Shown: one piece after another, positions 1-64,000 of the stretch
How positions within the stretch are numbered: the stretch's first letter is position 1
Layout: the number at the start of each line of letters is the position of its first letter
NCBI GenBank assembly: GCA_964016885.1
Contig: OZ024766.1
Coordinates: 16,120,001 to 16,184,000 of the forward strand
DNA: 64,000 nt
Origin: Eledone cirrhosa
Taxonomy: Eukaryota
Direction of reading: 5' to 3'
Translations under genes and position numbers: made by a program
Notes under the pieces: model-generated
Seen by the model: only the letters and a program-made list of their open reading frames with translations
Told to the model about the DNA's origin: nothing
Databases searched by the model: none

Positions 1-24
1 TTCTCTATATATATATATATATAT

Positions 25-218
25 CCAAAATTAAGATAAATTAAAATAAAATTAATCTATATCAAATTATGGGTGTCATGCCAGAAAGACAGGCGCCATA
101 TCACTCGTAAAATAAGGTCCATGGAGCTTATTTCATGAGCGATATGGCGCCTGTCTTATTGGCATGACACCCATGATACGATTCAGATTAATTTCATTTT
201 AATTTATCTTAATTTTGG
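25..218. mobile_element. Palindrome A: ~194-bp spacerless inverted repeat (MITE/foldback-like) in (TA)n. Also at 9434-9627, 24114-24301, 32097-32284, 35956-36143, 41469-41656, 51739-51932 and 62960-63153.
   Basis: ccaaaattaagataaatt...aatttatcttaattttgg, symmetric about ccatgg (119-124), with TA repeats on both sides. The MITE identity is inference. Confidence 0.75.
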
Positions 219-894
219 ATATATATATATATAAATAGGGCCTCTTAATTGTAGAGCTAACTCTGTTGAAAGGACCTGACTGCTGTTTCTAGTTGTCAAT
301 AACCCTATTCACGCAACTGGGACGAAGCTGGTATGATGTGTGTATTTTTAGTAGATACAGCACGTGTTACTGGTCAGTCGCTGATTTGAACTTGATGCGT
401 AAACACAGATGGTTGGACTTCTTCCTTGTTGAGAATCCAAGATCTGGCTACTTTCGTTTACCAATCGATTAATTGGTGAAATATATTTCTTTAATGGAAT
501 ATATACAAGGAAGATTAATCATTTTCTAAGGTATCTATTTTTGAAGTTCTAGTTAAACTTTATTTAGTTACCTACCTAGCTATGTGTGCTTACACACTTT
601 TACAAATTATCCCCTGTGATTGTTTCATATGTTTATTTATATGTCAATCAATTTCTAGTTTATATATATATATATATACGTGGAAAAGTAAAATATAGCA
701 GAACAGACCGTTAAAAGATGTTTATTTAAAATAGCACCTATGTAATGAAGACATGACAAATTGTCCTCGCGCTCTCTCTATATATAGAGAAAAGGTGAAG
801 TTGGAAATAGCACGGAAAATATATTTTAGGGTCTGTTTTTCTGTTATTTATCTTTTGGTTCGTCAAAGTGACATTATTGAAAATATGGGAGGGA

Positions 895-1032
895 CATCAT
901 CATTCATCATCATTTCATTTCACGTCCGCTTTCTCCCTGCTTGCAAGGGTGGGACGGGAACTGATTCTGGCTTGATATCTACAGATGGATGCCCGTCTTA
1001 ACGCCAACCTCACTTACAGTGAGTGCTGGGTA
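895..1032 (-). mobile_element. 3' part of a second SINE family with a (GAT)n tail; one per unit and per partial copy
   Basis: Reverse complement reads ...cagcactcactgtaagtgaggttggcgttaagacgggcatcc...gcggacgtgaaatgaaatgatgatg; a plus-strand copy lies at 52555-52683. Confidence 0.6.
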
Positions 1033-1035
1033 CTG

Positions 1036-2350
1036 TCATGTTGAATGTTTTTCATGATGTTGTGGTAGGCATATTTCTGGTCATCCACCAGTCAAGGTTT
1101 ATTTTCATCCACAAACTTACGCAACACTTCAATATCATGGTTTGTCTCCTGAAAAACTGATTGTATTACCTCAATTTCTTCTGGCTCTGGCATCCTGCAT
1201 TGCTGGAATTCAATGGGACAGGTTGCACAGAGCTTGATTGTAAATCTTGGAGGTAGATTCCACATAAATATTGCTATAACGTCTTTGGGCTAGGTGTAGA
1301 TAGTCGTCTGACATATTGTTTTTGTGCTCCTGCCAGGGAAGATGAGATTTATTCCACATGCTGTGAGTATAGTAGCAAACAACTGTCTTAGTTAACTGGC
1401 TACTCCAGTGACTGCTCCTTCTAGTCCCTTCTTCCAATGTCAGTTGTCATACAGGTGTCCATGGCTGTCTTATTTAACTGGCTACTCCAGTGACTGCTCC
1501 TTTTAGTTCCTTCTTCCAATGTCAGTTGCAATACAGGAGTCCATGGCTGTCTTATTTAACTGGCTACTCCAGTGACTGCTCCTTCTAGTCCCTTCTTCCA
1601 ATGTCAGTTGTCATACAGGTGTCCATGGTTGTCTTATTTAACTCGCTACTCCAGTGACTGCTCCTTCTAGTCTCTTCTTCCAATCTCAGTTGTCATACAG
1701 AAGTCCATGGCTGTCTTATTTAACTGGCTACTCCAGTGACTGCTCCTTCTAGTCTCTTCTTCCAATGTCAGTTGTCATACAGGAGTCCATGGCTGTCTTA
1801 TGTAACTCGCTACTCCAGTGACTGCTCCTTCTAGTCTCTTCTTCCAATGTCAGTTGTCATACAGGAGTCCATGGCTGTCTTATTTAACTGGCTACTCCAG
1901 TGACTGCTCCTTCTAGTCTCTTCTTCCAATATCAATTGCCATGCAGAATCTGATGTTCTTTAGATGCTTCTTGGTATGTGCTGCACTCTTCCACCAAATC
2001 ACCTGAGATACCCAAATGACGTTGGTCCTTGAACAATATGCAGAAGTGGCTGTAAATAGAAACTCTCTCTGTTGTTGGGGTGGTCATTGTAAACATGCCC
2101 AATAGCATCACTTGCCTTGACTTCATCACCTTCCACTAAATGACCCTGCTTCCTTTGATTCCATGTCTTACAATTGGTCCATGTGTAGTATTTTGGGATG
2201 TCAGCATATAGGAGGGATCGAACAAATTCTTTATTCTGGCAGTGTTTCAAAAAAGCAGTTAGAGTAGTGTCAGGTGGTGCTGGTGTCAACTGATGAGCAG
2301 TGGTTTCAGTGAAGTACACACTCTGTCCATTTTCTATATGTATAGAGATA
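1036..2350 (-). mobile_element. Decayed Helitron Rep/helicase fragment (region between Rep and PIF1-like helicase motif I), unit 1
   Basis: Minus-strand peptides HIENGQSVYFT..TTLTAF..LLYADIPKYYTW..IGHVY..FYL..LLHIVQGPTSF..LR, then RQLFATILTAC..WQEHKNNMSDD..IYNQAL..ETNHDIEVLRKFVDENKP*LVDDQKYAY. These match recalled Helitron RepHel motifs; stops and frameshifts present. Confidence 0.85.
1383..1938. repeat. 82-bp satellite, ~7 copies
   Basis: Monomer aactggctactccagtgactgctccttctagtcccttcttccaatgtcagttgtcatacaggtgtccatggctgtcttattt, starting at 1394, 1476 and onward. Confidence 0.97.
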
Positions 2351-2364
2351 AGGATGAAAAGCAA

Positions 2365-2632
2365 AGTTAATCCCTCAGAGGTTAGCTTTGCCTTTCATCC
2401 CTACGGGGTTGGTAAAATAAAGTACCAGTAATGTACTGGGGTATTGCTGGCCTTGTGCCTAATGTAGAAACAATTATTACAGGGTCGATAAAATATAGTA
2501 CCAGTAATGCACTGGCGTATTTACTGGCCTTGTGCCTAAAGTAGCAACAATTATTACGGGGTCGATAAAATAATGTACCAGTAATACACTAGGGTAATTG
2601 CTGGCCTTGTGCCAAAAGTAGAAACAATTATC
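2365..2632 (+). repeat. 5'-truncated SINE whose 3' ~77 bp is tandemly repeated (3, 2, 3, 4 and 5 copies in units 1-5)
   Basis: gtaccagtaa at 2422, 2498 and 2575; homologous to 4260-4330. Other arrays at ~18035-18230, 26290-26560, 45450-45793 and 56378-56800. Confidence 0.85.
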
Positions 2633-3377
2633 ACATTTCTTTTTAATAAATCACATCACTATAGAATTAAATACGACTGGAACTGTGTCTCAAGGTATTA
2701 AATTATGTCAGGGACTTTTAACGTTTGACACCGGTACGAGAGTTGAAGCATTCGCTAAGACACCGAGTACTTGCTGTCTTCATTATAACTTTAATTAATC
2801 TAATTATATCTTGTGTAACAATTATATATATATACACACACACAATTTTAATTCCTCGACATCAGTCTTACACTGTCATATATATTCTTACTTTACAATT
2901 GTGTCTACTAAGAGTTCCATTACAATCTGTAGTAGTAAAACTACTATTTCACCAGAACATCTGCTATCAGTCATTTATAGACAATATATATATTTTAGAC
3001 CACATATCCACCTAATATATATATATTTCCTATCTAATCTGTAGCTAAAGACATAAAGTCAGCCTCACTACTTCATTCTGACAAGATATCAATTTATTAC
3101 TAAAGATGAAGAAGATACACCAACGTTAATGTCGTGAAATAAAGCTGATAACATTGAAACTTCTAATTTGATAACAAAGAGATTATTTCTTTGGTTGTTT
3201 AGTAACAACTAACAACACAATACATTGATTATATGTGAAGGAGGTAAGTTGACAAAGATTTACTTAATGTCTATATTAATGTGTGTAAATAATATAATTA
3301 TGTGACCCCTACAACGCACCAGTAATTAACCAGATTCCACTGTTACATGTGATATAAAATATATTGTTATGACTGTC

Positions 3378-3826
3378 TTTATTATTTAAATTACCTCCGT
3401 CTATTTAATTATGTGGTTCACTACCTTACATAATGTAGTTTATATTTAACTGTACCTTGTTATTGCTTGAAGTAAGTTAAATATATATTTATTATTTAAA
3501 TTACCTCCGTCTATTTAATTATCTTGTTCACTACCTTACATTATAAAATATAGTTTATATTTAGCTGTACCTTGTCATTGCTTTAAGTAAATTAAAGATA
3601 TATTTATTATTTAAATTACCTCCGTCTATTTAATTATGTGGTTCACTACCTTACATTATAAAATATAGTTTATATTTAGCTGTACCTTGTCATTGCTTTA
3701 AGTAAATTAAAGATATATTTATTATTTAAATTACCTCCGTCTATTTAATTATGTGGTTCACTACCTTACATTATAAAATATAGTTTATATTTAGCTGTAC
3801 CTTGTTATTGTTTTAAGTAAATTAAT
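3378..3826. repeat. 115-bp AT-rich VNTR (4, 3, 4, 2 and 2 copies in units 1-5)
   Basis: ttacctccgt at 3391, 3501, 3616 and 3731. Confidence 0.92.
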
Positions 3827-4094
3827 ATTTTGTCTGTTTTAGTCTAAATCTCTTACAATTTAATTAACTTCATCTACTTATGGTTGAACATTACTTTATT
3901 GTGGGTTTCATTTCATTATAATTATGTCTGATTAGCCAGCCAAGTAGGGGTTGAGTATCTGTATTTCAGGGAACTGGTTTGATGGTGAAGGGACATCTGT
4001 TGTTGTGGGATCTCGGTGGCTGTACATAATAAGGTTCTAATACTCTAAAGAGCTAGCTGAATAACCGTCTGATACATGTCTTGTATAGAGGATC

Positions 4095-4462
4095 ATAAAG
4101 CCATGTATAGAAGAGCAGTCAGCAATGTCAGGATTAACATTCATTATAGTGAAGTGGCAGTATCGGTAGAGAGTCGGACACCATGCTTTGAGGCACAGAG
4201 TTATGTCCCTTTATGATCTGAGTTCAAATCCCGCCGAGGTTAACTTTGCCTTACATCCATATGGGGTTGATAAAATAAAGTACCAGTAATGTACTGGGTA
4301 ATTGCTGGCCTTGTGTTTAAAATAGAAACAATTATAGTGAAGAATTTGGAGTGTAGTCTGGTGTCCACCAGGGCTCTGTTGTTAGCCCTCACTTAGTTAT
4401 TATCGTCCTGCAGCCTATAACAGATGTTTAAGACTGGCTGCCCAGGGGAACTCCTGTATGCA
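4095..4462 (+). mobile_element. Non-LTR (RTE-like) reverse transcriptase fragment interrupted by the SINE; present in all five units
   Basis: After removing the SINE it reads IKAMYRRAVSNVRINIHYSEEFGV*SGVHQGSV(V/L)SPHLVIIVLQPIT..FKTGCP(W/G)ELLYA, i.e. RT motif QG..LSP up to just before YADD. Confidence 0.8.
4155..4330 (+). mobile_element. tRNA-derived SINE (octopus type) with a 12-bp target-site duplication. Also at 19641-19816, 28085-28260, 47094-47269 and 58097-58272.
   Basis: A-box-like TGGCAGTATCGG, B-box GAGTTCAAATCC, body ctttgcctt..ggggt.gataaaataaagtaccagt; flanking attatagtgaag at 4143-4154 and 4331-4342. Confidence 0.85.
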
Positions 4463-4464
4463 CA

Positions 4465-5030
4465 GCAGGACCTGAAGAATGCGATCATATGCATTTTCAA
4501 GGTCTATAAAACGATAATATATACCTCTTAGCAATACTCCCACGATTTCTCAAAGACCTGCCACAGTGTGAATATTTGGTGGGTTATGTTGCACCCAGGG
4601 AGCAAACAGCACTGTCCATCAGCTAGCTTGGACTCGCTACATCACTTTGCCAGAAACTTTGCATATACTTTACCAGGGAGTCTTAACAAGGTGATCCCTC
4701 TCTATTTGGAACAATCTCTCGTGTGTCCCTTTTTATAAATTGGGATTATCACTCCCGATTGCCTTTGCTTGAGTGCCATTTCAGAGACCCAGGCCATCTG
4801 ACACACATGAGTCGGTCACATTTGAGCTCTTTAATTGCTCTTGTGACCTCAGCCTCCGAGAGATTAGTCACCGCTATCAGATTCACCTCATGTACATCCA
4901 AAGATGCTGTTGTGATCGGGTTTGGGAGATCAGCAAAGAATTCTCTCCACCTCATGAGGATCCATCTCTCTGAAGAGAAAAGAACCCCAGATGCACTCAT
5001 GGTTGCAGGTGTGGAGGAAGATTTCTTGTA
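4465..5030 (-). mobile_element. Non-LTR (RTE-like) ORF2 fragment. Also at ~19953-20500, 28396-28960, 47405-47958 and 58408-58970.
   Basis: RWREYFADL..EVTRAIKELK..GVIIAIYKKGDTRDCSK.RGITLLSLPGKVY..FIDLENAYDR, typical pre-RT and early RT motifs; disrupted. Confidence 0.8.
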
Positions 5031-5197
5031 ACTAATTTAACTAATTAAAAACTAAAATAATTTGATTTTTCAATAAAAAGTTTCCAGGGTTTATAGATGT
5101 AAAATTTCCACTGTTAAATCTATCTTTGCTTCTTAAGTATTCTCTATTATTTCATACTGTTTCTTTTTCATTTCAGAATATCAGATGACATTGGGAT

Positions 5198-5431
5198 AAA
5201 TTATTATTTTCAATCTTGGATACATCACCTCTATTTATCATCATTTGAAGATTAAAACTTTTTAAACAGAACTTATATAACACTGTTTATATAAATCTAT
5301 CAGAATTACTGTGAAAATTATTATTTTCAATCTTGGATACATCACCTCTATTTATCATCATTTGAAGATTAAAACTTTTTAAACAGAACTTATATAACAC
5401 TGTTTATATAAATCAATCAGAATTACTGTGA
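5198..5431. repeat. 117-bp tandem duplication in the putative 5' UTR (units 1 and 5 only; second at ~59129-59362)
   Basis: aaattattattttcaatcttgg at 5198 and 5315. Confidence 0.92.
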
Positions 5432-5675
5432 TATATTTCCTCAGAACTGAGTTTAAAGACAAAATTCCTTTTCTTCACTGTGTGGTATATATATATGAGA
5501 GATATATTTTGTATTTTAACTCAGCTTCAATGACAAAGAAGTTTGCATCATCTTCAGATATTAACTGAGATCATAATTGAGGGAAACATAACAGAAGAAA
5601 TATTTTTTAGGAATATAATATAAAAAATATTAAAGAATAACATCTGTAAATTCTGCCAAGGGAAGAAGAATTATT

Positions 5676-7793
5676 ATGGAAAATATATTGAGTGAAAAGA
5701 AGATTAAATGTGAAACAATGTCTAAAGATATGGCTATTACAGAAGAGATGTCAAAGGATAGAGGAGAGAAGCCATATCACTGTGATGTCTGTGGTAAATC
5801 ATTCTCTGTTAGGAGTAAATTAACTAGTCACAAACGTACTCATACAGGAGAAAAGCAATACCACTGTGATATCTGTGGTAAATCATTCTTTGTTAATGGT
5901 AATTTAACAAGCCACAAACGTACACATACAGGAGAGAAGCCATACCACTGTGATATCTGTGGTAAATCATTCTCTCAAAGTAGTAATTTAACTAGCCACA
6001 TGCGTATACATACAGGTGACAAACCATATCACTGTGATATCTGTGGTAAATCATTCTCTCTAAGTAGTATATTAACTTGTCACATACGTACCCATACAGG
6101 AGACAAATCATATCACTGTGATATCTGTGGTAAATCATTCTCTGAAAGTAGTATATTAACTAACCACATGCATATACATATAGGTGAGAAGCCATATCGC
6201 TGTAATATCTGTGGTCAATCATTCTCACTAAGTGGTCACTTAACTAGCCACATACGTACCCATACAGGAGACAAGCCTTATAACTGTGATATCTGTGGTA
6301 AATCATTCTCTAAAAGTACTATATTAACTAACCACATGCATATCCATACAGGAGAGAAGCCATATCACTGTGATATCTGTGGTAAATCATTCTTTGTTAA
6401 TAGTAATTTAACTAGACACAAAAGTATACATACAGGTGAGAAGCCATATCACTGTGATATCTGTGGTAAATCATTCTCTCAAAGTGGTCACTTAAGTAGC
6501 CACAAACGTACCCATACAGGAGAGAAGCCATATAACTGTGATATCTGTGGTAAATCATTCTCTACAAGTACTATATTAACTAACCACATGCATATCCATA
6601 CAGGAGAGAAGCCATATCACTGTGATATCTGTGGTAAATCATTCTCTGAAAGTGGTACCTTAACTAGCCACAAATGTACCCATACAGGAGACAAGCCATA
6701 TCACTGTGATATCTGTGGTAAATCATTCTCTCGAAGAAGTTACTTAACTGAGCACTTACGTATCCATACAGGTGAGAAGCCATATCGCTGTGATATCTGT
6801 GGTAAATCATTCTCTCAAAGTAGTCCCTTAACTAGACACAAACGTATACATACAGTAGAGAAGCCAAATCACTGTGATATCTGTGGTAAATCATTCTCTC
6901 AAAGTAGTAATTTAACTAGCCACATGCGTATACATACAGGTGACAAACCATATCACTGTGATATCTGTGGTAAATCATTCTCTCTAAGTAGTATATTAAC
7001 TTGTCACATACGTACCCATACAGGAGACAAACCATATCGCTGTGATATCTGTGGTCAAACATTCTCTCTAAGTGGTCACTTAACTAGCCACGTACGTACC
7101 CATACAGGAGACAAGCCTTATAACTGTGATATCTGTGGTCAATCATTCTCTCTAAGTGGTCACTTAACTAGCCACGTACGTACCCATACAGGAGACAAGC
7201 CTTATAACTGTGATATCTGTGGTAAATCATTCTTTAATAATATTAGTTTAACTAGACATGAACGTACCCATTCAGGAGAGAAGCCATATCACTGTGATAT
7301 CTGTGGTAAATCATTCTTTGTTAATAGTAATTTAACTAGACACAAAAGTATACATACAGGTGAGAAGCCATATCACTGTGATATCTGTGGTAAATCATTC
7401 TCTCAAAGTGGTCACTTAACTAGCCACAAACGTACCCATACAGGAGAGAAGCCATATAACTGTGATATCTGTGGTAAATCATTCTCTAAAAGTAGTATAT
7501 TAACTAACCACATGCATATCCATACAGGAGAGAAGCCATATCACTGTGATATCTGTGGTAAATCATTCTCTGAAAGTGGTACCTTAACTAGCCACAAACG
7601 TACCCATACAGGAGACAAGCCATATCACTGTGATATCTGTGGTAAATCATTCTCTCGAAGAAGTTACTTAACTGAGCACTTACGTATCCATACAGGTGAG
7701 AAGCCATATCGCTGTGATATCTGTGGTAAATCATTCTCTCAATTTAGTAGTTTAACTAGACACAAATATACCCATACAGGTAAGAAACTATAA
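5676..7793 (+). CDS. Poly-C2H2 zinc-finger protein, gene 1 (705 aa, 24 fingers)
   Basis: Open ORF: 33-aa leader followed by 24 x 28-aa YxCxxCGKSFxxxxxLxxHxxxHTGEKP repeats. Confidence 0.95.
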
Positions 7794-8560
7794 CAAAGTC
7801 ATATCTCATTGTCTCAAAATTGTAAATTAATTAGACACAAATACATTCATATGAGTGAGAAGCCATACCACTGTGATATTGTGGAGAAATTATTCTCTTG
7901 TATTGCTACATTAACTACATACAAACATAAATATATACTGGAGAAAAGCCATATTACTGTGATATCTGTGAGAAATTGTTATCTATAAAAGCTAGCTTAA
8001 CTAGACACAAAGATATATATACAGGAGAGAAACCATATCACTGTGATATCTGTGGGAAATCATTCTCTGAAATAAGTCACTTCACTCAGCACTAACATTT
8101 AAAGAAAAGGAACCATATCATTGTGATATCTGCAGTAAATCATTCTCTAAATGTGGCTTCACTACACACTAACATATACAGGAGAGGAACCATATCACTG
8201 TGATGTCTGTGGTAAATCCTTCTCTAAATGTTTTGTTTTCTCTAGAAACTAACATACAGGAGAGGAACCATATCACTGTGATGTCTGTCGTAAATCATTC
8301 TCTAAATGTTGTGGCTTCACTAGACACTAACTTACACAGGAGAGGAACCATATCACTGTGATGTCTGTGATAAATCCTTCTCTAAATGTTGTGACTTCAC
8401 TAGACACAAACATATACAGGAGAGGAAGCATATCACTGTGATGTCTGTCGTAAATCATTCTCTAAATGTTGTGACTTCACTAGAAACTAACATATAAAGG
8501 AGAGGAACCATATCACTGTTGTCTGTGGCAAATCATTTTCTAAATGTTGTGGTACCAACA
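7794..8560 (+). pseudogene. Degenerate zinc-finger tail after the stop codon. Also at 22634-23240, 30760-31205, 50345-50870 and 61471-62070.
   Basis: Finger-like DNA with stops and frameshifts; ~80-bp period (agaggaa at 8261, 8341, 8421, 8501). Confidence 0.85.
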
Positions 8561-8652
8561 TAAGGTTACTTAATGCTACACAAACACAATCAGACAAGAT
8601 AAAAACCATGTCACTCACCCAAAATAGTGCCACCAATGTTGTTAATGTTTCG

Positions 8653-8658
8653 AATAAA
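8653..8658 (+). terminator. Candidate polyadenylation signal AATAAA (also 23335, 31305, 50967, 62170)
   Basis: Conserved AATAAA followed by T/GT-rich sequence after the dead-finger tail. Confidence 0.5.
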
Positions 8659-9000
8659 ACTTGTTTGTTCTGAAATTATTCTCCGTTCATTTTATTTGTA
8701 GAAGTTTTAACCAAGACTTGTGCTGACAAATCTGTATGGTACAGAATTTACAAACACTATATATATATATATATATATATGTGCCAAAACATCTATGATC
8801 TCGGTTTACAGCTGATGAAGGGTTTATTTTCTCCTTTCATCCATATTACCATCTTAAACTTTGTTTACAGTAACCACACAGCTCCTTTCGTTTCTTATAA
8901 TTTTATATATATATATATATAACAAAGGAGGTGTGGTAAAGAACCAGATGGACCATATACGCACCAGAGTACTCAATACTTTGGGTAGTAGAGCGGGTAA

Positions 9001-9121
9001 TAGGAAAATGTTTAACCCCGACGGCAGAGCTCAATCCGTTTCAACGGCTATTTCTGGAAACAGTCCAGACATAACCGTCGAAATGGCTTGAGCTCTGCCG
9101 TCGGGGTTAAACATTTTCCTA
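9001..9121. mobile_element. Palindrome B: 121-bp inverted repeat (MITE-like). Also at 23665-23785, 31643-31763, 51307-51427 and 62516-62636.
   Basis: taggaaaatgtttaaccccgacggcagagctcaa...ttgagctctgccgtcggggttaaacattttccta; ~6-nt loop; followed by (TA)n. Confidence 0.75.
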
Positions 9122-10425
9122 TATATATATATACATATGTATGAGTGTATATGTCAGTGTGTAGAAATTTCTGTCCATGAAAATGATTATCTTTATTTGT
9201 GTATATATATGTATGTGTATGTTTATATGTGTTCTTATATACATGTGTGCACATCTTGATATATTTTCAGTGTCTGTTCTAGTTCTCAGAGTACAAATCC
9301 CACAGGTAAAGTTGCTTCGATATTTTGAGGTCATTAAATGAAATACCAGTGAAATACTGGGGTGGTTAATTCCTCTTCTTTGTCATTGTCTGTTTGTCTA
9401 CTCTTCTCTTTCTCTGTATTTATATATATATATCCAAAATTAAGATATATTAAAATAAAATTAATCTAAATCAAATTATGGGAGTCATGCCAGAAAGACA
9501 TGCGCCATATCACCCGTAAAATAAGGTCCATGGAGCTTATTTTATGGGTGATATGGCGCATGTCTTTCTGGTATGACACCCATAATTTGATATAGATTAA
9601 TTTTGTTTTAATTTATCTTAATTTTTGATATATATAAATACGGCCTCTTAATTGTAGAGCTAACTCTGTTGAAAGGACCTGACTGCTGTTTCTAGTTGTC
9701 AATATCCCTATTCACGCAACTGGGATGAAGCTGGTATGATGTGTTACTGGTCAGTCGCTGATTTGAACTTGATGCGTAAACACAGATGGTTGGACTTTTT
9801 CCTGGTTGAGAATCCAAGATCTGGCTACTGTCGTTTACCAATCGATTATTTGGTGAAATATATTTCTTTAATGGAATATATACAAGGAAGATTACTCATT
9901 TTCTAAGGTATCTATTTTTGAAATTCTAGTTAAATTTATTTAGTTACCTACCTAGCTATGTGTGCTTACACACATTTACAAATTATCCCCTGTGATTGTT
10001 TCATATGTTTATTTATATGTCAATTTCTAGTTGATATATATATATAAATATAAATATATATATATATACGTGGAAAAGTAAAATATAGCAGAACAGACCG
10101 TTAAAAGATGTTTATTTAAAATAGCACCTATGTAATGAAGACATGACAAATTGTCCTCGCGCCCTCTCTATTTATAGAGAAAAGGTGAAGTTGGAAATAG
10201 CACGGAAAATATATTTTAGGGGTCTGTTTTTCTGTTATTTATCTTTTGATTCGTCAAAGTGACATTATTGAAAATATGGGAGGGACATCATCATTCATCA
10301 TCATTTCATTTCACGTCCGCTTTCTCCCTGCTTGCAAGGGTGGGACGGGAACTGATTCTGGCTTGATTTCTACAGATGGAAGCCCTTCCTAACGCCAACC
10401 TCATTTACAGTGAGTGCTGGGTGTT

Positions 10426-13400
10426 GTCATGTTGAATGTTTTTCAAGATGTTATGGTCGGCATATTTCTGGTCATCCACCAGTCAAGGTTTATTTTCATA
10501 CACAAACTTACGCAACACTTCAATATCATGGTTTGTCTCCTGAAAAACTGATTGTATTACCTCAATTTCTTCTGGCTCTGGCATCCTGGATTGCTATTCA
10601 TTGCTGGAATTCAATGGGACAGGTTGCACAGAGGTTGATTGTAAATCCTGGAGGTAGATTCCACATAAATATTGCTATAACATCTTTGGGCTGGGTGTAG
10701 ATAGTCGTCTGACATATTGTTTTTGTACTCCTGCCAGGGTAGATGAGATTTATTCCACATGCTGTGAGTATAGTAGCAAACAACTGTCTTATTTAACTGG
10801 CTACTCCAGTGTCTGCTCCTTCTAGTCTCTTCTTCCAATGTCAGTTGTCATACAGGAGTCCATGGCTGACTTATTTAACTGGCTACTCCAGTGACTGCTC
10901 CTTCTAGTCCCTTCTTCCAATGTCAGTTGTCATACAGGTGTCAATGGCTGTTATTTTACTGGCTACTCCAGTGACTGCTCCTTCTGGTCCCTTCTTCCAA
11001 TGATAGTTGTCATACAGGTGTCAATGGCTGTTATTTAACTGGCTACTGCAGTGACTGCTCCTTCTGGTCCCTTCTTCCAATGTCAGTTGTCATACAGGTG
11101 TCAATGGCTGTTATTTAACTGACTGCTCCTTCTAGTCCCTTTTTCCAATGTCAGTTGTCATACAGGTGTCCATGGCTGTCTTATTTAACTGGCTACTCCA
11201 GTGACTGCCCCTTCTAGTCCCTTCTTCCAATGTCAGTTGTCATACAGGTGTCCATGGCTGTCTTATTTAACTGGCTACTCCAGTGACTGCCCCTTCTAGT
11301 CCCTTCTTCCAATGTCAGTTGTCATACAGGTGTCCATGGCTGTCTTATTTAACTGGCTACTCCAGTGACTGCCCCTTCTAGTCCCTTCTTCCAATGTCAG
11401 TTGTCATACAGGAGTCCATGGCTGTCTTATTTAACTGGCTACTCCAGTGACTGCCCCTTCTAGTCCCTTCTTCCAATGTCAGTTGTCATACAGGTGTCCA
11501 TGGCTGTCTTATTTAACTGGCTACTCCAGTGACTGCTCCTTCTCGTCTCTCTTTCCAATATCAGTTGTCTTACAGGAGTCCATGGCTGTCTTATTTAACT
11601 GGCTACTCCAGTGACTGCTCCTGCTAGTCTCTTCTTCCAATGTCAGTTGTCATACAGGAGTCCATGGCTGTCTTATTTAACTGGCTACTCCAGTGACTGC
11701 TCCTTCTAGTCCCTTCTTCCAATGTCAGTTGTCATACAGGTGTCCATGACTGTCTTATTTAACTGGATACTCCAGTGATTGCCCCATCTAGTCTCTTCTT
11801 CCAATGTCAGTTGACATACAGGTGTCCATGGCTGTCTTATTTAACTGGCTACTCCAGTGACTGCTCCCTCTAGTCCCTTCTTCCAATGTCAGTTGTCATA
11901 CAGGAGTCCATGACTGTCTTATTTAACTGGCTACTCCAGTGACTGCTCCTTCTAGTCCCTTCTTCCAATATCAGTTGTCATACAGAAGTCCATGGCTGTC
12001 TTATTTAACTGGCTACTCCAGTGACTGCTCCTTCTAGTCCCTTCTTCCAATGTCAGTTGTCATACAGGTGTCCATGGCTGTCTTATTTAACTGGCTACTC
12101 CAGTGACTGCTACTTCTAGTCTCTTCTTCCAATATCAGTTGTCATACAGGAGTCCATAGCTGTCTTATTTAACTGGCTACTCAAGTGACTGCTCCTTCTA
12201 GTCCATTCTTCCAATGTCAGTTGTCATACAGGAGTCCATGGTTGTCTTATTTAACTGGCTACTCAAGTGACTGCTCCTTCTAGTCCATTCTTCCAATGTC
12301 AGTTGTCATACAGGAGTCCATGGTTGTCTTATTTAACTGGCTACTCAAGTGACTGCTCCTTCCAGTCCATTCTTCCAACGTCAGTTGTCATACAGGAGTC
12401 GATGGCTGTCTTATTTAACTGGCTACTCAAGTGACTGCTCCTTCTAGTCCATTCTTCCAATGTCAGTTGTCATACAGGAGTCCATGGTTGTCTTATTTAA
12501 CTGACTACTCCAGTGACTGCTCCTTTTAGTCCCTTCTTCCAATGTCAGTTGTCATACAGGTGTCCATGGCTGTCTTATTTAACTGGCTACTCCAGTGACT
12601 GCTCCTTCTAGTCTCTTCTTCTAATGTCAGTTGTCATACAGGTGTCCATGGCTGTCTTATTTAACTGGCTACTCCAGTGACTGCTCCTTCTAGTCCCTTC
12701 TTCCAATGTCAGTTGTCATACAGGTGTCCATGGCTGACTTATTTAACTGGCTACTCCAGTGACTGCTCCTTCTAGTCCCTTCTTCCAATGTCAGTTGTCA
12801 TACAGGTGTCCATGGCTGTCTTATTGAAATGGCTACTCCAGTGACTGCTCCTTCTAGTCCCTTCTTCCAATGTCAATTGTCATACAGGTGTCCATGGCTG
12901 TCTTATTTAACTGGCTACTCCAGTGACTGCTCCTTCTAGTCCCTTCTTCCAATGTCAGTTGTCATACAGGTGTCCATGGCTGTCTTATTTAACTGGCTAC
13001 TCCAGTGACTGCTCCTTCTAGTCCCTTCTTCCAATGTCAGTTGTCATACAGGTGTACATGGCTGACTTATTTAACTGGCTACTCCAGTGATTGCCCCTTC
13101 TAGTCTCTTCTTCCAATGTCAGTTATACAGGTGTCCATGGCTGTCTTATTTAACTGGCTACTCCTGTGACTGCTCCTTCTAGTCTCTTCTTCCAATGTCA
13201 GTTGTCATACAGGAGTCCATGGCTGTCTTATTTAACTGGCTACTCCAGTGATTTCCCCTTCTAGTCCCTTCTTCCAATGTCAGTTGTCATACAGGAGTCC
13301 ATGGCTGTCTTATTTAACTGGCTACTTCAGTGACTGCTCCTTCTAGTCCCTTCTTCCAATGTCAGTTGTCATACAGGAGTCCATGTCTGTCTTATTTAAC

Positions 13401-16400
13401 TGGCTACTCCAGTGACTGCTCCTTCTAGTCCCTTCTTCCAATGTTAGTTGTCATACAGGTGTCCATGGCTGTCTTATTTAACTGGCTACTCCAGTGACTG
13501 CTCCTTTTAGTCCCTTCTTCCAATGTCAGTTGTCATACAGGTGTCCATGGCTGTCTTATTTAACTGGTTACTCCAGTGGCTGCTCCTTCTAGTCCCTTCT
13601 TCCAATGTCAGTTGTCATACAGGAGTCCATGTCTGTCTTATTTAACTGGCTACTCCAGTGACTGCTCCTTCTAGTCCCTTCTTCCAATGTTAGTTGTCAT
13701 ACAGGTGTCCATGGCTGTCTTATTTAACTGGCTACTCCAGTGACTGCTCCTTTTAGTCCCTTCTTCCAATGTCAGTTGTCATACAGGTGTCCATGGCTGT
13801 CTTATTTAACTGGCTACTCCAGTGACTGCCCCTTCTAGTCTCTTCTTCCAACGTCAGTTGTCATACAGGTGTCCATGTCTGTCTTATTTAACTGGCTACT
13901 CCTGTGACTGCTCCTTCTAGTCTCTTCTTCCAATGTCAGTTATCATACAGGAGTCCATGGCTGTCTTATTTAACTGGCCACTCCAGTGACTGCTCCTTCT
14001 AGTCTCTTCTTCCAATGTCAGTTATCATACAGGAGTCCATGGCTGTCTTATTTAACTGGCCACTCCAGTGACTGCTCCTTCTAGTCTCTTCTTCCAATGT
14101 CAGTTGTCGTACAGGAGTCCATGGCTGTCTTATTTAACTGGCTACTCCAGTGATTTCCCCTTCTAGTCCCTTCTTCCAATGTCAGTTGTCATACAGGAGT
14201 CCATGGCTGTCTTATTTAACTGGCTACTGCAGTGACTGCTCCTTCTAGTCTCTTCTTCCAATATCAGTTGTCATACAGGTGTCCATGGCTGTCTTATTTA
14301 ACTGGCTACTCCAGTGACTGCTCCTTCTAGTCCCTTCTTCCAATGTCAGTTGTTATACAGGTGTCCATGGCTGTCTTATTTAACTGGCTACTCCAGTGAT
14401 TTCCCCTTCTAGTCCCTTCTTCCAATGTCAGTTGTCATACTGGAGTCCATGGCTGTCTTATTTAACTGGCTACTGCAGTGACTGCTCCTTCTAGTCTCTT
14501 CTTCCAATATCAGTTGTCATACAGGTGTCCATGGCTGTCTTATTTAACTGGCTACTCCAATGACTGCTCCTTCTAGTCCCTTCTTCCAATGTCAGTTGTC
14601 ATACAGGTGTCCATGGCTGTCTTATTTAACTGGCTACTGCAGTGACTGCTCCTTCTTCTCTCTTCTTCCAATGTCAGTTGTCATACAGGAGTCCATGGCT
14701 GTCTTATTTAACTGGCTACTCCATTGATTTACCCTTCTAGTCCCTTCTTCCAATGTCAGTTGTTATACAGGTGTCCATGGCTGTCTTATTTAACTGGCTA
14801 CTCCAGTGATTTCCCCTTCTAGTCCCTTCTTCCAATGTCAGTTGTCATACAGGAGTCCATGGCTGTCTTATTTAACTGGCTACTCCAGTGATTTCCCCTT
14901 CTAGTCACTTCTTCCAATGTCAGTTCTCATACAGGTGTCCATGGCTGTCTTATTTAACTGGCTACTCCAGTGACTGCTCCTTCTAGTCCCTTCTTCCAAT
15001 GTCAGTTGTCATACAGGTGTCCATGGCTGTCTTATTTAACTGGCTACTCCAGTGACTGCTCCTTCTAGTCTCTTCTTCTAATGTCAGTTGTCATACAGGT
15101 GTCCATGGCTGTCTTATTTAACTGACTGTTCCTTCTAGTCCCTTCTTCCAATGTCAGTTGTCATACAGGTGTCCATGGCTGACTTATTTAACTGGCTACT
15201 CCAGTGACTGCTCCTTCTAGTCCCTTCTTCCAATGTTAGTTGTCATACCGGTGTCCATGGCTGTCTTATTTAACTGGCTACTCCAGTGACTGCTCCTTCT
15301 AGTCTCTTCTTCCAATGTCAGTTGTCATACAGGTGTACATGGCTGACTTATTTAACTGGCTACTCCAGTGATTGCCCCTTCTAGTCTCTTCTTCCAATGT
15401 CAGTTATCATACAGGAGTCCATGGCTGTCTTATTTAACTGGCTACTCAAGTGACTGCTCCTTCTAGTCCATTCTTCCAATGTCAGTTGTCATACAGGTGT
15501 CCATGGCTGTCTTATTTAACTGGCTACTCCAATGACTGCTCCTTCTAGTCCCTTCTTCCAATGTCAGTTGTCATACAGGTGTCCATGGCTGTCTTATTTA
15601 ACTGGCTACTGCAGTGACTGCTCCTTCTACTCTCTTCTTCCAATGTCAGTTGTCATACAGGAGTCCATGGCTGTCTTATTTAACTGGCTACTCCATTGAT
15701 TTCCCCTTCTAGTCTCTTCTTCCAATGTCAGTTGTCATACAGGTGTGCATGGCTGACTTATTTAACTGGCTACTCCAGTGATTGCCCCTTCTAGTCTCTT
15801 CTTCCAATGTCAGTTGTCATACAGGAGTCCATGGCTGTCTTATTTAACTGGCTACTGCAGTGACTGCTCCTTCTAGTCTCTTCTTCCAATATCAGTTGTC
15901 ATACAGGTGTCCATGGCTGTCTTATTTAACTGGCTACTCCAGTGACTGCTCCTTCTAGTCCCTTCTTCCAATGTCAGTTGTTATACAGGTGTCCATGGCT
16001 GTCTTATTTAACTGGCTACTCCAGTGATTTCCCCTTCTAGTCCCTTCTTCCAATGTCAGTTGTCATACTGGAGTCCATGGCTGTCTTATTTAACTGGCTA
16101 CTGCAGTGACTGCTCCTTCTAGTCTCTTCTTCCAATATCAGTTGTCATACAGGTGTCCATGGCTGTCTTATTTAACTGGCTACTCCAATGACTGCTCCTT
16201 CTAGTCCCTTCTTCCAATGTCAGTTGTCATACAGGTGTCCATGGCTGTCTTATTTAACTGGCTACTGCAGTGACTGCTCCTTCTTCTCTCTTCTTCCAAT
16301 GTCAGTTGTCATACAGGAGTCCATGGCTGTCTTATTTAACTGGCTACTCCATTGATTTCCCCTTCTAGTCCCTTCTTCCAATGTCAGTTGTTATACAGGT

Positions 16401-18022
16401 GTCCATGGCTGTCTTATTTAACTGGCTACTCCAGTGATTTCCCCTTCTAGTCCCTTCTTCCAATGTCAGTTGTCATACAGGAGTCCATGGCTGTCTTATT
16501 TAACTGGCTACTCCAGTGATTTCCCCTTCTAGTCACTTCTTCCAATGTCAGTTCTCATACAGGTGTCCATGGCTGTCTTATTTAACTGGCTACTCCAGTG
16601 ACTGCTCCTTCTAGTCCCTTCTTCCAATGTCAGTTGTCATACAGGTGTCCATGGCTGTCTTATTTAACTGGCTACTCCAGTGACTGCTCCTTCTAGTCTC
16701 TTCTTCTAATGTCAGTTGTCATACAGGTGTCCATGGCTGTCTTATTTAACTGACTGCTCCTTCTAGTCCCTTCTTCCAATGTCAGTTGTCATACAGGTGT
16801 CCATGGCTGACTTATTTAACTGGCTACTCCAGTGACTGCTCCTTCTAGTCCCTTCTTCCAATGTTAGTTGTCATACCGGTGTCCATGGCTGTCTTATTTA
16901 ACTGGCTACTCCAGTGACTGCTCCTTCTAGTCTCTTCTTCCAATGTCAGTTGTCATACAGGTGTACATGGCTGACTTATTTAACTGGCTACTCCAGTGAT
17001 TGCCCCTTCTAGTCTCTTCTTCCAATGTCAGTTATCATACAGGAGTCCATGGCTGTCTTATTTAACTGGCTACTCAAGTGACTGCTCCTTCTAGTCCATT
17101 CTTCCAATGTCAGTTGTCATACAGGTGTCCATGGCTGTCTTATTTAACTGGCTACTCCAATGACTGCTCCTTCTAGTCCCTTCTTCCAATGTCAGTTGTC
17201 ATACAGGTGTCCATGGCTGTCTTATTTAACTGGCTACTGCAGTGACTGCTCCTTCTACTCTCTTCTTCCAATGTCAGTTGTCATACAGGAGTCCATGGCT
17301 GTCTTATTTAACTGGCTACTCCATTGATTTCCCCTTCTAGTCCCTTCTTCCAATGTCAGTTGTCATACAGGTGTCCATGGCTGTCTTATTTAACTGGCTA
17401 CTCCAGTGATTTCCACTTCTAGTCCCTTCTTCCAATGTCAGTTGTCATACAGGAGTCCATGGCTGTCTTATTTAACTGGCTACTCCAGTGATTTCCCCTT
17501 CTAGTCACTTCTTCCAATGTCAGTTGTCATACAGGTGTCCATGGCTGTCTTATTTAACTGGCTACTCCAGTGACTTCCCCTTCTAGTCTCTTCTTCCAAT
17601 GTCAATTGCCCCATGCATGAGTTGTTGTTCTTTAGATGCTTCTTGGTATGTGCTGCACTCTTCCACCAAATCACCTGAGATCCTCAAATAACGTTGGTCC
17701 TTGAACAATATGCAGAAGTGACTGTAAATAAAAACTCTCTCTGTTGTTGGGGTGGTCATTGTAAACATGCCCAATAGCATCACTTGCCTTGACTTCATCA
17801 CCTTCCACTAAATGACCCTGCTTCCTTTGATTCCAAGTCTTACAATTGGTCCAGGTGTAGTATTTTGGGATGTCAGCATATAGGAGGGATCGAACAAATT
17901 CTTTATTCTGGCAGAGTTTCAAAAAAGCAGTTAGAGTAGTGTCAGGTGGTACTGGTGTCAACTAATGAGCAGTGGTTTCAGTGAAGTACACACTCTTTCC
18001 ATTTTCTATATGTATAGAGATA
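10426..18022 (-). mobile_element. Helitron RepHel remnant, unit 2, split by a ~6.8-kb satellite
   Basis: Same peptides (ORFs 10598-10838 and 17671-17961). Confidence 0.85.
10784..17607. repeat. 82-bp satellite, ~83 copies
   Basis: Uninterrupted tandem monomers. Confidence 0.98.
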
Positions 18023-21019
18023 AGGATGAAAAGCAAAGTTAATCTCTCAGAGGTTAGCTTTGCCTTTCATCCTTACGGGGTCGGTAAAATAAAGTACCAG
18101 TAATGTACTAGGGTAATTGCTGACCTTGTGCCTAATGTAGAAACAATTATTACGAGGTCGATAAAATAAAGTACCAGTAATTCACTGGGGTATTTACTGG
18201 CCTTGTGCCAAAAGTAGAAACAATTATCACATTTCTTTTTTATAAATCACATCACTATATAATTAAGTACGACTGGAACTGTGTCTGAAGGTATTAAATT
18301 ATGTCAGGGACTTTTAACGTTTGACACCGTACGAGAGTTTAAACATTCGCCAAGACACCGAGTACCTGCTGTCTTCGTGATAACTTTAATTAATCTAATT
18401 ATATCTTGTGTAACAATTATATATATATACACACACACAATTTTAATACCCCGACACCAGTCTTACACTGTCATATCTATTCTTACTTTACAATTGTGTC
18501 TACTAAGAGTTCCATTACAATCTGTAGTAGTAAAACTACTATTTCACCAGAACATCTGCTCTCAGTCATTTATAGACAATATATATATTTTAGACCACAT
18601 ATCAACCTAATATATATATATTTCCTATCAAATCTGTAGCTAAAGACATAAAGTCAGCCTCACTACTTCATTCTAACAAGATATCAATTTATGACTAAAG
18701 ATGAAGAAGATACACCAACGTTAATGTCGTGAAATAAAGCTGATAACATTGAAACTTCTAATTTGATAACAAAGAGATTATTTCTTTGGTTGTTTAGTAA
18801 CAACTAACAACACAACACATTGATTATATTTGAAGGAGGTAAGTTGACAAAGATTTACTTAATGTCTATATTAATGTGTGTAAATAATATAATTATGTGA
18901 CCCCTACAACGATCTAGTAATTAACCAGATTCCACTGTTACATGTGATATAAAATATATTGTTATCATGACTGTCTTTATTATTTAAATTACCTCCGTCT
19001 ATTTAATTATCTTGTTCACTACCTTACATTATAAAATATAGTTTATATTTAGCTGTACCTTGTTATTGCTTTAAATAAATTAAAGATATATTTATTATTT
19101 AAATTACCTCCGTCTATTTAATTATCTTGTTCACTACCTTACATTATAAAATATAGTTTATATTTAGCTATACCTTGTTATTGCTTTAAGTAAATTAAAG
19201 ATATCTTTATTATTTAAATTACCTCCGTCTATTTAATTATGTGGTTCACTACCTTACATTATAAAATATATTTTATATTTAGCTGTACCGTGTTGTTGCT
19301 TTAAGTAAATTAATATTTTGTCTATTTTAGTCTAAATCTCTTACAATTTAATTAACTTCATCTACTTATGGTTGAACATTACTTTATTGTGGGTTTCATT
19401 TCATTAAAATTATGTCTGAGTTAGCCAGCCAAGTAGTGGTTGAGTATCTGTATTTCAGGGCACTGCTTTGATGGTGAAGGGACATCTGTTGGTGTGGGAT
19501 CTCGGTGGCTGTACATAATAAGGTTCTAATACTCTAAAGAGCTAGCTGAATAACCGTCTGATACATGTCTTGTATAGAGGATCATAAAGCCATGTATAGA
19601 AGAGTAGTCAGCAATGTCAGGATTAACATTCATAGTGAAGTGGCAGTATCGGTAGAGAGTCGGACACCATGCTTTGAGGCACAGAGTTACGTCCCTTTAA
19701 GATCTGAGTTCAAATCCCGCCGAGGTTAACTTTGCCTTACATCCATGTGGGGTCTATAAAATAAAGTACCAGTAATGTACTGGGTAATTGCTGGCCTTAT
19801 GTTTAAAATAGAAACGATTATAGTGAAGAATTTGGAGTGTAATCTGGTGTCCACCAGGGCTCTGTTCTTAGCCCTCACTTAGTTATTATCGTCCTGCAGC
19901 CTATAACAGAGATGTTTAAGACTGGCTGCCCATGGGCACTCCTGTATGCTCAGCAGGTCCTGAAGAATGCGATCATATGCATTTTCAAGGTCTATAAAAC
20001 GATAATATATACCTCTTAGCAATACTCCCACGATTTCACAAAGACCTGCCACATAGTGAATAATTGGTGGGTTATGTTGCACCCAGGGAGAAAACAGCAC
20101 TATCCATCAGCTAGCTTGGACTCGATACATCACTTTGCCAGAAACTTACCATATACTTTACCAGGGAGGCTTAACAAGGTGATCCCTCTCTATTTGGAAC
20201 AATCTCTCGTGTCTCCCTTTTTATAAATTGCGATTATTACTCCCGAGTGCCATTTCAGAGACCCAGGCCATCTGACACACATGAGTTGGTCACATTTGAG
20301 CTCTTTAATTGCTCTTGTGACCTCAGCCTCCGAGAGATTAGTCACCGCTGTCAGATTCACCTCATGTACATCCGAAGATGCTGTTGTGATCGGGTTTGGG
20401 AGATCAGCAAAGTATTCTCTCCACCTCATGAGGATCCATCTCTCTGAAGAGAAGAGAACCCCAGATACACTCATGGTTGCAGGTGTGGAGGAAGATTTCT
20501 TGTAACTAATTAAAAATTAAAATAATTTGATTTTTCAATAAAAAGTTTCTAGGGTTTATAGATGTAAAGTTTCCACTGTTAAATCTATCTCTGCTTCTTA
20601 AGTATTCTCTATTATCTCATACTGTTTCTTTTTCATTTCAGAATATCAGATGACATTGGGATAAATTATTATTTTCAATCTTGGATACATCACCTCTATT
20701 TATCATCATTTGAAGATTAAAACTTTTTAAACAGAACTTATATAACACTGTTTATATAAATCTATCAGAATTACTGTGATATATTTCCTCAGAACTGAGT
20801 TTAAAGACAAAATTCCTTTTCTTCACAGTGTGGTATATATATGGGAGATATATTTTGTATTTTAACTCAGCTTCAATGACAAAGAAGTTTGATCATTTCA
20901 GATATTAACTGAGATCATAATTGAGGGAAATATAACAGAAGTAATATTTTTTAGGAATATAATATAAAAAATATTAAAGAATAACATCTGTAAATTCTGC
21001 CAAGGGAAGAAGAATTATT

Positions 21020-22633
21020 ATGGAAAATATATTGAGTGAAAAGAAGATTAAATGTGAAACAATGTCTAAAGATATGGCTATTACAGAAGAGATGTCAAAG
21101 GATAGAGGAGAGAAGCCATATCACTGTGATGTCTGTGGTAAATCATTCTCTGTTAGGAGTAAATTAACTAGTCACAAACGTACCCATACAGGAGAGAAGC
21201 CATATAACTGTGATATCTGTGATAAATCATTCTCTGAAAGTGGTACCTTAACTATACACAAACGTATACATACAGTAGAGAAGTCATATCACTGTGATAT
21301 CTGTGGTAAATCATTCTTTGTTAATGGTAATTTAACAAGACACAAACGTACACATACAGGAGAGAAGCCATACCACTGTGATATCTGTGGTAAATCATTC
21401 TCTCGAAGTAGTCACTTAACTGGCCACAAACGGACACATACGGGTGAGAAGCCATATCGCTGTTTTATCTGTGGTAAATCATTCTCTCTAAGTAGTATAT
21501 TAACTTTTCACGTACGTACCCATACAGGTGACAAACCATATCACTGTGATATCTGTGGTAAATCATTCTCTCGAAATAATATATTAACTTGTCACATACG
21601 TACCCATACAGGAGACAAGCCATATCACTGTGATATCTGTGGTAAATCATTCTCTCGAAGTAGTAAATTAACTAACCACATGCATATACATATAGGTGAG
21701 AAACCATATCGCTGTGATATTTGTGGTAAATCATTCTCTCGAAATAATACATTAACTTGTCACATACGTACCCATACAGGAGACAAGCCATATCACTGTG
21801 ATATCTGTGGTAAATCATTCTCTCTAAGTAGTATATTAACTTTTCACGTATGTACCCATACAGGTGACAAACCATATCACTGTGATATCTGTGGTAAATC
21901 ATTCTCTCGAAATAATATATTAACTTGTCACATACGTACCCATACAGGAGACAAGCCATATCACTGTGATATCTGTGGTAAATCATTCTCTCAAAGTGGT
22001 CACTTAACTAGCCACAAACGTACCCATACAGTAGAGAAACCATATCGCTGTGATATCTGTGGTAAATCATTCTTTGTTAATAGTAAATTAACTAGACACA
22101 AACGTGTACATACAGTAGACAAGCCATATCACTATGATATCTGTGGTAAATCATTCTCTGATAGTGGTAGCTTAACTAGCCACAAACGTATACATATAAG
22201 AGAGAAGCCATATCACTGTGATATCTGTGGTAAATCATTCTCTCAAAGTCCTGGCTTAACTAGGCACAAACGTATACATACAGGAGACAAGCCATATCAC
22301 TGTGATATCTGTGGTAAATCATTCTCTCAAAGTCCTGGCTTAACTAGGCACAAACGTATACATACAGGAGAGAAGCCATATCACTGTGATATCTGTGGTA
22401 AATCATTCTCTGAAAGTGGTAACTTAACTAGCCACAAACGTATACATACAGGAGAGAAGCCATATCACTGTGATATCTGTGGTAAATCATTCTCTGAAAG
22501 TGGTAACTTAACTAGCCACAAACGTATACATACAGGTGAGAAGCCACATCACTGTGATATCTGTGGTAAATCATTCTCTCAATTAAGTAGTTTAACTAGA
22601 CACAGATATACCCATACAGGTAAGAAACCATAA
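21020..22633 (+). CDS. Poly-C2H2 zinc-finger protein, gene 2 (537 aa, 18 fingers; finger 13 has Cys->Tyr)
   Basis: Same leader as gene 1 plus 18 x 28-aa repeats; YHYDICG in finger 13. Confidence 0.95.
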
Positions 22634-25125
22634 CAAAGTCATATCTCATTGTCTCAAAATTGTAAATAAATTATACACAAATACATTCATATGAGTGAGA
22701 AGCCATACCACTGTGATATTGTGGAGAAATTATTCTCTTGTATTGCTACATTAACTACATACAAACATAAATATATACTGGAGAAAAGCCATTTTACTGT
22801 GATATCTGGGGGAAATTGTTATCTATAAAAGCTAGCTTAACTAGACAGAAACATATACATACAGGAGAGAAACCATATCACTGTGATATCTGTGGGAAAT
22901 CATTCTCTGAAATAAGTCACTTCACTCAGCATTAACAATTACAGAAAAGGGACCATATCACTGTGATATCTGCAGTAAATCATTCTCTAAATATTGTGGC
23001 TTCACTACACACTAACATATACAGGAGAGGAACCATATCACTGATATCTGCAGTAAATCATTCTCTAAATGTGGCTTCACTAGACACTAACATATACAGG
23101 AGAGGAACTATATCACTGTGATGTCTGTGGTAAATCCTTCTCTAAATTTTGAGGCTTCCCTACACACTAACATATACAGGAGAGGAACCATATCACTGTG
23201 TTGTCTGTGGTAAATCATTTTCTAAATGTTGTGGTACCAACATAAGGTTACTTAATGTAACAGAAACACAATCAGACAAGATAAAAACGATATCACTCAC
23301 CCAAAATAGTGCCACCAATGTTGTTAATGTTTTGAATAAAACTTGTTTGTTCTGAAATTATTCTCCTTTCATTTTATTAGTAGAAGTTGTAACCAAGACT
23401 TATGCTGACAAATCTGTATGGTACAGAATTTACAAACACTGTATATTTTTGTGCCAAAACATCTATGATCTCGGTTTACAGCTGATGAAGGGTTTATTTT
23501 CTCCTTTTATCCATATTACCATCTTAAACTTTGTTTACAGTAACCACACAGATCCTTTCGTTTCTTATAATTTTATATATATATGACAAAGGAAGGGTGG
23601 TAAAGAACCAGATGGACCATATACGCACCAGAGTACTCAATACTTAGGGTAGTAGAGCGGGTAATAGGAAAATGTTTAACCCCGACGGCAGAACTCAATC
23701 CGTTTCGACGGCTATTTCTGGAAACAGTCCAGAAATAACCGTCGAAATGGCTTGAGCTCTGCCGTCGGTGTTAAACATTTTCCTATATATATATATATAT
23801 ATGTATGAGTGTATATGTCAGTGTGTAGAAGTTTCTGTCCATGAAAATGATTATCTTTATTTGTGTATATGTGTGTGTGTGTATATGTATGTGTATGTTT
23901 ATATGTGTTCTTATATACATGTGTGCACATCTTGATATATTTTCAGTGTCTGTTCTAGTTCTCAGAGTACAAATCCTACTGAGGTAAAGTTGCTTCGATA
24001 TTTTGAGGCCAATAAATGAAATACCAGTGAAATACTGGGGTGGTTAATTCCTCTTCTTTGTCATTGTCTGTTTGTCTACTCTTCTCTTTCTCTGTATATA
24101 TATATATATATATCCAAAATTTAGATAAATAAAATTATTCTATATCAAATTATGGGTGTCATGCCAGAAAGACATGCGCCATATCACTCGTAAAATAAGC
24201 CCCATGGAGCTTATTTTATTAGTGATATGGCGCCTGTCTTATTGGCATGACACCCATGATTCGATTCAGATTAATTTTATTTTAATTTATCTTAATTTTG
24301 GAAATATATATATAAATACGGCCTCTTAATTGTAGAGCTAACTCTGTTGAAAGAACCTGACTGCTGTTTCTAGTTGTCAATAACCCTATTCACGCCACTG
24401 GGACGAAGCTGGTATGATGTGTTTATTTTTAGTAAATACAGCACGTGTTACTGGTCAGTCGCTGATTTGAACTTGATGCGTAAACACAGATGGTTGGACT
24501 TCTTCCTGGTTGAGAATCCAAGATCTGGCTACTGTCGTTTACCAATCGATTAATTGGTGAAATATATTTCTTTAATGGAATATATACAAGGAAGATTAAT
24601 CATTTTCTAAGGTATCTATTTTTGAAGTTCTAGTTAAACTTTATTTAGTTACCTACCTAGCTATGTGTGCTTACACACTTTTACAAATTATCCCCTGTGA
24701 TTGTTTCATATGTTTATTTATATGTCAATCAATTTCTAGCTGATATATATATATATATATATATATACGTGGAAAAGTAAAATATAGCAGAACAGACCGT
24801 TAAAAGATGTTTATTTAAAATAGCACCTATGTAATGAAGACATGACAAATTGTCCTCGCGCTCTCTCTATATTTATAGAAAAGGTGAAGTTGGAAATAGC
24901 ACGGAAAATATATTTTAAGGGTCTGTTTTTCTGTTATTTATCTTTTGATTCGTCAAAGTGACATTATTGAAAAAATGGGAGGGACATCATCATTCATCAT
25001 CATTTCATTTCACGTCCGCATTTTCCCTGCTTGCAAGGGTGGGACAGGAACTGATTGTTGCTTGATTTCTACAGATGGATGCCCTTCCTAACGCCAACCT
25101 CATTTACAGAGAGTGCTGGGTGTTG

Positions 25126-26276
25126 TCATGTTGAATATTTTTCATGATGTTGTGGTAGGCATATTTCTGGTCATCCACCAGTCAAGGTTTATTTTCATCC
25201 ACAAACTTACGCAACACTTCAATATCATGGTTTGTCTCCTGAAAAACTGATTGTATTACCTCAATTTCTTCTGGCTCTGGCATCCTGCATTGCTGTAATT
25301 CAATGGGACAGGTTGCACAGAGCTTGATTGTAAATCTTGGAGGTAGATTCCACATAAATATTGCTATAACGTCTTTGGGCTACGTGTAGATAGTCGTCTG
25401 ACATATTGTTTTTGTGCTCCTGCCAGGGACGATGAGATTTATTCCACATGCTGTGAGTATAGTAGCAAACAACTGTCTTAGTTAACTGGCTACTCCAGTG
25501 ACTGCTCCTTCTAGTCCCTTCTTCCAATGTCAGTTGTCATACAGGTGTCCATGGCTGTCTTATTTAACTGGCTACTCCAGTGACTGCTCCTTTTAGTCCC
25601 TTCTTCCAATGTCAGTTGCAATACAGGAGTCCATGGCTGTCTTATTTAACTGGCTACTCCAGTGACTGCTCCTTCTAGTCTCTTCTTCCAATGTCAATTG
25701 TCATACAGGAGTCCATGGCTGTCTTATTTAACTGGCTACTCCAGTGACTGCTCCTTCTAGTCTCTTCTTCCAATCTCAGTTGTCATACAGAAGTCCATGG
25801 CTGTCTTATTTAACTGGCTACTCCAGTGACTGCTCCTTCTAGTCTCTTCTTCCAATATCAATTGCCATGCAGAATTTGATGTTCTTTAGATGCTTCTTGT
25901 TATTTGCTGCACTCTGCCACCAAATCACCTGAGATCCTCAAATGATGTTGGTCCTTGAACAATATGCAGAAGTGGCTGTAAATAAAAACTCTCTCTGTTG
26001 TTGGGGTGGTCATTGTAAACATGCCCAATAGCATCACTTGTCTTGACTTCATCACCTTCCACTAAATGACCCTGCTTCCTTTGATTCCAAGTCTTACAAT
26101 TGGTCCAGGTGTAGTATTTTGGGATGTCAGCATATAGGAGGGATCGAACAAATTCTTTATTCTGGCAGTGTTTCAAAAAAGCAGTTAGAGTAGTGTCAGG
26201 TGGTGCTGGTGTCAACTGATGAGCAGTGGTTTCAGTGAAGTACACACTCTGTCCATTTTCTATATGTATAGAGATA
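25126..26276 (-). mobile_element. Helitron RepHel remnant, unit 3
   Basis: ORFs 25300-25527 and 25925-26290. Confidence 0.85.
25473..25864. repeat. 82-bp satellite, ~5 copies
   Basis: Same monomer. Confidence 0.97.
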
Positions 26277-29200
26277 AGGATGAAAAGCAAAGTTAATCCC
26301 TCAGAGGTTAGCTTTGCCTTTCATCCCTACGGGGTCGGTAAAATAAAGTACCAGTAATGTACTGGGGTATTGCTGGCCTTGTGCCTAATGTAGAAACAAT
26401 TATTACAGGGTCGATAAAATATAGTACCAGTAATGCACTGGCGTATTTACTGGCCTTGTGCCTAAAGTAGAAACAATTATTACGGGGTCGATAAAATAAT
26501 GTACCAGTAATACACTAGGGTAATTGCTGGCCTTGTGCCAAAAGTAGAAACAATTATCACATTTCTTTTTAATAAATCACATCACTATAGAATTAAATAC
26601 GACTGGAACTGTGTGTCAAGGTATTAAATTATGTCAGGGACTTTTAACGTTTGACACCGGTACGAGAGTTGAAACATTCGCTAAGACACCGAGTACTTGC
26701 TGTCTTCATTATAACTTTAATTAATCTAATTATATCTTGTGTAACAATTATATATATATACACACACACAATTTTAATTCCTCGACATCAGTCTTGCACT
26801 GTCATATATATTCTTACTTTACAATTGTGTCTACTAAGAGTTCCATTACAATCTGTAGTAGTAAAACTACTATTTCACCAGAATATCTGCTATCAGTCAT
26901 TTATAGACAATATATATATTTTAGACCACATATCCACCTAATATATATATATTTCCTATCAAATCTGTAGCTAAAGACATAAAGTCAGCCTCACTACTTC
27001 ATTCTGACAAGATATCAATTTATGACTAAAGATGAAGAAGATACACCAACGTTAATGTCGTGAAATAAAGCTGATCACATTGAAACTTCTAATTTGATAA
27101 CAAAGAGATTATTTCTTTGGTTGTTTAGTAACAACTAACAACACAATACATTAATTATATGCGAAGGAGGTAAGTTGACAAAGATTTACTTAATGTCTAT
27201 ATTAATGTGTGTAAATAATATAATTATGTGACCCCTACAACGCACCAGTAATTAACCAGATTCCACTGTTCCATGTGATATAAAATATATTGTTATGACT
27301 GTCTTTATTATTTAAATTACCTCCGTCTATTTAATTATCTAGTTCACTACCTTACATTATAAAATATAGTTTATATTTAGCTGTACCTTGTTATTGTTTT
27401 AAGTAAATTAAATTTATATTTATTATTTAAATTACCCCGTCAATTTAATTATCTTGTTCACTACCTTACATTATAAAATATAGTTTATATTTAGCTGTAC
27501 CTTGTTATTGTTTTAAGTAAATTAAAGCTATATTTATTATTTAAATTACCCCCGTCAATTTAATTATATGGTTCACTACCTTACATTATAAAATATAGTT
27601 TATATTTAGCTGTACCTTGTCATTGCTTTAAGTAAATTAAAGATATATTTATTATTTAAATTACCTCCGTCTATTTAATTATGTGGTTCACTACCTTACA
27701 TTATAAAATATAGTTTATATTTAGCTGTACCTTGTTATTGCTTTAAGTAAATTAATATTTTGTCTGTTTTAGTCTAAATCTCTTACAATTTAATTAACTT
27801 CATCTACTTATGGTTGAACATTACTTTATTGTGGGTTTCATTTTATTATAATTATGTCTGATTAGCCAGCCAAGTAGGGGTTGAGTATCTGTATTTCAGG
27901 GAACTGCTTTGATGGTGAAGGGACATCTGTTGGTGTGGGATCTCGGTGGCTGTACATAATAAGGTTCTAATACTCTAAAGAGCTAGCTGAATAACCGTCT
28001 GATACATGTCTTGTATAGAGGATCATAAAGCCATGTATAGAAGAGCAGTCAGCAATGTCAGGATTAACATTCATTATAGTGAAGTGGCAGTATCGGTAGA
28101 GAGTCGGACACCATGCTTTGAGGCACAGAGTTACGTCCCTTTATGATCTGAGTTCAAATCCCGCCGAGGTTAACTTTGCCTTACATCCATACGGGGTCGA
28201 TAAAATAAAGTACCAGTAATGTACTGGGTAATTGCTGGCCTTGTGTTTAAAATAGAAACAATTATAGTGAATAATTTGGAGTGTAGTCTGGTGTCCACCA
28301 GGGCTCTGTTCTTAGCCCTCACTTAGTTATTATCGTCCTGCAGCCTATAACAGAGATGTTTAAGACTGGCTGCCCATGGGAACTCCTGTATGCTCAGCAG
28401 GTCCTGAAGAATGCGGTCATGTGCATTTTCCAGGTCTATAAAACGATAATATATACCTCTTAGCAATACTCCCACGATTTCTCAAAGACCTGCCACAGTG
28501 TGATTATTTGGTGGGTTATGTTGCACCCAGGGAGCAAACAGCACTGTCCATCAGCTAGCTTGGACTCGCTACATCACTTTGCCAGAAACTTTGCATATAC
28601 TTTACCAGGGAGTCATAACAAGGTGATCCCTCTCTATTTGGAACAATCTCTCGTGTGTCCCTTTTTATAAATTGGGATTATCACTCCCGATTGCCATTGC
28701 TTGAGTGCCATTTCAGAGACCCAGGCCATCTGACACACATGAGTCGGTCACATTTGAGCTCTTTAATTGCTCTTGTGACCTCAGCCTCCGAGAGATTAGT
28801 CACCGCTATCAGATTCACCTCATGTACATCCGAAGATGCTGTTGTGATCGGGTTTGGGAGATCAGCAAAGTATTCTCTCCACCTCATGAGGATCCATCTC
28901 TCTGAAGAGAAAAGAACCCCAGATGCACTCATGGTTGCAGGTGTGGAGAAAGATTTCTTGTAACTAATTAAAAAGTAAAATAATTTGATTTTTCAATAAA
29001 AAGTTTCCAGGGTTTATAGATGTAAAATTTCCACTGTTAAATCTATCTCTGCTTCTTAAGTATACTCTATTATTTCATACTGTTTCTTTTTCATTTCAGA
29101 ATATCAGATGACATTGGGATAAATTATTTTTTTCAATCTTGGATACATCACCTCTATTTATCATCATTTGAAGATTAAAACTTTTTAAACAGAACTTATA

Positions 29201-29481
29201 TAACACTGTTTATATAAATCTATCAGAATTACTGTGATATATTTCCTCAGAACTGAGTTTAAAGACAAAATTCCTTTTCTTCAGTGTGTGATATATATAT
29301 ATGAGAGATATATTTTGTATTTTAACTCAGCTTCAATGACAAAGAAGTTTGCATCATCTTCAGGTATTAACTGAGATCATAATTGAGGGAAATATAACAA
29401 AAATAATATTTTTTAGGAATATAATATAAAAAATATTAAAGAATAACATCTGTAAATTCTGCCAAAGGAAGAAGAATTATT

Positions 29482-30759
29482 ATGGAAAATAAATTGAGGG
29501 AAAAGAAGATTAAATGTGAAACAATGTCTAAAGATATGGCTATTACAGAAGAGATGTCAAAGGATAGAGGAGAGAAGCCATATCACTGTGATGTTTGTGG
29601 TAAATCATTCTCTCGAAGTAGTAATTTAACTAGCCACATGCGTATACATACAGGTGAGAAGCCATATCACTGTGATATCTGTGGTAAATCATTCTCTGAA
29701 AGTGGTAACTTAACTAGCCACATGCGTATACATACAGGTGAGAAGCCATATCACTGTGATATCTGTGGTAAATCATTCTTTCTTAATAGTAAATTAACTA
29801 GCCACAAACGTACACATACAGGAGAGAAGCCATATCACTGTGATATCTGTGGTAAATCATTCTCTCTAAGTAGTATATTAACTTGTCACATCCGTACCCA
29901 TACAGGTGACAAGCAATATCACTGTGATATCTGTGGTAAATCATTCTCTGAAAGTGGTAACTTAACTAGACACAAGCGTATACATACAGGAGAGAAGCCA
30001 TATCACTGTGATATCTGTGGTAAATCATTCTCTTTTAGTAGTAATATAAATTCTCACATACGTACTCATACAGGAGAGAAGCCATATCACTGTGATATCT
30101 GTGGTAAATCATTCTTTAATAATATTAGTTTAACTAGACACGAACGTACCCATTCAGGAGAGAAGCCATATCACTGTGATATCTGTGGTAAATCATTCTT
30201 TGTTAATAGTAATTTAACTAGACACAAAAGTATACATACAGGAGAGAAGCCATATCACTGTGATATCTGTGGTAAATCATTCTCTGAAAGTGGTACCTTA
30301 ACTAGCCACAAACGTATACATACAGGAGACAAGCCATATCACTGTGATATCTGTGGTAAATCATTCTCTCGAAGAAGTTACTTAACTGAGCACTTACGTA
30401 TCCATACAGGTGAGAAGCCATATCACTGTGATATCTGTAGTAAATCATTCTCTGATAGTGGTACCTTAACTAGCCACATACGTATACATACAGGAGAGAA
30501 GCCATATCACTGTGATATCTGTAGTAAATCATTCTCTGAAATCTGTACCTTAACTAGACACAAACGTATCCATACAGGAGAGAAGCCACATCACTGTGAT
30601 ATCTGTGGTAAATCATTCTCTGAAAGTGGTACCTTAACTAGACACAAACGTATCCATACAGGAGAGAAGCCATACCACTGTGATATCTGTGGTATATCAT
30701 TCTCTCAATTAAGTAGTTTAACTAAACACAAATATACCCATACAGGTAAGAAACCATAA
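29482..30759 (+). CDS. Poly-C2H2 zinc-finger protein, gene 3 (425 aa, 14 fingers)
   Basis: Homologous leader plus 14 intact C2H2 repeats. Confidence 0.95.
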
Positions 30760-33095
30760 CAGAGTCATATCTCATTGTCTCAAAATTGTAAATTAATTAG
30801 ACACAAATACATTCATATGAGTGAGAAGCCATACCACTGTGGTATTGTGGAGAAATAATTCTCTTGTATTGCTACATTAACTACATACAAACATAAATAT
30901 ATACTGGAGAAAAGCCATATTACTGTGATATCTGTGGAAATTGTTATCTATAAAAGCTAGCTTAACTAGACACAAACATATATATACAGGAGAGAAACTA
31001 TATCACTGTGATATCTGTGGGAAATCATTCTCTGAAATAAGTCACTTCACTCAGCACTAACATTTACAGAAAAGGAACCATATCACTGTGATATCTGCAG
31101 TAAATCATTCTCTAAATGTTGTGACTTCACTAGACACTAACATATACAGGAGAGGAACCATATCACTGTGTTGTCTGTGGTAAATCATTTTCTAAATGTT
31201 GTGGTACCAACATAAGGTTACTTAATGGAACACAAACACAATCAGACAAGATAAAAACCATGTCACTCACCCAAAATAGTGCCACCAATATTGTTAATGT
31301 TTTCAATAAAACTTGTTTGTTCTGAAATTATTCTCCTTTCATTTTATTTGTAGAAGTTGTAACCAAGACTTGTGCTGACAAATCTGTATGGTACAGAATT
31401 TACAAACACTATATATATATATATATGTGCCAAGCCATCTATGATCTCGGTTTACAGCTGATGAAGGGTTTCTTCTGTCCTTTCATCCATATTACCATCT
31501 TAAACTTTGTTTACAGTAACCACACAGCTCCTTTCGTTTCTTATAATATTATATATATATATAACAAAGGAGGTGTAGTAAAGAACCAGATGGACCATAT
31601 ACGCACCAGAGTACTCAATACTTAGGGTAGTAGAGCGGGTAATAGGAAAATGTTTAACCCCGACGGCAGGGCTCAATCTGTTTCGACGGCTATTTCTGGA
31701 AACAGTCCAGAAATAACCGTCGAAATGGCTTGAGCTCTGCCGTCGGGGTTAAACATTTTCCTATATATATATATACATATGTATGAGTGTATATGTCAGT
31801 GTGTAGAAATTTCTGTCCATGAAAATGACTATCTTTATTTGTGTATATATGTGTGTGTATATGTATGTGTATGTTTATGTGTTCTTATATACGTGTGTGC
31901 ACATCTTGATGTATTTTCAGTGTCTGTTCTAGTTCTCAGAGTACAAATCCCACTGAGGTAAAGTTGCTTCGTTATTTTGAGGTCAATAAATGAAATACCA
32001 GTGAAATACTGGGGGTGTGGGGTTAATTCCTCTTCTTTGTCATTGTCTGTTTGTCTACTCTTCTCTTTCTCTGTATATATATATATATATATATATCCAA
32101 AATTAAGATAAATAAAATTAATCTATATCAAATTATGGGTGTCATGCCAGAAAGACATGCGCCATATCACTCGTAAAATAAGGTACATGGAGCTTATTTT
32201 ATGAGCGATATGGCGCCTGTCTTATTGGCATGACACCCATGATACAATTCAGATTAATTTCATTTTAATTTATCTTAATTTTGGATATATATATATATAA
32301 ATAGGGCCTCTTAATTGTAGAGCTAACTCTGTTGAAAGAACCTGACTGCTGTTTCTAGTAGACAATAACCCTATTCACGCCACTGGGACGAAGCTGGTAT
32401 GATGTGTGTATTTTTAGTAGATACATTACGTGTTACTGGACAGTCGCTGATTTGAACTTGATGCGTAAACACAGATGGTTGGACTTCTTCCTTGTTGAGA
32501 ATCCAAGATCTGGCTACTGTCGTTTACCAATCGATTAATTGGTGAAATATATTTCTTTAATGGAATATATACAAGGAAGATTAATCATTTTCTAAGGTAT
32601 CTATTTTTGAAGTTCTAGTTAAACTTTATTTAGTTACCTAGCTATGTGTGCTTACACACTTTTACAAATTATCCCCTGTCATTGTTTCATATGTTTATTT
32701 ATATGTCAATCAATTTCTAGTTGATATATATATATATACGTGGAAAAGTAAAATATAGCAGAACAGACCGTTAAAAGATGTTTATTTAAAATAGCACCTA
32801 TGTAATGAAGACATGACAAATTGTCCTCGCGCTCTCTCTATATATAGAGAAAAGGTGAAGTTGGAAATAGCACGGAAAATATATTTTAAAGGTCTGTTTT
32901 TCTGTTATATATCTTTTGATTCGTCAAAGTGACATTATTGAAAAAATGGGAGGGACATCATCATTCATCATCATTTCATTTCACGTCCGCATTTTCCCTG
33001 CTTGCAAGGGTGGGACAGGAACTGATTGTTGCTTGATTTCTACAGATGGATGCCCTTCCTAACGCCAACCTCATTTACAGAGAGTGCTGGGTACT

Positions 33096-33440
33096 GTCAT
33101 GTTGAATGTTTTTCATGATGTGGTAGGCATATTTCTGGTCATCCACCAGTCAAGGTTTATTTTCATCCACAAACTTACGCAACACTTCAATATCATGGTT
33201 TGTCTCCTGAAAAACTGATTGTATTACCTCAATTTCTTCTGGCTCTGGCATCCTGCATTGCTGGAATTCAATGGGACAGGTTGCACAGAGCTTGATTGTA
33301 AATCTTGGAGGTAGATTCCACATAAATATTGCTATAACGTCTTTGGGCTAGGTGTAGATAGTCGTCTGACATATAGCTTTTGTGCTCCTACCAGGGAAGA
33401 TGAGATTTATTCCACATGCTGTGAGTATAGTAGCAAACAA
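33096..33440 (-). mobile_element. Helitron remnant, 3' part only (gene-less partial copy a)
   Basis: Homologous to 1036-1382; the adjacent array is truncated at 35866. Confidence 0.8.
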
Positions 33441-35866
33441 CTGTCTTAGTTAACTGGCTGCTCCAGTGACTGCTCCTTCTAGTCCCTTCTTCCAATGTCA
33501 GTTGTCATACAGGAGTCCATGGCTGTCTAATTGAACTGGCTACTCCAATGACTGTTCCTTTTAGTCCCTTCTTCCAATGTCAGTTGTCATACAGGAGTCA
33601 ATGGCTGTTATTTAACTGGCTACTCCAGTGACTGCTCCTTCTAGTCCCTTCTTCCAATGTCAGTTGTCATACAGGTGTCCATGGCTGTCTTATTTAACTG
33701 GCTACTCCAGTGATTTCCCCTTCTAGTCTCTTCTTCCAATGTCAGTTGTCATACAGGTGTCCATGGCTGTCTTATTTAACTGGCCACTCCAGTGACTGCT
33801 CCTTCTAGTCCCTTCTTCCAATGTCAGTTGTCATACAGGTGTCCATGGCTGTCTTATTTAACTGGCTACTCCAGTGACTGCTCCTTCTAGTCTCTTCTTC
33901 CAATGTCAGTTGTCATACAGGTGTCCATGGCTGTCTTATTTAACTGGCTACTCCTGTGACTGCTCCTTCTCGTCTCTTCTTCCAATGTCAGTTGTCATAC
34001 AGGTGTCCATGGCTGTCTTATTTAACTGGCTACTCCAGTGACTGCTCCTTCTAATCTCTTCTTCCAATATCAGTTGTCATACAGGTGTCCATGGCTGTCT
34101 TATTTAACTGGCTACTCCAGTGACTGCTCCTTCTAGTCCATTCTTCCAATGTCAGTTGTCATACAGGTGTCCATGGCTGTCTTATTTAACTGGCTACTCC
34201 AGTGACTGTTCATTCTAGTCTCTTCTTCCAATGTCAGTTGTCATACAGGTGTCCATGGCTGTCTTATTTAACTGGCTACTCCAGTGACTGCTCCTTCTAG
34301 TCCCTTCTTCCAATGTCAGTTGTCATACCGGAGTGCATGGCTGTCTTATATAACTGGCTGCTCCAGTGACTGCTCCTCCTAGTCTTTTCTTCCAATGTCA
34401 GTTGTCATACAGGAGTCCATGGCTGTCTTATTTAACTAGCTACTCCAGTGACTGCTCCTTCTAGTCCCTTTTTCCAATGTCAGTTGACATACAGGTGTCC
34501 ATGGCTGTCTTATTTAACTGGCCACTCCAGTGACTGCTCCTTCTAGTCCCTTCTTCCAATGTCAGTTGTCATACAGGTGTCCATGGTTGTTTTATTTAAC
34601 TGGTTACTCCAGTGATTTCCCCTTCTAGTCTTTCTTCCAATGTCAGTTGTCATACAGGTGTCCATGGCTGTCTTATTTAACTGGCTACTCCAGTGACTGC
34701 TCCTTCCAGTCTCTTCTTCCAATGTCAGTTGTCATAGAGGAGTCCATGGTTGTTTTATTTAACTGGTTACTCCAGTGATTTCCCCTTCTAGTCTCTTCTT
34801 CCAATGTCAGTTGTCATACAGGAGTCCATGGCTGTCTTATTTAACTGGCTACTCCAGTGACTGCTCCTTCTAGTCTCTTTTTCCAATGTCAGTTGTCATA
34901 CAGGTATCCATGGCTATCTTATTTAACTGGCTACTCCAGTGATTGCTCCTTGTAGTCCCTTCTTCCAATGTCAGTTGTCATACAGGTGTCCATGGCTGTC
35001 TTAGTTAACTGGCCACTCCAGTGACTGCTCCTTCTAGTCTCTTCTTCCAATGTCAGTTGTCATACAGGTGTCCATGGCTGTCTTATTTAACTGGCTACTC
35101 CAGTGACTGCCCCTTCTAGTCTCTTCTTCCAATATCAGTTGTCATACAGGTGTCCATGGCTGTCTTATTTAACAGGCTACTCCAGTGTCTGCTCCTTCTA
35201 GTCCCTTCTTCCAATGTCAGTTGTCATACAGGTGTCCATGGCTGTCTTATTTAACTGGCTACTGCAGTGACTGCTCTTTCTAGTCTCTTCTTCCAATGTC
35301 AGTTGTCATACAGGAGTCCATGGCTGTCTTATTTAACTGGCTACTCCAGTGACTGCTCCTTGTAGTCCCTTCTTCCAATGTCAGTTGTCATACAGGTGTC
35401 CATGGCTGTCTTATTTAACTGGCTACTCCAGTGACTGCTCCTTCTAGTCCCTTCTTCCAATGTTAGTTGTCATACAGGTGTCCATGGCTGTCTTATTTAA
35501 CTGGCTACTCCAGTGATTTCCCCTTCTAGTCTCTTCTTCCAATGTCAGTTGTCATACAGGTGTCCATGGCTGTCTTATTTAACTGGCTACTCCAGTGATT
35601 TCCCCTTCTAGTCTCTTCTTCCGATGTCAGTTGTCATACAGGTGTCCATGGCTTTCTTATTTAACTGGCTACTCCTGTGACTGCTCCTTCTAGTCTCTTC
35701 TTCCAATGTTAGTTGTCATACAGGTGTCCATGGCTGTCTTATTTAACTGGCTACTCCAGTGACTGCTCCTTCTAGTCCCTTCTTCCAATGTCAGTTGTCA
35801 TACAGGTGTCCATGGCTGTCTTATTTAACTGGCTACTCCAGTGACTGCTCCTTCTAGTCCCTTCTT
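33441..35866. repeat. 82-bp satellite, ~30 copies, truncated
   Basis: Ends at junction cccttctt|gtgaaatactgggg. Confidence 0.97.
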
Positions 35867-36968
35867 GTGAAATACTGGGGTGGTTAATTGCTCTTCTTTG
35901 TCATTGTCTGTTTGTCTACTCTTCTCTTTCTCTGTATATATATATATATATATATCCAAAATTAAGATAAATAAAATTATTCTATATCAAATTATGGGTC
36001 TCATGCCAGAAAGACATGTGCCATATCACCCGTAAAATAAGCTCCATGGAGCTTATTTTATGAGCGATATGGCGCCTGTCTTATTGGTATGACACCCATG
36101 ATTCGATTCAGATTAATTTCATTTTAATTTATCTTAATTTTGGATATATATATATATATAAATAGGGCCTCTTAATTGTAGAGCTAACTCTGTTGAAAGA
36201 ACCTGACTGCTGTTTCTAGTAGTCAATAACCCTATTCACGCCACTGGGACAAAGCTGGTATGATGTGTGTATTTTTAGTAGATACAGCACGTGTTACTGG
36301 TCAGTCGCTGATTTGAACTTGATGCGTAAACACAGATGGTTGGACTTCTTCCTTGTTGAGAATCCAAGATCTGGCTACTGTCGTTTACCAATCGATTAAT
36401 TGGTGAAATATATTTCTTTAATGGAATATATACAAGGAAGATTAATCATTTTCTAAGGTATCTATTTTTGAAGTTCTAGTTAAATTTATTTAGTTACCTA
36501 GCTATGTGTGCTTACACACTTTTACAAATTATCCTCTGTGATTGTTTCATATGTTTATTTATATGTCAATCAATTTCTAGTTGATATATATATATAAATG
36601 TATATATATATACGTGGAAAAGTAAAATATAGCAGAACAGACCGTTAAAAGATGTTTATTTAAAATAGCACCTATGTAATGAAGACATGACAAATTGTCC
36701 TCGCGCTCTCTCTATATTTAGAGAAAAGGTGAAGTTGGAAATAGCACGGAAAATATATCTGAGGGTCTGTTTTTCTGTTATTTATCTTTTGATTCGTCAA
36801 AGTGACATTATTGAAAGTATGGGAGGGACATCATCACCCATCATCATTTCATTTCACGTCCGCTTTTTCCCTGCTTGCAAGGGTGGGACGGGAACTGATT
36901 GTGGCTTGATTTCTACAGATGAATGCCCTTCCTAACGCCAACCTCATTTACAGAGAGTGCTGGGTACT

Positions 36969-37316
36969 GTCATGTTGAATGTTTTTCATGATGTTGTGGT
37001 AGGCATATTTCTGGTCATCCACCAGTCAAGGTTTATTTTCATCCACAAACTTACGCAACACTTCAATATCATGGTTTGTCTCCTGAAAAACTGATTGTAT
37101 TACCTCAATTTCTTCTGGCTCTGGCATCCTGCATTGCTGGAATTCAATGGGACAGGTTGCACAGAGCTTGATTGTAAATCTTGGAGGTAGATTCCACATA
37201 AATATTGCTATAACGTCTTTGGGCTAGGTGTAGATAGTCGTCTGACATATAGCTTTTGTGCTCCTACCAGGGAAGATGAGATTTATTCCACATGCTGTGA
37301 GTATAGTAGCAAACAA
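36969..37316 (-). mobile_element. Helitron remnant, 3' part only (gene-less partial copy b)
   Basis: Homologous to 1036-1382; the adjacent array is truncated at 41379. Confidence 0.8.
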
Positions 37317-40300
37317 CTGTCTTAGTTAACTGGCTGCTCCAGTGACTGCTCCTTCTAGTCCCTTCTTCCAATGTCAGTTGTCATACAGGAGTCCATGGCT
37401 GTCTAATTGAACTGGCTACTCCAATGACTGTTCCTTTTAGTCCCTTCTTCCAATGTCAGTTGTCATACAGGAGTCAATGGCTGTTATTTAACTGGCTACT
37501 CCAGTGACTGCTCCTTCTAGTCCCTTCTTCCAATGTCAGTTGTCATACAGGTGTCCATGGCTGTCTTATTTAACTGGCTACTCCAGTGACTGCTCCCTCT
37601 AGTCCCTTCTTCCAATGTCAGTTGTCATATAGGTGTCCATGGCTGTTATTTAACTGGCTATTCCAGTGACTGCTCCTTCTAGTCTCTTCTTCCAATGTCA
37701 GTTGTCATATAGGTGTCCATGGCTGTTATTTAACTGGCTACTCCAGTGACTGCTCCTTCCAGTCTCTTCTTCCAATGTCAGTTGTCATACAGGTGTCCAT
37801 GGCTGTCTTATTTAACTGGCTACTCCAGTGATTTCCCCGTCTAGTCTCTTCTTCCAATGTCAGTTGTCATACAGGTGTCCATGGCTGTCTTATTTAACTG
37901 GCTACTCCAGTGATTTCCCCTTCTAGTCTCTTCTTCCAATGTCAGTTGTCATACAGGTGTCCATAGCTGTCTTATTTAACTGGCCACTTCAGTGACTGCT
38001 CCTTCTAGTCCCTTCTTCCAATGTCAGTTGTCATACAGGTGTCCATGGCTGTCTTATTTAACTGGCTACTCCAGTGACTGCTCCTTCTTGTCTCTTCTTC
38101 CAATGTCAGTTGTCATACAGGTGTCCATGGCTGTCTTATTTAACTGGCTACTCCTGTGACTGCTCCTTCTCGTCTCTTCTTCCAATGTCAGTTGTCATAC
38201 AGGTGTCCATGGCTGTCTTATTTAACTGGCTACTCCAGTGACTGCTCCTTCTAGTCTCTTCTTCCAATGTCAGTTCTCATACAGGTGTCCATGGCTGTCT
38301 TATTTAACTGGCTACTCCAGTGACTGTTCATTCTAGTCTCTTCTTCCAATGTCAGTTGTCATACAGGTGTCCATGGCTGTCTTATTTAACTGGCTACTCC
38401 AGTGACTGCTCCTTCTAATCTCTTCTTCCAATATCAGTTGTCATACAGGTGTCCATGGCTGTCTTATTTAACTGGCTACTCCAGTGACTGCTCCTTCTAG
38501 TCCATTCTTCCAATGTCAGTTGTCATACAGGTGTCCATGGCTGTCTTATTTAACTGGCTACTCCAGTGACTGTTCATTCTAGTCTCTTCTTCCAATGTCA
38601 GTTGTCATACAGGTGTCCATGGCTGTCTTATTTAACTGGCTACTCCAGTGACTGCTCCTTCTAGTCCCTTCTTCCAATGTCAGTTGTCATACCGGAGTGC
38701 ATGGCTGTCTTATATAACTGGCTGCTCCAGTGACTGCTCCTCCTAGTCTCTTCTTCCAATGTCAGTTGTCATACAGGAGTCCATGGCTGTCTTATTTAAC
38801 TAGCTACTCCAGTGACTGCTCCTTCTAGTCCCTTTTTCCAATGTCAGTTGACATGCAGGTGTCCATGGCTGTCTTATTTAACTGGCCACTCCAGTGACTG
38901 CTCCTTCTAGTCCCTTCTTCCAATGTCAGTTGTCATACAGGTGTCCATGGTTGTTTTATTTAACTGGTTACTCCAGTGATTTCCCCTTCTAGTCTCTTCT
39001 TCCAATGTCAGTTGTCATACAGGTGTCCATAGCTGTCTTATTTAACTGGCCACTCCAGTGACTGCTCCTTCTAGTCCCTTCTTCCAATGTCAGTTGTCAT
39101 ACAGGTGTCCATGGCTGTCTTATTTAACTGGCTACTCCAGTGACTGCTCCTTCTTGTCTCTTCTTCCAATGTCAGTTGTCATACAGGTGTCCATGGCTGT
39201 CTTATTTAACTGGCTACTCCTGTGACTGCTCCTTCTCGTCTCTTCTTCCAATGTCAGTTGTCATACAGGTGTCCATGGCTGTCTTATTTAACTGGCTACT
39301 CCAGTGACTGCTCCTTCTAGTCTCTTCTTCCAATGTCAGTTCTCATACAGGTGTCCATGGCTGTCTTATTTAACTGGCTACTCCAGTGACTGTTCATTCT
39401 AGTCTCTTCTTCCAATGTCAGTTGTCATACAGGTGTCCATGGCTGTCTTATTTAACTGGCTACTCCAGTGACTGCTCCTTCTAATCTCTTCTTCCAATAT
39501 CAGTTGTCATACAGGTGTCCATGGCTGTCTTATTTAACTGGCTACTCCAGTGACTGCTCCTTCTAGTCCATTCTTCCAATGTCAGTTGTCATACAGGTGT
39601 CCATGGCTGTCTTATTTAACTGGCTACTCCAGTGACTGTTCATTCTAGTCTCTTCTTCCAATGTCAGTTGTCATACAGGTGTCCATGGCTGTCTTATTTA
39701 ACTGGCTACTCCAGTGACTGCTCCTTCTAGTCCCTTCTTCCAATGTCAGTTGTCATACCGGAGTGCATGGCTGTCATATATAACTGGCTGCTCCAGTGAC
39801 TGCTCCTCCTAGTCTCTTCTTCCAATGTCAGTTGTCATACAGGAGTCCATGGCTGTCTTATTTAACTAGCTACTCCAGTGACTGCTCCTTCTAGTCCCTT
39901 TTTCCAATGTCAGTTGACATGCAGGTGTCCATGGCTGTCTTATTTAACTGGCCACTCCAGTGACTGCTCCTTCTAGTCCCTTCTTCCAATGTCAGTTGTC
40001 ATACAGGTGTCCATGGTTGTTTTATTTAACTGGTTACTCCAGTGATTTCCCCTTCTAGTCTCTTCTTCCAATGTCAGTTGTCATACAGGTGTCCATGGCT
40101 GTCTTATTTAACTGGCTACTCCAGTGACTGCTCCTTCCAGTCTCTTCTTCCAATGTCAGTTGTCATAGAGGAGTCCATGGTTGTTTTATTTAACTGGTTA
40201 CTCCAGTGATTTCCCCTTCTAGTCTCTTCTTCCAATGTCAGTTGTCATACAGGAGTCCATGGCTGTCTTATTTAACTTGCTACTCCAGTGACTGCTCCTT

Positions 40301-41379
40301 CTAGTCTTTTTTTCCAATGCCAGTTGTCATACAGGTATCCATGGCTATCTTATTTAACTGGCTACTCCAGTAATTGCTCCTTGTAGTCCCTTCTTCCAAT
40401 GTCAGTTGTCATACAGGTGTCCATGGCTGTCTTAGTTAACTGGCCACTCCAGTGACTGCTCCTTCTAGTCTCTTCTTCCAATGTCAGTTGTCATACAGGT
40501 GTCCATGGCTGTCTTATTTAACTGGCTACTCCAGTGACTGCCCCTTCTAGTCTCTTCTTCCAATGTCAGTTGTCATACAGGTGTCCATGGCTGTCTTATT
40601 TAACTGGCTACTCCAGTGACTGCTCCTTGTAGTCCCTTCTTCCAATGTCAGTTGTCATACAGGTGTCCATGGCTGTCTTATTTAACTGGCTACTCCAGTG
40701 TCTGCTCCTTCTAGTCCCTTCTTCCAATGTCAGTTGTCATACAGGTGTCCATGGCTGTCTTATTTAACTGGCTACTGCAGTGACTGCTCTTTCTAGTCTC
40801 TTCTTCCAATGTCAGTTGTCATACAGGAGTCCATGGCTGTCTTATTTAACTGGCTACTCCAGTGACTGCTCCTTGTAGTCCCTTCTTCCAATGTCAGTTG
40901 TCATACAGGTGTCCATGGCTGTCTTATTTAACTGGCTACTCCAGTGACTGCTCCTTCTAGTCCCTTCTTCCAATGTTAGTTGTCATACAGGTGTCCATGG
41001 CTGTCTTATTTAACTGGCTACTCCAGTGATTTCCCCTTCTAGTCTCTTCTTCCAATGTCAGTTGTCATACAGGTGTCCATGGCTGTCTTATTTAACTAGC
41101 TACTCCAGTGATTTCCCCTTCTAGTCTCTTCTTCCGATGTCAGTTGTCATACAGGTGTCCATGGCTTTCTTATTTAACTGGCTACTCCAGTGACTGCTCC
41201 TTCTAGTCCCTTCTTCCAATGTTAGTTGTCATACAGGTGTCCATGGCTGTCTTATTTAACTGGCTACTCCAGTGACTGCTCCTTCTAATCCCTTCTTCCA
41301 ATGTCAGTTGTCATACAGGTGTCCATGGCTGTCTTATTTAACTGGCTACTCCAGTGACTGCTCCTTCTAGTCCCTTCTT
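37317..41379. repeat. 82-bp satellite, ~50 copies, truncated
   Basis: Ends at an identical junction. Confidence 0.97.
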
Positions 41380-42481
41380 GTGAAATACTGGGGTGGTTAA
41401 TTGCTCTTCTTTGTCATTGTCTGTTTGTCTACTCTTCTCTTTCTCTGTATATATATATATATATATATCCAAAATTAAGATAAATAAAATTATTCTATAT
41501 CAAATTATGGGTCTCATGCCAGAAAGACATGTGCCATATCACCCGTAAAATAAGCTCCATGGAGCTTATTTTATGAGCGATATGGCGCCTGTCTTATTGG
41601 TATGACACCCATGATTCGATTCAGATTAATTTCATTTTAATTTATCTTAATTTTGGATATATATATATATATAAATAGGGCCTCTTAATTGTAGAGCTAA
41701 CTCTGTTGAAAGAACCTGACTGCTGTTTCTAGTAGTCAATAACCCTATTCACGCCACTGGGACAAAGCTGGTATGATGTGTGTATTTTTAGTAGATACAG
41801 CACGTGTTACTGGTCAGTCGCTGATTTGAACTTGATGCGTAAACACAGATGGTTGGACTTCTTCCTTGTTGAGAATCCAAGATCTGGCTACTGTCGTTTA
41901 CCAATCGATTAATTGGTGAAATATATTTCTTTAATGGAATATATACAAGGAAGATTAATCATTTTCTAAGGTATCTATTTTTGAAGTTCTAGTTAAATTT
42001 ATTTAGTTACCTAGCTATGTGTGCTTACACACTTTTACAAATTATCCTCTGTGATTGTTTCATATGTTTATTTATATGTCAATCAATTTCTAGTTGATAT
42101 ATATATATAAATGTATATATATATACGTGGAAAAGTAAAATATAGCAGAACAGACCGTTAAAAGATGTTTATTTAAAATAGCACCTATGTAATGAAGACA
42201 TGACAAATTGTCCTCGCGCTCTCTCTATATTTAGAGAAAAGGTGAAGTTGGAAATAGCACGGAAAATATATCTGAGGGTCTGTTTTTCTGTTATTTATCT
42301 TTTGATTCGTCAAAGTGACATTATTGAAAGTATGGGAGGGACATCATCACCCATCATCATTTCATTTCACGTCCGCTTTTTCCCTGCTTGCAAGGGTGGG
42401 ACGGGAACTGATTGTGGCTTGATTTCTACAGATGAATGCCCTTCCTAACACCAACCTCATTTACAGAGAGTGCTGGGTACT

Positions 42482-45433
42482 GTCATGTTGAATGTTTTTC
42501 ATGATGTTGTGGTAGGCATATTTCTGGTCATCCACCAGTCAAGGTTTATTTTCATCCACAAACTTACGCAACACTTCAATATCATGGTTTGTCTCCTGAA
42601 AAACTGATTGTATTACCTCAATTTCTTCTGGCTCTGGCATCCTGCATTGCTGGAATTCAATGGGACAGGTTGCACAGAGCTTGATTGTAAATCTTGGAGG
42701 TAGATTCCACATAAATATTGCTATAACGTCTTTGGGCTAGGTGTAGATAGTCGTCTGACATATAGTTTTTGTGCTCCTACCAGGGAAGATGAGATTTATT
42801 CCACATGCTGTGAGTATAGTAGCAAACAACTGTCTTAGTTAACTGGCTGCTCCAGTGACTGCTCCTTCTAGTCCCTTCTTCCAATGTCAGTTGTCATACA
42901 GGAGTCCATGGCTGTCTAATTGAACTGGCTACTCCAATGACTGCTCCTTTTAGTCCCTTCTTCCAATGTCAGTTGTCATACAGGAGTCAATGGCTGTTAT
43001 TTAACTGGCTACTCCAGTGACTGCTCCTTCTAGTCCCTTCTTCCAATGTCAGTTGTCATACAGGTGTCCATGGCTGTCTTATTTAACTGGCTACTCCAGT
43101 GACTGCTCCCTCTAGTCCCTTTTTCCAATGTCAGTTGACATACAGGTGTCCATGGCTGTCTTATTTAACTGGCCACTCCAGTGACTGCTCCTTCTAGTCC
43201 CTTCTTCCAATGTCAGTTGTCATACAGGTGTCCATGGTTGTTTTATTTAACTGGTTACTCCAGTGATTTCCCCTTCTAGTCTCTTCTTCCAATGTCAGTT
43301 ATCATACAGGTGTCCATGGCTGTCTTATTTAACTGGCTACTCCAGTGACTGCTCCTTCCAGTCTCTTCTTCCAATGTCAGTTGTCATAGAGGAGTCCATG
43401 GTTGTTTTATTTAACTGGTTACTCCAGTGATTTCCCCTTCTAATCTCTTCTTCCAGTGTCAGTTGTCATACAGGAGTCCATGGCTGTCTTATTTAACTGG
43501 CTACTCCAGTGACTGCTCCTTCTAGTCTCTTTTTCCAATGTCAGTTGTCATACAGGTATCCATGGCTATCTTATTTAACTGGCTACTCCAGTGATTGCTC
43601 CTTGTAGTCCCTTCTTCCAATGTCAGTTGTCATACAGGTGTCCATGGCTGTCTTAGTTAACTGGCCACTCCAGTGACTGCTCCTTCTAGTCTCTTCTTCC
43701 AATGTCAGTTGTCATACAGGTGTCCATGGCTGTCTTATTTAACTGGCTACTCCAGTGACTGCCCCTTCTAGTCTCTTCTTCCAATGTCAGTTGTCATACA
43801 GGTGTCCATGGCTGTCTTATTTAACTGGCTACTCCAGTAACTGCTCCTTGTAGTCCCTTCTTCCAATGTCAGTTGTCATACAGGTGTCCATGGCTGTCTT
43901 ATTTAACTGGCTACTCCAGTGTCTGCTCCTTCTAGTCCCTTCTTCCAATGTCAGTTGTCATACAGGTGTCCATGGCTGTCTTATTTAACTGGCTACTGCA
44001 GTGACTGCTCTTTCTAGTCTCTTCTTCCAATGTCAGTTGTCATACAGGAGTCCATGGCTGTCTTATTTAACTGGCTACTCCAGTGACTGCTCCTTGTAGT
44101 CCCTTCTTCCAATGTCAGTTGTCATACAGGTGTCCATGGCTGTCTTATTTAACTGGCTACTCCAGTGACTGCTCCCTCTAGTCCCTTCTTCCAATGTCAG
44201 TTGTCATACAGAAGTCCATGGCTGTCTTATTTAACTGGCTACTCCAGTGACTGCTCCTTCTAGTCCCTTCTTCCAATGTCAGTTGTCATACAGGAGTCCA
44301 TGGCTGTCTTATTTAACTGGCTACTCCAGTGACTGCTCCTTCTAGTCCCTTCTTCCAATGTCAGTTGTCATACAGGAGTCCATGGCTGTCTTATTTAACT
44401 GGCTGCTCCAGTGACTGCTCCTTCTAGTCCCTTCTTCCAATGTCAGTTGTCATACAGGAGTCCATGGCTATCTTATTTAACTGGCTACTCCAGTGACTGC
44501 TCCTTCTAGTCCCTTCTTCCAATGTCAGTTGTCATACAGGAGTCCATGGCTGTCTTATTTAACTGGCTACTCCAGTGACTGCTCCTTCTAGTCCCTTCTT
44601 CCAATATCAGTTGTCATATAGGTGTCCATGGCTGTTATTTAACTGGCTACTCCAGTGACTGCTCCTTCTAGTCCCTTCTTCCAATGCTAGTTGTCATACA
44701 GGTGTCCATGACTGTCTTATTTAACTGGCTACTCCAGTGACTGCTCCTTCTAGTCCCTTATTCCAATCTCAGTTGTCATACAGGAGTACATGGCTGTCTT
44801 ATTTAACTGGCTATTCCAGTGACTGCTCCTTCTAGTCCCTTCTTCCAATGTCAGTTGTCATACAGGTGTCCATGGCTGTCTTATTTAACTGGCTACTCTA
44901 GTGACTGCTCCTTCTAGCCCCTTTTTCCAATGTCAGTTGTCATACAGGTGTCCATGGCTGTCTTATTTAACTGGCTACTCCAGTGACTGCCCCTTCTTGT
45001 CTCTTCTTCCAATGTCAATTGCCATGCAGGAGTTGATGTTCTTTAAATGCTTCTTGATATGTGCTGCACTCTTCCACCAAATCACCTGAGATCCCCAAAT
45101 GACGTTGGTCCTTGAACAATATGCAGAAGTGGCTGTAAGTAAAAACTCTCTCTGTTGTTGGGGTGGTCATTGTAAACATGCCCAATAGCATCACTTTCCT
45201 TGACTTCATCCCCTTCCACTAAATGACCCTGCTTCCTTTGATTCCAAGTCTTACAATTGGTCCAGGTGTAGTATTTTGGGATGTCAGCATATAGGAGGGA
45301 TCGAACAAATTCTTTATTCTGGCAGAGTTTCAAAAAAGCAGTTAGAGTAGTGTCAGGTGGTGCTGGTGTCAACTGATGAGCAGTGGTTTCAGTGAAGTAC
45401 ACACTCTGTCTATTTTCTATATGTATAGAGATA
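42482..45433 (-). mobile_element. Helitron RepHel remnant, unit 4
   Basis: ORF 45082-45447 plus the left part. Confidence 0.85.
42830..45021. repeat. 82-bp satellite, ~27 copies
   Basis: Same monomer; resumes into Helitron sequence. Confidence 0.97.
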
Positions 45434-48400
45434 AGGATGAAAAGCAAAGTTAATCCCTCAGAGGTTAGCTTTGCCTTTCATCCCTACGGGGTCGATAAAA
45501 TAAGGTACCAGTAATGTACTGGGGTATTTCCTAGCCTTGTGCCTAAATTAGAAACAATTATTACGGGGTCGATAAAATAAAGTACCAGTAATGTACTGGG
45601 GTATTTCCTAACCTTGTGCCTAAATTAGAAACAATTATTACGGGGTCGATAAAATAAAGTACCAGTAATTCACTGGCGTATTTACTGGCCTTGTGCCTAA
45701 AGTAGAAACAATTATTACGGGGTCGATACAATAAAGTACCAGTAATACACTAGGGTAATTGCTGGCCTTGTGCCAAAAGTAGAAACAATTATCACATTTC
45801 TTTTTAATAAATCACATCACTATAGAATTAAATACGACTGGAAATGTGTGTGAAGGTACTAAATTGTGTCAGGGACTTTTCACGTTTGACACCGTACGAG
45901 AGTCGAAACATTCGCTAAGACACCGAGTACCTGCTGTCTTCGTTATAACTTTAATTAATCTAATTATATCTTGTGTAACAATTATATATATAAACACACA
46001 CACAATTTTAATTCCCCGACATCAGTCTTACACTGTCATATCTATTCTTACTTTACAATTGTGTCTACTAAGTGTTCCATTACAATCTGTAGTAGTAAAA
46101 CTACTATTTCACCAGAACATCTGCTCTCAGTCATTTATAGACAATATATATATTTTAGACCACATATCAACCTAATATATATATATTTCCTATCAAATCT
46201 GTAGCTAAAGACATAAAGTCAGCCTCACTACTTCATTCTGACAAGATATCAATTTATGACTAAAGATGAAGAAGATACACCAACGTTAATGTCGTGAAAT
46301 AAAGCTGATAACATTGAAACTTCTAATTTGATAACAAAGAGATTATTTCTTTGGTTGTTTAGTAACAACTCACAACACAATACATTGATTATATGTGAAG
46401 GAGGTAAGTTGACAAAGATTTACTTAATGTCTAGATTAATGTGTGTAAATAATATAATTATTTGAACCTTACAACGATCCAGTAATTAACCAGATTCCAC
46501 TGTTACATGTGATATAAAATATATTGTTATCATGACTGTCTTTATTATTTAAATTACCTCCATCTATTTAATTATCTTGTTCACTCCCTTACATTATAAA
46601 ATATAGTTTATATTTAGCTGTACCTTGTTATTGCTTTAAGTAAATTAAAGATATATTTATTATTTAAATTACCTCCGTCTATTTAATTATGTGGTTCACT
46701 ACCGTACATTATAAAATATAGTTTATATTTAGCTGTACCTTGTTGTTGCTTTAAGTAAATTAATATTTTGTCTATTTTAGTCTAAATCTCTTACAATTTA
46801 ATTAACTTCATCTACTTATGGTTGAACATTACTTTATTGTGGGTTTCATTTCATTATAATTATGTCTGAGTTAGCCAGCCAAGTAGGGGTTGAGTATCTG
46901 TATTTCAGGGAACTGCTTTGATGGTGAAGGGACATCTGTTGGTGTGGGATCTCGGTGGCTGTACATAATAAGGTTCTAATACTCTAAAGAGCTAGCTGAA
47001 TAACCGTCTGATACATGTCTTGTATAGAGGATCATAAAGCCATGTATAGAAGAGCAGTCAGCAATGTCAGGATTAACATTCATTATAGTGAAGTGGCAGT
47101 ATCGGTAGAGAGTCGGACACCATGCTTTGAGGCACAGAGTTACGTCCCTTTATGATCTGAGTTCAAATCCCGCCGAGGTTAACTTTGCCTTACATCCATA
47201 CGGGGTTGATAAAATAAAGTACCAGTAATGTACTGGATAATTGCTGGCCTTGTGTTTAAAATAGAAACAATTATAGTGAATAATTTGGAGTGTAGTGTGG
47301 TGTCCACCAGGGCTCTGTTGTTAGCCCTCACTTAGTTATTATCGTCCTGCAGCCTATAACAGAGATGTTTAAGACTGGCTGCCCATGGTAACTCTTGTAT
47401 GCACAGCAGGACCTGAAGAATGCGGTCATGTGCATTTTCAAGGTCTATAAAACGATAATATATACCTCTTAGCAATACTCCCACGATTTCTCAAAGACGT
47501 GCCACAGTGTGAATATTTGGTGGGTTATGTTGCACCCAGGGAGAAAACAGCACTGTCCATCAGCTAGCTTGGACTCGCTACATCACTTTGCATATACTTT
47601 ACCAGGGAGTCTTAACAAGGTGATCCCTCTCTATTTGGAACAATCTCTCGTGTGTCCCTTTTTATAAATTGGGATTATCACTCCCGATTGCCTTTGCTTG
47701 AGTGCCATTTCAGAGACCCAGGCCATCTGACACACATGAGTCGGTCACATTTGAGCTCTTTAATTGCTCTTCTGACCTCAGCCTCCGAGAGATTAGTCAC
47801 CGCTATCAGATTCACCTCATGTACATCCGAAGATGCTGTTGTGATCGGGTTTGGGAGATCAGCAAAGTATTCTCTCCACCTCATGAGGATCCATCTCTCT
47901 GAAGAGAAAAGAACCCCAGATACACTCATGGTTGCAGGTGTGGAGAAAGATTTCTTGTAACTAATTAAAAACTAAAATAATTTGATTTTTCAATAAAAAG
48001 TTTCCAGGGTTTATAGATGTAAAATTTCCACTGTTAAATCTATCTCTGCTTCTTAAGTATTCTCTATTATTTCATACTGTTTCTTTTTCATTTCAGAATA
48101 TCAGATGACATTAGGATAAATTATTATCTTCAATCTTGGATACATCACCTCTATTTATCATCATTTGAAGATTAAAACTTTTTAAACAGAACTTATATAA
48201 CACTGTTTATATAAATCTATCAGAATTACTGTGATATATTTCCTCAGAACTGAGTTTAAAGACAAAATTCCTTTTCTTCACTGTGTGGTATATATATATG
48301 AGAGATATATTTTGTATTTTAACTCAGCTTCAATGACAAAGAAGTTTGCATCATCTTCAGGTATTAACTGAGATCATAATTGAGGGAAATATAACAGAAG

Positions 48401-48520
48401 AAATATTTTTTAGGAATATAATATAAAAAATATTAAAGAATAACATCTGTAAATTCTGCCACGGGTAGAAGAATTATTCTGGAAAATAAATTGAGTGAAA
48501 AGAAGATTAAATGTGAAACA

Positions 48521-50344
48521 ATGTCTAAAGATATGGCTATTACAGAAGAGATGTCAAAGGATAGAGGAGAGAAGCCATATCACTGTGATGTTTGTGGTAA
48601 ATCATTCTCTGAAAGTAGTAAATTAACTAGTCACAAACGTATACATACAGTAGAGAAGCCATATCACTGTGATATCTGTGGTAAATCATTCTTTGTTAAT
48701 GGTAATTTAACAAGCCACAAACGTACACATACAGTAGAGAAACCATATCACTGTGATGTCTGTGGTAAATCATTCTTTGTTAATAGTAAATTAACTAGCC
48801 ACATGCGTATACATACAGGTGAGAAGCCATATCACTGTGATATCTGTGGTGAATCATTCTCTCAAAGTAGTACCTTAACTAGCCACAAACGTACACATAC
48901 AGGAGAGAAGCCATATCACTGTGATATCTGTGGTAAATCATTCTCTGAAAGTGGTAACTTAACTAGCCACAAACGTACACATGCAGGAGAGAAGCCATAT
49001 CACTGTGATATCTGTGGTAAATCATTCTTTGTTAATGGTAATTTAAATAGCCACATGCGTATACATACAGGTGAGAAGCCATATCACTGTGATATCTGTG
49101 GTAAATCATTCTCTCGAAGTAGTATATTAACTAGCCACATGCGTATACATAGAGGTGAGAAACCATATCACTGTGATATCTGTGGTAAATCATTCTCTGA
49201 AAGTGGTCACTTAACTAGCCACAAACGTATACATACAAGAGAGAAGCCATATCACTGTGATATCTGTGGTAAATCATATTCTCACAGTAATGCCTTAACT
49301 AGACACAAACGTATACATACAGGAGAGAAGCCATATCACTGTGATATCTGTGGTAAATCATTCTCTGAAAGTGGTAACTTAACTAGCCACAAACGTATAC
49401 ATACAGGAGAGATGCCATATCACTGTGATATCTGTTGTAAATCATATTCTCAGAGTAATGCCTTAACAAGCCACAAACGTATACATACAGGAGACAAGCC
49501 ATATCACTGTGATATCTGTGGTCAATCATTCTCTCGAAGTGGTACCTTAACTAGCCACAAACGTATACATACAGGAGAGAAGCCATACCACTGTGATATC
49601 TGTGGTAAATCATTCTATGATAGTAGTACCTTAACTAGCCACAAACGTATACATACAGGAGAGAAGCCATATCACTGTGATATCTGTGGTAAATCATTCT
49701 TTGAAAATAGTAAATTAACTATACACAAACGTACACATACGGGAGAGAAGCCATATCACTGTGATATCTGTGGTAAATCATTCTCTCAAAGTCCTGCCTT
49801 AACTAGCCACAAACGTATCCATACAGGAGACAAGCCATATCGCTGTGATATCTGTGGTAAATCATTCTCTCGAAGAAGTTACTTAACTGAGCACTTACGT
49901 ATCCAGACAGGAGACGAGCCATATCACTGTGATATCTGTGGTAAATCATTCTCTCAAAGTTCTGGCTTAACTAGGCACAAACGTATACATACAGGAGAGA
50001 AGCCATATCACTGTGATATCTGTGGTAAATCATTCTTTGAAAATAGTAAATTAACTAGTCACAAACGTACACATACGGGAGAGAAGCCATATCACTGTGA
50101 TATCTGTGGTAAATCATTCTCTGAAAGTAGTACCTTAACTAGCCACAAACGTATCCATACAGGAGAGAAGCCATATCGCTGTGATATCTGTGGTAAATCA
50201 TTCTCTCAAAGTAGTAACTTAACTAGCCACAAACTTATACATACAGGAGACAAGCCATACCACTGTGATATTTGTGGTAAATCATTCTGTCAATTAAGTA
50301 GTTTAACTAAACACAAATATACCCATACAGGTAAGAAACCATAA
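48521..50344 (+). CDS. Poly-C2H2 zinc-finger protein, gene 4 (21 fingers). The paralogous start ATG is CTG at 48479; first in-frame ATG is 48521.
   Basis: gaattattCTGgaaaat versus gaattattATGgaaaat in the paralogs; ORF open through 21 repeats; finger 16 has His->Gln (HLRIQ). Confidence 0.88.
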
Positions 50345-52397
50345 CAAAGTCATATCTCATTGTCTCAAAATTGTAAATTAATTAGACACAAATACATTCA
50401 TATGAGTGAGAAGCCATACCACTGTGATATTGTGGAGAAATTATTCTCTTGTATTGCTACATTAACTACATACAAACATAAATATATACTGGAGAAAAGC
50501 CATATTACAGTGATATCTGTGGAAATTGTTATCTATAAAAGCTAGCTTAACTAGACACAAACATATATATACAGGAGAGAAACTATATCACTGTGATATC
50601 TGTGGGAAATCATTCTCTGAAATAAGTCACTTCACTCAGCACTAACATTTACAGAAAAGGAACCATATCATTGTGATATCTGCAGTAAATCATTCTCTAA
50701 ATGTGGCTTCACTAGACACTAACATATACAGGAGAGGAACTATATCACTGTGATGTCTGTGGTAAATCCTTCTCTAAATGTTGAGAATTCCCTACACACT
50801 AACATATACAGGAGAGGAACCATATCACTGTGTTGTCTATGGTAAATCATTTTCTAAATGTTGTGGTACCAACATAAGGTTACTTAATGTAACAGAAACA
50901 CAATCAGACAAGATAAAAACCATATCACTCACCCAAAATAGTGCCACCAATGTTGTTAATGTTTTGAATAAAACTTGTTTGTTCTGAAATTATTCTCCTC
51001 TCATTTTATTAGTAGAAGTTGTAACCAAGACTTATGCTGACAAATCTGTATGGTACAGAATTTACAAACACTGTATATATATATATATGTGCCAAAACAT
51101 CTATGATCTCGGTTTACAGCTGATGAAGGGTTTATTTTCTCCTTTCATCCATATTACCATCTCAAACTTTGTTTACAGTAACCACACAGCTCCTTTCGTT
51201 TCTTAGAATTTTATATATATATATATAACAAAGGAGGTGTGGTAAAGAACCAGATGGACCATATACACACCAGAGTACTCAATACTTACGGTAGTAGAGC
51301 GGGTAATAGGAAAATGTTTAACCCCGACGGCAGAGCTCAAACCGTTTCGACGGCTATTTCTGGAAACAGTCCAGACATAACCGTCGAAATGGCTTGAGCT
51401 CTGCCGTCAGGGTTAAAGGTTTTCCTATATATATATATGTAAGAGTGTATATTTCAGTGTGTAGAAATTTCTGTCCATGAAAATGATTATCTTTATTTGT
51501 GTATATGTGTATATGTATATGTATGTTTATATGTGTTCTTATATACATGTGTGCACATCTTGAAATATTTTCAGTGTCTGTTCGAGTTCTCAGAGTACAA
51601 ATCCCACTGAGGTAAAGTTGCTTCGATATTTTGAGGTCAATAAATGAAATACCAGTGAAATACTGGGGTGGTTAATTCCTCTTCTTTGTCATTGTCTGTT
51701 GTCTACTCTTGTCTTTCTCTGTATTTATATATATATATCCAAAATTAAGATAAATTAAAATAAAATTAATGTAAATCAAATTATGGGTGTCATGCCAGAA
51801 AGACAGGCGCCATATCACTCGTAAAATAAGCTCCATGGAGCTTATTTTATGGGTGATATGGTGCATGTCTTTCTGGCATGACACCCATAATTTGATATAG
51901 AATAATTTTATTTTAATTTATCTTAATTTTGGATACATATATATATATAAGTACGGCCCCTTAATTGTAGACCTAACTCTGTTGAAAGGACCTGACTGCT
52001 GTTTCTAGTTGTCAATAACTCTATTCACGCCACTGGGACAAAGCTGGTATGATGTGTGTATTTTTAGTAGATACAGCACGTGTTACTGGTCAGTCGCTGA
52101 TTTGAACTTGATGCGTAAACACAGATGGTTGGACTTCTTCCTGGTTGAGAATCCAAGATCTGGCTACTGTCGTTTACCAATCGATTAATTGGTGAAATAT
52201 ATTTCTTTAATGGAATATATACAAGGAAGATTTATCATTTTCTAAGGTATCTATTTTTGAAGTTCTAGTTAAACTTTATTTAGTTACCTACCTAGCAATG
52301 TGTGCTTACACACTTTTACAAATTATCCCCTGTGATTGTTTCATATGTTTATTTATATTTCAATCAATTTCTAGTTGATATATATATATATATATAT

Positions 52398-52683
52398 CAG
52401 TTCAATTCTCAGACCGGGTGATGTGTTGTTTCCTTGAGCAAGACACTTTATTTCACATTGCTCCAGTTTACTCAGCTGTAGAAATGAAATGATAGGGACT
52501 GGGGTCCCTATCATTCCACTTTAAAGTGGTAGTGGAGGTGCCACGGCAAAAAAGCACCCAGCACTCACTGTAAATGAGGTTGGTGTTAGGAAGGGCATCC
52601 AGCTGTAGTATTCAAGCCAGAATCAGTTCCCGTCTCACCCTTGCAAGCAGGGAAAAATGGACGTAAAATGAAATGATGATGAT
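52398..52683 (+). mobile_element. Unit-5-specific SINE-like insertion within (TA)n
   Basis: gttcaattc B-box-like start, ccttgagcaagacactt core and (GAT)n tail; absent from the other units. Confidence 0.7.
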
Positions 52684-52766
52684 ATATATATATATATACA
52701 CGTGGAAAAGTAAAATATAGCAGAACAGACCGTTAAAAGATGTTTATTTAAAATAGCAACTATGTA

Positions 52767-53352
52767 CATTTCACCTGGATGGGCTTCTCAAGGGTATAAA
52801 TAACTAAAAAGTGTTCCTTACATGGCCCAGAATGTGTTTTTAGAGATAAGTTCACGTCAGAGTTCATTCTACGCGAAAAAGCGTGTTTTGATTTTGCAGT
52901 AGGTCAAGGGAGGTAACTCTAGCTGGTGTGAGGCCAGTCTTTCCCGGAAAATTTTTTTATCTGTTAAAAGATATGGTTACAACCCTACCATTGTCGATAC
53001 GCACAGGGTCAGGTATGCAACGTTTGTTTGCTGCACCTGCCCGCCTGGGTCACTTGAAGCCATGTCTGGGATACATGGTTAGTTTCATGATTTTTTTTGC
53101 AGCACCTGCTATATATATATATATGAGCGAGACACGGTCACCCGACCTAACTTGCTTCTACATACGACAAACCCGTCCAACCCATGCTAGCATGGAAGAT
53201 AGATAATAATCGATGATGATGATATCTAGGGATTGTAACATTACCACAACAGAAGTCTGACAAGCTTTTGATTCCAGAGTCAGGCTAGATCAATACAGAT
53301 CAAACCTTGAGCTGATCGATAGCAAAACGTGCTTCACTGCTCAATAAATGTA
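52767..53352. other. ~590-bp repeat-derived block present only in units 5 and 6 (63691 to window end)
   Basis: Interrupts ctatgta|atgaagacatg; atgta occurs at both edges; contains another (GAT)n SINE-like tail near 53170-53223. Confidence 0.6.
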
Positions 53353-53645
53353 ATGAAGACATGACAAATTGTCCTCTCGCTCCCTCTCTCTATATATAGA
53401 GAAAAGGTGAAGTTAGAAATAGCACGGAAAATATATTTTAAGGCCTGTTTTATGTTATATATCTTTTGATTCGTTAAAGTGACCCTATTGAAAAAATGGG
53501 AGAGACATCATCATTCATCATCATTTCATTTAACGTCCACATTTTCCCTGCTTGCAAGGGTGGTACGGGAACTGATTGTGGCTTGATTTCTAAAGATGGA
53601 TGCCCTTCCTAACGCCAACCTCATTTACAGTGAGTGCTGGGTGCT

Positions 53646-56362
53646 GTCATGTTGAATGTTTTTCATGTTGTGGTAGGCATATTTCTGGCCATCCACCAGT
53701 CAAGGTTTATTTTCATCCACAAACTTACGCAACACTTCAATATCATGGTTTGTCTCCTGAAAAAGTGATTGTATTAACTCAATTTCTTCTGGCTCTGGCA
53801 TCCTACATTGCTATTCATTGTTGGAATTCAATGGGACAGGTTGCAAAGAGGTTGATTGTAAATCTTGGAGGTAGATTCCACATAAATATTGCTATAACGT
53901 CTTTGGGCTAGGTGTAGATAGTCGTCTGACATATTGTATTTGTGCTCCTGCCAGGGTAGATGAGATTTATTCCACATGCTGTGAGTATAGTAGCAAACAA
54001 CTGTCTTATTTAACTGGCTACTCCAGTGACTGCTCCTTCTAGTCTCTCCTTCCAATATCACTTGTCATACGGGTGTCCATGGCTGTCTTATTTAACTGGC
54101 TACTCCAGTGACTGCTCCTTCTAGTCTCTTCTTCCAATGTCAGTTGTCATACAGGTGTCCATGGCTGTCTTATTTAACTGGTTACTCCAGTGACTGCTCC
54201 CTCTAGTCCCTTCTTCCAATGTCAGTTGTCATACAGGAGTCCATGGCTGTCTTATATAACTGGCTACTCCAGTGACTGCTCCCTCTAGTCCCTTCTTCCA
54301 ATGTCAGTGGTCATACAGGAGTCCATGGCTGTCTTATTTAACTGGCTACTCCAGTGACTGCTCCTTCTAATCTCTTCTTCCAATGTCAGTTGTCATACAG
54401 GAGTCCATGGCTGTCTTATTTAACTGGCTACTCCAGTGACTGCTCCTTCTAGTCCCTTCTTCCAATGTCAGTTGTCATACAGGTGTCCATGGCTGTCTTG
54501 TTTAACTGGCTACTCCAGTGACTGCTCCTTCTAGTCCCTTCTTCCAATGTCAGTTGTCATACAGGTGTCCATGGCTGTCTTGTTTAACTGGCTACTCCAG
54601 TGACTGCTCCTTCTAGTCTCTTCTTCCAATGTCAGTTGTCATACAGGTGTCCATGGCTGTCTTATTTAACTGGCTACTCCAGTGTCTGCTCCTTCTAGTC
54701 CCTTCTTCCAATGTCAGTTGTCATACAGGTGTCCATGGCTGTCTTATTTAACTGGCTACTCCAGTGACTGCTCCTTCTAGTCCCTTCTTCCAATGTCAGT
54801 TGTCATACAGGTGTCCATGGCTGTCTTGTTTAACTGGCTACTCCAGTGACTGCTCCTTCTAGTCTCTTCTTCCAATGTCAGTTGTCATACAGGTGTCCAT
54901 GGCTGTCTTATTTAACTGGCTACTCCAGTGTCTGCTCCTTCTAGTCCCTTCTTCCAATGTCAGTTGTCATACAGGTGTCCATGGCTGTCTTATTTAACTG
55001 GCTACTCCAGTGACTGCTCCTTCTAGTCCCTTCTTCCAATGTCAGTTGTCATACAGGTGTCCATGGCTGTCTTGTTTAACTGGCTACTCCAGTGACTGCT
55101 CCTTCTAGTCTCTTCTTCCAATGTCAGTTGTCATACAGGTGTCCATGGCTGTCTTATTTAACTGGCTACTCCAGTGTCTGCTCCTTCTAGTCCCTTCTTC
55201 CAATGTCAGTTGTCATACAGGTGTCCATGGCTGTCTTATTTAACTGGCTACTCCAGTGACTGCTCCTTCTAGTCTCTTCTTCCAATGTCAATTGTCATAC
55301 AGGAGTCCATGACTTTTTTATTTAACTGGCTACTCCAGTGACTGCTCCTTCTAGTCTCTTCTTCCAATGTCAGTTGTCATACAGGTGTCCATGGCTGTCT
55401 TGTTTAACTGGCTACTCCAGTGACTGCTCCTTCTAGTCTCTTCTTCCAATGTCAGTTGTCATACAGGTGTCCATGGCTGTCTTATTTAACTGGCTACTCC
55501 AGTGACTGCTCCTTCTAGTCTCTTCTTCCAATGTCAGTTGTCATACAGGTGTCCATGGCTGTCTTATTTAACTGGCTACTCCAATGACTGCTCCTTCTAG
55601 TCTCTTCTTCCAATGTCAATTGTCATACAGGTGTCCATGGCCATCTTATTTAACTGGCTACTACAGTGACTACTCCTTCTAGACCCTTCTTCCAATGTCA
55701 GTTGTCATACAGGATTCCATGGCTGTCTTATTTAACTGGCTACTCCAGTGACTGCTCCTTCTCGTCTCTTCTTCCAATGTCAGTTGTCATACGGGTGTCC
55801 ATGGCTGTCTTATTTAACTGGCTACTACAGTGACTGCTCCTTCTAGTCCCTTCTTCCAATGTCAGTTGTCATACAGGAGTCCATGGCTGTCTTATTTAAC
55901 TGGCTACTCCAGTGACTGCCCCTTCTTGTCTCTTCTTCCAATGTCAATTGCCATGCAGGAGTTGATGTTCTTTAAATGCTTCTTGATATGTGCTGCACTC
56001 TTCCTCCAAATCACCTGACATCCTCAAATGACGTTGGTCCTTGAACAATAAGCAGAAGTGGCTGTAAATAAAAACTCTCTCTGTTGTTGGGGTGGTCATT
56101 GTAAACATGCCCAATAGCATCACTTGCCTTGACTTCATCACCTTCCACTAAATGACCCTGCTTCCTTTGATTCCAAGTCTTACAATTGGTCCAGGTGTAG
56201 TATTTTGGGATGTCAGCATATAGGAGGGATCGAAGAAATTCTTTATTCTGGCAGTGTTTCAAAAAAGCAGTTAGAGTAGTGTCAGGTGGTGCTGGTGTCA
56301 ACTGATGAGAAGTGGTTTCAGTGAAGTACACACTCTGTCCATTTTCTATATGTATAGAGATA
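53646..56362 (-). mobile_element. Helitron RepHel remnant, unit 5
   Basis: ORFs 53828-54061 and 56011-56376. Confidence 0.85.
54001..55950. repeat. 82-bp satellite, ~24 copies
   Basis: Same monomer. Confidence 0.97.
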
Positions 56363-59300
56363 AGGATGAAAAGCAAAGTTAATCTCTCAGAGGTTAGCTT
56401 TGCCTTTCATCCCTACGGGGTCGATAAAATAAAGTACCAGTAATACACTGGGGTAATTGCTGGCCTTGTGCCTAAAGTAGAAACAATTTTTACGGGGTCG
56501 ATAAAATAAAATACCAGTAATACACTGGAGTAATTGCTGGCCTTGTGGCTGAAGTAGAAACAGTTATTATGGGGTTGATAAAATAAAGTACCAGTAATTC
56601 ACTGGTGTTATTTGCTGGCCTTGTGCCTAAAGTAGAAACAGTTATTACGGGGTTGACAAAATAAACTACCAGTAACACACTGGCGTATTTACTGGCCTTG
56701 TGCCCAAAGTAGAAACAGTTATTACCTGGCTGATAAAATATAGTACCAGTAATACACTAGGGTAATTACTGGCCTTGTGTTAAAAGTAGAAACAATTATC
56801 ACATTTCTTTTTAATATATCACATCACTATAGAATTAAATACGACTGGAAATGTGTGTGAAGGTATTAAATTATGTCAGGGACTTTTAACGTTTGACACC
56901 GGTACGAGAGTTGATACATTCGCTAAGACACCGAATACCTGCTGTCTTCGTTATAACTTTAATTAATCTAATTATATCTTGTGTAACAATTATATATATA
57001 TACACACACACAATTTTAATTCCCCGACATCAGTCTTACACTGTCATATCTATTCTTACTTTACAATTGTGTCTACTAAGAGTTCCATTACAATCTGTAG
57101 TAGTAAAACTACTATTTCACCAGAACATCTGCTATCAGTCATTTATAGACAATATATATATTTTAGACCACATATCAACCTAATATATATATATTTCCTA
57201 TCAAATCTGTAGCTAAAGACATAGAGTCAGCCTCACTACTTCATTCTGACAAGATATCAATTTATGACTAAAGATGAAGAAGATACACCAACGTTAATGT
57301 CGTGAAATAAAGCTGATAACATTGAAACTTCTAATTTGATAACAAAGAGATTATTTCTTTGGTTGTTTAGTAACAACTAACAACACAATACATTGATTAT
57401 ATGTTAAGGAGGTAAGTTGACAAAGATTTACTTAATGTCTATATTAATGTGTGTAAATAATATAATTATTTTAACCCTACAACGATCTAGTAATTAACCA
57501 GATTCCACTGTTACATGTGATATAAAATATATTGTTATCATGACTCTTTATTATTTAAATTACCTCCGTCTATTTAATTATCTTGTTCACTACCTTACAT
57601 TATAAAATATAGTTTATATTTATCTGTACCTTGTCATTGCTTTAAGTAAATTAAAGATATATTTATTATTTAAATTACCTCCGTCTATTTAATTATGTGG
57701 TTCACTACCTTACATTATAAAATATAGTTTATATTTAGCTGTACCTTGTTATTGCTTTAAGTAAATTAATATTTTGTCTGTTTTAGTCTAAATCTCTTAC
57801 AATTTAATTAACTTCATCTACTTATGGTTGAACATTACTTTATTGTGGGTTTCATTTAATTGTAATTATGTCTGAGTTAGCCAGCCAAGTAGGGGTTTAG
57901 TATCTGTATTTCAGGGAACTGGTTTGATGGTGAAGGGACATCTGTTGGTGTGGGATCTCGGTGGCTGTACATAATAAGGTTCTAATACTCTAAAGAGCTA
58001 GCTGAATAACCGTCTGATACATGTCTTGTATAGAGGATCATAAAGCCATGTATAGAAGAGCAGTCAGCAATGTCAGGATTTACATTCATAGTGAAGTGGC
58101 AGTATCGGTAGGGAGTCGGACACCATGGTTTGAGGCACAGAGTTACGTCCCTTTATGATCTGGGTTCAAATCCAGCTGAGGTTAACTTTGCCTTACATCC
58201 ATACGGGGTCGATAAAATAAAGTACCAGTAATGTACTGGGTAATTGCTGGCCTTGTGTTTAAAATAGAAACAATTATAGTGAAGAATTTGGAGTGTAGTC
58301 TGGTGTCCACCAGGGCTCTGTTGTTAGCCCTCACTTAGTTATTATCGTCCTGCAGCCTATAACAGAGATGTTTAAGACTGGCTGCCCAGGGGAACTCCTG
58401 TATGCACAGCAGGACCTGAAGAATACGATCATATGCATTTTCAAGGTCTATAAAACGATAATATATACCTCTTAGCAATACTCCCACGATTTCTCAAAGA
58501 CCTGCCACAGTGTGAATATTTGGTGGGTTATGTTGCACCCAGGGAGCAAACAGCACTGTCCATCAGCTGTGACTCGCTACATCACTTTGCCAGAAACTTA
58601 GCATATACTTTACCATGGAGTCTTAACAAGGTGATCCCTCTCTATTTGGAACAATCTCTTGTGTGTCCCTTTTTATCAATTGGGATTATCACTCCCGATT
58701 GCCTTTGCTTGAGTGCCATTTCAGAGACCCAGGCCATCTGACACACATGAGTCGGTCATATTTGAGCTCTTTAATTGCTCTTGTGACCTCAGCCTCCGAG
58801 AGATTAGTCACCGCTATCAGATTCACCTCATGTACATCCAAAGATGCTGTTGTGATCGGGTTTGGGAGATCAGCAAAGTATTCTCTCCACCTCATGAGGA
58901 TCCATCTCTCTGAAGAGAAAAGAACCCCAGATACACTCATGGTTGCAGGTGTGGAGAAAGATTTCTTGTAACTAATTAAAAACTAAAATAATTTGATTTT
59001 TCAATAAAAAGTTTCCAGGGTTTATAGATGTAAAATTTCCACTGTTAAATCTATCTCTGCTTCTTAAGTATTCTCTATTATCTCATACTGTTTCTTTTTC
59101 ATTTCAGAATATCAGATGACATTGGGATAAATTATTATTTTCAATCTTGGATACATCACCTCTATTTATCATCATTTGAAGATTAAAACTTTTTAAACGG
59201 AGCTTATATAACACTGTTTATATAAATCTATCAGAATTACTGTGAAAATTATTATTTTCAATCTTGGATACATCACCTTTATTTATCATCATTTGAAGAT

Positions 59301-59604
59301 TAAAACTTTTTAAACAGAACTTATATAACACTGTTTATACAAATCTATCAGAATTACTGTGATATATTTCCTCAGAACTGAGTTTAAAGACAAAATTTCT
59401 TTTCTTCACTGTGTGGTGTATATATGAGAGATATATTTTGTATTTTAACTCAGCTTCAATGACAAAGAAGTTTGCATCATCTTCAGGTATTAACTGAGAT
59501 CATAATTGAGGGAAATATAACAGAAATAATATTTTTTAGGAATATAATATAAAAAATATTAAAGAATAACATCTGTAAATTCTGCCAAGGGAAGAAGAAT
59601 TATT

Positions 59605-61470
59605 ATGGAAAATAAATTGAGTGAAAAGAAGATTAAATGTGAAACAATGACTAAAGATATGGCTATTACAGAAGAGATGTCAAAGGATAGAGGAGAGAAG
59701 CCATATCTCTGTGATGTCTGTGGTAAATCATTCTCGGTTAGTAGTAAATTAACTAGTCACAAACGTATACATACAGTAGAGAAGCCATATCACTGTGATA
59801 TCTGTGGTAAATCATTCTTTGTTAATGGTAATTTAACAAGCCACAAACGTACACATACAGGAGAGAAGCCATACCACTGTGATATCTGTGGTAAATCATT
59901 CTCTGAAAGTGGTAACTTAACTAGACACAAACGTATACATACAGTAGAGAAGCCATATCACTGTGATATCTGTGGTAAATCATTCTTTGTTAATGGTAAT
60001 TTAACAAGCCACAAACGTACACATACAGGAGAGAAGCCATATCACTGTGATATCTGTGGTAAATCATTCTTTGTTAATGGTAATTTAACTAGCCACATGC
60101 GTATACATACAGTTGAGAAGCCATATCACTGTGATATCTGTGGTAAATCATTCTTTGTTAATAGTAAATTAACTAGACACAAACGTACACATACAGGAGA
60201 GAAGCCATATCACTGTGATATCTGTGGTAAATCATTCTCTGGAAGTAGTAATTTAACTAGCCACGTGCGTATACATATAGGTGACAAACCATATCACTGT
60301 GATATCTGTGGTAAATCATTCTCTCTAAGTAGTATATTAACTTGTCACATCCGTACCCATACAGGTGATAAGCCATATCACTGTGATGTCTGTGGTAAAT
60401 CATTCTCTCGAAGTGGTACCTTAACTAGCCACAAACGTACCCATACAGGAGACAAACCATATCACTGTGATATCTGTGGTAAATCATTCTCTCGAAGTAG
60501 TCATTTAACTACACACAAACATATACATACAGGAGAGAAGCCATATCACTGTGATATCTGTGGTAAATCATTCTCTTTTAGTAGTAATTTAACTTCTCAC
60601 ATACGTACTCATACAGGAGACAAGCCTTATCACTGTGATATCTGTGGTAAATCATTCTCTGAAAGTGGTAACTTAACTAGTCACAAAAGTATACATACAG
60701 GAGAGAAGCCATATAACTGTGATATCTGTGGTAAATCATTCTCTAAAAGTAGTATATTAACTAACCACATGCTTATACATATAGGTGAGAAACCATATCG
60801 CTGTGATATCTGTGGTCAATCATTCTCTCTAAGTAGTATATTAACTTGTCACATCCGTACCCATACAGGTGACAAGCCATATCACTGTGATATCTGTGGT
60901 AAATCATTCTCTGAAAGTGGTAACTTAACTAGACACAGACGTATACATACAGGAGAGAGGCCATATCACTGTGATATCTGTGGTAAATCATTCTCTTTTA
61001 GTAGTAACATAAATTCTCACATACGTACTCATACAGGAGAGAAGCCTTATCACTGTGATATCTGTGGTAAATCATTCTTTAATAATTTTAGTTTAACTAG
61101 ACACGAACGTACCCATTCAGGAGAGAAGCCATATCACTGTGATATCTGTGGTAAATCATTCTTTGTTAATAGTAATTTAACTAGACACAAAAGTATACAT
61201 ACAGGAGAGAAGCCATATCACTGTCATATCCGTGGTAAATCATTCTCTCGAAGAAGTTACTTAACTGAGCACTTACGTACCCATACAGGTGAGAAGCGAT
61301 ATCGCTGTGATATCTGTGGTAAATCGTTCTCTCAAAGTAGTCCCTTAACTCAACACTTACGTATCCATACAGGTGAGAAGCCACATCACTGTGATATCTG
61401 TGGTGAATCATTCTCTCAATTAAGTAGTTTAACTAAACACAAATATACCCATACAGGTAAGAAACCATAA
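59605..61470 (+). CDS. Poly-C2H2 zinc-finger protein, gene 5 (621 aa, 21 fingers; finger 19 has Cys->Arg)
   Basis: Leader plus 21 repeats; CHIRGK in finger 19. Confidence 0.95.
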   Translation: MENKLSEKKIKCETMTKDMAITEEMSKDRGEKPYLCDVCGKSFSVSSKLTSHKRIHTVEKPYHCDICGKSFFVNGNLTSHKRTHTGEKPYHCDICGKSFSESGNLTRHKRIHTVEKPYHCDICGKSFFVNGNLTSHKRTHTGEKPYHCDICGKSFFVNGNLTSHMRIHTVEKPYHCDICGKSFFVNSKLTRHKRTHTGEKPYHCDICGKSFSGSSNLTSHVRIHIGDKPYHCDICGKSFSLSSILTCHIRTHTGDKPYHCDVCGKSFSRSGTLTSHKRTHTGDKPYHCDICGKSFSRSSHLTTHKHIHTGEKPYHCDICGKSFSFSSNLTSHIRTHTGDKPYHCDICGKSFSESGNLTSHKSIHTGEKPYNCDICGKSFSKSSILTNHMLIHIGEKPYRCDICGQSFSLSSILTCHIRTHTGDKPYHCDICGKSFSESGNLTRHRRIHTGERPYHCDICGKSFSFSSNINSHIRTHTGEKPYHCDICGKSFFNNFSLTRHERTHSGEKPYHCDICGKSFFVNSNLTRHKSIHTGEKPYHCHIRGKSFSRRSYLTEHLRTHTGEKRYRCDICGKSFSQSSPLTQHLRIHTGEKPHHCDICGESFSQLSSLTKHKYTHTGKKP

Positions 61471-61607
61471 CAAAGTCATATCTCATTGTCTCAAAATTGT
61501 AAATTAATTAGACACAAATACATTCATATGAGTGAGAAGTCATACCACTGTGATATTGCGGAGAAATTATCCTCTGTGATTGCTACATTAACTACATACA
61601 AACATAA

Positions 61608-61742
<135 letters not shown>

Positions 61743-62632
61743 TGAAATAAGTCACTTCACTCGGCACTAACATTTAAAGAAAAGGAACCATATCGTTGTG
61801 ATATCTGCAGTAAATCATTCTCTAAATGTTGTGGCTTCCCTACACACTAACATATACAGGAGAGGAACCATATCACTGTGATATCTGCAGTAAATCCTTC
61901 TCTAAATGTGGCTTCACTAGACACTAACATATACAGGAGAGGAACCATATCACTGATGTCTGTGATAAATCCTTCTCTAAATGTTGTGACTTTACTAGAC
62001 ACTAACATATACAGGAGAGGAACCATATCACTGTGTTGTCTGTGGTAAATCATTTTCTAAATGTTGTGTTACCAACATAAGGTTACTTAATGGAACACAA
62101 ACACGATCAGACAAGATAAAAACCATGTCACTCACCGAAAATAGTGCCACCAATGTTGTTAATGTTTTGAATAAAACTTGTTTGTTCTGAAATTATTCTC
62201 CTTTCATTTTATTTGTAGAAGTTGTAACCAAGACTTATGCTGACAAATCTGTATGGTACAGAATTTACAAACACTATATATATATATATATATATATGTG
62301 TGCCAAAACATCTATGATCTCGGTTTACAGCTGATGAAGGGTTTCTTCTCTCCTTTCATCCATATTACCATCTTAAACTTTGTTTACAGTAACCACACAA
62401 CTCCTTTCGTTTCTTATGATTTTATATATATATATAACAAAGGAGGTGTGGTAAAGAACCAGATGGACCATATACGCACCAGAGTACTCAATACTTAGGG
62501 TAGTAGAGCGGGTAATAGGAAAATGTTTAAACCCGACGGCAGAGCTCAATCCGTTTCGACGGCTATTTCTGGAAACAGTCCAGAAATAACCGTCGAAATG
62601 ACTTTAGCTCTGCTGTCGGGGTTAAACATTTT

Positions 62633-62672
<40 letters not shown>

Positions 62673-63591
62673 AGTGTATATGTCAGTGTGTAGAAAATTC
62701 TGTCCATGAAAATGATTATCTTTATTTGTATATATGTATGTGTATGTTTATATGTGTTCTTATATACATGTGTGCACATCTTGATATATTTTCAGTGTCT
62801 GTTCTAGTTCTCAGAGTACAAATCCCACTGAGGTAAAGTTGCTTTGATATTTTGAGGCCAATAAATGAAATACCAGTGAAATACTGGGGTGGTTAATTCC
62901 TCTTCTTTGTCATTGTCTGTTGTCTACTCTTGTCTTTCTCTGTATTTATATATATATACACAAAATTAAAATAAATTAAAATAAAATTAATCTAAATCAA
63001 ATTATGGGTGTCATGCCAGAAAGACATGTGACATATCACCCGTAAAATAAGCTCCATGGAGCTTATTTTACGGGTGATATGGCGCATGTCTTTCTGGCAT
63101 GACACCCATAATTTGATATAGATTAATTTTATTTTAATTTATCTTAATTTTGGATATATATATATAAATACGGCCCCTTAATTGTAGAGCTAACTCTGTT
63201 GAAAGGACGTGACTGCTGTTTCTAGTTGTCAATAACCCTATTCACGCAACTGGGACGAAGCTGGTATGATGTGTGTATTTTTAGTAGATACAGCACGTGT
63301 TACTGGTCAGTCGCTGATTTGAACTTGATGCGTAAACACAGATGGTTGGACTTCTTCCTTGTTGAGAATCCAAGATCTGGCTACTGTCGTTTACCAATCG
63401 ATTAATTGGTGAAATATATTTCTTTAATGGAATATATACAAGGAAGATTAATCATTTTCTAAGGTATCTATTTTTGAAGTTCTAGTTAAATTTATTTAGT
63501 TACCTACCTAGCTATGTCTGCTTACACACTTTTACAAATTATCCCCTGTGATTGTTTCATATGTTTATTTATATGTCAATCAATTTCTAGT

Positions 63592-63625
<34 letters not shown>

Positions 63626-64000
63626 GTGGAAAAGTAAAATATAGCAGAACAGACCGTTAAAAGATGTTTATTTAAAATAGCACCTATGTAATTTTCACCT
63701 GGATGGGCTTCTCAAGGGTATAAATAACTAAAAAGTGTTCTTTACATGGCCCAGAATGTGTTTTTAGAGATTAGTTCACGTCAGAGTTCATTCTTTGCAA
63801 AAAAGCGTGTTTTGATGTTGCAGTAGGTCAAGGGAGGTAACTCTAGCTGGTGTTAGGGCAGTCTTTCCCAGAAAATGTTTTTCTCTGTTAAAAGATATGG
63901 TTACAACCCTACCATTGTCGATACGCACAGGGTCAGGTATGCAACGTTTGTTTGCTGCACCTGCCCGCCTGGGTCATATGAAGCCATGTCTGGGATGCAT

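Follow-up and report, generated by a model that had tools for sequence, protein, structure and literature searches.

The five zinc-finger genes of the window, the whole stretch of 64,000 nucleotides from Eledone cirrhosa analysed here, are members of a tandem cluster of 95 genes. In our preferred reading, to which we assign a probability of roughly 0.7, this cluster is young, its ~10-kb units being ~97% identical, and unequal crossover and gene conversion in the germline reshuffle its fingers, giving arrays predicted to bind new DNA sequences. The near-identical units would offer long homology for mispairing, and flank ancestry is scrambled along the whole unit. The 84-bp period of the fingers would permit out-of-register resolution, by which blocks of one to several fingers may be duplicated, deleted or imported; mosaic arrays of this kind are observed. 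Resolution would occur mostly in an invariant Cys-Cys-Phe block, where most junctions are found, and sometimes inside a helix, which would produce the hybrid helices seen. Judging from the diversity, selection likely maintains the zinc ligands and promotes diversification of the contact residues, with point mutation as the ultimate source of new residues. By analogy with other animals, the products probably serve as renewable repeat- or transposon-binding proteins.

The cluster occupies 1.08 Mb without sequence gaps and contains finger-only C2H2 genes, each made of a leader and an array. Fifty-two genes on the + strand are followed by 43 on the − strand at a median spacing of 10 kb, and the window genes are numbers 31–35. 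Seventy-six genes are intact, 19 are disrupted, and 77 distinct arrays are present. The flanks of cluster copies differ by a median of 2.8% upstream and 3.7% downstream, and the closest copies are merely 0.0–0.1% apart. All cluster results derive from a single assembly. Sister copies often carry an unchanged array while the adjoining Helitron-derived satellite varies. A second cluster, on C14, shares the leader motif KIKCE and has a helix vocabulary of its own.

All window genes lie on the + strand. Gene 1 (cluster gene 31; coding region 5676..7793) comprises a 28-residue leader with the KIKCE motif (5676..5759; one such leader per gene), 24 fingers at 5760-7775 and a stop; the arrays of cluster genes 24 and 49 are near-identical to it. 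Gene 2 (cluster gene 32; 21020..22633) has a leader and 18 fingers (21104-22615), an array shared unchanged by cluster genes 8, 25 and 50 and, with one finger fewer, by cluster gene 30. Gene 3 (cluster gene 33; 29482..30759) has a leader and 14 fingers (29566-30741), and its initial 691 array bases are identical to those of cluster gene 9, which then continues as the array of gene 4. Gene 4 (cluster gene 34; 48479..50344) has 21 fingers (48563-50326) and a CTG at the position of the first ATG, the following ATG being at 48521. Gene 5 (cluster gene 35; 59605..61470) has a leader and 21 fingers (59689-61452) in the order found in cluster genes 5, 10, 11 and 43. These open reading frames, with 98 in-frame 84-bp units in total, bear out the first-pass annotation, which had described five near-identical loci of 24, 18, 14, 21 and 21 fingers with a near-constant leader and last finger. 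The genes are of the Krüppel type, with at least five tandem C-x2-C-x12-H-x3-H fingers and TGEKPY-type linkers, and 95 of the 98 fingers keep all four zinc ligands. Almost constant flanks had also been reported: where aligned, they are 92.6–98.0% identical upstream and 85.3–96.5% downstream, but satellite length differs by kilobases. The five loci had further been regarded as a library; their arrays are indeed reshuffled, but the set is not self-contained, since the cluster holds 95 such genes.

The fingers draw on a shared set of helices, as proposed, each of nine named helix types being present in two to four of the five genes. Sixteen of the 58 distinct helices are common to more than one gene, so that within the window the other 42 occur in a single gene each, and 51 of the 98 fingers bear a shared helix. 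Fingers do not cluster by gene and position: the nearest neighbour of a finger belongs to a different gene in 57 of 98 cases and to the same gene in 26, with 15 ties, and the mean distance is 12.7 nt both within and between genes. Thirty-seven fingers have a partner with at most two differences in another gene, at the same array position in just five cases. The near-invariant block of ~40 bp is exact in 32 of the 98 fingers and within two differences in 85. Synonymous variation is low there, as stated, but several helix-codon third positions are equally invariant. CpG avoidance was rejected as the cause of invariant third positions, since by our reasoning it accounts for just the two Cys codons.

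In gene 3, spliced contigs of run X4 and the genome sequence delimit an intron (donor after 27169, acceptor before 29100) that separates a non-coding exon from the only coding one. Equivalent donor/acceptor sites of the other genes lie at 3243/5177, 18838/20642, 46403/48097 and 57411/59108, also on the + strand. The contigs, taken as RNA-like solely from the spliced junction, suggest that the family is transcribed. An Atlas match of an intron open reading frame to DNase II was rejected, as sequence homology identifies Helitron RepHel. One broken RepHel fragment lies at 25799..26275 (− strand) and a second at 1873-2349; an 82-bp satellite derives by amplification from part of the fragment's continuation. 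This satellite, given without strand, fills 10784..17608 upstream of gene 2 (84 copies), forms further tracts at 1383-1946 (7 copies), 25473-25872 (5) and 54001-55959 (24), and reaches its largest copy number at 33441-45030 (141 copies, partial unit duplications). Four genes with identical arrays have 78, 99, 80 and 75 copies. Degenerate, out-of-frame finger repeats of 77–86 bp follow the stop of gene 1 (7794..8551, + strand), with counterparts on the same strand at ~22634-23234, 30760-31198, 50345-50861 and 61471-62068. Their best preserved part is the core, with 10.6% mismatch versus 33% in the helix part. C2H2 genes were reportedly linked to 70–90 bp repeats in the 2015 octopus genome paper.

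The leader carries IKCE or VKCE in all 95 cluster genes, and KIKCE is unvarying in aligned leaders from C8, C9, C12 and C14; it is possibly a SUMO site recruiting silencing. An in-frame stop stands ahead of the leader. KRAB, SSXRD and PR/SET were absent from the best 25 Pfam families per protein and, upstream of the array, from 14 upstream open reading frames of gene 3; none of 14 PR-domain matches lies inside the cluster. A protein search with the leader region gave one match, an unrelated finger protein. Whole proteins retrieved generic, mostly vertebrate ZNFs and no cephalopod homologue among 8000 scored candidates, and the Atlas search likewise retrieved generic clusters and no cephalopod homologue.

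The claim that fingers are swapped within and between paralogs is backed by array mosaics and flank switching. Five donors suffice to paint the 1764 bp of window gene 4 (g34; g denotes cluster gene numbers), at a cost of 5 jumps and 10 mismatches. The six pieces are out of register: 48563-49082 resembles g38, 49083-49240 g1, 49241-49676 g13, 49677-49915 g76, 49916-49975 g8 and 49976-50326 again g1. The best single donor of gene 4, g13, differs from it by 0.1% upstream; painting the array from g13 nevertheless takes 8 jumps and 34 mismatches. Flank ancestry changes sides as the array predicts in three of four chimeras, with upstream and downstream counts of 35:1 and 2:24 for g34, 23:8 and 3:27 for g79, and 15:4 and 1:39 for g9; in g51, the fourth, the predicted switch is absent. 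Thirteen flank triples were examined and the conclusions use just the four predicted from arrays, those left out having misaligned downstream flanks (g13, g74) or having been chosen after the flanks were seen. The flank segments of the unit do not fit one common tree. Fingers do move, but they tend to do so several at a time, in blocks, and not as free cassettes; the idea that helix and downstream linker form one cassette found no support (0.78 vs 0.76). Along 41 recent sister edges we count 21 jumps in register and 26 non-synonymous changes at contacts, where de novo mutation would be expected to yield ~6 contact changes. Rearrangements are thus estimated to outnumber de novo contact mutations, in agreement with the proposal that new specificities, here predicted from sequence, arise faster than by point mutation. 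Because arrays are identical on 17 of the 41 edges, array turnover is modest.

Simple birth-and-death, in which genes duplicate whole and their arrays then change only by internal duplication, deletion and point mutation while paralogs exchange nothing, accounts for part of this picture. A single donor without a jump explains 44 of 75 painted arrays, and tree-like simulations with intra-array indels yield a helix library of similar size (78–141 versus 154 observed). Since these simulations also reach similar painting gains (at least 20 in 0, 1 and 4 of 49 genes, versus 4 of 49 observed), we rejected the multi-donor gain as proof of exchange between paralogs. The process certainly contributes, but as the sole one it is disfavoured, and improbable, given the three flank switches, the lack of a single tree and the divergence of g34 from its 0.1% sister. 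It is more improbable still that duplicates and mosaics are false joins in a repetitive region. Some copies are nearly indistinguishable and none of the contigs compared spans a whole gene, but copies with identical arrays, up to four in number, differ in satellite length, rearranged arrays recur across copies (6/15, 13/37 and 76/78/93, by gene number) and the cluster lacks internal gaps. Hardest to credit is a programmed or somatic system with dedicated, high-rate finger rearrangement in tissues or gametes. The constant first and last fingers and the scaffold look like a cassette system, but neither a signal sequence nor a fixed junction turned up, and the junctions are scattered over the repeat; many sister copies have identical arrays, and linkage decays smoothly.

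Germline reshuffling, the reading we prefer, raises the question of the scaffold, which the first-pass annotation had cast as a recombination platform. Recent junctions are enriched in the block: their intervals cover the core in 13 of 19 cases versus 32% simulated and in 21 of 30 versus 40% simulated, the bias being weaker under a per-event null of 42% (12/18, p=0.03). Four of 30 junctions fall within helices, and in g79 the hybrid helix ESGSLTS was made out of ESGSLTR and ESGNLTS. A special platform role is nevertheless not supported. Long-term linkage across the scaffold is no lower than elsewhere at matched distance, and genealogy discordance (rho) is 0.08–0.20 across the non-finger parts of the unit versus 0.13 across the array. 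Recombination is as free throughout the ~10-kb unit as in the array, and the idea of the array as a hotspot inside the unit is not supported. The block itself is also found genome-wide, far beyond this cluster.

The repeat is homogeneous in its background and diversified at its contact positions, as had been suggested. At −1, +2, +3 and +6, piN is 0.468 versus a piS of 0.137 at other codons, a 3.4-fold excess of contact-codon diversity over synonymous sites in the rest of the repeat. Contact alleles show an N:S of 27:4 when common versus 16:12 when rare (p=0.018). Common-allele N/S does not differ significantly between contact and non-contact codons (p=0.22), and on jump-free sister edges the contact excess is non-significant (8/36, p=0.13). 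Ligand residues are altered in 6 of 1708 cells versus 121 of 2135 for adjacent core residues.

We consider it unlikely that the reshuffling is a neutral by-product of little functional consequence, with the arrays as a coding minisatellite in recombination-prone segmental duplications. The non-coding satellites nearby change faster than the arrays, the entire unit recombines, one part of the genes (19/95) is disrupted and recent core changes (17 N:4 S) are near the site ratio, all of which this view would accommodate. It fits poorly with the strongly conserved ligands, the non-synonymous excess at contact codons, the spliced contigs and the 76 intact frames of up to 2 kb, whereas post-stop repeats are out of frame. 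Another proposal concerns the scaffold only and is compatible with germline reshuffling: the invariant block would be fixed not by conversion but by a constraint on the DNA or RNA itself, for instance because a protein or small RNA recognises it as a mark of all finger genes. This is conceivable, though we rather doubt it. The exact 40-mer occurs at 697 sites genome-wide, 339 in the analysed region and ~358 outside. At six other loci, core synonymous codons depart from the cluster consensus in 2–12% despite a leader exon only ~78–81% identical; the core has six common non-synonymous alleles and no common synonymous one; and non-coding post-stop repeats preserve it best. In the part of PMC5363842 consulted, mouse KAP1 occupies the finger-coding ends of KZFP genes. 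However, the pattern is equally expected from recurrent conversion within the longest identical tract combined with an AT-rich codon bias, and helix third positions are just as invariant. A broader scenario is offered tentatively, the odds being clearly against it: octopod genomes would hold several independent, cluster-private finger libraries on one genome-wide DNA scaffold, scaffold-steered recombination among ~100 paralogs would make arrays differ by individual, and the KIKCE leader would couple them to SUMO-dependent silencing. If true, repeats would be met by an adaptive recognition system that is PRDM9-like but multigene and that evolved without KRAB.

How tandem zinc-finger families rapidly gain new specificities is an open question, studied mainly in mammals, whose paralogs are too diverged to trace events. 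Here dozens of paralogs less than 1% apart preserve single events, which makes it possible to map junctions, hybrid helices and the sizes of blocks. Rearranged sister arrays could be compared in binding assays, and KIKCE is a candidate effector motif for the large, unexplained cephalopod C2H2 expansion.

The ingredients are each already known: PRDM9-type turnover, young KZFP clusters and cephalopod ZNF clusters. In the sections of the cited papers compared, PRDM9 has an 84-bp coding repeat, a homogenised background, contact-residue diversity and hybrid fingers formed by template switch (PMC8600002; PMC5519329). The cluster shares the repeat, the homogenised background and hybrid fingers of template-switch type, and resembles PRDM9 to an intermediate degree in the concentration of diversity at contacts, but lacks KRAB, SSXRD and PR/SET, exchanges among ~95 paralogs instead of alleles of one gene, and has fingers just 84–86% identical. 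Its diversity share P is 0.35–0.39 (median 0.37) versus 0.43–1.0 for most intact PRDM9 and 0.33–0.35 in three rows of Table 1 of PMC5519329. Young mouse KRAB-ZFP clusters on Chr4 are, in the parts consulted, segmentally duplicated multi-gene blocks with shared fingerprint arrays (PMC5363842; PMC12575710). Large segmental duplications, copies with common fingerprints, finger duplications, deletions and repeated blocks recur here. Unlike the mouse genes, ours have one coding exon and no KRAB exon; their shared homology lies in the gene unit proper, accompanied by Helitron and LINE remnants in place of ERVs, and finger-level junctions are mapped between paralogs, whereas the compared parts of the two mouse papers map none. 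Cyprinid FiNZ-ZNF genes, as described in the portion of PMC10547256 consulted, are tandem ZNFs that lack KRAB, have expanded within their lineage, begin with a short conserved stretch and show positive selection at contacts; the same source predicts octopus ZNF motifs to be enriched in transposons. Our genes are likewise KRAB-less and tandem, with a short conserved N-terminus and diversified contact residues, but have another leader and an independent origin. For cephalopods, PMC9068888, again in part, describes C2H2 clusters, suggests gene conversion for protocadherin clusters and finds squid C2H2 genes without phylogenetic subclusters. Large genomic clusters like those of the coleoid expansion are found here too (95 genes in 1.08 Mb, and the further cluster on C14), but, unlike the squid genes, they include a single subfamily that is very young and uses helices of its own. 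Molluscan hemocyanin domains lie in runs of seven on C1, a pattern that fits an octopod host. The reshuffling likely resembles that of young mammalian zinc-finger clusters, with ordinary germline recombination as its cause; lacking KRAB and SET domains, the cluster works like PRDM9 and the young mouse KZFP clusters yet belongs to neither.

The five genes of the window (G000:C27:16120001-16184000) belong to a young multigene cluster in which zinc-finger arrays evolve in concert and by recombination; the case is real and well resolved. A six-frame scan of the window places the finger arrays on the + strand only, in five ORFs. In-register cutting yields 98 units, 88 of them distinct, and bears out the array sizes of 24, 18, 14, 21 and 21 given by the first-pass annotation; the constant leader and last finger as well as all nine helices it named also match. 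The window contains 58 distinct helices, of which 16 are common to more than one gene and cover 51 of the 98 fingers. Reshuffling, as opposed to clustering of fingers by gene or position, is likewise upheld: the nearest neighbour of 57/98 window fingers lies in another gene, finger distances within genes equal those between genes, and only 5 of 37 close cross-gene partners occupy the same array position. Helix order is not freely permuted, as four adjacent helix pairs are common to different genes (mean 0.94, maximum 5 in 2000 shuffles). The reshuffled look of the window is built up between lineages 2-4% apart.

Genome-wide, a leader motif has 79 exact matches, every one of them within 15.76-16.82 Mb of C27. 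The 1.264 Mb fetched around the window comprise 95 genes with leader and array, 52 on the + strand followed by 43 on the - strand, and one further array without a leader match. The cluster contains 76 intact genes and 77 distinct arrays. Multi-gene blocks have been duplicated and window genes 1 and 2 therefore have near-identical or identical twins. The median flank distance between cluster genes is 2.8% upstream and 3.7% downstream. The single orientation flip lies tail to tail at G000:C27:16.39-16.40 Mb, and some arrays are present on both arms (g3/g7 and g62, in cluster gene numbering). In cluster genes 16, 27, 41, 60, 66 and 85, deletions fuse the coding array to degenerate post-stop repeats with loss of the usual last finger. 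Elsewhere in the assembly, several hemocyanin genes form three runs of seven domain matches (C1 173.7-173.9 Mb) and an inverted pair (C26 21.9-22.0 Mb). These hemocyanin domains identify the host as a mollusc, and runs of seven are consistent with an octopod.

Each gene consists of a non-coding exon spliced to one large exon which holds the 5′ UTR, a 28-aa leader, the array, the stop codon and degenerate finger repeats. The upstream exon end is joined to the acceptor at 29100 in three contigs of a run taken as RNA-like from this spliced junction (X4). As six cluster genes beyond the window share the precise exon end, this is splice evidence for the family and not for the five window genes. No KRAB, SCAN, BTB or SET domain is found among the Pfam families shown, and no PR domain match maps to the cluster. 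The leader (window 5676-5759 in gene 1, with the KIKCE motif) contains IKCE or VKCE in 95/95 cluster genes, and KIKCE is invariant across aligned leaders from four other chromosomes. A 24-nt leader piece is also exact on C9, C10, C18, C25, C26, C28 and C27 at 19.5-20.0 Mb. KIKCE fits the SUMO consensus as a putative site, and a role for the leader is likewise predicted. The first codon of window gene 4 is CTG, and its translation may start downstream of the motif.

The units also carry a broken Helitron RepHel gene, one piece of which has been amplified into an 82-bp satellite (window 1383-2349 and 25440-26275, - strand, and equivalents). The finger arrays change less than this neutral neighbour, whose copy number varies within 16 of 20 sister-gene groups and, over the groups counted, ranges from 0 to about 308 per unit. 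The long satellite before gene 4 includes partial duplications of the upstream unit part (33441-45030, 51700-54000), with the unit start motif at 32096, 35955 and 41468. A long inverted-repeat element of MITE-like look marks the start of each unit (24-225, 9433-9630 and equivalents). LINE-like reverse transcriptase crumbs lie in the intron at 28287-28463 (+; weak RVT_1 match, E 0.019) and 28681-28992 (-).

Arrays were painted from all others with a mismatch cost of 1 and a jump cost of 3. Window gene 4 (g34) breaks down into six pieces that five donors supply (offsets 0, -4, +2, +1, -3 and -9), leaving 10 mismatches over 1764 bp. Its best single donor requires 8 jumps and 34 mismatches, despite an upstream flank only 0.1% away. 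Multi-donor painting alone was rejected as proof of exchange, as tree-like simulations with intra-array indels reach comparable gains at high indel rates; these simulations contain 78-141 helices versus 154 in the real set. Flank ancestry provides a test independent of painting. It switches as the arrays predict in three of four chimeras (g34, p 8e-14; g79, p 3e-7; g9, p 1e-9), with g51 showing no flank switch, and thus supports finger exchange between paralogs. A single donor with zero jumps suffices for 44 of 75 painted arrays, and most genes are therefore collinear with a close twin.

The proposal that the near-invariant 40-bp scaffold is the recombination platform stands in part. Junction intervals contain this core in 13/19 strict and 21/30 relaxed cases. 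Uniform breakpoints give 32% and 40% in simulation, and a per-event null predicts 7.9; after dropping one reciprocal duplicate, 12/18 remain (p 0.003-0.03), the events not being fully independent. However, 4/30 junctions fall inside the helix, from which the hybrid helix of g79 arises. In the long run, linkage between sites decays within about 20 bp and is no lower at 28-60 bp across the core (0.046 vs 0.052, p=0.24). Distances of flank segments correlate poorly throughout (0.08-0.20 across non-finger parts, 0.46 between neighbouring unique segments, 0.13 over the array); the substrate of recombination is thus the unit as a whole. The 84-bp period converts exchanges, presumably germline ones, into finger rearrangements. 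Exact copies of the 40-mer number 697 genome-wide, 339 of them in the fetched region.

Diversity was measured on 58 distinct intact arrays, which supply 427 unique fingers. As anticipated by the first-pass annotation, contact positions stand apart: piN at -1/+2/+3/+6 is 0.468, which is 3.4 times the piS of 0.137 at the remaining codons (bootstrap 3.2-3.7, an interval too narrow as fingers are related). Inside contact codons alone the ratio falls to 1.2, piS being raised there by multi-hit codons. Synonymous departure from the consensus amounts to 0.9% in the core, 1.0% in fixed helix and tail codons and 11.8% in linker codons. Zinc ligands are altered in 6/1708 cells versus 121/2135 for their neighbours. 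Contact alleles have N:S counts of 27:4 when common and 16:12 when rare (p=0.018), but among common alleles there is no significant difference between contact and non-contact codons (p=0.22). The diversity pattern as a whole probably reflects selection.

Rates were compared among close sisters in 66 clean genes, using 41 of 47 spanning-tree edges after removal of six more distant ones. These edges carry 21 jumps and 104 substitutions over 55 kb, and 17 are identical. With repeats removed, contact codons take 28/90 substitutions, 27 of which produce alleles that the library already holds at high frequency. Since 26 non-synonymous contact changes are observed versus about 6 expected de novo, recombination appears to outpace point mutation several-fold, in line overall with the earlier claim, although edges free of jumps show no significant excess at contacts (8/36). 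The de novo class may be inflated by assembly errors. The rearrangements are predicted to give new binding specificities, whose targets are likewise putative.

A sister cluster on C14 (8.95-9.07 Mb; 140 kb examined) has a leader of the same type and reshuffled arrays, and only 2 of its 51 helices are also among the 171 of C27, which leaves its helix set almost wholly private. Several of its arrays have short or frameshifted units. A literature search in mainly open-access sources turned up no paper that treats exchange of fingers in cephalopod ZNFs, the KIKCE leader or the satellite of Helitron origin. In published work, C2H2 genes are clustered in coleoids (PMC9068888), octopus ZNFs are predicted to target transposons (PMC10547256), mouse KZFP paralogs undergo finger duplication, deletion and block repetition (PMC5363842), the mouse Chr4 cluster has expanded segmentally and contains fingerprint arrays of which some are shared and others strain-specific (PMC12575710), and template switching yields hybrid fingers in PRDM9 (PMC8600002). 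The PRDM9-type diversity share of the present arrays, 0.35-0.39, is intermediate against the PRDM9 values in Table 1 of PMC5519329. In the way it works the cluster resembles both PRDM9 arrays and young KZFP clusters, but it belongs to neither.
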